Positions 1 through 32,000 of a stretch of DNA of 32,000 nucleotides are shown one piece after another. The stretch is taken from NCBI RefSeq assembly GCF_000015585.1, contig NC_008789.1, positions 1,650,001 through 1,682,000 of the forward strand, given 5' to 3'. Under the pieces are notes generated by a model that did not search any database, had not been told where the DNA came from, and worked only from the letters and a program-made list of their open reading frames with translations. Positions within the stretch are counted from its first letter, which is position 1. Each line of letters starts with the position of its first letter. Origin of the DNA: Halorhodospira halophila SL1 (lineage in GTDB: Bacteria > Pseudomonadota > Gammaproteobacteria > Nitrococcales > Halorhodospiraceae). A program made the translations under genes and the position numbers.

Positions 1-218
1 TCCGGTCGCACCGTCATGCCGCCGAGCAGTGGACCGAGCACCGAATCCGTATCGACGTAGACCTCGCTCGACGCCTCGTAGGTGTCGGGGAGGGCGTGGA
101 TGTACGCCCACCCGGGTATACAGACCAGCCAAGCGATGGGAAGGATCCACCACCGTCGACGCCAGGTCGCTCGCAGTTGGTGCAGCACTTCCTGGACGAC
201 CTGCTCCATCTGCCCCAT
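1..218 (-). CDS. Polysaccharide chain-length determinant (Wzz/EpsF-like), N-terminal fragment; the gene continues past the left edge
   Basis: Not in the ORF track because no stop falls inside the window. The minus-strand ATG at 218-216 is preceded by GGGGGAG. The frame stays open to position 1: MGQMEQVVQEVLHQLRATWRRRWWILPIAWLVCIPGWAYIHALPDTYEASSEVYVDTDSVLGPLLGGMTVRP. The WRRRW motif, TM helix and P-x-x-Y-x-A-x-x-x-V-Y-V-D pattern are typical of Wzz-family N-termini in EPS loci. Confidence 0.55.
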   Translation of the reverse strand, partial: MGQMEQVVQEVLHQLRATWRRRWWILPIAWLVCIPGWAYIHALPDTYEASSEVYVDTDSVLGPLLGGMTVRP

Positions 219-331
219 GGGTATCTGACTCCCCCAGCTTTCGTGCCGGAACCACTCTGGGGCAAGGCTAGCAGTGTCCTACGAGTCCGCAAGTTCGGTT
301 CGTAACCCTTTACAAAACCAGGACAACACCC

Positions 332-352
332 GGTGTCAGCGTTATTGACGCA
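332..352 (+). promoter_or_regulatory. Candidate enhancer (UAS) dyad for the PilZ-gene sigma-54 promoter
   Basis: GGTGTC-AGCGTTATT-GACGCA fits the YGT-N11-ACR element found upstream of five other sigma-54-type promoters in this window. It ends 76 nt before the -24 GG. Confidence 0.35.
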
Positions 353-426
353 AGCTTTGCACGGAAAACGCGAGGCTTTGCCGGGACACTTGCACACAGG
401 GGCTGAAGGGGATGACGACGACCGCT

Positions 427-442
427 TGGCACGGCACATGCA
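427..442 (+). promoter_or_regulatory. Sigma-54 (-24/-12) promoter upstream of the PilZ gene
   Basis: TGGCACGGCACATGCA matches TGGCACG-N4-TTGCW with correct GG-N10-GC spacing. It lies 108 nt upstream of the GTG at 550. Confidence 0.6.
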
Positions 443-500
443 GACCGGCCCCCGGCAATAGGCATTCGTAAGATCGCCGTTGCCCTGGACGCATAACCAC

Positions 501-545
501 GAACATCCATGAACCTCGGAGAACATCCACGACCCTCGGAGAACT
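501..545 (+). repeat. 20-bp tandem direct repeat (2.25 copies) in the 5' leader of the PilZ gene
   Basis: GAACATCCATGAACCTCGGA (501-520), GAACATCCACGACCCTCGGA (521-540) and GAACT (541-545). The second copy supplies the GGAG Shine-Dalgarno for the GTG at 550. Confidence 0.85.
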
Positions 546-549
546 TAAC

Positions 550-1119
550 GTGAACGCCCTCGACCTGGCAGAGGAGTTGGCCGATTTCTGGCTCCCGGTA
601 CTGGCGAAGCGCTCCTGGGAGGTGCGTGCCGACATGCTGGAGCAGATCCTTGGGCAGTTGGCGGACGACACCCCCGACCCCATGCTCTACCGCCGCCTGG
701 TCGCGTTTTTCCTGGCGACCGCGATCGATCGCCTTGCGGCCGATGAGCCGGTCGCCAGCCAGGCGCAGGCACGGATCTACATCCAGTCGGCCGATCCGAA
801 GCACCGCGCAATGGCCCTGGAACGCTTCCCCGAGGTCCACTCACGCCCTGCGTGGCGCGGCCACCCCCGTAACAACCCCCTGGACCGACGGGCCGCCCCG
901 CGACACCGCCTAACCGCCGAAGCAGGCATCGAAGCCGCCCGTACCAAGATCACGTGTCGGATCCACAATATCTCAAAGTCCGGAGCCCTAATTACCCTAC
1001 ATTTAATGCTTCAACCAAGCGATGAGGTTCACCTGACGCTGCGATCTCGCGACCAGCCGATAAACGGTCAGGTGGCGCGGGTTTCCGATCATGGCTGTGG
1101 CATCCTGTTCTGCGCATAA
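550..1119 (+). CDS. PilZ-domain (c-di-GMP-binding type) protein with an uncharacterised N-terminal domain
   Basis: GTG start with GGAG 8 nt upstream. The C-terminal region carries the two PilZ signatures: RRAAPR (RxxxR) and NISKSG (D/N-x-S-x-x-G). Confidence 0.7.
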   Translation: MNALDLAEELADFWLPVLAKRSWEVRADMLEQILGQLADDTPDPMLYRRLVAFFLATAIDRLAADEPVASQAQARIYIQSADPKHRAMALERFPEVHSRPAWRGHPRNNPLDRRAAPRHRLTAEAGIEAARTKITCRIHNISKSGALITLHLMLQPSDEVHLTLRSRDQPINGQVARVSDHGCGILFCA

Positions 1120-1309
1120 AGGAGACCTCGCGAGAACACCGGCCATCGCTCCGAGACTCGTCGCGAGCGCGAGTCCTTTACCCCACCGATAATATCGTTT
1201 TTACCTTAAATGACCCACCACGCTGCCGTGACGATGCTGTAGCATATTCATCGGTCCGATTCACGTTCAACCCCAAACGTCATGAGGATGAGGACAATTG
1301 GAGTTCGCG

Positions 1310-2032
1310 ATGTCATCCCCCTACTCCCGCTACAAGGTCATCCTGGCGACCGAAGATCAGGCGCGGTGCGCCCATTTCCAGTTACGATACATGGTTTATT
1401 GCGAAAAGAAGCAATATGAATCTTCAAGCCTTTTCCCGGATGGATATGAACGTGACGACCACGACAGTCACGCGCTCCACCTGCTTCTAAAATACACACC
1501 ACCGGGATCCCAGACGAATCGAAACGTGGGCACGATTCGTCTAATAAAAGGCGGAAACAAACCTCTTCCGATCGAGAACATCTCCGACCTGAACAGCAAT
1601 GAATTCACGAATGAATATAGTGGCGAGCTCTCGCGACTCGCTATCCATGAAGTGCCTTCAGGCCACGACACCCTCCCGCTGTTTATCCTCTGCCGTGCTG
1701 CACAGCACCACGCCAGGGGGTGTGGGATATCACGGCTATACTTCCTCGCTCGACCGGCGCTGGCCCGACATCTAACCCGTAACCATTTACCCTTCGAGCA
1801 GGCTGGTTCGCCTTGCTATCACCGCGGCCGCCGCATACCGTACGCGATGGACGTAAATGGCTTTGCTCGGGGGTTAGCGCGGTGGGAAAAGAAACTCATA
1901 AAACAGAAATTAGCCCCATCAAGTAAAACTGAAACCCTCCACGCCTACCAACATCCTAATAGACTTTCTGACATGGTTCCGAACGGCTGCCTGCAGACGA
2001 AGGGAATGCCGGAACCCAAAAAGGCGATATAA
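1310..2032 (+). CDS. PEP-CTERM/exosortase-system-associated acyltransferase (LuxI/FeeM-like N-acyl amino acid synthase fold), copy A
   Basis: FQLRYMVYCEKK...ERDDHD...GTIRLI...ELSRLAIHE matches the pattern of the exosortase-associated acyltransferase family (TIGR03694-like, from memory). ATG 1310 with GGAG 6 nt upstream is preferred over TTG 1298. GC is visibly lower than in neighbouring genes. Confidence 0.7.
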   Translation: MSSPYSRYKVILATEDQARCAHFQLRYMVYCEKKQYESSSLFPDGYERDDHDSHALHLLLKYTPPGSQTNRNVGTIRLIKGGNKPLPIENISDLNSNEFTNEYSGELSRLAIHEVPSGHDTLPLFILCRAAQHHARGCGISRLYFLARPALARHLTRNHLPFEQAGSPCYHRGRRIPYAMDVNGFARGLARWEKKLIKQKLAPSSKTETLHAYQHPNRLSDMVPNGCLQTKGMPEPKKAI

Positions 2033-2088
2033 GGACGACAGCATGGATTACATCGACTCCCGCCAGGCCAACAAGAGAACCAAAACCC

Positions 2089-2937
2089 ATGGATCGAAAC
2101 GAGCTAGTGAATCAATTCCAAGCCTATTTCGAGTATCAAGTAGCGCTGACACCGGAACAGCGCAGGGAGGCGTTCCAGCTCCGCTACGATGTCTACTGCA
2201 TGGAATACGGCTACGAAGACCCGTCGGACCACCCGGATGGGCAAGAGCAGGATGACTTCGACGAGAGCGCGTTAATTTGTACCGTACGGCACACTCAGAC
2301 CGGCCGCTTGGCCGGGTGCTTCCGGATTATCCTACCCGGAATGGAACCGTCTGAGCCTGAAAGGCTTCAAATGGAGGTGGACTGCACCGAAACCCTGTAC
2401 ACAAATGGTCGATTAGACTCGGGGCGGCACCCAAAGAATCTCCGACGCGATTCGGTTTGTGAAGTATCCCGCCTTGCTATCCACACCGACTTCCGCAAAC
2501 GCCCCGGCGAAAAGCAGACACGAATGGGTGCCGTTGACTGGCTTGACCTGCCCGAGGACCAGCGCCTTGCACACCTAAGGACCTTCCCGCTCCTTGGTTC
2601 CAGCCTGTTCTCCGCCGTCGCATACACCTGTGGACGGCTGGGACGAGATCACATCTTCGCGGTAATGGAACCACGTCTGGCTCGTCTACTTACCCGGGAA
2701 GGGATACGCTTCCAGCAGATTGGCGATGTCATGGAATACCATGGCGAGGAGCGCGCAGCATACTACAACTCACTGGAAAAATTCGTTGTGGAGACCGTTG
2801 CCTCCCCGCTGCTGAGACCACTCTATCGGATGGGGGAAAACCAGCTTGCACCAGGCTTGACGGTCTGGCTTGAGCGGCTTCGGAGCCATTCAAACGAGCA
2901 CTCGTGTGGCCGTAGGCCGGACAACAAGGTAAGCTGA
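2089..2937 (+). CDS. PEP-CTERM/exosortase-system-associated acyltransferase (LuxI/FeeM-like), copy B
   Basis: FQLRYDVYCMEYGYE...EQDDFDE...GCFRII...EVSRLAIHTDFRKR is paralogous to copy A. It has a longer insert between the conserved blocks. Confidence 0.75.
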   Translation: MDRNELVNQFQAYFEYQVALTPEQRREAFQLRYDVYCMEYGYEDPSDHPDGQEQDDFDESALICTVRHTQTGRLAGCFRIILPGMEPSEPERLQMEVDCTETLYTNGRLDSGRHPKNLRRDSVCEVSRLAIHTDFRKRPGEKQTRMGAVDWLDLPEDQRLAHLRTFPLLGSSLFSAVAYTCGRLGRDHIFAVMEPRLARLLTREGIRFQQIGDVMEYHGEERAAYYNSLEKFVVETVASPLLRPLYRMGENQLAPGLTVWLERLRSHSNEHSCGRRPDNKVS

Positions 2938-2938
2938 C

Positions 2939-3802
2939 ATGGCCCTCTTCGAATACCAGACCGCATTCAAGAGAACACTCGGGTGGATCACCGAGCAGGA
3001 GCAGGACACGCTTCGCAAAGCCACTGTGGCTATCGCAGGGCTAGGGGGTGTGGGAGGGAGCCACCTACTGACCCTAGCGCGGCTTGGCATCGGACGCTTT
3101 GCCGTCGCGGATTACGACGTCTTTGAACTGCACAACATGAACCGCCAGGCCGGCGCAACCATCAGCGCGCTGGGTCGGCCAAAAGTCGATGTGCTCTGCG
3201 AAAAAGCGCTCGACATCAACCCAGAGCTGGAGATCGAGCGATTCCCGAACGGGATTGACGCAGGCAATGTGGATCGGTTCCTTGATGGCGCTGACGTCTA
3301 CGTCGATGGCCTCGACTTCTTTGTCTACGATATACGGCAGCTGGTCTTTCGGCAGGCGGCCACTCGCCATATCCCTGCCTTCACCGCAGCGCCGCTGGGC
3401 ATGAGCGTCGCGTTCCTGGCGTTCCACCCCGGCGGGATCTCCTTCGAGCGCTATTTCCAGCTCGACCCGGAACTCGAAGAGGACGAAAAGGCTTTGCGGT
3501 TCATGCTGGGCCTTGCCCCTTCAGGACTCCACGCGGCTTCCTTGATCAACCCCTCCGCCATTGACCTCAAAGGGCAGTCGGGGCCATCCACCCCCATGGC
3601 CTGTGAACTCTGCGCCGGGGTCATGGGCACCGAGGTCCTCAAATGGCTCCTCCAGCGAGGTACCACCTACTGGGCCCCTTGGGCGGTGCAATTCGATGCC
3701 TACCGGATGAGGGTGCGGCGCACTTGGCGGCCCGGCGGCAACGCCCACCCCGTCCAACGCCTGGGCCTTTGGCTGGCAAGGCGCCGCCTGCTCGGGCAAT
3801 GA
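2939..3802 (+). CDS. ThiF/MoeB/E1-like adenylyltransferase, stand-alone
   Basis: Rossmann nucleotide loop AIAGLGGVGGSHLL, then DYDVFELHNMNRQ (the E1/ThiF D-x-D...N-L-N-R-Q block). Its ATG lies 1 nt after the TGA of the upstream acyltransferase (TGAcATG). Confidence 0.8.
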   Translation: MALFEYQTAFKRTLGWITEQEQDTLRKATVAIAGLGGVGGSHLLTLARLGIGRFAVADYDVFELHNMNRQAGATISALGRPKVDVLCEKALDINPELEIERFPNGIDAGNVDRFLDGADVYVDGLDFFVYDIRQLVFRQAATRHIPAFTAAPLGMSVAFLAFHPGGISFERYFQLDPELEEDEKALRFMLGLAPSGLHAASLINPSAIDLKGQSGPSTPMACELCAGVMGTEVLKWLLQRGTTYWAPWAVQFDAYRMRVRRTWRPGGNAHPVQRLGLWLARRRLLGQ

Positions 3803-3852
3803 TCCATTGTGCTGGTGCGCTGCGCCCCTCCTTCTTTTGCCCCTGATTCCCT

Positions 3853-6123
3853 CTAAGCGGATACCCGCCCCAGACTAAGCCTCGGAAAGCGCTTCGCAAG
3901 CACCGTGACTATCGCCGGCATGAGGAGCAAGTCGAAGAGCAGTGCCGCGACCAGACCGATGGCCGTAAGCAGACCAAAGGCCGCGGTTGGCTGGAAGTCT
4001 GAAGCAGCCAGAACCAGGAACTGCGCACACAGGACAATAGTCGTCGCCGTTACCGCCCGGCCCGTATGCTGCAACGCCCGGGCCAATGCAGCAACGACAC
4101 TGCTCCCTCTGCGCCGATAGAAGAGGAACCCGTGGTAGGTGTGGATGGTATCGTCCACCGCGATGCCGATTGCCACACTCGCCACCATGGCCGTCGCCAT
4201 ATCGAGCCAGACGCCGAAGGCCCCCATGACAATGAAGATGACCAGCAACGGAGATAGATTCGTCAGCATGGTCACAGAAGCCGCCGCCGCCGAGCGCCAG
4301 AGGACCAACATCAACACCGAGATCATCACGGCCACGGCAATGAGGCTACGAAGCTGCCCCTCTATGAGCAGTTCTTCCTGTTCGGCAAAGAGCCGCCCCA
4401 TCCCGGAGAGCTCCCAATCCAGAACCTCAACGCTCGAGTCAAGCTCCCCCCGAAACGCCTCAAGAGTCTGACCGATTTCGCGAGCGCCGGTGACGTTCAG
4501 GTTCATCAGGACGATGGCCCGCGTGAAATCCCGATTGACCAGGTCGTAGAGATCTCGCCCGTCGTATACGAACAGGTACTGGGCAATCAGATCTTGCCGA
4601 CCGGGCAGGGTCCGGAACTCCGGATCCTCGTCGTGGAACGCCCAGTGCATCTCCTCGAGCATATCCACCATCGATAGGGCGTAGTCCACCTCCTCCCGCT
4701 GTTCGGCCCAGCGCTGGAAGTCCCGAATCTCCTGCAAGGCAGCCGGATCCTGCAGCCCGTCGATAGCCTCGGCGTCGAAAACCGCCTCCACCACCATCAC
4801 ACCGGAGAGCGCGTCTTCGACCTTGCGGGTGTCTTGGGTGATGGGATGGCCCGCCGGGAAGAACTCGTAGAGATCACTCTCGACTTCGATCTTCGTGATC
4901 AGCGGCGCCGTCGCTGCAATCGCCAACGCGCTGACTGCGACGATCCAGCCCGCCCGACGCAGCGCGAATCCACGAGCCGCCTTAAGGATCGCGTCGAGGC
5001 CACCGATCCCGCGGCGCGGCAGCGACCAATTGCCGCGGTCGAAACGCGCGAGCAATGGTGGCAAAAGCACCATAACGACACAGTAGGCTAGGAGTACGCC
5101 GAACGCTGCGGTATACCCCAGGCTCTCGATGGGACGGATCGGACTCAGTGTGAGCGACAACAGCCCCGCAGCCGTTGTCAGAGCGGTAAACAATGCCGGC
5201 CTAGAGACCCTTTCCAAGCTATAGGCCAGCGCGCTTTCCTCGGTGTAGCCGCGTCGATGCGCGTGGCTCAGCGCGTTGAACAGGTGCATCAGCATTGCCA
5301 CCGTCAGCGCGGCCAGCAACGGTGGCAATATGGACGTCACCAGGGTATACGGATGACCCAGCAGCACCATCAGCGCCAGCGCAGGCGAGACGACCGCACC
5401 AATCGCCGCCCCTCCGGCAACCACCACCAGCCATCGCCGGAACATCCAGAACAGCAGTCCGAGGCCTACCGCTGTGGTGGCCGGAATAAAGACGGCGCTA
5501 TCCCGCAGCATGGAGCGCAGTTGCCAGACATCCAGCGCGACGTGGCCGGCAACCGCCTGTAGCCGCTCATCCAGGCCGGCCTCGGCCACCGCCTCGCGGA
5601 AGGCCCGCTCAAGCTCCAGCCGCTGCAGACTGTCTTCCAGTTCAGTCGGGCGCACGATGATCGCCAGGGCCGAACTATCCCGCGCAGCCAGCAACCCCGG
5701 TGCAAAACGATCTGCCCGGACGTGCTCCTGCCACTGACTCCCGCTCCGTTCTGGAATGGCGCCCGGGGGGACGATCTTCTCGACCGTGAAGCCATCGTCG
5801 ACGGCCCGAATCTGATCGAATGACGTTACACCCAGCACTCGCTCGACCTGCCGGTTCTCCTCCAGGTGTTGGATAAGCTCATGGAGCGCGCTAAGATTCT
5901 CGGGCTCGTAGATCTCCTCGCCGCCGAACAGGCCGACCAGGACCTGCTCCTCCGGGAACTCCTCGCGCACCGAAGCGTCGAAAAGGACGGCCGGTGCCTC
6001 CTTGGGAAAGTACGACTCCGGCGCATTGTCGAAGGTCAGGTTGAGCACGAGCGGGCCTGGCGCCAGCAGCAGCAACGCAAACAAGGTCGCCGCCAACCAC
6101 CGCGGCAAAGTCATACGCCTCAA
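3853..6123 (-). CDS. MMPL/RND-superfamily exporter (HpnN/MmpL-like lipid transporter type)
   Basis: 756 aa. It has an N-terminal TM helix and two large hydrophilic domains, each followed by a cluster of hydrophobic helices (about residues 210-400 and 590-745). TTG 6123 overlaps the upstream stop (TTGA); ATG 6114 is an alternative start. Confidence 0.75.
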   Translation of the reverse strand: MRRMTLPRWLAATLFALLLLAPGPLVLNLTFDNAPESYFPKEAPAVLFDASVREEFPEEQVLVGLFGGEEIYEPENLSALHELIQHLEENRQVERVLGVTSFDQIRAVDDGFTVEKIVPPGAIPERSGSQWQEHVRADRFAPGLLAARDSSALAIIVRPTELEDSLQRLELERAFREAVAEAGLDERLQAVAGHVALDVWQLRSMLRDSAVFIPATTAVGLGLLFWMFRRWLVVVAGGAAIGAVVSPALALMVLLGHPYTLVTSILPPLLAALTVAMLMHLFNALSHAHRRGYTEESALAYSLERVSRPALFTALTTAAGLLSLTLSPIRPIESLGYTAAFGVLLAYCVVMVLLPPLLARFDRGNWSLPRRGIGGLDAILKAARGFALRRAGWIVAVSALAIAATAPLITKIEVESDLYEFFPAGHPITQDTRKVEDALSGVMVVEAVFDAEAIDGLQDPAALQEIRDFQRWAEQREEVDYALSMVDMLEEMHWAFHDEDPEFRTLPGRQDLIAQYLFVYDGRDLYDLVNRDFTRAIVLMNLNVTGAREIGQTLEAFRGELDSSVEVLDWELSGMGRLFAEQEELLIEGQLRSLIAVAVMISVLMLVLWRSAAAASVTMLTNLSPLLVIFIVMGAFGVWLDMATAMVASVAIGIAVDDTIHTYHGFLFYRRRGSSVVAALARALQHTGRAVTATTIVLCAQFLVLAASDFQPTAAFGLLTAIGLVAALLFDLLLMPAIVTVLAKRFPRLSLGRVSA

Positions 6124-7652
6124 AACCGTCCCCTCCAGCCTGTCATGATGACGTCGTTATCCTGGTGGAACCCGCCGGCCGTCTCTTCCGCACCTTCGAA
6201 ATAGTGCGCCGACACGTAGAGTTCATGGGGTTCCCAGTCCACCCAGGCCACCTCCGGATTCAGGTAGATGTCCCGCTCATCGAGCCCGATCGCATAACGA
6301 AGCCTCGCCCGGAGACGCCGCTGCCAGGGCCGCCCCTCGATCTCGCCATTGAGGGTGACTTCATCGGCACGTTCCAGTAGGGACGGCGCATCAAGGTAGT
6401 GGCTGCCAACCAGCTGCACGTTCACTCGCAAATCCCCGTCCCCTGGAAACACCTCGGCCCCCACACCCCAATTGAAGGCCTCGAAATCCTCGCGCACGAA
6501 ATCTTCCTGCCGGGTCCCCGGCACGTCGCTGAGCCATACCGCTTCGGCGCGGTAGGTGACTCCGCCAGCGTCGATTGCACCGTCCACGCCGACCAGATAA
6601 CTGCGCGGATGGACCGCACGAAAGGTGTAATCGCCGGCCTGCACGGCCTCCTCCGGATCATCGAGGGCTCCGCGTGCCTCATCGCTCAACTCGTAGTACG
6701 GCGCGGAATGCCGGAAACGCTTGAACGTCGCAGCAGCGTCCCAGCCACGTCCGCCTCGGCTGACCCGAAGCCCGGCGCCGCCCTCGCCGTCGGTCTCTTC
6801 GACAAACCGCCCGTCTCGCACCAGATCCTGGAATTGGGGCTCCGACGGCAGGCCCAGAAAACGCCCACGCTGGCGATCAACCGGATGCCAGACGCTATCG
6901 CGATCCGGCATTTCCGCCTCCCGGAACCACGGCACCACCACGGCGTCGAACTCCCAACCGTTGGTGAAGAGCTGCCCACGAACCGCGGGAGCGGCGCGAC
7001 GCCGCTCACTGAGGTCGTCCAGGACAAAGCGTGACAGGTCCTCGACGCTCAGTCGGTCGGTCGGCGAGACCTCATCGATCCGGCCCCAGACCACCTGTTG
7101 CGCACCAGCGGTCAGACGCCATCCGCGACCCCGGTAGCGGAGGTACACCTCCCCGTAGTCGACATCGATCTCCTCGACACGTGGGCCCCCGCGCTGGTAA
7201 TGACCGTCCACGCGGCTCTCCACGCGAGCGCTCCAGGGGCCCCGGGGTTGCCAGTCCGCACGTCCTAGCAGGTGCCCGTGGTAGACCAGGTCGGCGTAAG
7301 AGGCACTGCGCGGCAGCCAACCCGCGTCCAGACGCACACTTTCGACTCCGAACGCCCAGTCCTCCGGGAGCCATGCCTCCGGTTGTGGCTTGTCCTCGTC
7401 GACGGCCTCCGGCGACGGATCGCCGATGCGTATACCGCCGTCGCCCTCGGCCCCGTTTTCCGCGAGCCGCCGCGACGGCTCCAAAGCCTCAAACTCCCCC
7501 CGGACCGGCTCCACCGAGTCACCGGCCGCATCGCCACGATCACCTATTGAGGCCAAGGCCACCCCATTAACCCCGATGGACGCCGACCCGAGCCCTAGCA
7601 CCACCAGCAGCGTCCGACACCGCGGAATGGGCCGGTCAAGGGCGGTAGGCAC
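6120..7652 (-). CDS. Putative outer-membrane beta-barrel protein (DUF1302-like)
   Basis: The protein ends in ...TGWRGRF, a C-terminal Phe typical of the OMP beta-signal. It is rich in alternating aromatic and charged strands and contains an AGAQQVVWGRIDE block. GTG 7652, preceded by GGGGGG, gives a signal-like N-terminus, MPTALDRPIPRCRTLLVVLGLGSASIGVNGVALA. The longer ORF-track start at 7784 would overlap the upstream gene by about 150 nt. Confidence 0.5.
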   Translation of the reverse strand: MPTALDRPIPRCRTLLVVLGLGSASIGVNGVALASIGDRGDAAGDSVEPVRGEFEALEPSRRLAENGAEGDGGIRIGDPSPEAVDEDKPQPEAWLPEDWAFGVESVRLDAGWLPRSASYADLVYHGHLLGRADWQPRGPWSARVESRVDGHYQRGGPRVEEIDVDYGEVYLRYRGRGWRLTAGAQQVVWGRIDEVSPTDRLSVEDLSRFVLDDLSERRRAAPAVRGQLFTNGWEFDAVVVPWFREAEMPDRDSVWHPVDRQRGRFLGLPSEPQFQDLVRDGRFVEETDGEGGAGLRVSRGGRGWDAAATFKRFRHSAPYYELSDEARGALDDPEEAVQAGDYTFRAVHPRSYLVGVDGAIDAGGVTYRAEAVWLSDVPGTRQEDFVREDFEAFNWGVGAEVFPGDGDLRVNVQLVGSHYLDAPSLLERADEVTLNGEIEGRPWQRRLRARLRYAIGLDERDIYLNPEVAWVDWEPHELYVSAHYFEGAEETAGGFHQDNDVIMTGWRGRF

Positions 7653-8475
7653 GTTCGCCCCCCGGATCCGACAACGCCGCGCGGGAGAAGAGATCTTGCG
7701 GCAACCCCTGGTCATAGACCACCTGCTCGACAAGGAAGCGAGTTTGGTGACCACTATCCAGGTCTTCCATGGTGCTCTCGACAACCGTCCAGTAGCCCTG
7801 GTGCTGCTCCAAGGCCTGCACCGTTAATCGCTTCGCCGGCTCGTCATCGCCCTGGTAGTAGTCGATTCGCAGGGGAACCAGCGACTCTTCATGAACCCAC
7901 TGATCGCGCAGGGTATACACGGAGTTGTCGCCCTCGACAGGGCGACTCTCCAGGCGGAAAACCGGAAGGCCCTCCAACTCATCCCGACCCACGTATTCGT
8001 GTTCGTCCTGCCGGACTTTACGATCGCGCAAATCCTCAAAGAAGAAGTCGCTGTCCACGAAGCGACCGCCCATCCGCTCCGAGGCCACCCTTCGAACCCG
8101 GTCCAGTGCCGGCAGGTAAAGCCATTGATCTGTGCTGCCGTCTGGATAGTCCCGTGTGAGCATCGCCGTATCGGCAACATCCGATGGGGCCGTGAACCGG
8201 ACCAGGTTCCAGACCTCCTCATCGTCAATCTGTAGACGGTACTCGTAGAACGAACGCTCCCGCTCGGAGCGACCGGGGCCATCGAGCACCATACGCCCCT
8301 GTTGCACGGCATCATCCCCTTCGGGGCGGTCATAGACCCACTGGGCCAGCTCCTCGCCATCGGCTGGCTCCTCATTCGCCGCCACCAGCGACACCAACCC
8401 CGCGGTCAGGAGTATCACGCCCCCCAAGACCCCCGAAAAAGGACTTGCCCGTAACATCCTGCCCACGGCCGACAT
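7636..8475 (-). CDS. LolA-like 'outer membrane lipoprotein-sorting' family protein
   Basis: Signal peptide, then VRFTAPSDVADTAMLTRDY...DQWLYLPALDRVRRVAS...FVDSDFFFEDL. This is characteristic of the LolA_like (PF17131-type) family. GGGGAGAG lies upstream of ATG 8475. Confidence 0.7.
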   Translation of the reverse strand: MSAVGRMLRASPFSGVLGGVILLTAGLVSLVAANEEPADGEELAQWVYDRPEGDDAVQQGRMVLDGPGRSERERSFYEYRLQIDDEEVWNLVRFTAPSDVADTAMLTRDYPDGSTDQWLYLPALDRVRRVASERMGGRFVDSDFFFEDLRDRKVRQDEHEYVGRDELEGLPVFRLESRPVEGDNSVYTLRDQWVHEESLVPLRIDYYQGDDEPAKRLTVQALEQHQGYWTVVESTMEDLDSGHQTRFLVEQVVYDQGLPQDLFSRAALSDPGGERAYRP

Positions 8476-8564
8476 AGACGACTCTCCCCATTCAGAGACA
8501 CACGAACCACATCCGTCCTACTCTCCTGTACTGATCGGAATTGCGCAAGCTCCCCTACAAAAAC

Positions 8565-8585
8565 AGCGTCTTTTTTCCTTACAAC
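8565..8585 (+). promoter_or_regulatory. Candidate UAS dyad for PEP-CTERM gene 1
   Basis: AGCGTC-TTTTTTCCT-TACAAC ends 97 nt before the -24 GG at 8682. Confidence 0.35.
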
Positions 8586-8680
8586 GAGGCTCACAACGGC
8601 CTCACCGCCGCGACCAGTCGATCTCCTAACCCGCTATTTCCTTTTGCCTTTTCCACCCCCACTGGGTCTACCCCATAGGG

Positions 8681-8696
8681 TGGCCCCAATCGTGCT
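8681..8696 (+). promoter_or_regulatory. Sigma-54-type promoter upstream of PEP-CTERM gene 1
   Basis: TGGCCCCAATCGTGCT has correct GG-N10-GC spacing, but its flanks are weaker than in the other five promoters. It lies 114 nt upstream of ATG 8810. Confidence 0.45.
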
Positions 8697-8809
8697 ACTA
8701 AAAAGGTCAAGGGCAGATCGCTCCAGATCGGCGCAGCCTCCCGAGATGGCTCGATTAATGGCCCCCAACGAACGAAGCACAGGCACATCACGGCTGGAGA
8801 ATGACAACG

Positions 8810-9736
8810 ATGAAAACCCAACCCATGCTAGGCCTTTTCGCGTCCGCGCTGGTACTTGGAATGCTATCAGCGCCCGCCTACGCCGCCCAGTTCACCATTG
8901 ACCCGAGGGACTTTGCCGGTTTTGATGACGGCCCCACCGCCCCTCTTAATTCCCTTGGCTGGGAGCTTCGAACGGCTACGACCCAGTTCGGAACCAGCTC
9001 CGGAGAAAACTGGCTCCCGGACGGGGGGTCACGCTTTTTGGATATCGGATTCGGGCGAATCGACGCTTACAATCCATACGATATCGGGGATGACCAAATC
9101 GCTGGCATCCGCCAGCGGGATATGACCCTCAGATGGGACAACATCGCCGGCACCCTCGGTGCCGATGGGCAGCTAAGCTACGAGAGTGGGACCATTGATT
9201 TCTACTTTGGCGGGGACGGCATTGGATCGGGGGATCTTCGGAGCAGCGATCCTTTCGATACCAACAGTGCTGAGTGGCAGGCCGCCGGCTCCGGCGAGCA
9301 CGTCCTCTCGATGGAACTGAGTAGGGGGGACGCACTCGCCAGACTCATTACTGACGACGATGGCAATCTAGAGGCGATTGACGCCACCCAGTTTGACCTC
9401 TTCTTTGATATTACTTTTGCACGAGAGGGCTTCTGGGCTCTGACCGATAGCCGCCCCTTTGAAGAACTGATCGGGTTGCAACTGATTTCGGCGTTCGGTG
9501 AGGCCGGCGGTGCCACACAGAGAAACACGGTTCTTAACGACGATGAAAACGCTTTCACCGATGCCGATATCGCGCTCTACACCCACTACGCTGGCGTTCG
9601 GCGCGGTTCGCTGGAGTTCCAGGTGCCCGAGCCGAGCACGCTGATGCTCATGGGGGGATCGCTGATCCTGCTCGCCCTCGCCACCGGTGGCTTTCGTCGG
9701 CGTCAAAGCGAGTCCGGAGGACTAGCGGCCTCGTAG
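8810..9736 (+). CDS. PEP-CTERM sorting-domain protein, acidic paralog 1
   Basis: Signal peptide MKTQPMLGLFASALVLGMLSAPAYA. The C-terminus VPEPSTLMLMGGSLILLALATGGFRRRQ is a PEP motif, TM helix and Arg cluster. ATG 8810 (GGAGA 9 nt upstream) is preferred over 8801. Confidence 0.85.
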   Translation: MKTQPMLGLFASALVLGMLSAPAYAAQFTIDPRDFAGFDDGPTAPLNSLGWELRTATTQFGTSSGENWLPDGGSRFLDIGFGRIDAYNPYDIGDDQIAGIRQRDMTLRWDNIAGTLGADGQLSYESGTIDFYFGGDGIGSGDLRSSDPFDTNSAEWQAAGSGEHVLSMELSRGDALARLITDDDGNLEAIDATQFDLFFDITFAREGFWALTDSRPFEELIGLQLISAFGEAGGATQRNTVLNDDENAFTDADIALYTHYAGVRRGSLEFQVPEPSTLMLMGGSLILLALATGGFRRRQSESGGLAAS

Positions 9737-9787
9737 TCCACCGCAAGCACCTCGGGTGCCTTACGCCTTATACGACACGAAAAGGCA

Positions 9788-9820
9788 CAAGGAGGGGGAC
9801 TTTCCCCCTCCTTGTTTTTT
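9788..9820. terminator. Rho-independent terminator, probably bidirectional (between convergent pep1 and prsT)
   Basis: CAAGGAGGGGGA-CTT-TCCCCCTCCTTG is a 12-bp perfect stem followed by TTTTTT. The complementary strand has a CCTTTT tail. Confidence 0.8.
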
Positions 9821-9844
9821 GGTGCACCAGAAGCTCTCAAGCAC

Positions 9845-12577
9845 TCAATCGCCGAGGTTCGTCAACATTTCCTCTGCGTCCTGGCGCCCCGAAAAGTCCG
9901 CATGCGCCTCCAGCAACTGCTCGAGGATATCACGGGCTTGGCTCACCTGACCGTCAGCACGAAGCGCCCTGGCAAGATTGAGTTGCACGTCCGGATCGCC
10001 GCCGGCAAGGGCCACGGCCTGATCGAGATACTCAACCGCATCGGACGTCCGGTCGTTGCGAAGGAGCACCACGCCGAGGGTGTCCAGCACGGCAGCCTCC
10101 CCCGGGGCCAGGTCATAGGCGCGCCGGGCGTATTCCAGCGCTTGGTCCGGCGCGTCCTCGCGCAGAAGCCACGCCAGGTTATTCAAGGCCAGCGGGTCCT
10201 GCTCACGCTGCTGTAACAGGTGCGTATAAACCTGGATGGCATCCTCGTCGCGACCTGCTTCCAGTAGTGCAGAGCCCAGCACATGGCGCATCTGCGCATC
10301 TGCCGGATTGGCGCTCAGCCAGTCGTTTAGACGATCGATACCGGCATCCAGGTCATCTGCGGCGCGCTTGGCGGTGTAGCCCTCGAGCACCCAGGACCGC
10401 TCCATACGACCTGAGAGGGCGTGTCCATAATGCTCGGCCGCACGCGCAAACCGGCCATCGCGATACGCCAACCAACCCTGATGGGCGTGCACCTCCGGTG
10501 CATCCGGGTTGGCTTCGGCCACCGGTGCGAAAACCTCTTCAGCCTCCTCCCTTTGCCCCTGGCGAGCCAACTGCCGTGACCGGGCATGGGCCGCCGAGTA
10601 GTGGCTGGGATCAGCCGAAAGCGCCGACTCCAAGGCCTCCACCGACCCTTGCTCATCCCCCGCGGCCGCACGCGCCAGCGCGAGCAGGTAATGCAGGTCG
10701 GCGGCATCCGGGTCCAACTCCGTGGCGCGCTCGAGCAGCCTCCGCGCCTCTCGGTCCTCACCGGCCATGCCGTAGATCCGTGCGGCCTCGCCTAGAAACT
10801 GTGCATCCTCCGGACGTTCTTCCAGGGTTTGCTCAAGCACGGACAGCCCCTCGGCTGCGGAATCCATCTGGATCAGCCACTCAGCCAGCCGCATCGCCAC
10901 CCGCGGCTCATCGGGTACTGCTTGATGCACCCCACGAAGCACTTCGATCCCCGCCTCGGCCTCACCGCGGGCGCGCTCGAGGCTGCTAAGATTCATCGCC
11001 AGATCGGCACTGTCCGGAACCGCCTCCAGCCCTTCTCGCAACACACGCCGCGCCCCCGGGCGATCCCCTTGACCCAGGAGGACCGCGGCACGGAGGTTAT
11101 ATCCTACGGGATCCTCCGGGGCCTTATCCTGGGTCCGCTCAGCAGCGACCGCCGCCGCCTCGAAACGCCCAGCCTCGATATAAGCCTGCACCAATGTCAA
11201 ATCCGCTGCACGCAGGGCCCCATCAGCGGACGCCACGGCTTCTAACTCCTCAAGGCCCTTCTCTTCGTCTCCGGCCAGCAGCAGCGCCGTTCCGAGCACC
11301 TCGCGCGTCTCCAGGGCATCGGGTTGCGCGTCCAAAACACGCCTCAGGGTCTGGATACCGGACTCCACATCGCCGGTATCCAGATAGAGCGCACCTAGCC
11401 GATCGCCCAGCTCAGAAACCCATTCCGGCCGTTCCGCGAGCGCCTCACTGAGGACCTCCCGCGCCTCCTCGGGCTGATCTTGCGCCATGTACAACCTTGC
11501 CCGCAAGGTGTAGCTGGTCACAGACCCCGGACCACTCGCGTGGTATCGATTCAGGTGGTGCTCGGCCTGGGCAAGGTTCCCACGCTCAAGCTCCAGCCCT
11601 GCGAGATAGGGGCGCGCCGGGCGATATTCCCGTTGGCGTGCCAGCGCTTCCTCGAACTGCGTTCGGGCTTCATCGGGGGAATCACCCTCGAGTTCTACGA
11701 GCCCCATCAAGAAGTAGCCGCCGGCAAAACCCGGCGCCCCTTCGACCAGTTGCTCGGCGTCAGCTCGGGCCCCTTCAAAGTCTTCTTCGCGAAGCCGAAC
11801 CATCGCTCGCGAGAAACGATCGCTCACATAGTCGGGTCGTAGATCGACGGCTCGATCGAAGGCCTCCCGTGCGCTCTGCCTTTCACCAACGACCTCAGCC
11901 AGGCTGCCGCGAAGCGTCCATGCCGGATAGTAGTCTTCATCGAGCGCCACAGCGGCCTCCAGGTGGCTCGCAGCTTGCGCCCGATCACCGGCAACGAGGG
12001 CACCAAAGGCCTTTGCCAACTCCAGCTCCGGAAGGTCCGCTGCTTCGCTCACCGCGGCCGTCAACAACTCGCTACCCGCTTCGTCATCCCCCCGGTGGTA
12101 GGCCGCCACTGCGCGGTAGGCAAATACCCGGGCCTTGGCCTCCCCCTCAAGCGCTTCGTATTCGAAGTCGACCAGCTCGCCGTGTTGCCTTGTCTCGTGA
12201 TAAAGGCGGGCGAGGGTCGGGGCGTAGCGCTTGGGCTCCGCCCCCTGCTCCAGCGCGCGGGTGAGGTGATTAATCGCTGCGTCGGTATCGCCATCGCCGG
12301 CGTACGCCAACCCGAGCTGACCGCGGGTCTCGGGCGTCTCTACTTTTTGAAGGGCATTCCTATAGTCAAGAACCGCCGCACGGTACTCCCCAGCCTCTAG
12401 TTGCTCCGCCGCGCGCTCCAGATACTCCTCTTCGGACAACCCTTGCCACGCTTCACAACCAACCATCCAAAGCGCGAACACCCCCAGGGCGGCGACGTGC
12501 GGCCACGCCGCCGCCCCCAGCAACGGATTGCGGGGCCGATCGCCCTGTACCCTTCTCAGCCCAGATCCTTTCCTCAC
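9845..12577 (-). CDS. prsT: PEP-CTERM system TPR-repeat lipoprotein
   Basis: 910 aa of TPR repeats throughout, with an N-terminal lipobox LWMVGC. GTG 12577 has AAGGAGGTGA 6 nt upstream. Size and context match PrsT (TIGR02917-like). Confidence 0.85.
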   Translation of the reverse strand: MRKGSGLRRVQGDRPRNPLLGAAAWPHVAALGVFALWMVGCEAWQGLSEEEYLERAAEQLEAGEYRAAVLDYRNALQKVETPETRGQLGLAYAGDGDTDAAINHLTRALEQGAEPKRYAPTLARLYHETRQHGELVDFEYEALEGEAKARVFAYRAVAAYHRGDDEAGSELLTAAVSEAADLPELELAKAFGALVAGDRAQAASHLEAAVALDEDYYPAWTLRGSLAEVVGERQSAREAFDRAVDLRPDYVSDRFSRAMVRLREEDFEGARADAEQLVEGAPGFAGGYFLMGLVELEGDSPDEARTQFEEALARQREYRPARPYLAGLELERGNLAQAEHHLNRYHASGPGSVTSYTLRARLYMAQDQPEEAREVLSEALAERPEWVSELGDRLGALYLDTGDVESGIQTLRRVLDAQPDALETREVLGTALLLAGDEEKGLEELEAVASADGALRAADLTLVQAYIEAGRFEAAAVAAERTQDKAPEDPVGYNLRAAVLLGQGDRPGARRVLREGLEAVPDSADLAMNLSSLERARGEAEAGIEVLRGVHQAVPDEPRVAMRLAEWLIQMDSAAEGLSVLEQTLEERPEDAQFLGEAARIYGMAGEDREARRLLERATELDPDAADLHYLLALARAAAGDEQGSVEALESALSADPSHYSAAHARSRQLARQGQREEAEEVFAPVAEANPDAPEVHAHQGWLAYRDGRFARAAEHYGHALSGRMERSWVLEGYTAKRAADDLDAGIDRLNDWLSANPADAQMRHVLGSALLEAGRDEDAIQVYTHLLQQREQDPLALNNLAWLLREDAPDQALEYARRAYDLAPGEAAVLDTLGVVLLRNDRTSDAVEYLDQAVALAGGDPDVQLNLARALRADGQVSQARDILEQLLEAHADFSGRQDAEEMLTNLGD

Positions 12578-12742
12578 AAGTCACCTCCTTTTATGCGCCG
12601 CACCGACCGGGTGTGCCACAAGCTAACGACCGAGCCGGGGTCTACGCGGCCGGCCACCTCCTATCCCGTAACTCTAGGCGTTTTTTCCTGCAGTGATACC
12701 CGCCCGGCTGATCGGCTCCGGGGCACTCAACGACTGCGATCG

Positions 12743-12763
12743 GACGTTGAGTTTCTTTACACC
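12743..12763 (+). promoter_or_regulatory. Candidate UAS dyad for PEP-CTERM gene 2
   Basis: GACGTT-GAGTTTCTT-TACACC ends 96 nt before the -24 GG at 12859. Confidence 0.4.
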
Positions 12764-12857
12764 CATGGCTGCCCACTCGCCCACCGGCATCCGGCGCCGA
12801 AGACCAGGCTAAATCTGCGGGCCGCACGCGCCGCCCTCGCCCACCGCGCACCCCCAC

Positions 12858-12873
12858 TGGCACGCCCGATGCA
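12858..12873 (+). promoter_or_regulatory. Sigma-54 promoter upstream of PEP-CTERM gene 2
   Basis: TGGCACGCCCGATGCA lies 80 nt upstream of ATG 12953. It is identical to the 16-mer at 14395. Confidence 0.65.
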
Positions 12874-12952
12874 TCAGCGCGCTGGCGAACGTCACCCATG
12901 CGCTCAGTGTCAATAGCCACTTCAAGGAAACCAAGGAAAGGAGACCCAACCG

Positions 12953-13984
12953 ATGAGGACCCAACCGATTCTAAGTCTCGCGACATCTTCGGCGGTGATG
13001 CTCAGCGTGCTCGCCACGCCTGCCCATGCGACTCAGTTCACCATCGACCCCAGCGAATTCGACGGTTTTGATGGCTACGAGGGGGGAGCAACCGCCCCCC
13101 TTGACTCGCTCAGCTGGGAACTACGAACCGCAACCCAGCAATTCGGGCCTAGCGAAAACGAAAACTGGGTCCCGGATCGAGGGTCTTCGTTTATCGACCG
13201 CGGCGTCGGACGCATCCAAGACTACAACCCATTCGATACCGGCGAGGATGTGGAACTGGGCAGTATCGGTGCAAGGGACATGACCCTCAGATGGAATAAT
13301 ATTAAAGGCCGGACCGGCGAGGCGCTCGAGACCCAGGAACTACTGGACGAGGCCGATAATGACCTGCCTGTTGATGAGGTAGGTAATGGCCGGTCTCTGA
13401 TCTATGACAGCGGGACCATCGAGTTCTTCTTTGCCGGAGACGACGATCAGGAGCTGCGAGACCTGGAGACCCCCGAGCCGTGGCACACGGGCGACGATAT
13501 CTGGAACCAGGCTGGTAGTGGCAAAAAAGTCCTCGAGTTGAAACTGACAGGCGGCAGCGCACTGGGTGGTTTCGAGCTCGACGACGACGGCAACCTCCAG
13601 GGGATTGAAGCGACCCAGTTTGACCTCGATTTTGAGGTCACTGATGCGCTGGACGGCTTTTGGGCCACCGCAGATGGTCGTGCCTTTGAAGAACTCATCG
13701 GGTTACAACTAATCACGGCGTTCGGTGAGGCCGGTGGCGCTACAGAAAGAAGCACGGTCATCAACGAGGACGCGTACAGCGATAACGGTGTTGCAGTTGC
13801 AGAAGATTCCGAGGTCGAGCTTTACACCCACTACGCCGGGGGCCGGGAAGGCAAAATGAACTTCCAGGTACCCGAGCCGAGCACGCTGGTGCTCATGGGC
13901 GGGTCGCTCGTGCTGATCGCCCTCGCCACCACCGGTGGCCTGCGCCGGCGGCGAGGCGAGAGCGGAACGCCCGCTTCAGCTTAG
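12953..13984 (+). CDS. PEP-CTERM sorting-domain protein, acidic paralog 2
   Basis: AGGAGA RBS and signal peptide MRTQPILSLATSSAVMLSVLATPAHA. C-terminus VPEPSTLVLMGGSLVLIALATTGGLRRRR. Collinear with paralogs 1 and 3 but carries an extra acidic insert. Confidence 0.85.
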   Translation: MRTQPILSLATSSAVMLSVLATPAHATQFTIDPSEFDGFDGYEGGATAPLDSLSWELRTATQQFGPSENENWVPDRGSSFIDRGVGRIQDYNPFDTGEDVELGSIGARDMTLRWNNIKGRTGEALETQELLDEADNDLPVDEVGNGRSLIYDSGTIEFFFAGDDDQELRDLETPEPWHTGDDIWNQAGSGKKVLELKLTGGSALGGFELDDDGNLQGIEATQFDLDFEVTDALDGFWATADGRAFEELIGLQLITAFGEAGGATERSTVINEDAYSDNGVAVAEDSEVELYTHYAGGREGKMNFQVPEPSTLVLMGGSLVLIALATTGGLRRRRGESGTPASA

Positions 13985-14278
13985 TCAGGGCCTGGCACGC
14001 CAAGGCCTAGCCCGAGTTACGGCCTGATCCAGGTAGTCGTCAGCTCTTCTGGTCCAGCGAAGGCGGACACCCGGATTAGGCTGTGCTCCACCCCAAGCGG
14101 GTCGTTCACTTGACTTTACAGGTCCCCGGCTGGGGCCGCCCCCTGCGGCAGCGCCCCCGCCCGATCCCCCAGCGACAACCGGGCGCACGCCGGTCAGCCG
14201 GCACCACTCTGACGAAGGCCCAGCACCTGGCTGTGGCGCAGCCGTCCCCTCCATTGCCCCTGCAACCGCGCCCGAACC

Positions 14279-14299
14279 GCCGTCGACTTTCTTTACGCC
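14279..14299 (+). promoter_or_regulatory. Candidate UAS dyad for PEP-CTERM gene 3
   Basis: GCCGTC-GACTTTCTT-TACGCC ends 97 nt before the -24 GG at 14396. Confidence 0.4.
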
Positions 14300-14394
14300 C
14301 CTCCCCGGCCAAGCCCGCCTGCAGGGCACCCGCACCCGGGGCCATCCCCCTCAAGGGGCCGCACACGCGGCCCTCGCTCACCACCTGCCACCAC

Positions 14395-14410
14395 TGGCAC
14401 GCCCGATGCA
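14395..14410 (+). promoter_or_regulatory. Sigma-54 promoter upstream of PEP-CTERM gene 3
   Basis: TGGCACGCCCGATGCA lies 76 nt upstream of ATG 14486. Confidence 0.65.
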
Positions 14411-14485
14411 TCGGTCCTGGCGAGGCCGCATTTGGCCCCGGTTCCAGTAACCGCTCCAAGGACACGAAGGAAGGAGACCCAACCC

Positions 14486-15481
14486 ATGAAGATCCAACTA
14501 ATGAAGAAGCAATCGATGCTAGGCCTCGCGGCATCCTCAGCGGTGGTGCTGGGCCTGGTCGCCGCGCCCGCCCACGGCACGGACTTTACGGTCGACCCCG
14601 ATGGGGCGGGGTTCGACGGTTACGACGAGGGCCCGACCGAACCCCTCAACTCCCTCGGCTGGGAACTGCGAACGGCCACCCAGCAGTTCGGTACCAGCGG
14701 GGTGGGCATCCCGGTCGAGGATCCGAACGATGATGGTCAGGGTGGGACTTACATCCCCGACGTCGGATCGACTTTCGTGGACCGCGGATTCGGACGCATC
14801 GACGCCTACAATCCGTTCGATATCGGTGACGACGAACTCCGAGGGCTTGGTCAACGGGATATGACCTTGAGGTGGGACGACATCACCGGGACTATCGGTG
14901 AAGATGGCGAGCTGGACTACGACAGCGGAACCATCGATTTCTACTTTGGCGGGGACGGCCAAATCGGGTCGGACGCCCTTCGGAGCAGCGAAGATTTCGA
15001 CACGACCAGCGATGAGTGGCAATCCGCTGGCACCGGCGAGAACGTCCTTTCCATGGAGCTGACAGACGGCGATGCACTCGCCAGGGTCATAACCGACGAG
15101 GACGGCAACCTCACGGGGATTGACGCCACCCAGTTCGACCTCTTCTTTGACGTTACCGACGCCGATGAAGATTTCTGGGCGATAGCGGGTGGAGAGTCTT
15201 TCGCAGAGCTACTCGCGATGGAGATGGGGCTCTCGGTTTTCGGTGAGGCCGGCGGTGCCATACAGAGAAACACGGTTCTTAACGACGATGAAAACGCTTT
15301 CACCGATCCCGATATCGAGCTCTACACCCACTACGCGGGGGGCCGGCGGGGCTCGATGGAGTTCGAGGTGCCCGAGCCGAGCACACTGATGCTCATGGGC
15401 GGGTCGCTCGTGCTGGTCGCGCTCGCCGCCACCGGTAGCCTGCGCCGGCGTCAAAACGAGACGGGGCAGCTGGCTGCCTAA
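14486..15481 (+). CDS. PEP-CTERM sorting-domain protein, acidic paralog 3
   Basis: ATG 14486 follows GGAAGGAGA, the same leader as paralog 2; the ORF-track start at 14432 lies upstream of this RBS. Signal peptide MKIQLMKKQSMLGLAASSAVVLGLVAAPAHG. C-terminus VPEPSTLMLMGGSLVLVALAATGSLRRRQ. Confidence 0.85.
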   Translation: MKIQLMKKQSMLGLAASSAVVLGLVAAPAHGTDFTVDPDGAGFDGYDEGPTEPLNSLGWELRTATQQFGTSGVGIPVEDPNDDGQGGTYIPDVGSTFVDRGFGRIDAYNPFDIGDDELRGLGQRDMTLRWDDITGTIGEDGELDYDSGTIDFYFGGDGQIGSDALRSSEDFDTTSDEWQSAGTGENVLSMELTDGDALARVITDEDGNLTGIDATQFDLFFDVTDADEDFWAIAGGESFAELLAMEMGLSVFGEAGGAIQRNTVLNDDENAFTDPDIELYTHYAGGRRGSMEFEVPEPSTLMLMGGSLVLVALAATGSLRRRQNETGQLAA

Positions 15482-15543
15482 CAGGGACCCCCTGTTACGT
15501 CGCCTGGCCCCGCTGAGCTGTCAACGGACAGCGCGGCAGGCCT

Positions 15544-15577
15544 GAGGAGGGGGCAAATGCCCCCTCCTCTTTTCCTT
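15544..15577. terminator. Rho-independent terminator between convergent pep3 and prsR
   Basis: GAGGAGGGGGC-AAAT-GCCCCCTCCTC is an 11-bp perfect stem followed by TTTTCCTT. Confidence 0.8.
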
Positions 15578-15629
15578 CCGGCAGCGCTCCAACGAACACG
15601 CGATGACCACTCACCCCACTTACAAGCGG

Positions 15630-16979
<1,350 letters not shown>

Positions 16980-16998
16980 CGTCTTTATGCCTCCCTCA

Positions 16999-19065
16999 TC
17001 ATCCCGCCGCGGCCAACGACGATTCCGCGCTGCCGCGAGCAAGTAGCTGGACCGTAAAGCGTGTACCGGCTCCGGGCCTGCTAGAGACCTCGATGCGCCC
17101 CCCTAAACTGGCAATGTACTCCCGGGCTTCATACACACCGATACCCATGCCGGCGTTGCCTTTGGTCGTCTGGAACGGTCGGAACAACCGCTCGCGCAGG
17201 AACGCCTCATCCATACCCTGGCCGGTGTCCTCAATCACAATATAGCCCCATTCTTCCCGCTGGCTGAGGCGGAGCCGAATCCAGCCATCCGCAGGTGTGG
17301 CGTCCTGGGCGTTCCGCACCAGGTGAGCAACGACATTGGCCAGCCGCTCCTGATCGGCAATCACCTGGACCTCCTGCTCCACGGTCAACTCCGGCTGCGG
17401 CTCACCGTGCAAGGCCTGCAAGACTTGGCGCAGAACTGCCCCCAACTCAACCCGCTGTGCCGGCGCCGCCTGCTCCGGTTGGGCATTGCGCAGTTGCGCC
17501 AGGGTCCGATCGAGGCGTTCACGGGCGTGGCCAACGGTTCGGAAGGCGTTCTCGAGAAACTCCGGGTTGTCGCGGTGGCGCTCGGCGTTGGCGAGCACCA
17601 GCGATAATTGCCCGGAGACGTTCTTGAGATCGTGCACCAGGAAGGCGGCGAGGCGGTGGAAGGTCTCGAACTGCCGTGCCTCCGCCAGCGCCTCGCCCAC
17701 CTGCGTCAGCGCCACGTAGACCGCCAGCTGCCGCCCAGCGATCTTGAGCAAATCCCGATCCTCCCACTCAATGGGCCGCGGGGCCCGCGGCTGGGCAAGG
17801 ACCACGAAGCCGGTCAACTCCGAACCTTGGAGCAGCGGCACCACCAGCCAATAGCGGGGATTCGCTAACAACCACTCCGGCAACGCCAGCTCGGGATAGG
17901 CGGCAGGGTCATCCCGGTATTCATCGACATCGATCACCCATCCACTCTCGAACAGGTATTGCGCCAGCGAGCCCGTCTGCGGCTCTGGGGGGTGGTTGGG
18001 CTCGCCGAGGTTGAGCACCCCCTCTAGGTCGTAATCACCCTGGGGATTCTGAACCCAAAGCACCCCCCCGGGACTGTCTACCAGCTCGGCGACGGCGTAA
18101 ATAGCCCGCTGACGAAAAGGCAGTTCGTCGTGCTCCTTGGAGAGGGTCGCGGTAAAACGCAGCCATTCGTCGTGGTAGTCATACTTGTAATTGAAGAAGT
18201 GCTTATTGATGAGTACCCGCAACCGCGCCTGGAACGACCCCGAAAAGAGCACAAGAACCAGGAGCAGCCCCGCCCCGAAGAGCAGCGCTGACTGCAACAA
18301 CGCACCCCAGTCACCACCGAACTCGCGCAAGAGGTAGCTAGCCGCCCCCACCGCAAGCAGATACAAGCCAGCGCCGGTCAATGCTGCGGTGTGGAAGACC
18401 AGGTGCCTCGAAACGGTCGGTGCCAGGCCCCGCGGGAGCTGGCGACGCAGAGAGACCGCCACTAGCGGCACGACCAAGGCGTTGATCAGGCCCCGTGCCT
18501 GCGCGGTGGTCGCCTCCACTGCCTGGAAGAGCACCAGATCAGCGAGCACGAACAGGTCGAAGGCGAACAGCCCACCTACACCCAAGCAGAGCAGTTTGAT
18601 CCCCCAGCGCTCCTGCTCCGGGGTGTTCCGGTAGACTTGCTCAACCAACACCAACCCGGCGATCGTCATCAGCAATAGCGCCAGGCCGTAAACGCCATCC
18701 AAACCGAGTTCGGGCCCGACAACCGGGACCAACATCAGCAGCAGAAAACCGCTCAGGACGATGGCCCAAAGCCGTAGTGTGCGCTTCCCACGCTGTGTAT
18801 GCCCGTGCATGCGGTGCAGGATCGCCAGCAAGACCACGAACCACCCCGCGGCCCGCATAAGCTCCCAGCTACCGCTGGCAAGGATCAACTCGCGGGCGTC
18901 GTCGTGCAGCGGGAGACTGCTCAAGTCGGCCGCCCACCCCGCAGTCAGCAGCGAGGCCACCACCACCGACAGGGCGCCGGGCCGATCCCGCCACAGTGTG
19001 AGTGTCAGAACAGCCAGCACCAGGAACGCCGCCAAAGCAGCGGCAAAACTCGCAGCCGATAGCAT
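16999..19065 (-). CDS. prsK: PEP-CTERM system sensor histidine kinase
   Basis: 688 aa with a multi-TM N-terminal half and a GAF-like middle region. H-box FLVHDLKNV, N-box LVRNAQDA, G-boxes DTGQGM and GMGIGVY. GGAGG lies 4 nt upstream of ATG 19065. Confidence 0.85.
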   Translation of the reverse strand: MLSAASFAAALAAFLVLAVLTLTLWRDRPGALSVVVASLLTAGWAADLSSLPLHDDARELILASGSWELMRAAGWFVVLLAILHRMHGHTQRGKRTLRLWAIVLSGFLLLMLVPVVGPELGLDGVYGLALLLMTIAGLVLVEQVYRNTPEQERWGIKLLCLGVGGLFAFDLFVLADLVLFQAVEATTAQARGLINALVVPLVAVSLRRQLPRGLAPTVSRHLVFHTAALTGAGLYLLAVGAASYLLREFGGDWGALLQSALLFGAGLLLVLVLFSGSFQARLRVLINKHFFNYKYDYHDEWLRFTATLSKEHDELPFRQRAIYAVAELVDSPGGVLWVQNPQGDYDLEGVLNLGEPNHPPEPQTGSLAQYLFESGWVIDVDEYRDDPAAYPELALPEWLLANPRYWLVVPLLQGSELTGFVVLAQPRAPRPIEWEDRDLLKIAGRQLAVYVALTQVGEALAEARQFETFHRLAAFLVHDLKNVSGQLSLVLANAERHRDNPEFLENAFRTVGHARERLDRTLAQLRNAQPEQAAPAQRVELGAVLRQVLQALHGEPQPELTVEQEVQVIADQERLANVVAHLVRNAQDATPADGWIRLRLSQREEWGYIVIEDTGQGMDEAFLRERLFRPFQTTKGNAGMGIGVYEAREYIASLGGRIEVSSRPGAGTRFTVQLLARGSAESSLAAAG

Positions 19066-19081
19066 CGCGCCTCCGCAGCGC

Positions 19082-20491
19082 CTAGCGGGCGCCCTGACCG
19101 AAGAGCACCACGGCCACGGTGCGGATCAGGATAACCAGATCCAGAAACAGGGTATGGTTCTTCAGGTAGTACAAATCGTACTGGAGCTTTTCTCGTGCAT
19201 CCTGGATCGATGCGCCGTAGGGATAACAGACCTGCGCCCAACCGGTAATCCCCGGCGCCACCGTGTGCCGAAACCGGTAAAGCGGAATCTCCCCACCTAG
19301 ACGTTCAACAAACAGCGGCCGCTCGGGGCGCGGCCCGACGAAAGACATCTCGCCCTTGAGGACGTTCAGGATCTGCGGCAGCTCGTCGATGCGAAGTTTG
19401 CGGATCACAGCACCCACCCGTGTGATGCGATCATCTCCCTGCTGCGCCCACTGCGGCACACCGTCCTGCTCAGCGTCCTCGCGCATACTGCGGAACTTAA
19501 ACAGCCGGTACGGCTTGTTGCCGATGCCGACCCGCTCCTGGCCGAAGAACACCGACCCCGGACTCTCCAGCTTAATGGCGAGTGCCGTAATCAGCATGAT
19601 CGGCAAGGTAACCAACAGAAGGGCGAGACTAACCATCAGATCAAAGGCTCGTTTGACGGTGACGCGCACCCCGTCCTGACGGAACCCCTCGCCAAAGATC
19701 AACGAACTGGTATTCAGGGAGTCCAACCGGACCTGCCGACGCTCGCGCTCGAGGAATCGGGTGAGGTCGATCACCGAGATCTCGTGGAGTTTGCATTCCA
19801 GCAGATCGCGCACCGGAAGCTGCCCGCGACGGTCGCGAACCCCCACAACTAGTTCGTTGATCCCATGGCGCCGACACAGCTCAAGCAGACACGTCCCTTG
19901 CTCTTGCTCGATGACCTCATCGGCGGGGACGTCAACATGGTCGGTTCCCGGCGGGGCCACATAGCCGACCATGACGTACGGCAGTTCCTCACGGCCGCGC
20001 TCGCCCTGGAGCTCGGTCACCGCCGTCGCGCGTGAGCCCACACCCAGCACCAAGACGCGGGGCTTGAGCTTATTCGCAGTAACAACTCGGCTGGACAGCA
20101 ATCGGCCCATTAGCAGTAGGAAGAATGCCACCACCAGGCCAAGCACCAGCACGCTCGGCTCGATCGCCAGCGCCGGCATCAGTGCCAGTAGGACCCACAT
20201 GCCGACCCCGGTCGCAACCATGGCCAACAGCAGCCGGACCCCTAACATCAGCTGCCCATCGCGCATCGCCATCTGCCCGGTGTCGTAAAGACCCAGACTC
20301 GCCATGCTCAGAAGCACGGCCAGGGCTACAACCACCATCTCCAGCTGCAATGGCAGCTGCTCGAGGCCATACGGCCCCACCAGGCCGGCCTGCAGCGGGA
20401 GGATAGCCGTCAAGCCGAGGAATACCAGCACCCCTTCAAATCCAGCGAGTAAAAGAACCTTGCGCGGGATATAATGACCGAAAAACCGCAC
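19082..20491 (-). CDS. Polyprenyl-phosphate sugar transferase (EPS priming enzyme, EpsB/WbaP-like, PEP-CTERM-locus type)
   Basis: C-terminal bacterial sugar-transferase domain: KRAFDLMVSLALLLVTLPIMLI...FKFRSM...PGITGWAQV. GTG 20491 with GGAGG 6 nt upstream gives MRFFGHYIPRK. The TTG at 20530 in the ORF track is the alternative start. Confidence 0.8.
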   Translation of the reverse strand: MRFFGHYIPRKVLLLAGFEGVLVFLGLTAILPLQAGLVGPYGLEQLPLQLEMVVVALAVLLSMASLGLYDTGQMAMRDGQLMLGVRLLLAMVATGVGMWVLLALMPALAIEPSVLVLGLVVAFFLLLMGRLLSSRVVTANKLKPRVLVLGVGSRATAVTELQGERGREELPYVMVGYVAPPGTDHVDVPADEVIEQEQGTCLLELCRRHGINELVVGVRDRRGQLPVRDLLECKLHEISVIDLTRFLERERRQVRLDSLNTSSLIFGEGFRQDGVRVTVKRAFDLMVSLALLLVTLPIMLITALAIKLESPGSVFFGQERVGIGNKPYRLFKFRSMREDAEQDGVPQWAQQGDDRITRVGAVIRKLRIDELPQILNVLKGEMSFVGPRPERPLFVERLGGEIPLYRFRHTVAPGITGWAQVCYPYGASIQDAREKLQYDLYYLKNHTLFLDLVILIRTVAVVLFGQGAR

Positions 20492-20548
20492 TGCGCGCCT
20501 CCAAGGGGGCGCAGTTCCCTGCACCCCCAATCCATGGCCGAGCCGATA

Positions 20549-21172
20549 TCAGAAAAATCGTTCCGGTATAATCAGCACGTCGCCGGGCTTGATATCGATG
20601 TTGGCCTCGATTTCACCGCGATTGATCAGGTCGTGAAGCCGAACCCGATACTGATTGCGCTCGCCGTCCTCGTGGCGAACCAGAACCGTGCGATTACCGG
20701 CAGCAACATCCGTCATCCCCCCCACTTCAATCATCACATCCATGACGGACATATCCTCTCGGTACTGCAGGGCGCGCGGCTCGGTGGCCTGACCGATGAC
20801 CCGCACTTGGCGATCGTACGGTCCGGCAAAACCGGTCACGATCACGGTGACGACCGGATCGCGGAGGTAGAGGCTCAGCTCATCCTCCATCACCCGCGCC
20901 AATTCGGTGGGCGTAACGCCGCTGGCTTGCACATCCTCGACCAGGGGAGTCGAAATCTGCCCATCCGGCCGGACGGGAACGCTGATTGAGAGCTCGGGGT
21001 TATTCCAGACCTGAACGTTCAGGGTGTCGCCGGGGCCGATGACGTACTGCTCGATTTCCGGGTCATCCACCGTGCTTGGCGCGGAGGGTGGGGCACCACA
21101 GCCAACCACAAGAGAGAGGATGGCCGCGACGATCAGACTCCCAGCGACGGTAGCCGCGCGCGCAGGCTCCAT
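20549..21172 (-). CDS. Polysaccharide export lipoprotein (Wza/EpsE-like, Poly_export + SLBB)
   Basis: YVIGPGDTLNVQVWNNPELS...VRPDGQISTPLV...VQASGVTPTELA is the Poly_export signature. ATG 21172 has AAGGAG 6 nt upstream and gives the lipobox LSLVVGC. The longer ORF to 21337 would overlap the galE start. Confidence 0.8.
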   Translation of the reverse strand: MEPARAATVAGSLIVAAILSLVVGCGAPPSAPSTVDDPEIEQYVIGPGDTLNVQVWNNPELSISVPVRPDGQISTPLVEDVQASGVTPTELARVMEDELSLYLRDPVVTVIVTGFAGPYDRQVRVIGQATEPRALQYREDMSVMDVMIEVGGMTDVAAGNRTVLVRHEDGERNQYRVRLHDLINRGEIEANIDIKPGDVLIIPERFF

Positions 21173-21336
21173 GGGCGACTCCTTGCTCATGCTGGCGCGT
21201 GGGTTGGATACCATCGCAGTTAACCAAAAGCGACGAGTGACTTCCACGGCTCGAAACTGAGACAGTGACAATCCGATCCCTCCACAGACAGGTGCTACAC
21301 TCCAATAAGACTGTAGTTGAAAAGGAAGTCCGCGCA

Positions 21337-22356
21337 ATGCGAGTCCTGGTCACCGGCGGCACCGGGTACATCGGCAGCCACGCGGCGGTGGCGCTCATCG
21401 AGGCGGGCCATGAGGCGGTGCTCCTAGACAATCAGCACAACAGCACCGGCGCTGTCGCATCTCGCATCGGCCGGATCACCCGCACATCGCCGGAACTGAT
21501 CCGAGGCGATGTACGGGATGCCTCGATGCTGGCGGAGTTATTCAGCGCCCGGCGCATCGACGCGGTGATGCACTTTGCCGGGCTCAAGGCCGTGGGCGAG
21601 AGCGTGCAGCGACCGCTCGACTACTACGAAACCAATGTCGGCGGTACCATTCGCCTCTGCCAGGCGATGGAAGCCGCCGGAGTCCGCAAGCTGATTTTCA
21701 GCTCCTCGGCCACCGTATACGGCGACCCGGATCGCGTACCAATCCGCGAGGACGCCCCTACCGGCGGGACGACCAACCCCTACGGCACTAGCAAGCACAT
21801 GGTCGAGCGGATGCTCACCGACCTGAGCACAGCCAACCCGGGCTGGTGCATCGGGATCCTACGCTACTTCAATCCCGTCGGAGCCCATAAGAGTGCGCTG
21901 ATCGGCGAATCGCCGTCCGGCATCCCCAACAATCTCGTGCCGTATATCGCTCAGGTGGCCGCCGGGGAGCGCGAGCACCTGCAGGTCTTCGGCGACGACT
22001 ACCCGACCCGGGACGGCACGGGGGTGCGGGACTACATCCACGTCGTCGATCTGGCGGCCGGGCATGTACGCGCGCTGGAGTACCTTGACGCCCAACCGGG
22101 TCAGCACGCCTGGAACCTCGGCCGCGGCGAGGGGCACTCGGTCTTGGAGGCCGTGCGTGCCTTCGAGCAAGCGAGCGGGTGCTCCATCCCGTACCGGGTT
22201 ACGGAGCGGCGCCCCGGCGATGTCGCCGAGTGCTGGGCCGACCCAAGCAAGGCCGAGCGGGAGCTCGGCTGGCGCGCCGAGCGAGGCCTGGCCACGATGA
22301 TGGAGGATGCCTGGCGCTGGCAGCGTCAGGGCTCGGATACCGAGACAGCTTCCTGA
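21337..22356 (+). CDS. galE: UDP-glucose 4-epimerase
   Basis: MRVLVTGGTGYIGSH (NAD-binding GxxGxxG) and YGTSKHMVE (YxxxK catalytic motif). Full-length collinear look of GalE. AAAGGAAG RBS. Confidence 0.85.
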   Translation: MRVLVTGGTGYIGSHAAVALIEAGHEAVLLDNQHNSTGAVASRIGRITRTSPELIRGDVRDASMLAELFSARRIDAVMHFAGLKAVGESVQRPLDYYETNVGGTIRLCQAMEAAGVRKLIFSSSATVYGDPDRVPIREDAPTGGTTNPYGTSKHMVERMLTDLSTANPGWCIGILRYFNPVGAHKSALIGESPSGIPNNLVPYIAQVAAGEREHLQVFGDDYPTRDGTGVRDYIHVVDLAAGHVRALEYLDAQPGQHAWNLGRGEGHSVLEAVRAFEQASGCSIPYRVTERRPGDVAECWADPSKAERELGWRAERGLATMMEDAWRWQRQGSDTETAS

Positions 22357-22363
22357 ATCGACA

Positions 22364-22410
22364 GGGGCATGATTACCCCTATACGGGGCATGATCACCCC
22401 TATACAGGGG
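22364..22410. repeat. 21-bp tandem repeat (2.2 copies), each copy a small hairpin, between convergent galE and manC
   Basis: GGGGCATGATTACCCCTATAC (22364-22384), GGGGCATGATCACCCCTATAC (22385-22405) and AGGGG. Each unit can pair GGGG with CCCC. Confidence 0.8.
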
Positions 22411-22415
22411 CTCGG

Positions 22416-23903
22416 CTATCGGGATTCGGAAGCATCATCCATACGGCCGTAGAGGTCCTCGAAACGGACCAGATCGTCCTCCTCCAGATAGGGACCGGTC
22501 TGGATCTCGATGATCTGCAGCGGGATTCGCCCCGGATTCGACAGACGGTGCGGTCGAGTGGCCGGCACGTACGTCGACTGGTTCTCCTCGAGGTAGATCT
22601 CTTCGTCCCCATTGACCACCTTGGCGGTACCAGCGATCACCACCCAGTGCTCCGAGCGGTGGTAGTGCATCTGTAACGAGAGCTGACAACCGGGTTTCAC
22701 CACGATCCGCTTGAGCTTGTAGCGGTGACCGCTCTCCAGCGTGGTGTAGCTCCCCCAGGGGCGTGCCACGGTGACGTGGTACTCGGCAAGCTCCGGTTTG
22801 TACGCAGCGACCTCGGCGACGAGCGGCTTGAGGTCGCCCAGGCGATCCCGCGGGCAGACCAGGGTGGCATCGCGAGTCTGAACCAGTGCCAAGTTTTCCA
22901 CGCCGTAGGCAGCGAGCAGACCGCCGTCGGCACTCCAAAGGAGGTTGTCCTGACTATCGACAGGTAGCGCAGGTCCTTGGCAGACATTGCCGTGATCATC
23001 CTTGATCCGCTCTTGATAGAGCGCCTCCCAACTGCCCAGATCGCTCCAGCCCAGGTCCACCGGGACCACCGCTACCGAGTCGGCCCTCTCCAGCAGGCCG
23101 TAATCAATGGAGAGTTCGGGCAGCTGGCCGTAGCGATCAGAGTCCGGCGGGCAATCCGGCTCAGCCCACTCGGCTACGGCGTCGGCAATCTCCGGCTGAT
23201 GTGCGGCGAGTAGCTCCAGAAAACGATCCGCCCGAAAGACGAACATGCCGCTGTTCCAGTAGTAACCGCCCTGCTCGAGGTAGCGCTGAGCCGTCTGCCC
23301 ATCGGGTTTCTCCACGAAGCGCTGGACCTGCTCCACGCCGACCTCCAGCGCAGGGCCGGCCTGGATGTAGCCGAAACCGGTGGCCGGCTCGGTGGGCTGG
23401 ATGCCGAAGAGCACCAGCTTGCCGGCGTCCGCCGCCACCTCAGCCCGGGCCCAGGCCCCGCGCAATGCCTCGGCGTCGGCGATCTGGTGGTCGGAGGGGA
23501 AGACCCCGACGAGCGCATCGGGCCGCTCGTGGGCGATACGGGCCACCGCCCAGGCGATGGCCGGCAGGGTATTGCGGGCTGACGGCTCCACCAACACGCC
23601 CTCGGCCAGCTGCGGATCAACCTCATGCAGCTGGCCCTTGACCTCGAAGCGGTGGTCCACGTGCGTGACCGTGCTCATCCGCTGGGCCGGCAAGGCCGGT
23701 AGCAACCGCGCCGCCGTCTCCTGGAGAAGCGTGTCGGCACTGGTCAGGGCCAGCAGCTGCTTGGGCATGTTGCGCCGGGACAGCGGCCACAGACGGGTCC
23801 CGGACCCGCCGGCAAGGATCACCGCGTGGCGGCGGGCGGCACGCTCGAACACGTCTTGCGAATCAGGCGCTGCTTGCGACGGGGTGTAGGCATCATCGGC
23901 CAT
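22416..23903 (-). CDS. manC: Mannose-1-phosphate guanylyltransferase / mannose-6-phosphate isomerase (bifunctional type II)
   Basis: VILAGGSGTRLWPLSR nucleotidyltransferase motif plus a C-terminal cupin, QMHYHRSEHWVVIAGTAKV. ATG 23903 lies 8 nt after the stop of the upstream gene; the ORF-track start at 23951 overlaps that gene. Confidence 0.85.
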   Translation of the reverse strand: MADDAYTPSQAAPDSQDVFERAARRHAVILAGGSGTRLWPLSRRNMPKQLLALTSADTLLQETAARLLPALPAQRMSTVTHVDHRFEVKGQLHEVDPQLAEGVLVEPSARNTLPAIAWAVARIAHERPDALVGVFPSDHQIADAEALRGAWARAEVAADAGKLVLFGIQPTEPATGFGYIQAGPALEVGVEQVQRFVEKPDGQTAQRYLEQGGYYWNSGMFVFRADRFLELLAAHQPEIADAVAEWAEPDCPPDSDRYGQLPELSIDYGLLERADSVAVVPVDLGWSDLGSWEALYQERIKDDHGNVCQGPALPVDSQDNLLWSADGGLLAAYGVENLALVQTRDATLVCPRDRLGDLKPLVAEVAAYKPELAEYHVTVARPWGSYTTLESGHRYKLKRIVVKPGCQLSLQMHYHRSEHWVVIAGTAKVVNGDEEIYLEENQSTYVPATRPHRLSNPGRIPLQIIEIQTGPYLEEDDLVRFEDLYGRMDDASESR

Positions 23904-23910
23904 AGGGGCA

Positions 23911-25086
23911 TCATCCGTGCTGTTGTGGATCCATCTGCGCCGCCTCGGCATCCAGATCCCGGGGTGCGCGGAAGGCCTTGTAGAACAGGTGACGAACCAG
24001 TAGCCAAGGCGGCATCTTCAGCCAGTGGCCACGGACAAGCATCAGGCCTCGCGCCAGGGCATCGGCTCTCGGCGTCGTGGAGAGATGGCCGTTCAGCGCG
24101 TGCTCGAACGCAGGCCGCACAATACGCTTGCCCAAAAACCCGGGGGTGTGGTGACTCAGGCGCTCCACTGCCGCCTGCGGGACTGGGGTACCGAAGCGCC
24201 GCCGGCAGCACCAGACGGCCGGCTCCACCAGCCAGAGCAGCCGCATGGCCTCGGCCTCGTCGAGCAGCGCCTCCCAGAACCGGTCGCCGTGCTGCTGATG
24301 GAAGTGCTCAAGCAGGCTATGGATGTCGTAAAGATCCCGCAATCCGCGGTCCCAATCGGTTTCCGAGAACAGGTGGACGATGGCGTGGAGTACCAAGTGC
24401 CGGGGCGCCGGCAGCCGCAGCCAGTGCAGCCCCGGAGCGGGGGCGGCGTGCTCAAAGATGGGGGCCGGATCGACGACCACGGCGAAGGTCTCGGGCAAGA
24501 TGTTATGGTGCAGATCCAGCGTGGTCCCGCGTTTGCGGTGTTGCAGAGGCGGGAGCTCGTGCATCCACTGCCGGTAGTAACGCTGATCGTAGGCGTCGTG
24601 GTGGGTCCCCGCCCACCCTTCATAGAACAGGGCCGACTCGACTCGCTCGACCTCCGCCTTTTGTGCCAACAGATCGATATCCGCCACGATCCTCCCGGCC
24701 GCATTCGGCAATCCCGCCAGCAGGTAGGCGCCCCCCTTCAAGGCGACCGGAGCAGTGAACCGCCGCAACACCCCGCGGTCGAGCTGTTGCAACTCCCACC
24801 GAAGCGCCGCGGCGTTGGTCTCGGCAGTTGCTGCCGCACCCCACAGATGCCCGGCCACCCACTCCGGCAACTGCCCTTCGACCCCACAGCTCACCGCACG
24901 GTGCCACAACGCCCCGAGCAAGAGGTTCTCACGCCCCACGGCCAGGATCCCCGTCCACAGCGACTCCGGAAAGCCGGCCAGGGTCTCAGGCCAGGCCAGG
25001 CCTTGTCCGAGCGCGTGAGCAGGATTAAGCGGCCAGCGCGTCAAAGCTCTCGACGGCCTCCTCCAGCCGGCTGTAACCGAAGTCAT
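23911..25086 (-). CDS. Uncharacterised nucleotidyltransferase-fold protein (PF14907-like)
   Basis: PVALKGGAYLL...GRIVADIDLLAQKAEVERVESALFYEGW...TTLDLHHNILP matches the 'uncharacterised nucleotidyltransferase' pattern. The start is uncertain: ATG 25086, TTG 25044 or ATG 25167. All three overlap the 3' end of the kinase gene. Confidence 0.6.
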   Translation of the reverse strand: MTSVTAGWRRPSRALTRWPLNPAHALGQGLAWPETLAGFPESLWTGILAVGRENLLLGALWHRAVSCGVEGQLPEWVAGHLWGAAATAETNAAALRWELQQLDRGVLRRFTAPVALKGGAYLLAGLPNAAGRIVADIDLLAQKAEVERVESALFYEGWAGTHHDAYDQRYYRQWMHELPPLQHRKRGTTLDLHHNILPETFAVVVDPAPIFEHAAPAPGLHWLRLPAPRHLVLHAIVHLFSETDWDRGLRDLYDIHSLLEHFHQQHGDRFWEALLDEAEAMRLLWLVEPAVWCCRRRFGTPVPQAAVERLSHHTPGFLGKRIVRPAFEHALNGHLSTTPRADALARGLMLVRGHWLKMPPWLLVRHLFYKAFRAPRDLDAEAAQMDPQQHG

Positions 25087-25945
25087 AGCCCGGTGCCTGC
25101 TCCACAAGGTCCACCGTTCTGTGGAAGGCACGCCTTCCGAGGGCGGCATAGTTGAACGATTGGGCAATCAGCCCCATCAGCGTATCCGCCGGGGAGCGCT
25201 CTCGCCAGCTCACGGGCCCGTAGGGACGGTAGCGAGGGAACACCACCCAGCCCGGCGGGGTGGGCTCGCTCGCCCGCGCAACACTCGCCGCTGGCGGCCG
25301 CATATGCGCGACTGAACCCTTGCGAGTGTCGCAGCACGGCGTGCTAATCACCGCCTCGGGCGCAAAGCGCTGGATCACCTCGATGGAGGCGTTCTTCAGA
25401 CTAACCGGCCTTGCCAACCCGTAGAGCAGCGGCTGAGGGCCGGCCAGCTCGACTGCGGCCACCTCGTCGCTCAGCAACCGCCAACCGCGGTTGGCCAGCG
25501 CGGCACACAGGGTGCTCTTCCCCGCTTCCGGCGGCGCCGGCAAGATCACCGCGCGGCCATTCTTTTCCAGGCAGGCCGCGTGAAAGAGCAGGAAATGCTT
25601 GGTCTGCATCCCCACGCACCAGTTCAGGCCCCACTCAAGCATCGGGAACGCCTGATTGCGGGGGAGCGGCTTGAAAATGCGTTTAGCGTCCGCGTAGAAG
25701 AGCGCCTGGGGCCTGTAGTAGCGGCGCACCCCGCGGCCGGACACGACCTCACAGTGAAAATCACAGCCGTGCTCTGACTCAAGAACCGGGTGATCGGCGT
25801 AGAGCTGCCAGATCCCTTGCGCCACAGAGGCTAAACGGCTGCGGAGGGCAAAGCGGAAGGGACCGGTCTGAACGGCAAGCTCCCCGCTGGATAGACGATC
25901 CACGACGCTGCTGTAGCCCAGCCCAGCGATCGTCGTCACGTGCAC
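25025..25945 (-). CDS. HPr-kinase-related P-loop protein ('HprK-related kinase A' type)
   Basis: AVILPAPPEAGKSTLCAALANRGWRLLSDE resembles the HprK/P C-terminal domain P-loop region. The GTG start at 25945 overlaps the upstream stop by 10 nt. Confidence 0.65.
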   Translation of the reverse strand: MHVTTIAGLGYSSVVDRLSSGELAVQTGPFRFALRSRLASVAQGIWQLYADHPVLESEHGCDFHCEVVSGRGVRRYYRPQALFYADAKRIFKPLPRNQAFPMLEWGLNWCVGMQTKHFLLFHAACLEKNGRAVILPAPPEAGKSTLCAALANRGWRLLSDEVAAVELAGPQPLLYGLARPVSLKNASIEVIQRFAPEAVISTPCCDTRKGSVAHMRPPAASVARASEPTPPGWVVFPRYRPYGPVSWRERSPADTLMGLIAQSFNYAALGRRAFHRTVDLVEQAPGYDFGYSRLEEAVESFDALAA

Positions 25946-26283
25946 TCCCGGATTAGACGCGCATCCATGAGCGGCTGCAGGGCCCAGCCCAGAAGATCCT
26001 CCCGAGAACCTGGCTGCGTGCCCGCCTCCACGAGCCCACCATCGTCCTCAGCCACCGCCTTAAGCAACTCCCGCTCCGTCACCGAGGTACGCTCGCTGAT
26101 CCGGGCCAGGATCTCTGTCGAGAGGCGGGGCATGGCGTAGGTGGAGCCTGAGCCGCGGTGGTAGACGAAACCATACGCCCCGACAAGGCGCCAAGCGAGA
26201 TCGTTGGAGCGCAATGACCAGCGCCGCGAACTCCTCTCCCCAGGCTGAGGCGACTCCTGTATACGGGGTTCAGAGTCGCTCAT
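25936..26283 (-). CDS. PqqD-family protein (RiPP-recognition-element fold)
   Basis: 115 aa. GFVYHRGSGSTYAMPRLSTEILARISE...TERELLKAV...LLGWALQPLMDARLI follows the PqqD pattern. Its ATG directly abuts the TAA of the upstream gene, with GAGG 5 nt upstream. Confidence 0.6.
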   Translation of the reverse strand: MSDSEPRIQESPQPGERSSRRWSLRSNDLAWRLVGAYGFVYHRGSGSTYAMPRLSTEILARISERTSVTERELLKAVAEDDGGLVEAGTQPGSREDLLGWALQPLMDARLIRECT

Positions 26284-26964
26284 TTAAGCCTCATGAAGGA
26301 AAAAAGGATCGGCCGTTATATTCTCGAGAAACAGGGCGACCTCCTCGGGCCCCAAGGGCACCTCACCGGTGCTCGTTTCGTAATTCTCTCCGTTAAGGGC
26401 CGTTCGAACTAGATCCTTAATCTCCTCTGCGGTGGGGCTGCCGTTATAAAAACCGGCCTCACTATTCAGCAACGCCGCCGTACCGTAGTAAATCACTGTA
26501 CGATCCGTTCGGGAGACAAGAGACCCAGTTGATTGGTAGACAGCATACGGGCCGCCGTTGGCATTCGACCAGACCGCATACTTCAGACGAAGCTCCTGAC
26601 TAAGATCTTCATCTTCGTAGTATACGTTTCCCGAGTACTCAAAGGCTGCCACAAATAATCTTTCCTGGTCCTCTTCACTCATCGCACCGTTGTTCGATCC
26701 CCAGTAACCGGGAGAACGGCCACCACAGTCTTTAGCGTCGCCGTGCTGAGACCCCCCAGACACCCAGCCCGATGGATGACAGTTCCCACCTTCGATCGAG
26801 CCGGCCCGAAGCGGATTGCTATGGAAGGCCAGCAGTACCGGCACGCTGCCCAGGGCCGCTTGCCCGAAGCGCCGGCGCGACATCCCCCGGCTCGGGGGGT
26901 GTTTGCCTTGCCCTTCCGCGATTTCGTGCGGCTCGGGTGCTTGGTTCCGCTCGTGTTCCGTCAT
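26284..26964 (-). CDS. Hypothetical secreted protein with twin-arginine (Tat) signal
   Basis: SRRRFGQAALGSVPVLLAF Tat motif after a 27-aa hydrophilic N-extension. GAGGGG lies 8 nt upstream of ATG 26964; ATG 26883 is an alternative start. I recognise no family, and GC is lower than in the surroundings. Confidence 0.6.
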   Translation of the reverse strand: MTEHERNQAPEPHEIAEGQGKHPPSRGMSRRRFGQAALGSVPVLLAFHSNPLRAGSIEGGNCHPSGWVSGGSQHGDAKDCGGRSPGYWGSNNGAMSEEDQERLFVAAFEYSGNVYYEDEDLSQELRLKYAVWSNANGGPYAVYQSTGSLVSRTDRTVIYYGTAALLNSEAGFYNGSPTAEEIKDLVRTALNGENYETSTGEVPLGPEEVALFLENITADPFFLHEA

Positions 26965-27024
26965 CGCGGCAACCCCTCAAGATTGTGTTCAATGTCTAGT
27001 CGATTTGCTGCCTAGCAGAACGCT

Positions 27025-27041
27025 TAGCAAGTTTCGCGCCG
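27025..27041 (-). promoter_or_regulatory. Sigma-54-type promoter of the Tat-protein/PqqD/HprK-like/NTase operon
   Basis: The minus strand reads CGGCGCGAAACTTGCTA: GG-N10-GC spacing with a TTGCT -12 box. It lies 61 nt upstream of ATG 26964. Confidence 0.5.
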
Positions 27042-27124
27042 ATAGGCAGGCTTCACCCCAGCCCCTATCCCGCTCAGGGCGTTGAACGAGGCGGTGACAA
27101 TCCGTCACTGCCACGGTCTCCGCC

Positions 27125-27145
27125 GGTGTAAAGGCTCTCTACACC
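27125..27145 (-). promoter_or_regulatory. Candidate UAS, perfect dyad GGTGTA-N9-TACACC
   Basis: The minus strand reads GGTGTA-GAGAGCCTT-TACACC; the extended palindrome CCGGTGTA...TACACCGG spans 27123-27147. It ends 85 nt before the -24 GG at 27040. Confidence 0.45.
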
Positions 27146-27159
27146 GGCCCCACCCGGAC

Positions 27160-27939
27160 TCACTCACTCGACCACCCCCGGGAACTCTCCCTCACCCGCC
27201 CCTGAACCAGGAAGGAGTGGCAGAAGCGCCCTTCCGCGCCGGGCAAGATGCGCATTGCGCTGCGAACGAGGCCACCTTCGGCCCATAGCTGCAGTCGCCC
27301 GAGACGCCCCGGTAACAAAAGCAGCCAAGCGACCTGCCTTACCTCCAGCCCCAGCGCCTCCAGCTCGCCGGTGACGGTAGTATAGTCGTCATACCGCAGG
27401 TGTGCCGGCCGCCCAGCCCTCTTGCGACGCCATTCACCGAGGGCGTTGGGCAGACACCGGGCGTTGAGCGCATCCACCCAGATTTCCCCGCCAGGACGCA
27501 CCACCCGCGCCATTTCTGCCAGCGCCGGCCGAGCCTCGGGCAACGCCTGGAGGACCCCCAGGCACAGAACCCCATCGAACCGGTCATCGCCAAACGGCAG
27601 TCGTTGCGCATCCCCAGCCACCCAAGGAATATCGACGGATGTTCGCTGCCGGGCCTTGTGCAGCGACGGTTGCGAGTAGTCGAGGCCCACCGCCTTGCGC
27701 CCGCCCTCGTGGAGGTAGCGCGTGTAGGTTCCGGCCCCACAGCCAAGATCCAGCCAATGTCCGGGCGGCGGCTCGACGTTCTCCCAGAGTTGGCGGAACT
27801 GCCGGAATCGCGAGGCCAAACCCGTCGGCGTCCACCCGGCAATCCCGGCATCGTCCTCCAGCGTCGCCCCCCGCTGTACGAAACGGCGCTGCCAGCGCCG
27901 GGCGAAGTCCGAATCGGTCACGAGCCACTCCCTGTTCAT
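27160..27939 (-). CDS. Class I SAM-dependent methyltransferase
   Basis: HWLDLGCGAGTYTRYL is motif I. RFDGVLCLGVLQ and VRPGGEIWV are the post-I motifs. ATG 27939 is preferred over the upstream ATG at 28026. Confidence 0.7.
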   Translation of the reverse strand: MNREWLVTDSDFARRWQRRFVQRGATLEDDAGIAGWTPTGLASRFRQFRQLWENVEPPPGHWLDLGCGAGTYTRYLHEGGRKAVGLDYSQPSLHKARQRTSVDIPWVAGDAQRLPFGDDRFDGVLCLGVLQALPEARPALAEMARVVRPGGEIWVDALNARCLPNALGEWRRKRAGRPAHLRYDDYTTVTGELEALGLEVRQVAWLLLLPGRLGRLQLWAEGGLVRSAMRILPGAEGRFCHSFLVQGRVRESSRGWSSE

Positions 27940-28036
27940 CTCTCCCGCCCTGCAAACGGCCACCGTGCACGCCCTCTGGCCAGCGACGCCCCACAGCGCG
28001 AGTCCCGAAGGATAGCAGCGCGACATCGGGATTGAA

Positions 28037-28057
28037 GGCGTCGAGATCGTTTACACT
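28037..28057 (+). promoter_or_regulatory. Candidate UAS dyad for PEP-CTERM gene 4
   Basis: GGCGTC-GAGATCGTT-TACACT ends 88 nt before the -24 GG at 28145. This upstream region is not paralogous to those of pep1-3. Confidence 0.4.
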
Positions 28058-28143
28058 CAACCCGCCGCCACCTCTATCACGAGGCGCACCGCACTCTCCG
28101 TACCTCCCTGTACCGCCCACAGGTGCTGGCCTATCCCCCCTGT

Positions 28144-28159
28144 CGGCATAGCCCTTGCT
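28144..28159 (+). promoter_or_regulatory. Sigma-54-type promoter upstream of PEP-CTERM gene 4
   Basis: CGGCATAGCCCTTGCT is GGCAT-N5-TTGCT. It lies 39 nt upstream of ATG 28198. Confidence 0.55.
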
Positions 28160-28197
28160 TAGCAGTCGCGAATACAAAAAAGCGCGCGGAGGGATGC

Positions 28198-28908
28198 ATG
28201 AGAACCGGGACCAAGGCACCGCTAGCCTTCAGCTGGCTTTTGATTGCCGCTTACAGCCTGCCGACTCAGGCAGACATCATCGCATTGGACTTTGAAGAGT
28301 TTGGCATCGTAAACGGGACCGAACCCATTCAAGACTTTTACGCGGGCGGCACCAACGATGCTGGCTTCTCCGGTCCTGACTACGGCATCAATTTTTCAGA
28401 TAGTGCCCGGGCCTTGACCTCGCAAACAACGAACCACCCATTAGCCATCGGAAATTTTGAAAACAACCCAGCCGGCAATAACGTCCTTTTTTTCCCTGAT
28501 CACGATATCGCAACAATGAATGTTCCCGGCGGGTTTGAAACAGAATTTTCATTCTATTACTCATCCTCTGAGACTGCGTTCGTTAATGTTTATAGTGAGC
28601 CTCATGGCGAGGGGGAGTTGTTGCAGTCCGTCGAGCTATCGGAAAACTGGCAAGACGACGGTTGCGATGCCGCCGCGGCAACCAGTTACTGCAACTTCGA
28701 TGACGTAGGGGTTGAACTCGATGGCACCGCACAATCCGTGGACTTCGGCGGCACTATTGACAGAGTAGCGTATGACTCCATCACTCTTGGAACCGAGCCA
28801 ACCGAGGAGCCAACGGACGTCCCGGAGCCGGCTACACTTAAGAGCTTCGCCGCAGGCCTGGCAGGGCTAATCGCATTGGTCGTCATAGGCCAACGACGCA
28901 AAACCTGA
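28198..28908 (+). CDS. PEP-CTERM sorting-domain protein 4 (unrelated to paralogs 1-3)
   Basis: ATG 28198 follows GGAGGG. Signal peptide MRTGTKAPLAFSWLLIAAYSLPTQA. C-terminus VPEPATLKSFAAGLAGLIALVVIGQRRKT. GC is lower than the locus average. Confidence 0.8.
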   Translation: MRTGTKAPLAFSWLLIAAYSLPTQADIIALDFEEFGIVNGTEPIQDFYAGGTNDAGFSGPDYGINFSDSARALTSQTTNHPLAIGNFENNPAGNNVLFFPDHDIATMNVPGGFETEFSFYYSSSETAFVNVYSEPHGEGELLQSVELSENWQDDGCDAAAATSYCNFDDVGVELDGTAQSVDFGGTIDRVAYDSITLGTEPTEEPTDVPEPATLKSFAAGLAGLIALVVIGQRRKT

Positions 28909-29003
28909 CAACCGCGAGGGGCCAACCGGGGCGTGATGACCATCGACAAGGAACCGGCGCCTGGCAGTTTACGGCCTCGTCCACCTCAGGCAGTGAACTT
29001 CCC

Positions 29004-29038
29004 ACGACCGTGGCCACGGAGCGGCCACGGTCGTTTAT
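29004..29038 (+). terminator. Putative rho-independent terminator downstream of pep4
   Basis: ACGACCGTGGCC-ACGGAGC-GGCCACGGTCGT is a 12-bp perfect stem, but it is followed only by TTAT, a short U-tract. Confidence 0.5.
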
Positions 29039-29373
29039 GGTATCGGCCTTGGCCAGCCGCTTCACCGCATCATGTCCGAGGGTTGCAGAACCCAATCCGG
29101 CGTCTACGCTGAACAGCGTCCGTGCACACCTAAAGACGACCACACGCCTTTGTTGGTGAGGGAGTATGCCCCGGCCACCGGACAATCTGCCGCTGCATCA
29201 TCCGGGCGGCCTTTACGGATCATCGCTCCAGGCGGTCGTCGAGAGCAGACCGCTCGCCTGCTCAACCGCCGGCTTCCCCATAGCCTGATCGTACAGCGAA
29301 AGGAGCACCAGCCATCTTGTTCATCCAGGCCTTTCGCAAGCGGTGTCAGGACCTCGGCGGGGTCGCCGCCACG

Positions 29374-30207
29374 ATGGAAGCGATCGATGCGCTTCTGCGT
29401 CGACTTCGGACAGGTTGCGGCTGCCCCCGCTACTACTTGCTGGCACAGCCGGTCACCGATGCCCCACTTCTCCCGCAACACCATCAGGGCAGGCAGGCGA
29501 TTCGCCAACTCTTCCCAGGGGATCCGGAGCTCGAACAGCTACCGCGGACCCGCGAGCAGATCGCCGAGCGATTTGCAAGCGGGGGAATTTGCCTGGCGGC
29601 CTTCCGGCCGAGAGGAGACGAAGTCCTCGGTTTTATCTGGCTACTCTTCGGCCCGTACCGCGAACCGGAGCACCGTTGCGTGCTGCGTCCACCCAACAAT
29701 CCGCCGTGCGCCTTGGATGTCGATGTCTATGTGCAACCCGGCTCCCGGGGCAGCCTGGTCTTCGCCCAGCTGTGGCAAGCGGCGAACCAAACCCTAGCAA
29801 GCCGCCAGATCCAATGGAGCCTGAGTCGCATCTCCGCGTTCAATCTTCCCTCGCTAGGCGCCCATCAGCGCCTCGGGGCCCGGATCGTGGGAACTCTACA
29901 ATACGTCCAAATCGGCCCACTGGAGCTACTCTTCTCCAACCGCCCACCCTTCTTCAGCTGGAGCCGCCCCAAGGGAACAGCACCGGCCATCACGGTCCAC
30001 CCCCCAACTACTCCGGCTGATAGGCGCCCCAGAACGGCTCTGTACGCAGTTGCCCATTCCGGTCATGGCCTAGACCGGGGGGATCCTCCGGCAAGGCCAA
30101 GGGGCGATCCTTGCGCAAGGCGTCGCCCTGCGGCCTCAGATCCAGATCGTCCAGACCAGCATCCGGAGCGCGTAACCGATCGGGCGCCTCAGCGAATCCG
30201 GCGGTGA
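29374..30207 (+). CDS. Hypothetical protein, possibly a GNAT-fold acyltransferase
   Basis: Codon third-position GC is high in this frame up to about 30000. VDVYVQPGSRGSLVFAQLW loosely resembles a GNAT acyl-CoA loop. The start is ATG 29374 or TTG 29317. The last 200 nt overlap the convergent gene and look non-coding in this frame. Confidence 0.4.
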   Translation: MEAIDALLRRLRTGCGCPRYYLLAQPVTDAPLLPQHHQGRQAIRQLFPGDPELEQLPRTREQIAERFASGGICLAAFRPRGDEVLGFIWLLFGPYREPEHRCVLRPPNNPPCALDVDVYVQPGSRGSLVFAQLWQAANQTLASRQIQWSLSRISAFNLPSLGAHQRLGARIVGTLQYVQIGPLELLFSNRPPFFSWSRPKGTAPAITVHPPTTPADRRPRTALYAVAHSGHGLDRGDPPARPRGDPCARRRPAASDPDRPDQHPERVTDRAPQRIRR

Positions 30208-31384
30208 AGTTATCGTCATCCTCGGTGGCCTCGAGGTCCAGCGGCGGGTCGGCGAAGACCGCGTTGCCAGAGACAACCTGCTGGTAGCCTCGATCCGCAC
30301 CCCGCAGGCGGATACCGAAGCCGCGGGCGACCACCGTATTGCGCAAGATCCGGATTTCCTTAGGCACGTCGTTATGCGGCCCAAGGACGACCCCATCTCC
30401 ATCGCGGTTCACGAAGGCATTGTTATAGAGGGCGACATGACCCTCGCCCTGGAACAATCGCTCGTGCGGGTTCTCGTAGAAGAGGTTGCCGTAGATCAGG
30501 TAGCGGTCGTTGGCGCCCGGACCGCGCTCCGGCCAATGGCCCACCAGCAGGTTCGGTCGGGCGCCATCACCGCTATTGCCACCCTCCGCCTTGCTGAAGG
30601 TGTTGTCCCGAATCACGGTGTCCCGCCGATTGGTCGGCATGCCTTCAACCATCGCTCTCTCGTTCTGGTGCTTGATCTGGGCGTTGTAGCCGAGGGTCTC
30701 CGCGATGTGATTGCCCTCGATGACTCCGCCAATAAAGGGCGCCTCACCGTCTGGTTGCCCGAGGTACAAGCCGGTGCCAACACCACGGATCTCGTTGTCG
30801 CGGATGGTCCAGTCCCAGGCGGCGGAGCGTGTGGTTACAGCCGTGCTGCCCTGGCTGATGTCGTAGTTGCGGATGCGCAGGTTGGCGAGCGTGATGTTGT
30901 GCGTGAACGTGCCCTCCGCCTCCGCCACGATCCCATTGGCGTTGGCGCTGCGCCCGTCCAGCTCCAGGCGTCGCAGCTCAATGTGGGCCGAGTCCTCAAA
31001 ACGCACCGTGTTGCGACCATCCTGCCCCACAAAGGTCGCGGAACCCGCTTCGCCCCGTGGCCCGGCGATGACAATCGGCTGCTTTTCGGTGCCCTGGATA
31101 CCGCGTAGGTCCAAGCCGCCTCGATACACCCCCGGAGCCAGCTCCAACCGATCACCCGGGCGCAGACCGCGGACAGCCTCCCGGTAGTTGCCGGGATCCA
31201 CCTCGACGGTCCGCCCTGCCGCTGGGAGAGCATCGCCAACCACGTTGGAGTCGGCTGCTACTGAGCCGGACAACAGGATCAATGCAAAGGCGATTCCGGC
31301 GCTGGCACCGGCCCGCGCAAGGGAACGAGATGAGGGGCCGCTGGCCGGACGCCTCCTGGATTCGATTGGCTTGGCCGGGGTCAT
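30008..31384 (-). CDS. Secreted right-handed parallel beta-helix repeat protein (polysaccharide lyase/hydrolase/epimerase-like)
   Basis: Repeated N-x-I/V-x-x-N and G-x-x-I turns, for example NITLANLRIRN, IRDNEIRG, IEGNHIAE, IRDNTFS, LYNNAFVN and ILRNTVV. ATG 31384 with GAGG 5 nt upstream gives a signal-like AGIAFALILLSGSVAADS. The ORF-track start at 31510 overlaps the upstream gene. Confidence 0.65.
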   Translation of the reverse strand: MTPAKPIESRRRPASGPSSRSLARAGASAGIAFALILLSGSVAADSNVVGDALPAAGRTVEVDPGNYREAVRGLRPGDRLELAPGVYRGGLDLRGIQGTEKQPIVIAGPRGEAGSATFVGQDGRNTVRFEDSAHIELRRLELDGRSANANGIVAEAEGTFTHNITLANLRIRNYDISQGSTAVTTRSAAWDWTIRDNEIRGVGTGLYLGQPDGEAPFIGGVIEGNHIAETLGYNAQIKHQNERAMVEGMPTNRRDTVIRDNTFSKAEGGNSGDGARPNLLVGHWPERGPGANDRYLIYGNLFYENPHERLFQGEGHVALYNNAFVNRDGDGVVLGPHNDVPKEIRILRNTVVARGFGIRLRGADRGYQQVVSGNAVFADPPLDLEATEDDDNFTAGFAEAPDRLRAPDAGLDDLDLRPQGDALRKDRPLALPEDPPGLGHDRNGQLRTEPFWGAYQPE

Positions 31385-31463
31385 ACCCACCTCGTGCATT
31401 CCGGCTGGATGTGATGCGCTTGCCTCACCGCCCGGGATTGCCGACTGAACCCCGGCGGATGGT

Positions 31464-32000
31464 CTACGGTTGCCCAATCGGGGCACGGCGCCCGCTGCGC
31501 CTGCGCGCACGGCCCGAGACGCCCAGCAAAGCCACCAGATAGAACAGCAAGGCGATCTTCGGGTTAAAGAACACCGTACTGAACACTCCGATGGCCAAGA
31601 CTCCGAGCAGGGCGGCCAGCGCCGCTGCTGCGCCGACCTTGCCCTGACTCACGCGCCGCAGCAGGACCCCGACGACGGCGAGCAGGAACAGGGTAAAGGC
31701 CAGCAGTCCGAATACCCCCTGATCGAAATAGATCTCCAGCCACTGGTTCTCCGTCCGGTAGGGCCAAAGATAGTCGGTGGTGAAGTACCAGTGGCGGCCG
31801 GCCTGCTCGAATTCGGGGTTGCGCAGGTAGGCCGCGCCGTCCGGCCCAGTCAGCTTCGCCGACTGGATCTCCAGCATGGCCTCCTCGCCCCCACCGAGGG
31901 ACAGGGCAAAGACCAACCCCCGGCGCAGGCCCGGGAGGCCCGACGCCAGATCGTCGAGGCGGACGTCCCAGGAGAGGGCTTGTACCCCTTCACCCGCATC
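31464..32000 (-). CDS. O-antigen-ligase/Wzy_C-like membrane protein, C-terminal part; the gene continues past the right edge
   Basis: The frame is open from 32000 down to the stop at 31464. ENQWLEIYFDQGVFGLLAFTLFLL resembles the Wzy_C H-N-x-x-L-E-x-x-x-E-x-G-x-x-G block and is followed by two more TM helices. Exosortase loci commonly carry such a ligase-like gene. Confidence 0.5.
   Translation of the reverse strand, partial: DAGEGVQALSWDVRLDDLASGLPGLRRGLVFALSLGGGEEAMLEIQSAKLTGPDGAAYLRNPEFEQAGRHWYFTTDYLWPYRTENQWLEIYFDQGVFGLLAFTLFLLAVVGVLLRRVSQGKVGAAAALAALLGVLAIGVFSTVFFNPKIALLFYLVALLGVSGRARRRSGRRAPIGQP

Follow-up and report, generated by a model that had tools for sequence, protein, structure and literature searches.

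The window, that is, the whole stretch of 32,000 nucleotides that was analysed, is an XrtA/PEP-CTERM exopolysaccharide locus in which PrsR, PrsK and PrsT, the three proteins required of genomes with PEP-CTERM boxes, are all encoded and all score above their TIGRFAM cut-offs (Table 1). As the earlier note had stated, no sigma-54 activator other than PrsR was found in the window. Moreover, the locus contains four PEP-CTERM genes, an operon that encodes an HPr-kinase-related protein, and a PilZ-domain gene, which may head a unit that also contains two exosortase-associated acyltransferases and a ThiF-like gene (1298-3802).

Table 1. Genes and predicted regulatory elements of the window
Feature	Position	Strand	Remarks
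PrsR box (predicted), PilZ unit	332..352	+	variant TGTCA-N6-TTGACG; 10.9 bits, rank 6
Sigma-54 -24/-12 element, PilZ unit	427..442	+	TGGCACGGCACATGCA; crude score 6/7; 108 nt before GTG 550
PilZ-domain gene	550..1119	+	Pfam PilZ, E = 2.5e-9
PrsR box (predicted), pep1	8565..8585	+	11.0 bits, rank 5
Sigma-54 -24/-12 element, pep1	8681..8696	+	crude score 5/7
pep1	8810..9736	+	PEP-CTERM protein; C-terminal VPEPSTLMLMGG...RRRQ
prsT	9845..12577	-	TIGR02917, 484 bits; TPR lipoprotein of the PrsK/PrsR system
PrsR box (predicted), pep2	12743..12763	+	16.9 bits, rank 2
Sigma-54 -24/-12 element, pep2	12858..12873	+	crude score 6/7
pep2	12953..13984	+	PEP-CTERM protein gene
PrsR box (predicted), pep3	14279..14299	+	16.4 bits, rank 3
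Sigma-54 -24/-12 element, pep3	14395..14410	+	crude score 6/7
pep3	14486..15481	+	PEP-CTERM protein; TIGR02595 PEP_CTERM domain
prsR	15630..17042	-	TIGR02915, 702 bits against a cut-off of 502.6; sigma-54-dependent response regulator, presumed box binder
prsK	16999..19065	-	TIGR02916, 727 bits; cognate histidine kinase
Operon	23911..26964	-	Tat-signal protein, PqqD_rel_X, HprK-related kinase A, NTP_transf_5 nucleotidyltransferase
NTP_transf_5 nucleotidyltransferase	23911-25167	-	box-controlled operon (predicted)
HprK-related kinase A	25025-25945	-	box-controlled operon (predicted)
PqqD_rel_X	25936-26283	-	box-controlled operon (predicted)
Tat-signal protein	26284-26964	-	box-controlled operon (predicted)
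Sigma-54 -24/-12 element, Tat-protein operon	27026..27041	-	CGGCGCGAAACTTGCT; crude score 5/7
PrsR box (predicted), Tat-protein/HprK-rel-A operon	27125..27145	-	13.9 bits, rank 4; inside 27-nt palindrome 27122-27148
PrsR box (predicted), pep4	28037..28057	+	18.2 bits, rank 1
Sigma-54 -24/-12 element, pep4	28144..28159	+	crude score 6/7
pep4	28198..28908	+	PEP-CTERM protein; Pfam PEP-CTERM

The six boxes and their significance

The six 21-mers and six sigma-54-like 16-mers reported in the earlier note lie exactly at the coordinates of Table 1, and none recurs elsewhere except for the declared duplicate of pep2 and pep3. Direct reading gave the same distances from the element end to the -24 GG (76, 97, 96, 97, 88 and 85 nt) and the same invariant positions G4, T5, A17 and C18, which the wider family likewise conserves most strongly (95-97% each). 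The exact TTTACA is present in three window boxes (12743, 28037 and, on the minus strand, 27145), and the others carry TTTACG, CTTACA and TTGACG; four of the six have C instead of T at position 3, a base found there in 7% of the family. Family members mostly score 16-28 bits, and with 10.9-18.2 bits the boxes of the window fall below what is typical. All six sites show GG-N10-GC with 5-6 of 7 flanking consensus bases, and their spacers of 78-99 nt, measured between the final A of the box and the leading G of -24, fall inside the 53-107 range of 51 other sites. No IHF-like site was found in the six spacers. The box precedes a PEP-CTERM gene in non-coding DNA at pep1 to pep4, and the other two boxes precede units of another kind. 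The upstream regions of pep1, pep2 and pep3 had been regarded as paralogous and as roughly one observation; this did not hold for pep1, whose region does not align with that of pep2 or pep3 and which is thus a nearly independent observation.

The significance of the pattern was assessed with a 23-nt weight matrix trained solely on 51 boxes from other genomes and metagenomes, with the window excluded, and the chance expectation for matrix matches was obtained from first-order Markov simulations. The six claimed sites took ranks 1-6 of about 64,000 position-strands in the window, where about 0.57 matches of at least 10 bits are expected, and with an earlier 13-site matrix, also trained without the window, claimed sites took ranks 1-5. 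Moreover, each of the six sites has a sigma-54-like box downstream on the same strand, for which the chance rate is 0.022 per 60 nt. The loose motifs GG-N10-GC and YGGC-N8-TGCW have 640 and 24 matches in the window, respectively, and a sigma-54 box convinces only in combination with the box upstream of it. GT-N11-AC is likewise very common, so that the whole pattern might be read as loose motifs that happen to coincide in GC-rich DNA. However, the ranks under externally trained matrices, the joint occurrence of the sigma-54 box with every upstream box, the retention of the architecture in dozens of other genomes and its phasing refute this reading, the probability of which is practically nil.

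Relation to the published PEP-CTERM box and to NifA sites

By its sequence, the 21-bp dyad is to be equated with motif 1 of the PEP-CTERM box, the 17-nt TGTCG-N6-TTTACA that is a predicted PrsR site. [quoted passage not shown] The box of that text and those of the window share the 17-nt element, the spacer, the -24 GG/-12 GC and long non-coding regions before single-gene PEP-CTERM units. In contrast to it, the window boxes are degenerate, with CGTC for TGTC in four of six, their spacers belong with the longest of those published (mean 62.8, maximum 92), and two targets are not PEP-CTERM genes. The PrsR regulon reading of the earlier note agrees with a locus that encodes PrsR and with a dyad that is the predicted PrsR site of that text; its core is right yet, going by the same text, was already published in 2006, a precedent that the earlier note does not mention. 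Helical phasing, fixed orientation and the HprK-rel-A target are not mentioned in the accessible text (PMC1569441), and a conserved non-PEP-CTERM target, helical phasing and fixed orientation are what is new against the prior art found.

Experiments in Zoogloea and Aquincola have established that PEP-CTERM genes are RpoN- and PrsK/PrsR-dependent, and the transcription start of pepA was mapped at the sigma-54 promoter TGGCAC...CTGCTT. In Zoogloea resiniphila and Aquincola tertiaricarbonis, pepA is a PEP-CTERM gene adjoining prsT with this mapped promoter and a predicted upstream enhancer, and two Roseateles loci, L030 and L051, have the same pepA-type promoter, preceded by a box at a distance of 87-99 nt. 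The work on Zoogloea and Aquincola is experimental and concerns a single gene, whereas the window has six predicted promoters in one locus, known from sequence.

The dyad had also been likened to the NifA site TGT-N10-ACA. The likeness stands as an analogy; it fails in the spacing, for the six sites and the 51-site family matrix alike have N11. NifA and NtrC sites are TGT...ACA dyads that are bound by activators with a Fis-type helix-turn-helix about 70-100 bp upstream of a -24/-12 promoter and depend on the face of the helix. The boxes resemble them in the dyad, in this distance and, across the family, in the helical phasing. Unlike them, the boxes have asymmetric flanks (TGTCG vs TTTACA) and a fixed orientation, and one box per promoter was detected, in contrast to tandem sites. 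Identity with the NifA upstream activator site was rejected on the N11 spacing and on the score of PrsR, which reached 344 bits against a NifA cut-off of 529 and lies below the cut-offs of both the NifA and NtrC families.

Phasing, orientation and the presumed binding protein

In other genera, too, boxes were independently recovered from PrsR loci, where they stand before sigma-54 boxes and PEP-CTERM genes. At the 51 sites of other genomes, the spacing from box to promoter has a period of 10.8 nt (R = 0.61, p ~4e-9), which persisted after related lineages were collapsed (30 sites, p = 5e-5), and this is the face-of-helix periodicity expected of a generic enhancer-binding-protein site. The helical phasing claimed in the earlier note is not significant from the window alone (p ~0.06-0.11); the claim holds across the 51 sites, and the window distances fit the family classes, with spacers +0.5 to +3.5 nt from the family phase. 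Furthermore, the box has its TTTACA side towards the sigma-54 element in 51 cases and away from it in 1. This departs from the orientation independence of a generic enhancer site, as a bias among natural sites rather than the outcome of a functional assay. From the phasing and the fixed orientation, insertions of +5 bp and inversion of the box are predicted to reduce activation. Many strong boxes in sphingomonad loci lack a sigma-54 box, and thus boxes of this kind are not confined to the role of sigma-54 upstream activator sequences.

Very probably, the six elements are PEP-CTERM boxes, directional 17-nt upstream activator sequences bound by PrsR, with sigma-54 promoters downstream. The box consensus, TGTCG-N6-TTTACA, is an imperfect TGT-N11-ACA dyad, and the boxes lie about 7 to 9 helical turns upstream of the -24/-12 promoter. 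In the proposed mechanism, the membrane kinase PrsK would phosphorylate the NtrC-type response regulator PrsR, which would bind the box through a Fis-type helix-turn-helix, oligomerise, and reach the closed sigma-54 holoenzyme through a DNA loop from the correct helix face, with ATP hydrolysis driving promoter opening. The regulon of the locus would then comprise the four PEP-CTERM matrix proteins and the Tat-protein/PqqD/HprK-related-kinase/nucleotidyltransferase operon. We infer PrsR as the binding protein, and looping, from the phylogenetic profile of Haft 2006, from Zoogloea/Aquincola genetics and from general enhancer-binding-protein behaviour.

It is quite unlikely that the boxes are real enhancers bound by another sigma-54 activator encoded elsewhere in the genome. 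The analysis covered 32 kb of a genome, and bacteria usually encode many such activators; most boxed metagenomic HprK-rel-A loci have no prsR within 5 kb, and neither Haft 2006 nor the Zoogloea/Aquincola studies, in their accessible parts, report biochemical PrsR-box binding. However, the box profile of Haft 2006 matches PrsR, PrsK and PrsT exactly, all boxed genome loci were retrieved through a PrsR orthologue, and Zoogloea genetics ties PrsK/PrsR to the transcription of PEP-CTERM genes. The pattern is real, mechanistically ordinary and a useful extension of a regulon, and it leaves the current understanding of sigma-54 activation in place. In activated-sludge and environmental Proteobacteria, the formation of flocs and biofilms is governed by PEP-CTERM proteins and by PrsK/PrsR, and the cis-element has so far only been predicted. 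The locus offers six natural box variants in 32 kb, from strong to weak and including one perfect palindrome, which are useful for reporters and footprinting.

Predicted targets outside the PEP-CTERM family

On balance, it is somewhat probable that the PrsK/PrsR-sigma-54 regulon has a second, widely conserved arm, in which an HPr-rel-A cassette, including a PqqD-like peptide chaperone, would modify a Tat-exported protein, with a PilZ c-di-GMP receptor as a possible further member in this organism and a box that is directional and fixed to one helix face. Among the six sites, that of the PilZ unit is clearly the weakest. Its score varied with the training set (<6 to 10.9 bits), staying under 6 bits with the 13-site matrix, which was the first and the cleaner one, and reaching rank 8 with the second, and the box combines three rare variants, namely TGTCA, TTGAC and a terminal G. 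Comparative support was not obtained, since no homologues of the PilZ protein were detectable, the other contigs carrying the gene are 100% identical upstream, and homologues of the acyltransferase and ThiF genes elsewhere have no box. These points leave a tangible possibility, though below an even chance, that the PilZ gene has a genuine sigma-54 promoter under another activator and that the dyad at 332-352 is a chance near-match rather than a PrsR site. On the other hand, the dyad ranks sixth of about 64,000 with the 51-site matrix, where about 5e-4 matches of at least 10 bits are expected per 60-nt span on one strand, its orientation is correct, its spacing of 78 lies within the 74-79 family class, and similar TTGACA or TTGACG right halves occur in loci L030, L036 and L054, those of the TTGACA type in L030 and L036 being upstream of PEP-CTERM genes. 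The PilZ unit, a target in the earlier note, is only moderately supported and is a probable sixth member of the regulon.

The Tat/HprK-like operon, also named as a target, is strongly supported by conservation. Its gene order is identical in 8 genome loci, and in 67 of 80 metagenome loci the nucleotidyltransferase gene comes after that of the kinase. A box at the expected position was found in 29 of 41 metagenomic HprK-rel-A cassettes and in 5-6 of 8 genome loci, and 27 of the 29 boxed metagenomic cassettes have a sigma-54-like box 62-106 nt downstream, on the distance scale of that survey. These cross-genome data place the cassette firmly in the PEP-CTERM box regulon. In the window, the box sits in the gap between a methyltransferase stop codon and the operon, and the palindrome begins 12 nt past that stop codon, forms a 12-bp RNA stem within a -31 kcal/mol structure (z = -2.8) and has arms that reach beyond what the box consensus needs. 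These features could suggest that it mainly acts as a hairpin at the transcript end of the methyltransferase gene upstream, as a terminator or a 3' stabiliser. This is improbable, because the stem is present at 27122-27148 with no U-tract after it and the terminator scan does not report the palindrome; moreover, it matches the box matrix with 13.9-18.1 bits in the right orientation and phase to the sigma-54 box, and orthologous cassettes in many genomes have non-palindromic boxes at the same position. Hairpin and activator roles are also not mutually exclusive.

Judging by lasso-peptide tailoring enzymes, the role of the HPr-rel-A cassette would be the phosphorylation, and perhaps the glycosylation, of a secreted protein co-induced with floc or biofilm matrix proteins, and the Tat-exported protein is its likely modification substrate. 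In lasso-peptide clusters, a kinase phosphorylates the C-terminal Ser of the precursor and a nucleotidyltransferase adds a hexose to the phosphate (PMC8498205). The tailoring set of paeninodin and pseudomycoidin comprises the same three types as the operon, a PqqD-like B1, an HPr-kinase homologue and a nucleotidyltransferase. In contrast to lasso clusters, the operon has no lasso cyclase or protease, and in place of a short precursor it has, as candidate substrate, a Tat-signal protein of about 190-245 aa. The Tat-exported protein belongs to an unmodelled family. The predicted co-expression with matrix proteins provides a first functional lead on this uncharacterised cassette.

The PEP-CTERM locus and its upstream motif

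The window was found to be a classical XrtA/PEP-CTERM exopolysaccharide locus. In addition to PrsT, PrsR and PrsK, it encodes a TIGR03013 sugar transferase, a PEP-CTERM-system export protein, GalE, GDP-mannose enzymes, two exosortase-associated acyltransferases, a ThiF-like protein and four PEP-CTERM proteins (pep1-4). Moreover, a minus-strand operon (the Tat operon) encodes a Tat-signal protein, a PqqD_rel_X protein (TIGR04353), an HprK-related kinase A (TIGR04352) and a PF14907 nucleotidyltransferase. The pep1-3 genes were missed by an overly strict first PEP-CTERM regular expression, and a rewritten version was used. The gene at 550 was confirmed to encode a PilZ protein (Pfam PilZ, E = 2.5e-9), and no sigma-54 activator other than PrsR was detected in the window, as the earlier note had stated. 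The closest PrsR among GTDB representative genomes shared just 62-63% identity. Scanning the window for Rfam families and tRNAs gave no matches.

Positions of predicted PrsR boxes, genes and further elements in the window. Scores are from the 51-site matrix; "element to GG" is the distance from the end of the 21-mer to the -24 GG; "spacer" is counted between the final A of the box and the first -24 G (element to GG + 2)
Feature	Position	Strand	Score (bits)	Element to GG (nt)	Spacer (nt)
PilZ box	332	plus	10.9	76	78
pep1 box	8565	plus	11.0	97	99
pep2 box	12743	plus	16.9	96	98
pep3 box	14279	plus	16.4	97	99
pep4 box	28037	plus	18.2	88	90
Tat-operon box	27125-27145	minus	13.9	85	87
PilZ gene	550-1119	plus
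PrsT	9845-12577	minus
PrsR	15630-17042	minus
PrsK	16999-19065	minus
Tat operon	23911-26964	minus
Tat-signal protein gene	26284-26964	minus
Palindrome at Tat-operon box	27122-27148
GC-rich palindrome, pep2 spacer	12819-12836
GC-rich palindrome, pep3 spacer	14356-14373
Tandem repeat, PilZ leader	501-544
Gene divergent from PilZ	1-229 (window part)	minus

The earlier note had proposed that the four pep genes, the PilZ gene and the Tat operon form a PrsR regulon, each preceded by a sigma-54 element and, further upstream, a 21-bp dyad. All of the strings quoted for these elements were found at their coordinates and nowhere else, apart from the declared pep2/pep3 duplicate. Furthermore, the element-to-GG distances and the invariant positions G4, T5, A17 and C18 could be read straight from the DNA, and the arms of the Tat-operon site formed a perfect inverted repeat. 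The 21-mer is motif 1 of Haft et al. 2006 (PMC1569441), extended by two bases at each end. That paper describes most proteobacterial PEP-CTERM genes as single-gene units with long upstream regions, which hold a motif 1 of 17 nt that has TTTACA at its end and is repeated in some cases, a spacer with a mean of 62.8 nt (range 32-92), and then a 17-nt motif 2 consistent with the sigma-54 -24 GG/-12 GC consensus; it also reports that the phylogenetic profile of the DNA motif exactly matched that of PrsR, PrsK and PrsT. Later genetics in Zoogloea (summary in PMC9012009) showed PEP-CTERM genes to be dependent on RpoN and PrsK/PrsR, and Aquincola pepA has a mapped sigma-54-type transcription start with a "previously predicted enhancer" upstream (PMC9850573). 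The regulon interpretation was therefore supported and its core is correct, yet it is a rediscovery of the 2006 prediction. Three things are added to that prediction: the HprK-rel-A (HPr-rel-A) cassette as a predicted regulon member, figures for how the box is phased and oriented, and PilZ as a candidate target.

Recovery, phasing and direction of the box

The motif was recovered independently from 58 proteobacterial PrsR-orthologue loci, in which TTACA was searched for 30-130 nt upstream of sigma-54-like boxes and the left half of the motif was left unused. All non-noise matches carried TGTC(G) at one offset, giving nnTGTCG-N6-TTTACAnn, and the genes downstream encoded PEP-CTERM proteins or HprK-rel-A operons. 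With a 13-site matrix from this set, five of the six window sites were the top five of approximately 64,000 position-strands (14.2-19.8 bits; next best match, 12.0). A 51-site matrix, to which validated metagenomic sites were added and the window contributed none, contained only sites with a downstream sigma-54 box, and it placed the six claimed sites exactly at ranks 1-6, where first-order Markov simulations gave an expectation of 0.57 matches of at least 10 bits per window. All six had a sigma-54-like box downstream on their own strand, for which the chance rate was 0.022 per 60 nt. A second, iteratively expanded matrix took in approximately 15 phylogenetically non-independent sphingomonad sites lacking sigma-54 boxes and, for these reasons, served as a sensitivity check only. 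A sigma-54 matrix made from cassette promoters was dropped as evidence owing to an AT-rich-spacer bias that under-scored the pep1-3 and PilZ sigma-54 boxes.

Conservation in the family was also highest at the four positions invariant in the window sites (95-97% each in the 51 sites). The window boxes were comparatively degenerate, with CGTC in the four pep boxes versus TGTC in 92% of the 51 external boxes (C in 7%), which hints that the PrsR half-site has drifted in this lineage. Four comparison loci from other genomes and metagenomes (L058, L125, L127 and L149) also had CGTC boxes.

The earlier note had also claimed that the distances are helically phased. This could not be sustained from the window alone (p of about 0.06-0.11 with pep1-3 counted once), whereas the 51 external sites bore it out. 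Their spacers fell into classes of 53-57, 63-67, 74-79, 83-90, 94-99 and 107 nt with a best period of 10.8 nt (R = 0.61, Rayleigh p of about 4e-9), and the phasing held after related lineages were collapsed to 30 sites (simulated p = 5e-5). Since every window spacer falls within one of these classes and departs from the mean phase of the family by +0.5 to +3.5 nt, the claim was right, although outside data were needed to establish it. Moreover, the box is directional: among 78 strong boxes, a sigma-54 box lay solely on the TTTACA side in 51, solely on the TGTCG side in 1, on both sides in 1 and on neither in 25. Many of these 25 were paired sites adjoining prsK in sphingomonads. In loci L039-L044, L047, L048 and L054-L056, very high-scoring boxes lie approximately 2-3.6 kb upstream of prsR and adjoin the prsK start with no downstream sigma-54 box, in several loci as divergent pairs about 7 bp apart; one possibility is that PrsR regulates itself through them, another that the box here serves a non-sigma-54 promoter, its right half being TTGACA.

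The architecture, conservation, phasing and orientation of the box were demonstrated in this analysis. That PrsR is the binding protein and acts by looping is inferred from the profile of Haft et al., from the genetics cited above and from how NtrC-family activators generally behave. PrsK would detect some envelope or matrix signal and phosphorylate PrsR, which would then bind the box, oligomerise, reach the sigma-54 holoenzyme by looping from one fixed face of the helix and bring about open-complex formation.

A search of the six box-to-promoter spacers for the IHF consensus gave no match. The pep2 and pep3 spacers share a GC-rich palindrome, GGGCCGCACrCGCsGCCC, between the box and -24; few other blocks are conserved in these spacers, and the remainder diverges. 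The pep4 box (region 28027-28057) starts just 11 nt upstream of the ATG annotated for a divergent methyltransferase (28026, minus strand); either that annotation is wrong, or bound PrsR overlaps the translation and transcription signals of that gene.

The Tat-protein/HprK-rel-A cassette

An HprK-rel-A homologue followed by a nucleotidyltransferase was found at eight genome loci, in all of which the operon began with a Tat-signal protein gene (approximately 190-245 aa) and a PqqD-like gene. A strong box with a sigma-54 element lay directly upstream of the first gene in five of the eight, and a sixth (L021) was weak. In metagenomes, a search with an HprK-rel-A alignment gave 80 loci, 41 of them with at least 1.5 kb of upstream sequence. 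A box of 13.6-27.5 bits was present on the same strand, 890-1340 nt upstream of the kinase gene, in 29 of these 41, and 27 of the 29 carried a sigma-54-like box 63-107 nt downstream (box-to-GG scale); the reverse-strand control mostly stayed below 10 bits. The first ORF downstream of the cassette boxes encoded a Tat-signal protein in nearly all cases, and the remaining boxes on these contigs lay upstream of PEP-CTERM genes. This cross-genome evidence is strong and, at the level of sequence, places the cassette in the predicted regulon. The searchable literature yielded no paper that names HprK-related kinase A, TIGR04352 or TIGR04353, and within it the cassette has apparently not been described before as part of the PrsR regulon.

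Around the Tat-operon box is a palindrome of 27 nt, the DNA arms of which match perfectly over 9 bp. An additional, secondary role of this palindrome as a transcript-end hairpin is conceivable, because it begins 12 nt past the methyltransferase stop codon and its RNA forms a 12-bp stem within a -31 kcal/mol structure for 27100-27175 (z = -2.8); however, it lacks a U-tract, and the terminator scan gave no call. As orthologous cassettes also carry boxes at the same place that are non-palindromic, an activator site is the primary reading.

Every HprK-rel-A cassette opens with a Tat-signal protein gene, in the window as in L013, L018, L019, L021, L022, L031, L036, L037 and many of L081-L160; some loci, such as L154, contain two of these genes, and a separate box accompanies each. 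Their products matched no family among Pfam and NCBIfam models. The beta-proteobacterial proteins share ...TLASRPxLAWHCKSPS after the twin-arginine motif, and a C-x2-PG[FY]W-x-NN motif is common to the window protein, L021 and L037. Lasso-peptide clusters also contain a PqqD, HPr-kinase and nucleotidyltransferase triad, which there carries out phosphorylation and glycosylation of a C-terminal serine (PMC8498205); for the cassette, this serves as an analogy only.

The predicted PilZ promoter

The sigma-54 box at 427, one of just six in the window at 6/7, and the PilZ box lie in a divergent intergenic region, since a minus-strand gene starts at approximately 229 (MGQMEQVVQEVLHQLRATWRRRWWILP..., read from the sequence). 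This gene extends past the window edge and was called on the full contig as a 511-aa Wzz/GNVR chain-length determinant. Three features of the PilZ box (TGTCA, TTGAC and the final G) are minority variants, and the score of the box depended on the matrix (below 6 bits with 13 sites, rank 8 with the second matrix and rank 6 with 51 sites). Roseateles and Rubrivivax loci, as well as L054, also have right halves of the TTGACA/TTGACG type in front of PEP-CTERM genes, and the orientation and spacing class of the PilZ box are consistent with the family. A word-index search detected no homologues of the PilZ protein, and three further contigs with an identical protein (GCA_016583685.1 and two Logan assemblies) were 100% identical upstream, so that no footprint was possible. 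Taken together, the box is moderately likely to be a functional PrsR box. Homologues of the acyltransferase and ThiF genes downstream of PilZ were checked in L005, L015, L027 and L117, where upstream boxes would have lent the PilZ unit indirect support; none of them had one.

A tandem repeat with a 20-nt unit (2.2 copies, 91% match, GAACATCCAYGAMCCTCGGA) fills the PilZ 5' leader, and its last copy provides a GGAG Shine-Dalgarno sequence 8 nt before the GTG at 550. The repeated GGA motifs could represent a CsrA/RsmA-type translational control site.

What the first reader, a model, noticed from the sequence alone, without database searches (positions are those of the whole stretch)
1310..3802. 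Two tandem LuxI/FeeM-like acyltransferases translationally coupled to a stand-alone ThiF/E1-like adenylyltransferase with no ubiquitin-like partner
Copies A and B both carry the FQLRY-x-VYC ... E-x-SRLAIH signature of the exosortase-associated acyltransferase family. That family is distantly related to acyl-homoserine-lactone and N-acyl-amino-acid synthases, and its product is unknown.

Copy B's TGA is followed 1 nt later by the ATG of a 287-aa ThiF/E1-like protein (GLGGVGG loop, NMNRQ block). No small ORF ending in Gly-Gly and no MoaD/ThiS-like ORF is nearby. The E1-like enzyme is therefore more likely to adenylate a small-molecule or peptide carboxylate, in the way MccB does.

Pairing an adenylating enzyme with two acyl-transfer enzymes suggests a two-step route to an acylated amino acid or peptide, which could be a signal or a lipid anchor. 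The module sits in a visibly lower-GC patch. Unlike its neighbours, it has no sigma-54 promoter that I could find.
Basis: partly seen in the sequence, partly recalled or inferred. Interest (0 to 1): 0.8.

Follow-up and report, generated by a model that had tools for sequence, protein, structure and literature searches.

The report
Oxidase-less acyl-amino-acid lipid cyclase module
Two N-acyl amino acid synthase genes and a ThiF-like ATP-dependent cyclase in the exopolysaccharide/PEP-CTERM locus of Halorhodospira halophila match the first two steps of the known bacterial oxazolone-lipid pathway but lack its usual oxidase, so this is a new variant of a known pathway.

Summary
Three same-strand genes sit at 1310-3802: two old paralogs (31% identity) of the exosortase-associated acyltransferase family TIGR03694, and a 287-aa ThiF-like gene that starts 1 nt after copy B's stop. 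No ThiS/MoaD-like or Gly-Gly-ending ORF is nearby.

The chemistry is not unknown. TIGR03694 proteins are N-acyl amino acid synthases (NAS; Craig et al. 2011). NAS plus a ThiF-like cyclase plus a nitroreductase-type flavin oxidase (FDO) is the characterised oxazolone-lipid pathway (OxzAB 2021, TyzACB 2023, TrzAS 2025). The window's ThiF is 52% identical to the ThiF domain of a published OxzB homolog and belongs to the same NCBIfam family.

In 80 species, a NAS lies within 10 kb of this ThiF family in 62. An FDO is fused in 16 and separate in 40. A NAS-ThiF-FDO triple-fusion family exists.

What differs here is that no FDO occurs in about 38 kb around the genes. The window's ThiF clusters with seven Ectothiorhodospiraceae loci. 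All lack an FDO in the DNA held, have two NAS genes, and abut a LolA-like/DUF1302-like/RND exporter, inside an XrtA/PEP-CTERM locus.

Most likely the NAS enzymes make N-acyl amino acids, and the ThiF-like enzyme adenylates and cyclises them. The final product is unknown. This is a new variant of a known kind, of moderate interest.

The parts
427..442 (+). Sigma-54-type -24/-12 element (TGGCACGGCACATGCA), 108 bp upstream of the PilZ gene. It is a possible promoter for PilZ-NAS-NAS-ThiF.
   Evidence: It matches TGGCAC-N5-TTGCA at 10 of 11 positions. The same quality of match precedes the PEP-CTERM protein genes at 12858-12873 and 14395-14410. Co-transcription with the module is inferred, not shown.
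550..1119 (+). PilZ-domain protein (189 aa), a putative c-di-GMP receptor, conserved upstream of the module.
   Evidence: Pfam PilZ, E 2.5e-09. A homolog occupies the same position in Thioalkalivibrio loci L001, L003, L004 and L028.
1310..2032 (+). [quoted passage not shown]
   Evidence: TIGR03694 119.0 bits against a cutoff of 111.95, and Pfam Acetyltransf_5. It is 31% identical to copy B. It keeps the core residues but lacks the basic RRR patch after SRLAIH. A-type orthologs are found in 11 other loci.
2089..2937 (+). NAS copy B: a TIGR03694-type N-acyl amino acid synthase, 282 aa. This is the subtype usually coupled to the ThiF gene.
   Evidence: TIGR03694 179.3 bits, plus Pfam Acetyltransf_5 and FeeM. 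B-type orthologs lie directly upstream of the ThiF homolog, with overlapping stop and start, in many loci.
2939..3802 (+). Stand-alone ThiF-like (E1-fold) enzyme of the oxazolone-cyclase family, 287 aa, with no oxidase domain.
   Evidence: NCBIfam PRK08223 473.8 bits against a cutoff of 266. It is 52% identical (E 1e-98) to the ThiF domain of the Nitrosococcus halophilus protein P0157 (669 aa), taken to be the OxzB homolog D5C057 (Nc4, 669 aa) listed by de Rond et al.. The AF2 model has pLDDT 88.7 and an E1-like fold. The catalytic motifs are kept.
3814..3826 (+). Weak terminator-like hairpin after the ThiF gene.
   Evidence: Consensus scan only: 5-bp stem with a poor T tract. Low confidence.
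3853..6123 (-). RND transporter of the HAE3/MMPL type (756 aa), convergent with the ThiF gene.
   Evidence: Pfam MMPL x2 and sterol-sensing domain. TIGR00921 HAE3 at E 3.6e-48, below its cutoff. In Thioalkalivibrio it is in the same-strand string as the ThiF gene.
6120..7604 (-). Probable outer-membrane beta-barrel of the DUF1302/alginate-export type (494 aa as called; the longest ORF reaches 7784).
   Evidence: It is 100% identical to a Halorhodospira halophila SL1 protein that UniRef names 'Alginate export domain-containing'. Several homologs carry PF06980 (DUF1302). The protein ends in ...GWRGRF. The barrel itself was not modelled.
7636..8475 (-). LolA-like/DUF1329-like periplasmic lipid-binding protein (279 aa).
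   Evidence: Pfam LolA_like E 5.5e-57 and DUF1329 E 2.3e-09.

Best explanation
This is a lipid-biosynthesis module of the oxazolone-pathway type that lacks the oxidase.

Proposed steps:
1. The two paralogous N-acyl amino acid synthases transfer a fatty acyl group from acyl-ACP or acyl-CoA to the amino group of an amino acid. The two copies probably differ in acyl-donor or amino-acid preference.
2. The ThiF-like enzyme uses ATP to adenylate the free carboxylate of that N-acyl amino acid. The amide oxygen then attacks, giving a 2-alkyl-5(4H)-oxazolone (azlactone).
3. No flavin oxidase is encoded nearby, so the ring would stay saturated and chemically reactive. It would be an activated intermediate rather than the stable benzylidene oxazolones of OxzAB or TyzACB.
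4. The neighbouring LolA-like protein, DUF1302-type outer-membrane barrel and RND pump probably carry the lipid to the cell envelope.
5. The module belongs to the XrtA/PEP-CTERM exopolysaccharide locus. It is probably expressed with it, possibly from the sigma-54-type promoter upstream of the PilZ gene.

Shown here: family memberships, conserved catalytic residues, synteny, fusions, and absence of the oxidase from ~38 kb.
Inferred: substrate, cyclisation, export, regulation and the identity of the final product.
For: - NAS identity: both copies pass the TIGR03694 cutoff and keep the conserved core residues. The family is annotated and cited as N-acyl amino acid synthases linked to PEP-CTERM systems.
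- ThiF identity: PRK08223 scores 473.8 bits. The same model scores the ThiF domain of a fused ThiF-nitroreductase protein at 428 bits and an FDO-adjacent ThiF at 462 bits. The window's ThiF is 52% identical to the ThiF domain of N. halophilus P0157, taken to be the published OxzB homolog D5C057.
- Conservation: of 98 columns that are >=95% conserved in 56 FDO-linked homologs, none is changed across most of the FDO-less clade.
- Coupling: a TIGR03694-type or FeeM-type NAS lies within 10 kb of the ThiF homolog in 62 of 80 species. The TIGR03694 type alone is within 300 bp in 21, often with overlapping stop and start. NCBIfam PRK14852 is a NAS-ThiF-FDO triple fusion.
- Published biochemistry: OxzB, TyzB and TrzS perform ATP-dependent cyclisation of N-acyl amino acids. 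In TrzS the ThiF step comes first, and the saturated cyclised intermediate accumulates when the oxidase is disabled.
- No FDO: no HMM hit in the 32-kb window and no nitroreductase in the gene kb further upstream.
- Clade behaviour: the seven closest species loci (Ectothiorhodospira, Thioalkalivibrio) all lack an FDO in the DNA held, all have two NAS genes, and all have the exporter trio.
- Export link: in Thioalkalivibrio, PilZ-NAS-NAS-ThiF-LolA-like-barrel-RND is one same-strand string with gaps of 4 bp or less between ThiF and the trio. The M. tuberculosis tyz cluster is likewise flanked by mmpL9.
Against: - No experiment exists on any FDO-less member.
- An FDO, or an anaerobic equivalent, could be encoded elsewhere in the genome. 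I could not scan the whole genome. The negative is weak, because only 120 of 2,473 hits are listed.
- Saturated azlactones hydrolyse readily, so a pathway that stops there would waste ATP unless something captures the product.
- The amino acid and acyl chain are unknown.
- In the window the exporter genes are convergent with the ThiF gene, not co-directional. Elsewhere the trio also occurs in PEP-CTERM loci further from the ThiF gene (L026, L042, L064, L065), so it may serve the locus in general.
- I compared the protein with a published OxzB homolog, not with the assayed P. rubra OxzB or M. tuberculosis TyzB sequences.
Confidence: 0.6

Rival explanations
1. It is a complete, ordinary oxazolone or dehydro-amino-acid lipid pathway. 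The flavin oxidase, or an oxygen-independent substitute, is simply encoded elsewhere in the genome, and the final product is an unsaturated oxazolone or N-acyl dehydro-amino acid as in OxzAB, TyzACB or the stieleriacines.
For: - 56 of 80 related loci have a fused or separate FDO.
- In some loci the FDO is several kb from the ThiF gene (L002, L025, L027, L034, L046), so tight linkage is not obligatory.
- The ThiF protein is almost indistinguishable from FDO-linked ones at conserved sites.
Against: - No FDO lies within ~38 kb.
- All eight members of the clade, and a second clade of six Thiodiazotropha-type loci, lack it over 20 kb.
- No Halorhodospira, Thioalkalivibrio or Ectothiorhodospira protein is among the 120 best hits to an Ectothiorhodospiraceae FDO (weak evidence).
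- From general knowledge, H. halophila is an anaerobic phototroph. The characterised FDO step needs O2.
Confidence: 0.2
2. The ThiF-like enzyme works as an activating ligase rather than a cyclase. The adenylate, or a transient azlactone, is captured by an external nucleophile, so that an N-acyl-aminoacyl group is attached to another molecule such as a second amino acid, a deacetylated sugar of the exopolysaccharide, or a PEP-CTERM protein.
For: - ThiF-like enzymes generally hand an adenylated carboxylate to varied nucleophiles (review).
- The module lies among exopolysaccharide genes, including a polysaccharide deacetylase and a FemAB-like protein upstream, and four PEP-CTERM proteins.
- Disruption of a family NAS in Methylomonas abolished a polysaccharide band.
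- A stable end-product is otherwise missing when there is no oxidase.
Against: - No candidate transferase or acceptor is conserved with the ThiF gene across the FDO-less loci.
- All characterised relatives cyclise intramolecularly.
- This reading is purely inferential.
Confidence: 0.12
3. It is a canonical ThiF/MoeB-type E1 that adenylates a sulfur-carrier or ubiquitin-like protein encoded elsewhere, and its position next to the acyltransferases is coincidental.
For: The E1-like fold has E. coli ThiF as the top sequence and structure match, and public annotations call homologs 'molybdopterin/thiamine biosynthesis adenylyltransferase'.
Against: - It scores far below every ThiF/MoeB/MoeZ equivalog cutoff (for example 90.3 against 159, and 80.9 against 275).
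- It has only three Cys, so no four-Cys zinc site, and no rhodanese domain.
- No ThiS/MoaD gene is nearby.
- Synteny with NAS in 62 of 80 species, and fusions with NAS and FDO, are incompatible with coincidence.
Confidence: 0.03
4. It is an MccB/PaaA-like enzyme that modifies the C-terminus of a ribosomal peptide (a RiPP pathway).
For: MccB and PaaA are among the structural matches, and the enzyme has no protein partner.
Against: - It lacks the N-terminal peptide-binding domain. The alignment to MccB begins at MccB residue ~109, and TM-scores normalised to MccB are only ~0.54.
- No conserved short precursor ORF was found beside the ThiF gene in 80 loci.
- The conserved partners are NAS and FDO.
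Confidence: 0.03

Closest known systems
OxzAB oxazolone synthetase system (Pseudoalteromonas rubra and >50 proteobacteria; de Rond, Asay & Moore, bioRxiv 10.1101/2020.06.11.147165)
   Same: - An N-acyltransferase gene lies immediately upstream of a ThiF-family gene on the same strand.
- The window's ThiF is 52% identical to the ThiF domain of N. halophilus P0157, taken to be a listed OxzB homolog.
- It belongs to the same NCBIfam families, PRK08223 and PRK14851.
- TIGR03694-type NAS genes accompany fused OxzB-type proteins in 10 of the 16 fused loci.
   Different: - OxzB is a ThiF-nitroreductase di-domain enzyme. Here the nitroreductase/FDO domain is absent and no separate FDO is nearby.
- There are two NAS paralogs instead of one.
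- The module is embedded in an XrtA/PEP-CTERM locus next to an RND exporter trio. The paper does not mention such a context (0 occurrences of exosortase or PEP-CTERM).
TyzACB of Mycobacterium tuberculosis (PMC10404671)
   Same: - The ThiF-like cyclase TyzB is stand-alone (318 aa), as here.
- It acts on N-acyl amino acids made by the NAS-fold enzyme TyzA.
- The cluster is flanked by an MmpL-family transporter, mmpL9.
   Different: - tyzB is in an operon with the FDO gene tyzC. Here there is no FDO.
- The organism is an actinobacterium with no PEP-CTERM system.
- I did not measure sequence identity to TyzB.
TrzAS of mycobacteria and Rhodococcus (PMC12856293)
   Same: - The logic is the same. TrzS shows that the ThiF step alone yields a saturated cyclised intermediate when the oxidase is inactive. 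That is the reaction proposed here as the end of the encoded pathway.
- trzAS neighbours c-di-GMP turnover genes. Here a PilZ gene precedes the module.
   Different: - TrzS is a fusion of the Rv1355c family. The window protein scores only 74 bits against that model, whose cutoff is 476.
- Its acyl chains are short (C3-C9) and its amino acid is tryptophan. Substrates here are unknown.
PEP-CTERM/exosortase-associated N-acyl amino acid synthases (Craig, Cherry & Brady 2011, J Bacteriol 193:5707; TIGR03694)
   Same: Both acyltransferase copies are members by HMM, and they lie within a PEP-CTERM locus, exactly as that family is defined.
   Different: As far as I could see from citing papers, that work links NAS genes to exosortase systems but not to a ThiF-like partner. 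I could not read the paper itself.
TcdA (CsdL), tRNA t6A cyclodehydratase
   Same: It is a stand-alone E1-like enzyme that uses ATP to cyclise an N-carbamoyl/acyl amino-acid carboxylate into an oxazolone-type ring, without any oxidase. It is among the closest solved sequences.
   Different: - Its substrate is a modified tRNA base.
- The window protein scores 50 bits against a cutoff of 304 for the TcdA model.
- TcdA has no NAS partner.

Membership tests
TIGR03694 PEP-CTERM/exosortase system-associated acyltransferase (N-acyl amino acid synthase) | Whole-protein HMM score at or above the curated cutoff (111.95 bits) | tested here: met
   Copy A scores 119.0 bits (two stretches, only just above the cutoff). 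Copy B scores 179.3 bits.
TIGR03694 PEP-CTERM/exosortase system-associated acyltransferase (N-acyl amino acid synthase) | Located in a genome, and near genes, of the PEP-CTERM/XrtA system | tested here: met
   PrsT, PrsK, PrsR, the TIGR03013 glycosyltransferase and the TIGR03027 export protein all pass their cutoffs in the window. Four proteins have PEP-CTERM tails. Further EPS genes lie upstream. The exosortase gene itself was not recognised among the ORFs scanned in the window.
TIGR03694 PEP-CTERM/exosortase system-associated acyltransferase (N-acyl amino acid synthase) | Conserved LuxI/FeeM-type core residues (R-x-x-VY ... E-x-SR) | tested here: met
   Both copies keep R32, Y36, E43, E53, D55, D58, R79, E125, S127, R128, G219 and R222 (copy B numbering). 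Copy A lacks the basic patch at 136-138 and has R in place of E194.
TIGR03694 PEP-CTERM/exosortase system-associated acyltransferase (N-acyl amino acid synthase) | Makes long-chain N-acyl amino acids | not testable with these tools
   This needs expression and LC-MS.
Oxazolone-lipid biosynthetic system (OxzAB / TyzACB / TrzAS) | NAS-type N-acyltransferase gene adjacent to the ThiF-like gene | tested here: met
   Copy B's stop is 1 nt before the ThiF start. The same adjacency is seen in many species.
Oxazolone-lipid biosynthetic system (OxzAB / TyzACB / TrzAS) | ThiF-like protein belongs to the OxzB/TyzB-type cyclase group | tested here: met
   It is 52% identical (E 1e-98) to the ThiF domain of N. 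halophilus P0157, taken to be the published OxzB homolog D5C057. PRK08223 scores fused, FDO-adjacent and window proteins alike. Conserved columns are retained. It was not compared directly with the assayed P. rubra OxzB or M. tuberculosis TyzB.
Oxazolone-lipid biosynthetic system (OxzAB / TyzACB / TrzAS) | Flavin-dependent oxidase of the nitroreductase superfamily, fused to or encoded next to the ThiF-like protein | tested here: not met
   There is no FDO HMM hit in the 32-kb window, and no nitroreductase Pfam in the gene kb either side on the source contig. Absence from the whole genome was not tested.
Oxazolone-lipid biosynthetic system (OxzAB / TyzACB / TrzAS) | ATP-dependent cyclisation of an N-acyl amino acid to an oxazolone | not testable with these tools
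   Only the ATP-binding and catalytic motifs can be seen: GxGGxGG, D58, N-x-NRQ, K82 and D126.
Canonical ThiF/MoeB sulfur-carrier adenylyltransferases | Score at or above the equivalog cutoffs | tested here: not met
   Best ThiF model 90.3 bits against 159. TIGR02356 80.9 against 275.25. MoeB models 55-75 bits against 266-449.
Canonical ThiF/MoeB sulfur-carrier adenylyltransferases | Partner ThiS/MoaD-type protein ending in Gly-Gly | tested here: not met
   There is none in the window or within +/-10 kb. A distant gene cannot be excluded.
Canonical ThiF/MoeB sulfur-carrier adenylyltransferases | Four-Cys zinc site (two CxxC motifs) | tested here: not met
   The protein has only C87, C222 and C225.
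MccB/PaaA-type peptide-modifying E1-like enzymes | N-terminal peptide-binding (clamp) domain of about 100 residues before the adenylation domain | tested here: not met
   Query residue 21 aligns with MccB residue 109-112. The protein is 287 aa against about 350. TM-score normalised to MccB is about 0.54.

The most novel reading that the evidence does not exclude
The oxidase-less NAS-ThiF module makes a saturated, chemically reactive N-acyl azlactone on purpose, as an activated N-acyl-aminoacyl donor. After export by the adjacent RND/LolA-like/barrel system, this donor would lipidate an envelope acceptor, such as deacetylated sugars of the exopolysaccharide or the processed PEP-CTERM proteins. 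That would supply the long-missing functional link between N-acyl amino acid synthases and exosortase sorting.

A chemically related alternative is ATP-driven epimerisation through the azlactone, giving N-acyl-D-amino acids.
Probability: 0.12. Interest if true: 0.85.

Novelty: new variant of a known kind. Interest (0 to 1): 0.45.

Why it matters
[quoted passage not shown] Since 2021, oxazolone lipids have been known without a biological role. In the papers I could search, the two literatures are not connected.

This locus and its relatives show that the same ThiF-type cyclase family sits inside PEP-CTERM loci in many proteobacteria, with markers within 10 kb in at least 33 of 80 species. In 21 of those 80 species it occurs with a NAS but with no oxidase in the DNA held for the locus.

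If the oxidase is truly absent, these bacteria make something other than the known benzylidene oxazolones. Candidates are a reactive azlactone, an epimerised lipid or a conjugate. The operon link to an RND/LolA-like/outer-membrane exporter points to the cell surface.

That gives a concrete, testable handle on what these lipids do in floc and biofilm formation. It also offers a stand-alone, oxidase-free azlactone-forming enzyme of possible biocatalytic interest.

Tried and rejected
- **Canonical ThiF/MoeB role:** rejected on HMM cutoffs, the missing zinc site and the missing carrier gene.
- **MccB-like RiPP role:** rejected. There is no peptide-clamp domain, and no conserved short ORF was found beside the ThiF gene in 80 loci.
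- **Recent horizontal island:** not supported. There are no tRNAs. The low GC is limited to the two NAS genes. Both the A-type and B-type NAS and the whole arrangement are conserved across Thioalkalivibrio and Ectothiorhodospira at 38-64% identity.
- **Riboswitch or known RNA in the 190-bp gap before copy A:** no Rfam family matched anywhere in the window.
- **Sigma-70 promoter scan of 1-4200:** nothing found.
- **First sigma-54 scan:** it had an indexing error and returned nothing. It was corrected.
- **Craig et al. 2011 (PMC3187218):** not held, so its content is taken from citing papers and from my own recollection.
- **AclA (PDB 9egb), the best TM-score match:** nothing in the held literature.
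- **Whole-genome absence of an FDO:** I could not test it. The indirect protein search is only weakly informative.
- **ORF at 2043-2255:** it has a good AGGA upstream and overlaps the start of copy B in another frame. I judged it spurious, because the TIGR03694 match of copy B already starts at profile position 2.

Full report
**What is there.**
- Copy A runs 1310-2032 (240 aa, GGAG 7 nt upstream).
- Copy B runs 2089-2937 (282 aa).
- A 287-aa ThiF-like gene runs 2939-3802. Its ATG follows copy B's TGA after a single base.

Both acyltransferases pass the curated cutoff of NCBIfam TIGR03694, 'PEP-CTERM/exosortase system-associated acyltransferase' (119.0 and 179.3 bits against 111.95). Both hit Pfam Acetyltransf_5, and copy B also hits FeeM. 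They share only 31% identity and represent two old subfamilies. A-type orthologs occur in 11 other loci and B-type in 40. Copy A keeps all core residues but lacks a basic RRR patch after the SRLAIH motif.

The ThiF-like protein hits Pfam ThiF (E 2.6e-41). It matches the uncharacterised NCBIfam equivalog PRK08223 far above cutoff (473.8 against 266). It falls far below every ThiF, MoeB, MoeZ, TcdA or UbaA cutoff.

**Organism and context.**
The exact ThiF protein is encoded on NCBI contig NRRO01000007.1 of assembly GCA_016583685.1. A neighbouring protein is 100% identical to one from Halorhodospira halophila SL1. The window is therefore from H. halophila or a near-identical strain.

The surroundings are a typical XrtA/PEP-CTERM exopolysaccharide locus.
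- PrsT, PrsR, PrsK, the TIGR03013 glycosyltransferase and the TIGR03027 exporter all pass their cutoffs.
- Four proteins end in VPEPSTL-hydrophobic-RRR sorting signals.
- The 10 kb upstream of the window holds Wzz/GNVR, a ParA-like kinase, an AAA ATPase, a polysaccharide deacetylase and a FemAB-like gene.

The NAS-ThiF genes sit in the middle of this locus. I did not recognise the exosortase gene itself in the window.

- No ThiS/MoaD gene and no credible Gly-Gly-ending ORF is nearby.
- The low-GC patch is real but covers only the NAS genes (GC3 0.58 and 0.64). The ThiF gene is host-typical at 0.75.
- No sigma-54-type site lies in the 190-bp gap before copy A. A 10/11 match lies at 427-442, upstream of the PilZ gene (550-1119) that precedes the module here and in Thioalkalivibrio. 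Matches of the same quality precede two PEP-CTERM protein genes.
- No Rfam family and no tRNA is present.

**What the pairing is.**
I aligned the ThiF protein with 21 homologs and fetched 80 loci from 80 different species, which are beta- and gammaproteobacteria and related MAGs. Using HMMs built from the loci themselves:
- A TIGR03694-type NAS lies within 10 kb of the ThiF homolog in 39 loci, and within 300 bp in 21.
- A second family, confirmed as Pfam FeeM (E 1.3e-49), accounts for 23 further loci. In total, 62 of 80 have a NAS nearby.
- Sixteen ThiF homologs are 650-690 aa (one ORF was called at 817 aa) and carry a C-terminal nitroreductase domain.
- Of the 64 short forms, 40 have a separately encoded homolog of that domain, usually immediately downstream on the same strand.
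- NCBIfam PRK14852 (989 positions) aligns with a FeeM-type NAS at positions 84-222, with the ThiF domain at 312-590, and with the oxidase from about 619. It is therefore a natural three-way fusion.

**Literature.**
This triad is a published pathway.
- De Rond, Asay and Moore showed that OxzA, an N-acyltransferase, makes N-acyl tyrosine or phenylalanine. OxzB, a ThiF-nitroreductase di-domain enzyme, converts it to oxazolones in an ATP-dependent reaction.
- In M. tuberculosis the pathway is split into TyzA, the stand-alone ThiF homolog TyzB (ATP-dependent cyclisation) and the flavin oxidase TyzC (O2-dependent desaturation). It is flanked by mmpL9.
- In TrzAS, cyclisation by the ThiF domain must precede desaturation. 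The saturated cyclised intermediate accumulates when O2 is limiting or the oxidase is crippled.
- The same three genes are conserved in producers of N-acyl dehydrotyrosines in Planctomycetota and other phyla.
- The acyltransferase family has been known as N-acyl amino acid synthases linked to exosortase systems since Craig et al. 2011. I could not read that paper, but it is cited to this effect. antiSMASH has a detection rule based on it. Disruption of a member in Methylomonas LW13 abolished a polysaccharide band.

**Direct link to the window.**
De Rond's supplementary table lists Nitrosococcus halophilus Nc4 D5C057 (669 aa) as an OxzB homolog. I take the N. halophilus Nc 4 protein P0157 (669 aa) to be that entry. 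The window's ThiF is 52% identical to its ThiF domain over 270 residues (E 1e-98). PRK08223 scores the ThiF domain of a fused protein at 428 bits and an oxidase-adjacent ThiF at 462 bits, comparable with the window's 474. The AlphaFold model is confident (pLDDT 88.7, pTM 0.90). It has the E1-like fold of ThiF, PaaA, MccB and MoeB, but without MccB's N-terminal peptide clamp and without a four-Cys zinc site.

**What differs from the known system.**
- The window has no oxidase. An HMM of the C-terminal domain of the 16 fused proteins finds nothing in any frame of the 32 kb. The gene calls for 10 kb further upstream show no nitroreductase.
- In a neighbour-joining tree of the ThiF domains, the window groups with three Ectothiorhodospira and four Thioalkalivibrio loci. 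All of them have no oxidase in the DNA held, two TIGR03694-type NAS genes, and an adjacent trio of a LolA-like/DUF1329-like protein, a DUF1302/alginate-export-type protein and an HAE3/MMPL RND pump.
- In Thioalkalivibrio, PilZ, NAS, NAS, ThiF, LolA-like, barrel and RND form one same-strand string with 4-bp gaps or overlaps from ThiF onward. In the window the trio is inverted, at 3853-8475.
- A second oxidase-less clade of six Thiodiazotropha-type loci has one NAS overlapping the ThiF start.
- Altogether 24 of 80 loci lack the oxidase, and 21 of those have a NAS.
- The oxidase-less proteins have not diverged at functional sites. Of 98 columns that are >=95% conserved in 56 oxidase-linked homologs, none is altered in most of the window's clade. 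Only K28A and F67M are clade-specific.

**Mechanism proposed.**
The NAS enzymes make N-acyl amino acids. The ThiF-like enzyme adenylates their carboxylate and cyclises it to a 5(4H)-oxazolone. Without an oxidase the ring remains saturated and reactive.

The fate of that species is inferred only. It could be captured by a nucleophile, hydrolysed after epimerisation, or oxidised by an enzyme encoded elsewhere. Export by the adjacent RND system and co-regulation with the PEP-CTERM locus are also inferences from gene order.

From general knowledge, H. halophila is an anaerobic phototroph, so an O2-dependent oxidase would be of little use. This offers a rationale for its absence, but Thioalkalivibrio is aerobic, so it cannot be the whole story.

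**Limits.**
- I could not scan whole genomes for a distant oxidase gene. A search with the oxidase of an uncultured Ectothiorhodospiraceae bacterium returned no Halorhodospira, Thioalkalivibrio or Ectothiorhodospira protein among its 120 best hits, out of 2,473. That is only weak support.
- The loci are one per species but cluster in genera, for example Janthinobacterium and Thioalkalivibrio.
- ORF calling in the loci was by longest ORF, not a gene finder.
- Substrates are unknown.

**Verdict.**
However, the pathway type has been known since 2021 and the acyltransferase family since 2011.

What appears unreported in the literature I could search is twofold. One is the oxidase-less form. The other is its placement in exosortase loci beside a lipid exporter.

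I rate it a new variant of a known kind, with interest 0.45.

Noticed in passing
window 8801-9736, 12953-13984, 14432-15481 (+): Three paralogous secreted proteins (p311, p343, p349) end in near-identical PEP-CTERM signals (VPEPSTL[ML]LMGGSL..RRR) and share 61-89% identical DNA blocks. They are likely the main exosortase substrates of this locus.
   Followed up: partly
window 12819-12875 and 14356-14412 (+): A 57-nt block (86% identical) is duplicated upstream of p343 and p349. It ends in the same 16-mer, TGGCACGCCCGATGCA, a 10/11 sigma-54 -24/-12 match. It is preceded by a GC-rich stretch (GGGCCGCACGCGCCGCCC) that could be a binding site for the PEP-CTERM-box regulator PrsR.
   Followed up: partly
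window 28123-28908 (+): A fourth, unrelated PEP-CTERM protein (p261; Pfam PEP-CTERM motif E 0.00096, 19.6 bits, just below the gathering cutoff of 20.7) lies in a second low-GC patch (GC 0.54, GC3 0.59), similar in composition to the NAS genes.
   Followed up: no
window 6120-7604 (-); homologs P0123-P0136: The DUF1302/alginate-export-like protein is 494 aa here. Its Thioalkalivibrio and metagenomic homologs are 600-800 aa, with an extra SPOR (PF05036) or LysM (PF01476) peptidoglycan-binding domain.
   Followed up: no
NCBIfam PRK14852 (NF011425), via L044:9159-9992, L014:9956-11953 and L011:10859-11968: This 989-position 'hypothetical protein' model is a natural NAS-ThiF-nitroreductase triple fusion, that is, a whole oxazolone pathway in one polypeptide. 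PRK14851 is the ThiF-nitroreductase (OxzB-type) fusion and PRK08223 the stand-alone cyclase. All three are still named 'hypothetical protein' in NCBIfam.
   Followed up: partly
L011, L033, L037, L038, L045, L050, L052, L080 (Janthinobacterium/Duganella), ThiF at ~10001: In these Oxalobacteraceae, a ThiF gene and an abutting FDO gene occur with no NAS of either type within 10 kb. This is the converse partial arrangement to the window's.
   Followed up: no
PDB 9egb (AclA, Tenacibaculum discolor), fold search of the ThiF model: The best TM-score match (0.72/0.83) is a 2025 structure of an enzyme called AclA 'in complex with substrate'. I found nothing about it in the held literature, so its chemistry may be a useful comparison that I could not make.
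   Followed up: partly
window 25025-25945 (-) and 23911-25167 (-): An HprK-related kinase A (TIGR04352, 364.9 bits) lies next to an NTP_transf_5 nucleotidyltransferase. This is a conserved pair of unknown function that also appears in the published Rubrivivax/Thauera PEP-CTERM cluster table.
   Followed up: no
window 2043-2255 (+): A 70-aa ORF with a good AGGA-N6-ATG start overlaps the beginning of NAS copy B in another frame. It is probably spurious, because copy B's family match already begins at profile position 2.
   Followed up: partly

What the first reader, a model, noticed from the sequence alone, without database searches (positions are those of the whole stretch)
3853..8475. Translationally coupled LolA-like / beta-barrel / MMPL triad converging on the acyltransferase operon: a possible envelope-spanning lipid exporter
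Three minus-strand genes are linked by overlapping stop and start codons. The proposed GTG at 7652 overlaps the LolA-like stop by 17 nt, and TTGA at 6120-6123 joins the barrel gene to the MMPL gene.

The three products would cover each envelope compartment:
- an inner-membrane MMPL/RND-type transporter;
- a periplasmic LolA-like hydrophobic-cargo carrier;
- a protein ending in ...GWRGRF, the C-terminal Phe of an OMP beta-signal.

The operon ends 50 nt from the 3' end of the acyltransferase/ThiF operon, in convergent orientation. The arrangement invites the hypothesis that it exports the acylated product, or another lipid needed for the exosortase and EPS envelope. As far as I know the substrate of such triads has not been established.
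Basis: inference. Interest (0 to 1): 0.6.

Follow-up and report, generated by a model that had tools for sequence, protein, structure and literature searches.

The report
Lipid-export gene trio beside exosortase acyltransferases
Three tightly linked genes in Halorhodospira halophila encode an inner-membrane lipid pump, a periplasmic lipid carrier and an outer-membrane barrel, and related bacteria keep this trio next to enzymes that make fatty-acyl amino acids, which suggests it carries that lipid to the cell surface.

Summary
Window 3853-8475 (minus strand) holds three genes in the order LolA_like carrier, beta-barrel, MMPL/RND transporter. Stop and start codons can overlap at both junctions, and such overlaps are conserved in relatives.

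The middle protein has no Pfam hit of its own. Its AlphaFold2 model is a confident barrel of about 18 strands. Profile comparison shows it is a divergent DUF1302 relative.

The kind is already known: DUF1302 / DUF1329-LolA-like / HAE3-RND clusters such as AmeABCD. This one is a three-gene variant without the BNR partner.

The linkage appears to be new:
- The trio is intact in 36 of 40 related species-level loci.
- In 24-25 of the 40 it lies within 10 kb of the exosortase-associated N-acyl amino acid synthases and/or the ThiF-like gene.
- Another Halorhodospira and Thioalkalivibrio have these genes co-directional, apparently as one operon.
- Other PEP-CTERM loci carry the same barrel and carrier with a LolCDE-like ABC transporter in place of the RND pump.
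- One locus has an MMPL-LolA_like fusion.

Best reading: a dedicated inner-to-outer-membrane route for the acyl-amino-acid-derived lipid. The cargo is inferred, not shown.

The parts
7636..8475 (-). First gene of the trio: a periplasmic LolA_like (PF17131) hydrophobic-cargo carrier of 279 aa. It has a signal peptide and no cysteine, so it is soluble and not a lipoprotein.
   Evidence: Pfam LolA_like E 5.5e-57 (192.8 bits, cut-off 30) plus a weaker DUF1329 hit. Closest solved structures are 9TP6 (LolA3 of P. gingivalis, E 1.8e-31), 3BK5 and 4Z48. N-terminal hydrophobic segment 19-33 and no Cys.
6120..7652 (-). Second gene: an outer-membrane beta-barrel and divergent DUF1302 relative, 510 aa from GTG 7652. 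It has a signal peptide, a disordered acidic linker of about 60 aa, a barrel over residues 94-510, and the C-terminal beta-signal ...GWRGRF.
   Evidence: No Pfam or NCBIfam hit of its own. AlphaFold2 gives pLDDT above 90 for most of 94-510 (block means 85-98) and about 18 strands. Foldseek matches porins. Homologues P0024, P0028, P0032, P0037 and P0038 hit PF06980 above its cut-off. hhalign against DUF1302-positive barrels gives probability 100%, E 5e-43 over 388 columns.
3853..6123 (-). Third gene: an inner-membrane MMPL/RND (HAE3-like) transporter, 756 aa from TTG 6123 or 753 aa from ATG 6114. It has 12 transmembrane helices and two periplasmic domains.
   Evidence: Pfam MMPL E 7e-26; TIGR00921 HAE3 164 bits, below its cut-off of 352. 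AlphaFold2 pLDDT 88, pTM 0.85. Foldseek TM-scores of 0.72-0.78 to MmpL3/4/5 and about 0.7 to HpnN. The TM10 motif G653-I-x-x-D657-D658-T-x-H661 is conserved in 42 orthologues.
3803..3852 (.). 50-nt convergent intergenic spacer between the ThiF-like gene and the MMPL gene, holding a terminator-like hairpin at 3814-3826.
   Evidence: Sequence and terminator scan.
1298..2032 (+). [quoted passage not shown] Proposed maker of the cargo.
   Evidence: TIGR03694 at 118.9 bits, cut-off 111.95. Pfam Acetyltransf_5.
2089..2937 (+). Exosortase-associated acyltransferase 2, of the N-acyl amino acid synthase type.
   Evidence: TIGR03694 at 179.3 bits; Pfam Acetyltransf_5 and FeeM.
2939..3802 (+). ThiF/E1-like adenylyltransferase of family PRK08223, the constant partner of the acyltransferases.
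   Evidence: NF006077 at 473.8 bits, cut-off 266; Pfam ThiF E 2.6e-41. 50-65% identical copies lie next to the triad in 23 of 40 loci.
550..1119 (+). PilZ-domain protein that heads the acyltransferase/ThiF operon. A sigma-54-like -24/-12 element lies at 427-442.
   Evidence: Pfam PilZ E 2.5e-9. Conserved upstream of the acyltransferases in Thioalkalivibrio. TGGCACGGCACATGCA at 427-442.
8476..8800 (.). 325-nt divergent intergenic region between the LolA-like gene and a PEP-CTERM protein gene. The trio's promoter is presumed to lie here but was not identified.
   Evidence: No sigma-70-like or minus-strand sigma-54-like match. No Rfam family.

Best explanation

Proposed steps:
1. [quoted passage not shown]
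2. It hands the lipid to the soluble LolA_like carrier, which shields the acyl chain while it crosses the periplasm.
3. The carrier delivers it to the DUF1302-type barrel of about 18 strands. The barrel's long and highly conserved loops L3-L5 would form the receiving or gating site, and the barrel inserts the lipid into the outer membrane or releases it there.

The most likely cargo is the product of the neighbouring enzymes. [quoted passage not shown] They belong to the XrtA/PEP-CTERM exopolysaccharide and protein-sorting locus.

What is shown: gene identities, predicted folds, coupling of the genes, and conserved linkage. What is inferred: direction of transport, hand-over order and cargo.
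For: Identity of the parts:
- Family hits, structure models, fold matches and solved relatives.
- The barrel is homologous to DUF1302.

Operon and coupling:
- The gene order LolA_like, barrel, MMPL occurs on one strand in 36 of 40 species-level loci. A stop/start overlap is possible at the barrel-MMPL junction in 23 of them.

Physical partnership:
- A natural MMPL-LolA_like fusion of 1070 aa lies directly after PrsT in locus L109.
- The same kind of fusion is reported in Thalassolituus (TOL_3187), followed by a porin-like protein (PMC6304351).
- AlphaFold-Multimer gave ipTM 0.84 for a DUF1302-DUF1329 pair (PMC13499233).

Link to the acyltransferases and ThiF:
- They lie within 10 kb of the triad in 24-25 of 40 loci, in at least four arrangements: convergent here, divergent, co-directional and flanking.
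- In Thioalkalivibrio and in Halorhodospira assembly GCA_022227925.1 they appear to form one operon with the triad, with 13-26 nt gaps in the latter.
- Starting instead from the ThiF-like gene in metagenomes, an export module lies nearby in 8 of 13 loci that also have the acyltransferase, against 3 of 24 that do not (Fisher p = 0.006).

Non-orthologous displacement:
- In other PEP-CTERM/acyltransferase loci the same PF17131 carrier and a DUF1302 barrel come with two LolC/E-like permeases. The one LolD-like ATPase ORF that was scanned is in L092. This fits a cargo that has to be pulled out of a membrane.
- In L107 a ThiF-nitroreductase fusion overlaps (ATGA) an MMPL gene.

The pump looks functional: the acidic pair D657/D658 and H661 in TM10 are at least 95% conserved.

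Precedents for RND plus LolA-like lipid routes: ApeL/ApeM/ApeN in aryl polyene clusters (PMC8253772), the hopanoid transporter HpnN, and AmeABCD (PMC6394551).

The acyltransferase matters for the exopolysaccharide phenotype: a Methylomonas LW13 mutant in the PEP-CTERM N-acyl amino acid synthase loses the polysaccharide band (PMC11072679).
Against: - There is no experimental datum on cargo, direction or protein contacts for this subfamily.
- About a quarter of the closest relatives, in Sedimenticolaceae, Cellvibrionaceae/Pseudomaricurvus and Hydrogenophilaceae MAGs, have the triad with no PEP-CTERM gene in the flanks available. Two of these loci were scanned and have housekeeping neighbours. 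These MMPL genes often carry an N-terminal extension that scans as a PAS domain in L019. The module can therefore work with another substrate.
- Most ThiF-like loci in metagenomes have no export module within 10 kb.
- The acyltransferase operon has a sigma-54-like promoter. No such site was found upstream of the triad, so co-regulation is not shown.
- The products of these particular acyltransferases are unknown. That this family makes long-chain N-acyl amino acids rests on Craig, Cherry & Brady 2011, known to me only by its title and from memory; the paper was not held.
Confidence: 0.55

Rival explanations
1. This is a general hydrophobe-handling module, for solvent, terpene or alkane tolerance or for outer-membrane lipid housekeeping, like AmeABCD or the Shewanella/Pseudomonas DUF1302/DUF1329/RND clusters. 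It sits in the exosortase locus without using the acyltransferase product.
For: The family is known from monoterpene tolerance (AmeABCD), pleiotropic fitness phenotypes and induction on alkanes. The triad stands alone among housekeeping genes in L019 and L033, and without PEP-CTERM markers in L017, L025, L034 and L037-L038.
Against: Linkage to the acyltransferases and ThiF survives inversions and rearrangements across several families, and becomes a single operon in some. Independent lineages recruit a distant MMPL (25-27% identity), an MMPL-LolA_like fusion, or an ABC engine to the same neighbourhood. The classic cluster's BNR/COG4447 partner is absent.
Confidence: 0.2
2. The system is a private Lol-like pathway for lipid-anchored proteins. 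Exosortase XrtA transfers PEP-CTERM proteins onto the acyl-amino-acid-derived lipid, and the MMPL (or the LolCDE-like ABC transporter), the LolA_like carrier and the DUF1302 barrel move these conjugates to the cell surface.
For: The ABC flavour has the composition of the Lol machinery: LolC/E-like permeases, PF17131 LolA_like and an outer-membrane acceptor in the same loci, with a LolD-like ATPase scanned in one locus, L092. PEP-CTERM protein genes flank the triad here (8801-9736) and in Thioalkalivibrio. From my own knowledge, not tested here: the related archaeosortase and rhombosortase systems attach their substrates to lipids.
Against: No evidence exists that XrtA substrates are lipidated. 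MmpL/HpnN-type RND proteins are known to move lipids and lipophilic small molecules, not proteins. LolA3, the closest solved relative, did not pair with LolB and its role is unknown.
Confidence: 0.15
3. The barrel is an AlgE-like exopolysaccharide porin, and the trio helps secrete the EPS polymer.
For: A UniRef name for the identical protein reads 'Alginate export domain-containing'. DUF1302 models resemble AlgE at TM-score about 0.55 (PMC13499233). The locus makes EPS.
Against: There was no Pfam Alginate_exp hit even at E up to 1. The locus already has its own Wza-type PEP-CTERM EPS export protein at 20549-21337. The obligatory partners are a lipid-type RND pump and a LolA-like carrier, neither of which has a role in polymer secretion.
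Confidence: 0.05
4. The system imports hydrophobic nutrients, in the order outer-membrane barrel, LolA-like carrier, MMPL.
For: Related clusters are induced during growth on alkanes, terpenes and aromatics and have been drawn as uptake routes.
Against: Characterised RND/MmpL transporters work outward, driven by the proton gradient (for the fold; the direction is from general knowledge). H. halophila is an anoxygenic phototroph (my own knowledge, not tested here), and the neighbourhood is biosynthetic, not catabolic.
Confidence: 0.03

Closest known systems
DUF1302 / DUF1329 / BNR (COG4447) / HAE3-RND four-gene clusters, e.g. AmeABCD of Castellaniella defragrans and Sama_1588-1591 of Shewanella amazonensis
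   Same: It has an outer-membrane DUF1302-type barrel, a periplasmic LolA-superfamily protein and an HAE3-like RND pump encoded together. Those clusters are proposed to move hydrophobic or envelope compounds outward (PMC6394551; bioRxiv 10.1101/072470).
   Different: - There is no BNR/Ycf48-like fourth gene.
- The carrier is the short PF17131 type (about 280 aa), not the roughly 450-aa DUF1329 type.
- The barrel is too divergent for PF06980 to detect, and in relatives it is fused to LysM, SPOR or AMIN peptidoglycan-binding domains.
- The gene order is carrier, barrel, pump.
- The genomic context is the XrtA/PEP-CTERM locus, not a catabolic island.
ApeL (LolA-like) / ApeM (RND) / ApeN (LolB-like) of aryl polyene gene clusters
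   Same: An MMPL-type RND pump and a LolA-like carrier are encoded inside a lipid biosynthesis cluster. They are proposed to place the cluster's own lipid in the outer membrane (PMC8253772).
   Different: The outer-membrane partner here is a large beta-barrel and not a DUF3261 LolB-like protein. The biosynthetic genes are N-acyl amino acid synthases plus ThiF rather than a type II PKS/FAS. No sequence comparison with ApeLMN was run.
HpnN hopanoid transporter and mycobacterial MmpL3/4/5
   Same: The fold is the same, with TM-scores of 0.7-0.78: 12 transmembrane helices, two periplasmic domains and a conserved acidic relay in TM10.
   Different: Sequence identity is only 13-17%. HpnN is reported to work without co-encoded periplasmic or outer-membrane partners, and MmpL4/5 use MmpS and AcpM partners. 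Here the partners are a LolA_like carrier and a barrel.
LolCDE-LolA-LolB lipoprotein pathway
   Same: The logic matches: an inner-membrane extractor, a soluble carrier with a hydrophobic cavity, and an outer-membrane acceptor. Sister loci even use LolC/E-like permeases (with a LolD-like ATPase in L092) together with the same carrier and barrel families.
   Different: The engine here is an RND pump driven by the proton gradient. The carrier belongs to the LolA3/PF17131 branch, which did not bind LolB. The acceptor is a barrel and not a lipoprotein. No NCBIfam LolA or LolB model matches.
Thalassolituus oleivorans TOL_3187 (MMPL-LolA-like fusion) and TOL_3188 (porin-like protein)
   Same: The three functions are the same, with pump and carrier fused, followed by a barrel-like protein that has no recognised domain (PMC6304351). 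L109 is an equivalent fusion in a PEP-CTERM locus.
   Different: That system is induced on C28 alkane in a hydrocarbon degrader. Homology of TOL_3188 to this barrel was not tested.

Membership tests
RND superfamily, MMPL family (PF03176) | Match to the Pfam MMPL model above its gathering score | tested here: met
   91.3 bits against a cut-off of 20.5, two stretches.
RND superfamily, MMPL family (PF03176) | 12 transmembrane helices with large periplasmic domains after TM1 and TM7, and an MmpL/HpnN-like fold | tested here: met
   The AlphaFold2 model (pLDDT 88, pTM 0.85) has 12 long helices and domains at about 28-193 and 412-574. Foldseek TM-scores are 0.72-0.78 to MmpL3/4/5 and about 0.7 to HpnN.
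RND superfamily, MMPL family (PF03176) | Conserved charged proton-relay residues in TM4/TM10 | tested here: met
   D657, D658 and H661 in TM10 and H280 in TM4 are at least 95% conserved in 42 orthologues. The TM4 motif lacks an acidic residue.
HAE3 family (TIGR00921) | Score above NCBIfam's curated cut-off | tested here: not met
   164.2 bits against a cut-off of 351.9, although the match is full length (residues 11-740) with E 3.6e-48. It is HAE3-like but is not called a member by the curated model.
LolA_like (PF17131) | Match above the gathering score, a secreted soluble protein, and relatives with a solved LolA-type fold | tested here: met
   192.8 bits against 30. Signal-peptide-like N-terminus and no Cys. 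9TP6, 3BK5 and 4Z48 match at E 1.8e-31 to 2.7e-23.
Canonical LolA / LolB of the Lol pathway | Match to the LolA or LolB equivalog models, and pairing with LolCDE and LolB | tested here: not met
   No NCBIfam family matched at E up to 0.01. The partner encoded here is an RND pump. The closest solved relative, LolA3, showed only weak binding to LolB.
DUF1302 (PF06980) | Match to the Pfam model above the gathering score | tested here: not met
   No hit for the window protein even at E up to 1.
DUF1302 (PF06980) | Homology to bona fide members over the whole barrel | tested here: met
   Five homologues at E 4e-72 to 8e-7 hit PF06980 at 27-59 bits (cut-off 23.2). hhalign of the family profile against DUF1302-positive barrels gives probability 100%, E 5.1e-43 over 388 columns.
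DUF1302 (PF06980) | 18-stranded outer-membrane barrel (as modelled in PMC13499233) with a C-terminal aromatic beta-signal | tested here: met
   DSSP of the model gives 18 long strands if 159-174 counts as one bulged strand, with short turns alternating with long loops. The protein ends in ...GWRGRF, a terminus conserved in most relatives. The strand count is read from a string, not from coordinates.
Four-gene DUF1302/DUF1329/BNR/RND cluster (AmeABCD type) | A BNR/Ycf48-like (COG4447) periplasmic protein encoded with the other three | tested here: not met
   There is no fourth gene between 3853 and 8475 or at its borders. There is none between the triad genes in the 40 related loci. In L121 the five genes are contiguous.
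Tripartite HAE1-type efflux pump (AcrAB-TolC type) | A membrane-fusion (HlyD-family) adaptor and a TolC-like outer-membrane factor | tested here: not met
   Neither is encoded here. The partners are a LolA_like carrier and a DUF1302-type barrel.
XrtA/PEP-CTERM system locus | Presence of the system's curated marker genes around the triad | tested here: met
   PrsT, PrsR, PrsK, the TIGR03013 glycosyltransferase, the pepcterm_export protein and two TIGR03694 acyltransferases all score above their cut-offs. Three PEP-CTERM proteins carry VPEPSTL...RRR tails. The exosortase gene itself was not found inside the window.

The most novel reading that the evidence does not exclude
The N-acyl amino acid synthases and the ThiF-like adenylating enzyme make a dedicated amino-lipid that serves as the long-sought acceptor onto which exosortase XrtA transfers PEP-CTERM proteins. 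The LolA_like carrier and DUF1302 barrel, driven by an MMPL pump here or by a LolCDE-like ABC transporter elsewhere, would then be a private Lol-type pathway that carries this anchor, or the lipid-anchored proteins, to the cell surface.
Probability: 0.15. Interest if true: 0.9.

Novelty: new variant of a known kind. Interest (0 to 1): 0.55.

Why it matters
Two questions have been open since 2006-2011. The first is what the exosortase/PEP-CTERM system attaches its proteins to, or otherwise needs in the envelope. [quoted passage not shown] Separately, DUF1302 and the LolA_like/DUF1329 proteins are widespread envelope proteins with no established cargo.

This locus family joins the two problems. 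It offers a defined candidate cargo (the neighbouring enzymes' product), a defined route (pump, carrier, barrel), and natural variants: an RND or an ABC engine, a pump-carrier fusion, and barrels fused to peptidoglycan-binding domains. Together these make the questions testable by deletion plus lipidomics.

If the route is confirmed, it would be a new dedicated lipid trafficking pathway across the Gram-negative envelope. It would also give a function to DUF1302.

Tried and rejected
- The first locus scan, with the 32-sequence alignment, failed for lack of a conserved stretch. It was repeated with 10 closer sequences.
- Pfam and NCBIfam give nothing for the barrel itself, even at E up to 1. A profile search of PDB sequences gave only noise.
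- Foldseek of the barrel returned only generic 16-stranded porins (TM-score 0.4-0.55), so it confirms 'outer-membrane barrel' and no more.
- Model coordinates are not exposed. A plug, a lateral gate and an exact strand count could not be examined.
- A heteromeric model of carrier with barrel or pump could not be run with the tools available.
- No sigma-70-like promoter was found in 3600-9000. No sigma-54-like site was found on the minus strand upstream of the LolA-like gene. No Rfam family matched in 1-13000. The trio's regulation is therefore unresolved.
- Craig, Cherry & Brady 2011 (PMC3187218) is not held. Its content is cited from the title and from other papers' reference lists only.
- Literature searches combining PEP-CTERM or exosortase with RND, LolA, MMPL or DUF1302 found no paper that makes the link. 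Haft 2006 does not mention RND, LolA, acyltransferase or ThiF.
- The AlgE-like EPS porin reading and the import reading were considered and set aside (see rivals).
- The plus-strand ORFs inside 3853-8475, such as 6399-7034 and 7031-7570, were treated as shadow ORFs typical of high-GC DNA and not as genes.

Full report
**Source and observation**

The window comes from Halorhodospira halophila SL1: the middle protein is 100% identical to a database entry from that genome. The minus strand between 3853 and 8475 carries three consecutive ORFs. GTG 7652 lies 17 nt inside the upstream gene, whose stop is 7638-7636. TTGA at 6123-6120 joins the second and third genes. The third gene ends 50 nt from the convergent ThiF-like gene, across a terminator-like hairpin at 3814-3826.

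The database entries use later starts: GTG 7604, ATG 6114 and ATG 8457. These remove the overlaps but leave gaps of only 31 and 5 nt.
- The 84%-identical homologue begins 'MP', aligned with GTG 7652.
- Only that start supplies an Arg-rich n-region before the hydrophobic core of a signal peptide.
- Overlapping stop/start codons at the barrel-pump junction recur in 23 related loci: TGATG in 16, and NTGA in 7, including two Halorhodospira MAGs.

**What the three proteins are**

- Gene 1 (7636-8475) hits Pfam LolA_like PF17131 at E 5.5e-57, with a weaker DUF1329 match. It has a signal-peptide-like N-terminus and no cysteine, so it is a soluble periplasmic protein. Its nearest solved relatives are LolA3 of Porphyromonas gingivalis (9TP6, E 1.8e-31), 3BK5 and 4Z48. 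LolA3 has a hydrophobic groove but bound LolB only weakly, and its authors conclude that it has a separate function (PMC13103446).
- Gene 3 (3853-6123) hits Pfam MMPL. It also matches the HAE3 model TIGR00921 over its full length, but below the curated cut-off. An AlphaFold2 model built from 25 homologues (pLDDT 88, pTM 0.85) shows 12 long helices and two periplasmic domains. It superposes on MmpL3/4/5 (TM-score 0.72-0.78) and on HpnN (about 0.7). In 42 orthologues the TM10 motif G-I-x-x-D657-D658-T-x-H661 is at least 95% conserved, as expected for an active proton-driven pump.
- Gene 2 (6120-7652) has no Pfam or NCBIfam hit, even at permissive thresholds. Its AlphaFold2 model, from a 32-sequence alignment, is disordered for residues 1-93 (signal peptide plus acidic linker). 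For 94-510 it is confident, with pLDDT above 90 for most residues (block means 85-98). About 18 long strands are separated alternately by short turns and by long loops. Foldseek returns outer-membrane porins.

The barrel's strongest conservation lies in three long loops, L3 to L5, with motifs WGRxDExPPTDRLS and FRxAELPDxDSxWHPVDRxRGR. By analogy with porins these loops probably fold into the lumen. That is an inference, because the coordinates could not be inspected.

Five of the barrel's homologues hit PF06980 (DUF1302) above threshold. A profile-profile comparison with DUF1302-positive barrels gives probability 100%, E 5e-43 over 388 columns. The barrel is therefore a divergent DUF1302 relative. 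Many homologues carry N-terminal LysM, SPOR or AMIN domains, which are peptidoglycan-binding modules. The window's copy has only the acidic linker. An exhaustive search of cluster representatives found 633 related clusters, 127 of them at E below 1e-30.

**Conservation of the trio**

A scan of one genome per species returned 40 loci from Thioalkalivibrio, Halorhodospira, Thiohalophilus, Marichromatium, Sedimenticolaceae, Pseudomaricurvus/Cellvibrionaceae and Hydrogenophilaceae. The three genes are adjacent on one strand in 36 of them. The other four are cut by contig ends or, in L031, fragmented. Only Marichromatium has a different order, with the pump first.

**Link to the exosortase locus**

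The window itself is an XrtA/PEP-CTERM locus. It contains:
- two TIGR03694 acyltransferases and a PRK08223 ThiF-like gene, headed by a PilZ-domain gene;
- three PEP-CTERM proteins;
- PrsT, PrsR and PrsK;
- the TIGR03013 glycosyltransferase and the PEP-CTERM EPS export protein.

Among the 40 loci, the acyltransferases and/or the ThiF-like gene lie within 10 kb of the trio in 24-25, and some PEP-CTERM marker lies there in 28. The arrangement varies: convergent here, divergent in several, flanking in two, and co-directional directly upstream in 11. In another Halorhodospira species the order is acyltransferase, ThiF, LolA_like, barrel, MMPL, with gaps of 13-26 nt, which looks like one operon. Linkage that survives this much rearrangement argues for a shared function.

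**The reverse test**

I started instead from the ThiF-like protein in metagenomes and screened all ORFs with locally built HMMs. An export module lies within 10 kb in 8 of 13 loci of at least 10 kb that also have the acyltransferase. It does so in only 3 of 24 that lack it (Fisher p = 0.006).

Only one of those modules is a close orthologue of the window's trio. The others are:
- distant MMPL genes at 25-27% identity (L107, L120);
- an MMPL gene that overlaps (ATGA) a ThiF-nitroreductase fusion gene (L107);
- a single 1070-aa MMPL-LolA_like fusion right after PrsT (L109);
- an 'ABC flavour' in which a PF17131 carrier and a SPOR-fused DUF1302 barrel accompany two LolC/E-like permeases, with a LolD-like ATPase scanned in L092 (L066, L092, L117, L118).

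The carrier and barrel stay the same while the engine is swapped. This pattern, together with the pump-carrier fusion, is the strongest computational evidence that the proteins act together on a membrane-embedded, acylated cargo connected with the acyltransferase/ThiF enzymes.

**Limits**

- About a quarter of the closest relatives have the trio with no PEP-CTERM marker in the flanks available. In the two such loci whose neighbours were scanned, L019 and L033, these are housekeeping genes. The pump there has an N-terminal extension of about 130 aa, which scans as a PAS domain in L019.
- Most ThiF-like loci have no export module in view. The association is frequent and recurrent, not obligatory.
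- A sigma-54-like -24/-12 element precedes the PilZ-acyltransferase-ThiF operon (427-442) and the PEP-CTERM genes, but none was found upstream of the trio.
- Nothing here shows the cargo, the direction of transport or the protein contacts.

**Comparison with known systems**

The kind is already known. DUF1302 / DUF1329 / BNR / HAE3-RND clusters are cofit in Shewanella, Kangiella and Pseudomonas and were proposed to export a cell-wall component. AmeABCD confers monoterpene tolerance. A 2026 study modelled DUF1302 as an 18-stranded, AlgE-like barrel that docks with DUF1329.

The window's system differs in five ways:
- it lacks the BNR partner;
- it uses the short PF17131 carrier;
- its barrel lies outside the reach of PF06980;
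- its relatives have barrels fused to peptidoglycan-binding domains;
- it sits in the XrtA locus.

Functionally it resembles ApeL/ApeM/ApeN of aryl polyene clusters, where an RND pump and Lol-like proteins are proposed to place the cluster's own lipid in the outer membrane. Searches of the paper library found nothing that connects PEP-CTERM or exosortase with LolA-like, MMPL or DUF1302 proteins. The key 2011 paper on the synthases could not be read.

**Verdict**

The system is a new variant of a known but functionally unsolved kind. Its value is that it names a candidate cargo and makes the question testable.

The most novel reading not excluded is that the lipid is the anchor used by exosortase, and that the trio is a private Lol-like route for it or for proteins attached to it.

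Noticed in passing
window 550-1119 (+), with 427-442 (+): A PilZ-domain ORF (Pfam E 2.5e-9) heads the acyltransferase-acyltransferase-ThiF operon. It is preceded by a sigma-54-like -24/-12 element, TGGCACGGCACATGCA. Homologues sit in the same place in Thioalkalivibrio loci. This hints at c-di-GMP and PrsR/sigma-54 control of the acyl-amino-acid genes.
   Followed up: partly
window 8801-9736, 12953-13984, 14432-15481 (all +); 12858-12873 and 14395-14410: Three paralogous PEP-CTERM proteins carry near-identical VPEPSTL...RRR tails. Two of them are preceded by the identical sigma-54-like element TGGCACGCCCGATGCA, and the third by a weaker one at 8681-8696.
   Followed up: partly
L019 11220-13877, L033 11282-13957; also P0397, P0408 and other 880-995-aa homologues: In trio copies that stand outside PEP-CTERM loci, and also in some inside them (L014, L016), the MMPL pump has an N-terminal cytoplasmic extension of about 130 aa. 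It scans as a PAS domain in L019 (TIGR00229, E 1.5e-7), which is an unusual sensor fusion for an RND transporter. The 954-995-aa homologues (P0396, P0404, P0406, P0408, P0416, P0420) carry PF01527.
   Followed up: partly
L107 9752-11980 and 11977-14307; L100 925-2913: The ThiF-like enzyme occurs fused to a nitroreductase/Acg-type FMN domain (742 aa in L107; PRK14851 / Rv1355c-like). In L107 this gene overlaps (ATGA) an MMPL gene. L100 has a similarly long 662-aa ORF that was not scanned.
   Followed up: partly
L066, L090, L063, L092, L114, L117, L118: An 'ABC flavour' of the module occurs next to ThiF, with the acyltransferases also present in L066, L117 and L118. The full set is seen in L066, L092, L117 and L118: two LolC/E-like permeases (MacB_PCD + FtsX domains), a PF17131 LolA_like protein and a DUF1302 barrel. 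A SPOR domain on the barrel was confirmed in L117, and a LolD-like ATPase was scanned in L092. L063, L090 and L114 show only the permeases within the DNA available.
   Followed up: yes
L031 9761-14019: In one gammaproteobacterial MAG the barrel is split into two ORFs and the MMPL into three fragments. This is either a decaying copy of the trio or assembly errors.
   Followed up: no
window 23911-25167 (-) and 25025-25945 (-): An unannotated 418-aa ORF with no NCBIfam hit is paired with HprK-related kinase A (TIGR04352). The pair recurs near PrsK/PrsR or the ThiF-like gene in L014, L016, L020, L050, L083 and L120.
   Followed up: no
window 6114/6123, 7604/7652, 8457/8475: The database start codons of all three trio genes are downstream of the starts that comparative data favour. 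For the barrel, the annotated start removes the charged n-region of the signal peptide.
   Followed up: yes

What the first reader, a model, noticed from the sequence alone, without database searches (positions are those of the whole stretch)
23911..27145. Orphan PqqD-like RRE + HPr-kinase-like + nucleotidyltransferase cassette co-transcribed with a Tat-signal protein and wired to the PEP-CTERM promoter type
Four minus-strand genes are packed with abutting or overlapping stops and starts:
- the Tat-signal protein (26964-26284), whose TAA abuts the next ATG;
- a PqqD-like protein (26283-25936);
- an HPr-kinase-like P-loop protein, whose GTG at 25945 overlaps the preceding stop by 10 nt;
- a PF14907-like nucleotidyltransferase that overlaps the kinase 3' end and stops 8 nt before manC.

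PqqD-like proteins serve as RiPP recognition elements. To my knowledge, HPr-kinase homologues and this nucleotidyltransferase fold act as tailoring enzymes on lasso-peptide precursors, phosphorylating the C-terminal Ser and then decorating it further.

Here there is no lasso cyclase, no leader peptidase and no plausible short precursor ORF. The only co-transcribed candidate substrate is a 226-aa protein of no family I recognise. Its Tat motif (SRRRFGQAAL) is preceded by an unusual 27-aa hydrophilic extension (MTEHERNQAPEPHEIAEGQGKHPPSRG) that could act as a leader.

I recall model names such as 'HprK-related kinase A' and 'PqqD family protein, HPr-rel-A system', with unknown function.

What the sequence adds is that the operon carries the best copy of the dyad plus a sigma-54 promoter of the same kind as the PEP-CTERM genes. 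That predicts co-induction with exosortase cargo, and possibly modification of a secreted or cargo protein or of the EPS. A SAM methyltransferase ends 15 nt upstream of the dyad and may belong to the same module.
Basis: partly seen in the sequence, partly recalled or inferred. Interest (0 to 1): 0.85.

Follow-up and report, generated by a model that had tools for sequence, protein, structure and literature searches.

The report
Peptide-tailoring cassette with conserved exported partner
A four-gene operon in a Halorhodospira slime-production locus pairs peptide-modifying enzymes, of the kind known from lasso-peptide antibiotics, with a previously unrecognised family of exported proteins that is probably their target, and it is switched on by the same regulator as the cell-surface PEP-CTERM proteins.

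Summary
Four tightly packed minus-strand genes encode a 226-aa twin-arginine-signal protein ("X"), a PqqD-type peptide chaperone (TIGR04353), HprK-related kinase A (TIGR04352) and a PF14907 nucleotidyltransferase. No lasso cyclase or leader peptidase is present in the window.

- **X is not an orphan.** In 80 loci fetched through the kinase, an X homologue sits directly upstream of PqqD–kinase in at least 65 of 74 assessable loci. The nucleotidyltransferase follows the kinase in 70 of 73.
- **X is a large, uncurated family.** It has about 2,950 cluster representatives at 50% identity, no Pfam or NCBIfam model, and no fold match in the PDB.
- **The N-terminal region is the best-conserved part of X.** It is followed by an invariant Cys/Ser motif (C-x2-S-G-x2-S-G-N-x-S). 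Three loci from other phyla have only the leader plus a tail of about 20-25 residues, like a classical RiPP (ribosomally made, post-translationally modified peptide) precursor.
- **The promoter is the published PEP-CTERM type.** It has a TGT-N11-ACA/TTTACA box, a spacer of about 85 nt and a sigma-54 −24/−12 element. This architecture recurs upstream of X in about 45-48% of loci, against 1-3% in controls.

Best reading: X is the dedicated substrate. It is held by its leader, phosphorylated and further decorated in the cytoplasm, then exported. This is inferred from sequence comparison and has not been shown biochemically.

The parts
27123..27147 (-). PEP-CTERM box, the predicted PrsR enhancer site. 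It reads TGTAGAgagccTTTACA (27142-27127) and sits inside a perfect palindrome with 8-bp arms, CCGGTGTA-N9-TACACCGG.
   Evidence: The site fits the consensus TGTCGG-N5-TTTACA that emerged from 31 related loci. It is one of only three matches to the box pattern in the window. The other two lie upstream of PEP-CTERM genes.
27027..27042 (-). Sigma-54 type promoter, CGGCGCGAAACTTGCT (−24 GG, −12 GC). It lies 61 nt upstream of the ATG and about 85 nt downstream of the box.
   Evidence: only exact match to GGCRCG-N4-TTGC in the window.. The geometry matches Haft 2006 (PMC1569441).
26284..26964 (-). Protein X, 226 aa. It belongs to a large family with no curated model and is the proposed substrate of the cassette.
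   Evidence: An X homologue sits directly upstream of PqqD-kinase in at least 65 of 74 loci. No Pfam or NCBIfam hit was found. The AF2 model is confident for residues 60-220 and has no PDB fold match.
26803..26964 (-). Leader and twin-arginine signal region of X (residues 1-54): a 27-aa hydrophilic extension, then SRRRF, a moderately hydrophobic stretch, and NPLRA.
   Evidence: RR is 99-100% conserved and this region has the highest information content in the protein (2.58 bits per column). RR sits at median position 29, h-region hydropathy is 0.74, and the c-region carries a basic residue.
26749..26781 (-). Invariant Cys/Ser motif of X (C62-H-P-S65-G-W-V-S69-G-G-S72). This is the best candidate for the modified 'core'.
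   Evidence: C62 97%, S65 100%, S69 98%, S72 97% of 183 representatives; similar PS..SG or C..S..S motifs follow the leader in the divergent and short variants.
25936..26283 (-). PqqD-family peptide chaperone (RiPP recognition element, RRE) of the 'HPr-rel-A system'.
   Evidence: TIGR04353, 65.7 bits against a cutoff of 35; the family profile hits the lasso RREs TbiB1 5V1U (E=2e-4) and TfuB1 6JX3 (E=4e-4); the gene abuts the kinase in 72 loci.
25025..25945 (-). HprK-related kinase A, a P-loop protein with the HPr-kinase/phosphorylase-like core.
   Evidence: TIGR04352, 364.9 bits against a cutoff of 200. H122, G142-K-S-T145 and S159-D-E161 are invariant, and the profile's best PDB hits are HprK/P 1JB1 and 2QMH (E about 5e-4).
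23911..25044 (-). PF14907 nucleotidyltransferase. The start is TTG 25044 as in the NCBI call; the alternative is ATG 25086.
   Evidence: PF14907, 174 bits. K103-G104...D122-x-D124 are invariant. AF2 pLDDT 91.6, with a Pol-beta-type NTase core (5UVD probability 0.99, ANT(2'')-Ia about 0.9); directly downstream of the kinase in 70 of 73 loci.
22416..23903 (-). manC (GDP-mannose synthesis). It starts 7 nt after the NTase stop and is probably co-transcribed here. It is a lineage-specific neighbour and not part of the core cassette.
   Evidence: TIGR01479, 535 bits; manC lies near the cassette in L001, L012, L065 and L081/L082 only.

Best explanation
The region is a four-gene operon, X–PqqD–HprK_A–NTase. 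It is driven by a sigma-54 promoter with an upstream PEP-CTERM box, so it belongs to the PrsK/PrsR regulon that also controls the PEP-CTERM surface proteins of this exopolysaccharide locus.

The proposed sequence of events is as follows.
1. X is made with a long N-terminal leader that doubles as a twin-arginine export signal.
2. The PqqD-type chaperone binds this leader, as lasso B1 proteins bind their leaders.
3. The chaperone presents the segment just downstream, the invariant C-x2-S-G-x2-S-G-N-x-S motif, to the HPr-kinase-like enzyme, which phosphorylates a serine.
4. The PF14907 nucleotidyltransferase then elaborates that site, either with a nucleotidyl group or, as in the lasso peptide pseudomycoidin, with a glycosyl group on the phosphate.
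5. The finished, folded protein is exported, probably by the Tat pathway, to act in the periplasm or the matrix together with the exopolysaccharide and the PEP-CTERM proteins.

Shown here by computation:
- the family memberships of the three enzymes;
- the conserved four-gene order;
- the conservation pattern of X;
- the promoter architecture and its conservation.

Inferred:
- binding of the leader by PqqD;
- X as the substrate;
- the modified residue;
- the chemistry;
- Tat dependence;
- PrsR dependence.
For: Enzyme identities
- Curated equivalog models are hit well above their cutoffs, and PF14907 is hit at 174 bits.
- The PqqD profile's top solved relatives are the lasso leader-binding proteins TbiB1 and TfuB1.
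- The kinase retains the HprK/P core of a conserved His, the P-loop and the acidic pair.
- The NTase retains the G...DxD motif and a Pol-beta NTase core in a model with pLDDT 91.6.

Linkage
- X lies directly upstream, on the same strand, in at least 65 of 74 loci by HMM. L023, L044 and L064 add further RR-signal proteins by eye.
- PqqD abuts the kinase in 72 loci, and the NTase lies downstream in 70 of 73.
- An unbiased census of neighbouring genes finds no other universal partner.
- Starting from X homologues, including a distant one, recovers the same cassette.
- Gene fusions link the enzymes: PqqD–kinase in L018 and L030, kinase–NTase in L038.

Substrate logic
- In 183 representatives that share no more than 50% identity, the leader region is the most conserved part of X. 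It scores 2.58 bits per column, against 1.63 for the C-terminal domain and 0.9 for the middle.
- The Ser cluster immediately after the leader is invariant.
- Divergent clades keep the leader but swap the mature domain.
- Planctomycetota and Rokubacteria loci have 83-88-aa versions consisting of the leader plus a Ser/Gly/Pro-rich tail of about 20-25 aa.

Export
- RR is invariant, the h-region is only moderately hydrophobic, and the c-region has a basic residue and ends with an alanine (consensus SRPVLA).

Regulation
- The geometry of box, spacer, sigma-54 element and distance to the ATG matches Haft 2006.
- The same architecture precedes the PEP-CTERM genes at 12953, 14432 and 28198 in the window.
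- Upstream of X, 31 of 65 loci have TTTAC plus −24/−12 at the right spacing, against 2 of 65 for the reverse complement and 1.5% of random windows.
- An extended consensus, TGTCGG-N5-TTTACA, emerged although it was not used for selection.
- PrsK and PrsR are encoded in the window.
- Sigma-54 dependence of a PEP-CTERM gene with such a promoter has been shown experimentally in Aquincola (PMC9850573).

Precedent for the chemistry
- HPr-kinase homologues phosphorylate a Ser of lasso precursors, and a nucleotidyltransferase adds hexose to that phosphate (PMC8498205).
Against: - There is no biochemical evidence for any step.
- X in this window is a confidently folded 170-aa domain with invariant Cys, Ser, Trp and Asn residues. 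That pattern would also suit an enzyme or a binding protein and does not by itself point to a substrate.
- Lasso kinases act on the C-terminal Ser, whereas the invariant serines here lie near the N terminus of the mature protein. The semi-conserved C-terminal [YF]Lx[SN]T[MW] motif is an alternative site.
- The curated Tat-signal models (TIGR01409, PF10518) do not flag X. The export route therefore rests on motif reading only.
- Only about half of the loci show a recognisable box-plus-sigma-54 promoter, and only about half lie within 10 kb of PEP-CTERM/EPS genes.
- I could not verify that the lasso nucleotidyltransferase belongs to PF14907. That is recalled from memory and was not tested.
Confidence: 0.5

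Rival explanations
1. X is a co-regulated secreted enzyme or binding protein and not the substrate. The PqqD–kinase–NTase trio modifies something else, such as a small peptide encoded elsewhere, the PEP-CTERM proteins or their tails, or a sugar or lipid intermediate of the exopolysaccharide.
For: - The mature domain of X is well folded, with invariant C, S, W and N residues.
- The cassette is embedded in XrtA-type EPS loci in about half of the cases, next to exporter, chain-length determinant and priming glycosyltransferase genes.
- manC abuts the NTase in Halorhodospira.
- PF14907 also occurs in a phosphonate gene cluster family (GCF 540), flanking Ppm together with a thymidylate kinase.
Against: - A PqqD-type recognition element implies a peptide partner, and the only universally adjacent gene is X.
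- The leader of X is better conserved than its mature domain. It persists when the mature domain is replaced, or is reduced to about 20-25 residues in L038, L059 and L070.
- PEP-CTERM genes and manC are absent from the fetched flanks of many loci.
- No alternative short ORF is conserved or even present upstream in the window.
Confidence: 0.25
2. The PqqD-like protein works mainly as a chaperone for the Tat signal peptide, in the manner of TorD or NapD. It delays export while the kinase and the NTase build or attach a nucleotide-derived prosthetic group on a serine of X, as CitG and CitX do for citrate lyase acyl carrier protein. On this reading the modification is a cofactor and not a RiPP-style decoration.
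For: - Tat substrates are typically loaded with cofactors in the cytoplasm under chaperone control (established knowledge).
- The RR and h-region is the most conserved part of X.
- Pol-beta-fold enzymes attach phosphoribosyl-linked groups to serines in CitX/MdcG systems (my recollection, not tested here).
- The invariant Ser and Cys cluster sits on a folded domain.
Against: - No detectable similarity to TorD, NapD, CitX or CitG families was seen in any search.
- The short leader-plus-tail variants have no domain that could use a cofactor.
- The closest solved relatives of the PqqD protein are RiPP leader-binding domains.
Confidence: 0.15
3. The gene juxtaposition and the upstream motifs are fortuitous. 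The four genes are unrelated neighbours read from an ordinary promoter.
For: The sigma-54 and box matches are short motifs. The curated Tat models do not hit X.
Against: - Gene order and strand are conserved across 70 or more loci from Gamma- and Betaproteobacteria, Planctomycetota, Rokubacteria and Acidobacteriota.
- Start and stop codons overlap or abut.
- Fusions between the enzyme genes occur.
- The motif architecture is enriched 15- to 30-fold over controls.
- No sigma-70-like promoter is found in the region.
Confidence: 0.02

Closest known systems
Phosphorylated and phosphoglycosylated lasso peptide pathways (paeninodin, pseudomycoidin)
   Same: - A PqqD-type leader-binding protein occurs together with an HPr-kinase homologue that phosphorylates a Ser of the ribosomal precursor, and a nucleotidyltransferase that decorates the phosphate (PMC8498205).
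- The PqqD profile here finds lasso B1 proteins as its best solved relatives.
   Different: - There is no lasso cyclase, no B2 leader peptidase and no ABC exporter.
- The partner is usually a roughly 200-aa protein with a twin-arginine signal, not a 40-50-aa precursor.
- The candidate serines follow the leader and are not at the C terminus.
- The operon is under sigma-54/PEP-CTERM-box control inside or alongside EPS loci.
'HPr-rel-A system' as defined by NCBIfam/TIGRFAMs (TIGR04352 HprK-related kinase A plus TIGR04353 PqqD family peptide chaperone)
   Same: The window's kinase and PqqD proteins are members, scoring above the curated equivalog cutoffs.
   Different: - The curated system consists of these two models. 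No curated model covers protein X, and no paper in the searched library mentions the system.
- This analysis adds three things: the conserved X partner, the universal PF14907 partner, and the link to the PEP-CTERM regulon.
- I cannot exclude that the curators' unpublished notes already mention some of these.
PrsK/PrsR/sigma-54 regulon of PEP-CTERM proteins (Haft et al. 2006)
   Same: - The cis-regulatory architecture is the same: a TTTACA-containing motif 1, a spacer, a sigma-54 motif 2 and about 60-70 nt to the start codon.
- prsK, prsR and prsT are in the window.
   Different: - X has no PEP-CTERM sorting domain.
[quoted passage not shown] This operon appears to be a recurrent non-PEP-CTERM member of the regulon.
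Signal-peptide-bearing RiPP precursors (e.g. bufferins) and Tat proofreading chaperones (TorD/NapD)
   Same: An export signal appears to double as the recognition handle for cytoplasmic maturation before export. Both comparisons rest on my recollection of the literature and were not tested here.
   Different: - Bufferins use Sec signals and MNIO enzymes.
- TorD-type chaperones are unrelated in sequence to PqqD.
- No similarity to either set of proteins was detected in any search here.

Membership tests
HprK-related kinase A (TIGR04352) | Score above the curated equivalog cutoff over the full length | tested here: met
   364.9 bits against a cutoff of 200, covering residues 24-304 of 306.
HprK-related kinase A (TIGR04352) | HPr kinase/phosphorylase-type catalytic core: a conserved His, a Walker-A P-loop and an acidic pair | tested here: met
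   H122, G142-K-S-T145 and S159-D160-E161 are invariant in 30 sequences. The profile's best PDB hits are HprK/P 1JB1 and 2QMH, E about 5e-4, aligned over this core.
HprK-related kinase A (TIGR04352) | Protein or peptide Ser kinase activity | not testable with these tools
   Needs an in-vitro assay or co-expression with mass spectrometry.
PqqD-family RiPP recognition element (TIGR04353 / PF05402) | Score above the curated cutoff of the HPr-rel-A PqqD model | tested here: met
   65.7 bits against a cutoff of 35.
PqqD-family RiPP recognition element (TIGR04353 / PF05402) | Match to Pfam PqqD (PF05402) | tested here: inconclusive
   The window protein has no hit at E<0.01. Ten of 40 orthologues hit, the best at E=2.4e-5.
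PqqD-family RiPP recognition element (TIGR04353 / PF05402) | Homology to structurally characterised leader-binding domains | tested here: met
   The profile hits TbiB1 (5V1U, E=2e-4) and TfuB1 (6JX3, E=4e-4) over nearly the full domain.
PqqD-family RiPP recognition element (TIGR04353 / PF05402) | Binds the leader of an adjacent precursor | not testable with these tools
   No multimer modelling was available. Needs a binding assay or AlphaFold-multimer.
PF14907 (NTP_transf_5) nucleotidyltransferase | Pfam gathering score, plus the Pol-beta NTase signature G[SA]...D-x-D | tested here: met
   174 bits against 31.2. K103-G104 and D122-x-D124 are invariant in 59 sequences. The AF2 core resembles 5UVD (probability 0.99) and ANT(2'')-Ia (probability about 0.9).
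Lasso peptide biosynthetic gene cluster | Asn-synthetase-like cyclase (C), transglutaminase-like leader peptidase (B2) and a short precursor with a C-terminal Ser | tested here: not met
   None is found in the 32-kb window. There is no short ORF upstream. No such family appears among the conserved neighbours.
Twin-arginine (Tat) signal peptide | S/T-R-R-x-F-L-K-like motif, a moderately hydrophobic h-region, and a c-region with a basic residue and an A-x-A-like cleavage site | tested here: met
   The window has SRRRFGQ...PVLLAFHSNPLRA. RR is present in 99-100% of 183 representatives, the mean h-region hydropathy is 0.74, and the consensus is TLASRPVLA.
Twin-arginine (Tat) signal peptide | Recognition by curated Tat-signal models (TIGR01409, PF10518) | tested here: not met
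   None of 51 members hits TIGR01409 at E<=1. No Pfam hit for X or for ten representatives. These models are short and HMMER's filters may drop weak hits.
Twin-arginine (Tat) signal peptide | Export depends on TatABC and on the RR pair | not testable with these tools
   Needs tat mutants or an RR-to-KK substitution.
PrsR/sigma-54 (PEP-CTERM box) regulon | Motif 1 (containing TTTACA), a spacer, a −24 GG/−12 GC motif and about 70 nt to the start codon | tested here: met
   The box is at 27142-27127, the sigma-54 element at 27042-27027 and the ATG at 26964. The geometry is as published. The architecture is conserved in 29-31 of 65 loci against 1-3% in controls.
PrsR/sigma-54 (PEP-CTERM box) regulon | Transcription depends on PrsR and RpoN | not testable with these tools
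   prsK and prsR are present in the window. Dependence needs expression data from mutants.
PEP-CTERM protein | C-terminal PEP-CTERM sorting domain (TIGR02595 / PF07589) | tested here: not met
   X has no such hit. Its C terminus reads ...FLENITADPFFLHEA.
RiPP precursor | Conserved leader with a variable core, encoded next to the RRE and the tailoring enzymes | tested here: met
   The leader is the most conserved region. Mature domains differ by clade while the leader persists. Adjacency holds in at least 65 of 74 loci.
RiPP precursor | Small size (typically under 100-120 aa) | tested here: not met
   X is 226 aa in the window and typically about 200 aa. Only L038, L059 and L070 have versions of 83-88 aa.

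The most novel reading that the evidence does not exclude
A twin-arginine signal peptide serves at the same time as a RiPP-style leader. A PqqD-family chaperone holds the Tat signal of X in the cytoplasm, acting as a proofreading step. Meanwhile an HPr-kinase-like enzyme and a PF14907 nucleotidyltransferase install a phosphate-linked (glycosyl or nucleotidyl) group on the invariant C-x2-S-G-x2-S-x2-S motif. The decorated, folded protein is then exported by Tat as a dedicated matrix or exopolysaccharide-associated factor of the PEP-CTERM/exosortase regulon. This would be a widespread protein-level offshoot of lasso-type tailoring chemistry, with about 3,000 sequence clusters, that needs no lasso machinery. 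It would also be a missing component of floc and biofilm matrix assembly.
Probability: 0.3. Interest if true: 0.85.

Novelty: new variant of a known kind. Interest (0 to 1): 0.68.

Why it matters
- **A testable substrate for an orphan system.** The 'HPr-rel-A system' has been a named but functionless entry in annotation databases. This analysis gives it a concrete candidate substrate: a large protein family with no curated model. In the H. halophila record that carries this sequence, the family member is called as a truncated 132-aa product lacking its leader.
- **A regulatory context.** The system falls in the PrsK/PrsR/sigma-54 regulon, which controls the PEP-CTERM proteins needed for floc formation.
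- **Consequences if the proposed mechanism holds.** RRE-guided kinase and nucleotidyltransferase tailoring, known only from lasso peptides, would be shown to work on full-size exported proteins. An export signal would be shown to double as a maturation handle. A new player would be added to exosortase-linked matrix assembly, which matters for activated-sludge flocculation and environmental biofilms.

Tried and rejected
- **Methyltransferase as part of the module: rejected.** Homologues lie near the cassette only in close relatives (L002, L073, L081/L082). It is absent from the conserved-neighbour census. The promoter lies between it and X.
- **manC as part of the module: rejected as a core member.** It is adjacent only in Halorhodospira-like loci.
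- **Hidden short precursor ORF: none found.** The upstream intergenic region has no credible candidate.
- **Fold-based function for X: led nowhere.** The AF2 model is confident, but Foldseek against the PDB gives nothing better than E=4.6 and TM<=0.17. The profile against PDB sequences also gives nothing.
- **Sequence relatives of the NTase in the PDB: none.** The only 'hit' is a chance match of YDQRYYRxWMHE to a prion peptide at E=9.
- **The palindrome as an intrinsic terminator of the methyltransferase gene: not supported.** It has no T-tract and was not reported by the terminator scan. It fits the enhancer-box consensus instead.
- **Curated Tat-signal models: no hits**. The Tat assignment therefore stays motif-based.
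- **Literature on TIGR04352, TIGR04353, HPr-rel-A or PF14907 function: nothing relevant found**.

Full report
**What is there.** The window comes from Halorhodospira halophila: it matches NCBI H. halophila proteins at 100% identity. It is an XrtA/PEP-CTERM exopolysaccharide locus. It carries:
- prsT, prsR and prsK;
- the TIGR03013 priming glycosyltransferase;
- the TIGR03027 exporter;
- galE and manC;
- several PEP-CTERM or PepA-like genes;
- two exosortase-associated acyltransferases.

- X runs from 26964 to 26284, and its TAA abuts the next ATG.
- The PqqD-like gene runs from 26283 to 25936.
- The kinase runs from 25945 to 25025, with a 10-nt overlap with PqqD, or 4 nt from the in-frame GTG at 25939.
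- The nucleotidyltransferase (NTase) ends at 23911, 7 nt before the manC ATG at 23903. Its start is either TTG 25044, as NCBI calls it (377 aa), or ATG 25086.

**Family assignments.** The recalled names are correct.
- The kinase scores 364.9 bits on TIGR04352, 'HprK-related kinase A' (cutoff 200).
- The small protein scores 65.7 bits on TIGR04353, 'HPr-rel-A system PqqD family peptide chaperone' (cutoff 35).
- The last gene scores 174 bits on PF14907.

I checked what these labels rest on.
- A profile of 40 PqqD orthologues finds the lasso-peptide leader-binding proteins TbiB1 (5V1U) and TfuB1 (6JX3) as its best solved relatives, over almost the whole domain. Ten of the 40 hit PF05402 directly, although the window protein does not.
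- A profile of 30 kinases finds HPr kinase/phosphorylase structures first. The alignment covers the conserved His, the P-loop and the acidic pair, all of which are invariant in the family.
- The NTase has no sequence relative in the PDB. A high-confidence AF2 model (pLDDT 91.6, pTM 0.90) has a Pol-beta-type nucleotidyltransferase core. The matches are 5UVD at probability 0.99 and ANT(2'')-Ia at about 0.9. The G...D-x-D signature is invariant.
- No lasso cyclase, B2 peptidase or short precursor exists in the window.

**The main new result: X is a conserved fourth component.** I fetched 80 loci through the kinase. They come from Gamma- and Betaproteobacteria, and from MAGs labelled Planctomycetota, Rokubacteria, Terriglobales (Acidobacteriota) and Stellaceae.

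An iterative HMM search started from the window's X and ran over all six-frame ORFs of these loci.
- It hit, almost exclusively, one ORF per locus, lying directly upstream of PqqD on the same strand. That gives 65 of the 74 loci with enough upstream sequence.
- L023, L044 and L064 carry further RR-signal proteins at that position that the HMM missed.
- In L026, X lies downstream of the NTase.

Other linkage figures:
- PqqD abuts the kinase in 72 loci, and the NTase follows it in 70 of 73.
- PqqD–kinase fusions (L018, L030) and a kinase–NTase fusion (L038) tie the enzymes together.
- A homology census of all neighbouring ORFs found no other universal partner.
- The reciprocal test also holds. 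X homologues P0039 and the distant P0050 are each followed by a small ORF, a ScmC/HprK-like gene and a PF14907 gene.

**What X looks like.** All database homologues are 'hypothetical'. None has a Pfam domain, and none hits an NCBIfam model. An exhaustive HMMER search gives 2,950 cluster representatives at E<=1e-3 and 1,058 at E<=1e-10, mostly about 200 aa long. The NCBI call for this very gene is a 132-aa truncation that lacks the N terminus.

Conservation was measured on 183 representatives sharing no more than 50% identity.
- The RR pair is 99-100% conserved.
- The signal/leader region (consensus sRRRLLkG...aPVLLTLaSRPVlA) is the most conserved segment of the protein.
- It scores 2.58 bits per column, against 2.11 for the following motif, 1.63 for the C-terminal helical domain and 0.9 for the middle.

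Directly after the predicted signal comes an invariant motif, C62-x2-S65-G-x2-S69-G-N-x-S72...C80-x-G-x2-P-G-Y-W88.

The mature domain is confidently modelled (pLDDT 84-97 for residues 60-220). It has no fold match in the PDB.

Divergent clades keep the leader, and usually a C..S..S motif, but carry unrelated mature domains. L038, L059 and L070 encode only 83-88 residues: the leader plus a Ser/Gly/Pro-rich tail of about 20-25 residues. A conserved leader with a variable or minimal core, next to an RRE and tailoring enzymes, is the genetic signature of a RiPP precursor.

**Is it a Tat signal?** By motif, yes. X has S-R-R-x-F/L, a moderately hydrophobic h-region (Kyte-Doolittle 0.74) and a basic residue in the c-region, ending in a small residue. 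By curated HMMs, no: TIGR01409 and PF10518 do not report it. I therefore treat Tat export as likely but unproven. The unusual sequence conservation of this region argues that something besides the translocase reads it, and the PqqD chaperone is the obvious candidate.

**Promoter.** Upstream of X there are three elements, read on the minus strand.
- The palindrome CCGGTGTA-N9-TACACCGG lies at 27147-27123.
- A sigma-54-type CGGCGCGAAACTTGCT lies at 27042-27027.
- The ATG follows 61 nt later.

Haft et al. 2006 described just this layout for proteobacterial PEP-CTERM genes (PMC1569441). Motif 1 contains TTTACA. A spacer of 63±11 nt follows, then a sigma-54 motif, then about 71 nt to the start codon. 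They attributed this layout to PrsR.

In the window the same layout precedes:
- the PepA-like genes at 12953 and 14432, whose −24/−12 elements are identical (TGGCACGCCCGATGCA);
- the PEP-CTERM gene whose true ATG is 28198 (box at 28040-28055, sigma-54 element at 28145-28158);
- a PilZ-domain gene at 550.

Across loci, 31 of 65 X-upstream regions carry TTTAC followed 55-125 nt later by a −24/−12 element. The controls give 2 of 65 for the reverse complement and 1.5% for random windows.

Aligning those boxes exposed an extended consensus, TGTCGG-N5-TTTACA. This is a TGT-N11-ACA dyad of the NtrC/NifA type. It had not been used for selection. Searching for the extended box alone gives 29 of 65, against 2 of 65 and 1.2% in the controls. 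Thirteen of these 29 loci have no PEP-CTERM/EPS gene in the fetched flanks, so the regulatory tie outlasts physical linkage.

The window's copy, TGTAGAgagccTTTACA, fits the consensus and is the most symmetrical copy in the window. Sigma-54 dependence of a PEP-CTERM gene with such a promoter has been shown experimentally in Aquincola (PMC9850573).

**Genomic context.** Of the 41 loci with at least 8 kb on both sides, 20 carry PrsK, PrsR, PrsT, the priming transferase or the exporter within 10 kb.
- Frequent accessory neighbours are the XrtA-system chain-length determinant, the Tyr autokinase, the TIGR03016 outer-membrane protein and a trypsin-like protease.
- Other loci sit next to prfA–prmC.
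- The methyltransferase and manC are lineage-specific neighbours.

**Mechanism proposed.** The best-supported reading has five steps.
1. PrsK/PrsR and sigma-54 switch the operon on together with the PEP-CTERM cargo.
2. X is synthesised, and the PqqD chaperone binds its leader.
3. The kinase phosphorylates a serine of the adjacent invariant motif.
4. The NTase elaborates that site.
5. The folded, decorated protein leaves by the Tat route.

The precedent for the chemistry is lasso tailoring. There, HPr-kinase homologues phosphorylate a Ser of the linear precursor, and a nucleotidyltransferase adds one or two hexoses to the phosphate (PMC8498205). Every biochemical step here is inferred. I put 0.5 on 'X is the substrate of this trio', and less on the residue and the group added.

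The main rival (0.25) is that X is merely a co-regulated secreted protein and the enzymes act on something else. A cofactor-attachment variant (0.15) keeps X as the target but changes the meaning of the modification.

**Novelty.** No paper in the searched library discusses it. The new points are:
- the conserved but uncurated X family, with a leader that looks like a Tat signal;
- the universal PF14907 partner;
- the minimal-precursor variants;
- membership of the PEP-CTERM-box regulon.

I class this as a new variant of a known kind: RRE-guided kinase and NTase tailoring moved from lasso peptides to exported proteins.

Noticed in passing
window 26284-26964 (-): The NCBI protein for this gene (P0001, 100% identical) is only 132 aa. 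The public annotation starts at an internal Met and omits the leader, the RR signal and the invariant Cys/Ser motif.
   Followed up: partly
L038:9316-9579, L059:9399-9650, L070:3119-3385: The Planctomycetota and Rokubacteria loci encode short X versions of 83-88 aa. These consist of the RR leader plus a Ser/Gly/Pro-rich tail of about 20-25 aa, and they look like classical RiPP precursors.
   Followed up: partly
L018:9563-10888, L030:4500-5825, L038:10004-12181: Natural gene fusions occur: PqqD–kinase in L018 and L030, and kinase–nucleotidyltransferase in L038. In L026 the X gene lies downstream of the NTase, not upstream of PqqD.
   Followed up: partly
window 309-314, 427-442 and 550-1119 (+): A PilZ-domain (c-di-GMP receptor type) gene is preceded by a TTTACA box and TGGCACGGCACATGCA. 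It therefore seems to be another non-PEP-CTERM member of the predicted PrsR/sigma-54 regulon.
   Followed up: partly
window 28040-28055, 28145-28158, 28198: The PEP-CTERM gene listed as ORF 28123-28908 probably starts at ATG 28198. A PEP-CTERM box (GTCGAGATCGTTTACA) and a sigma-54 element (GGCATAGCCCTTGC) lie inside the over-extended ORF, divergent from the methyltransferase gene.
   Followed up: yes
window 27090-27112 (-): A second imperfect inverted repeat, GGCAGTGAC-ggatt-GTCACCGCC, sits between the enhancer box and the sigma-54 element of the X promoter. It might bind another factor or a DNA-bending protein.
   Followed up: no
window 12858-12873 and 14395-14410 (+): Two PepA-like PEP-CTERM paralogues have identical −24/−12 elements (TGGCACGCCCGATGCA). 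A further CTTTACACC at 13820 lies inside the 3' end of the first gene and has no sigma-54 element after it.
   Followed up: partly
L004:7155-7997 and 16 other loci; L083:5092-5853: A trypsin-like serine protease gene recurs just upstream of X, or of the exporter gene plus X, in about 17 loci. It could be a processing enzyme for X, or simply part of the XrtA locus.
   Followed up: no
P0089 (808 aa): One database protein contains six repeated stretches matching the middle and C-terminal domain of X. The mature domain can therefore occur as a tandem repeat.
   Followed up: no
window 24553-24588 (-), NTase residues about 153-164 (377-aa numbering): The nearly invariant NTase motif YDQRYYRxWMHElPP gave a chance match (E=9) to the prion protein segment YEDRYYRENMH. 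This is a curiosity only.
   Followed up: no
window 1298-3802 (+): Two tandem exosortase-associated acyltransferase genes (TIGR03694) are followed by a ThiF/E1-like adenylyltransferase gene (PRK08223 family). The arrangement is unexplained.
   Followed up: no
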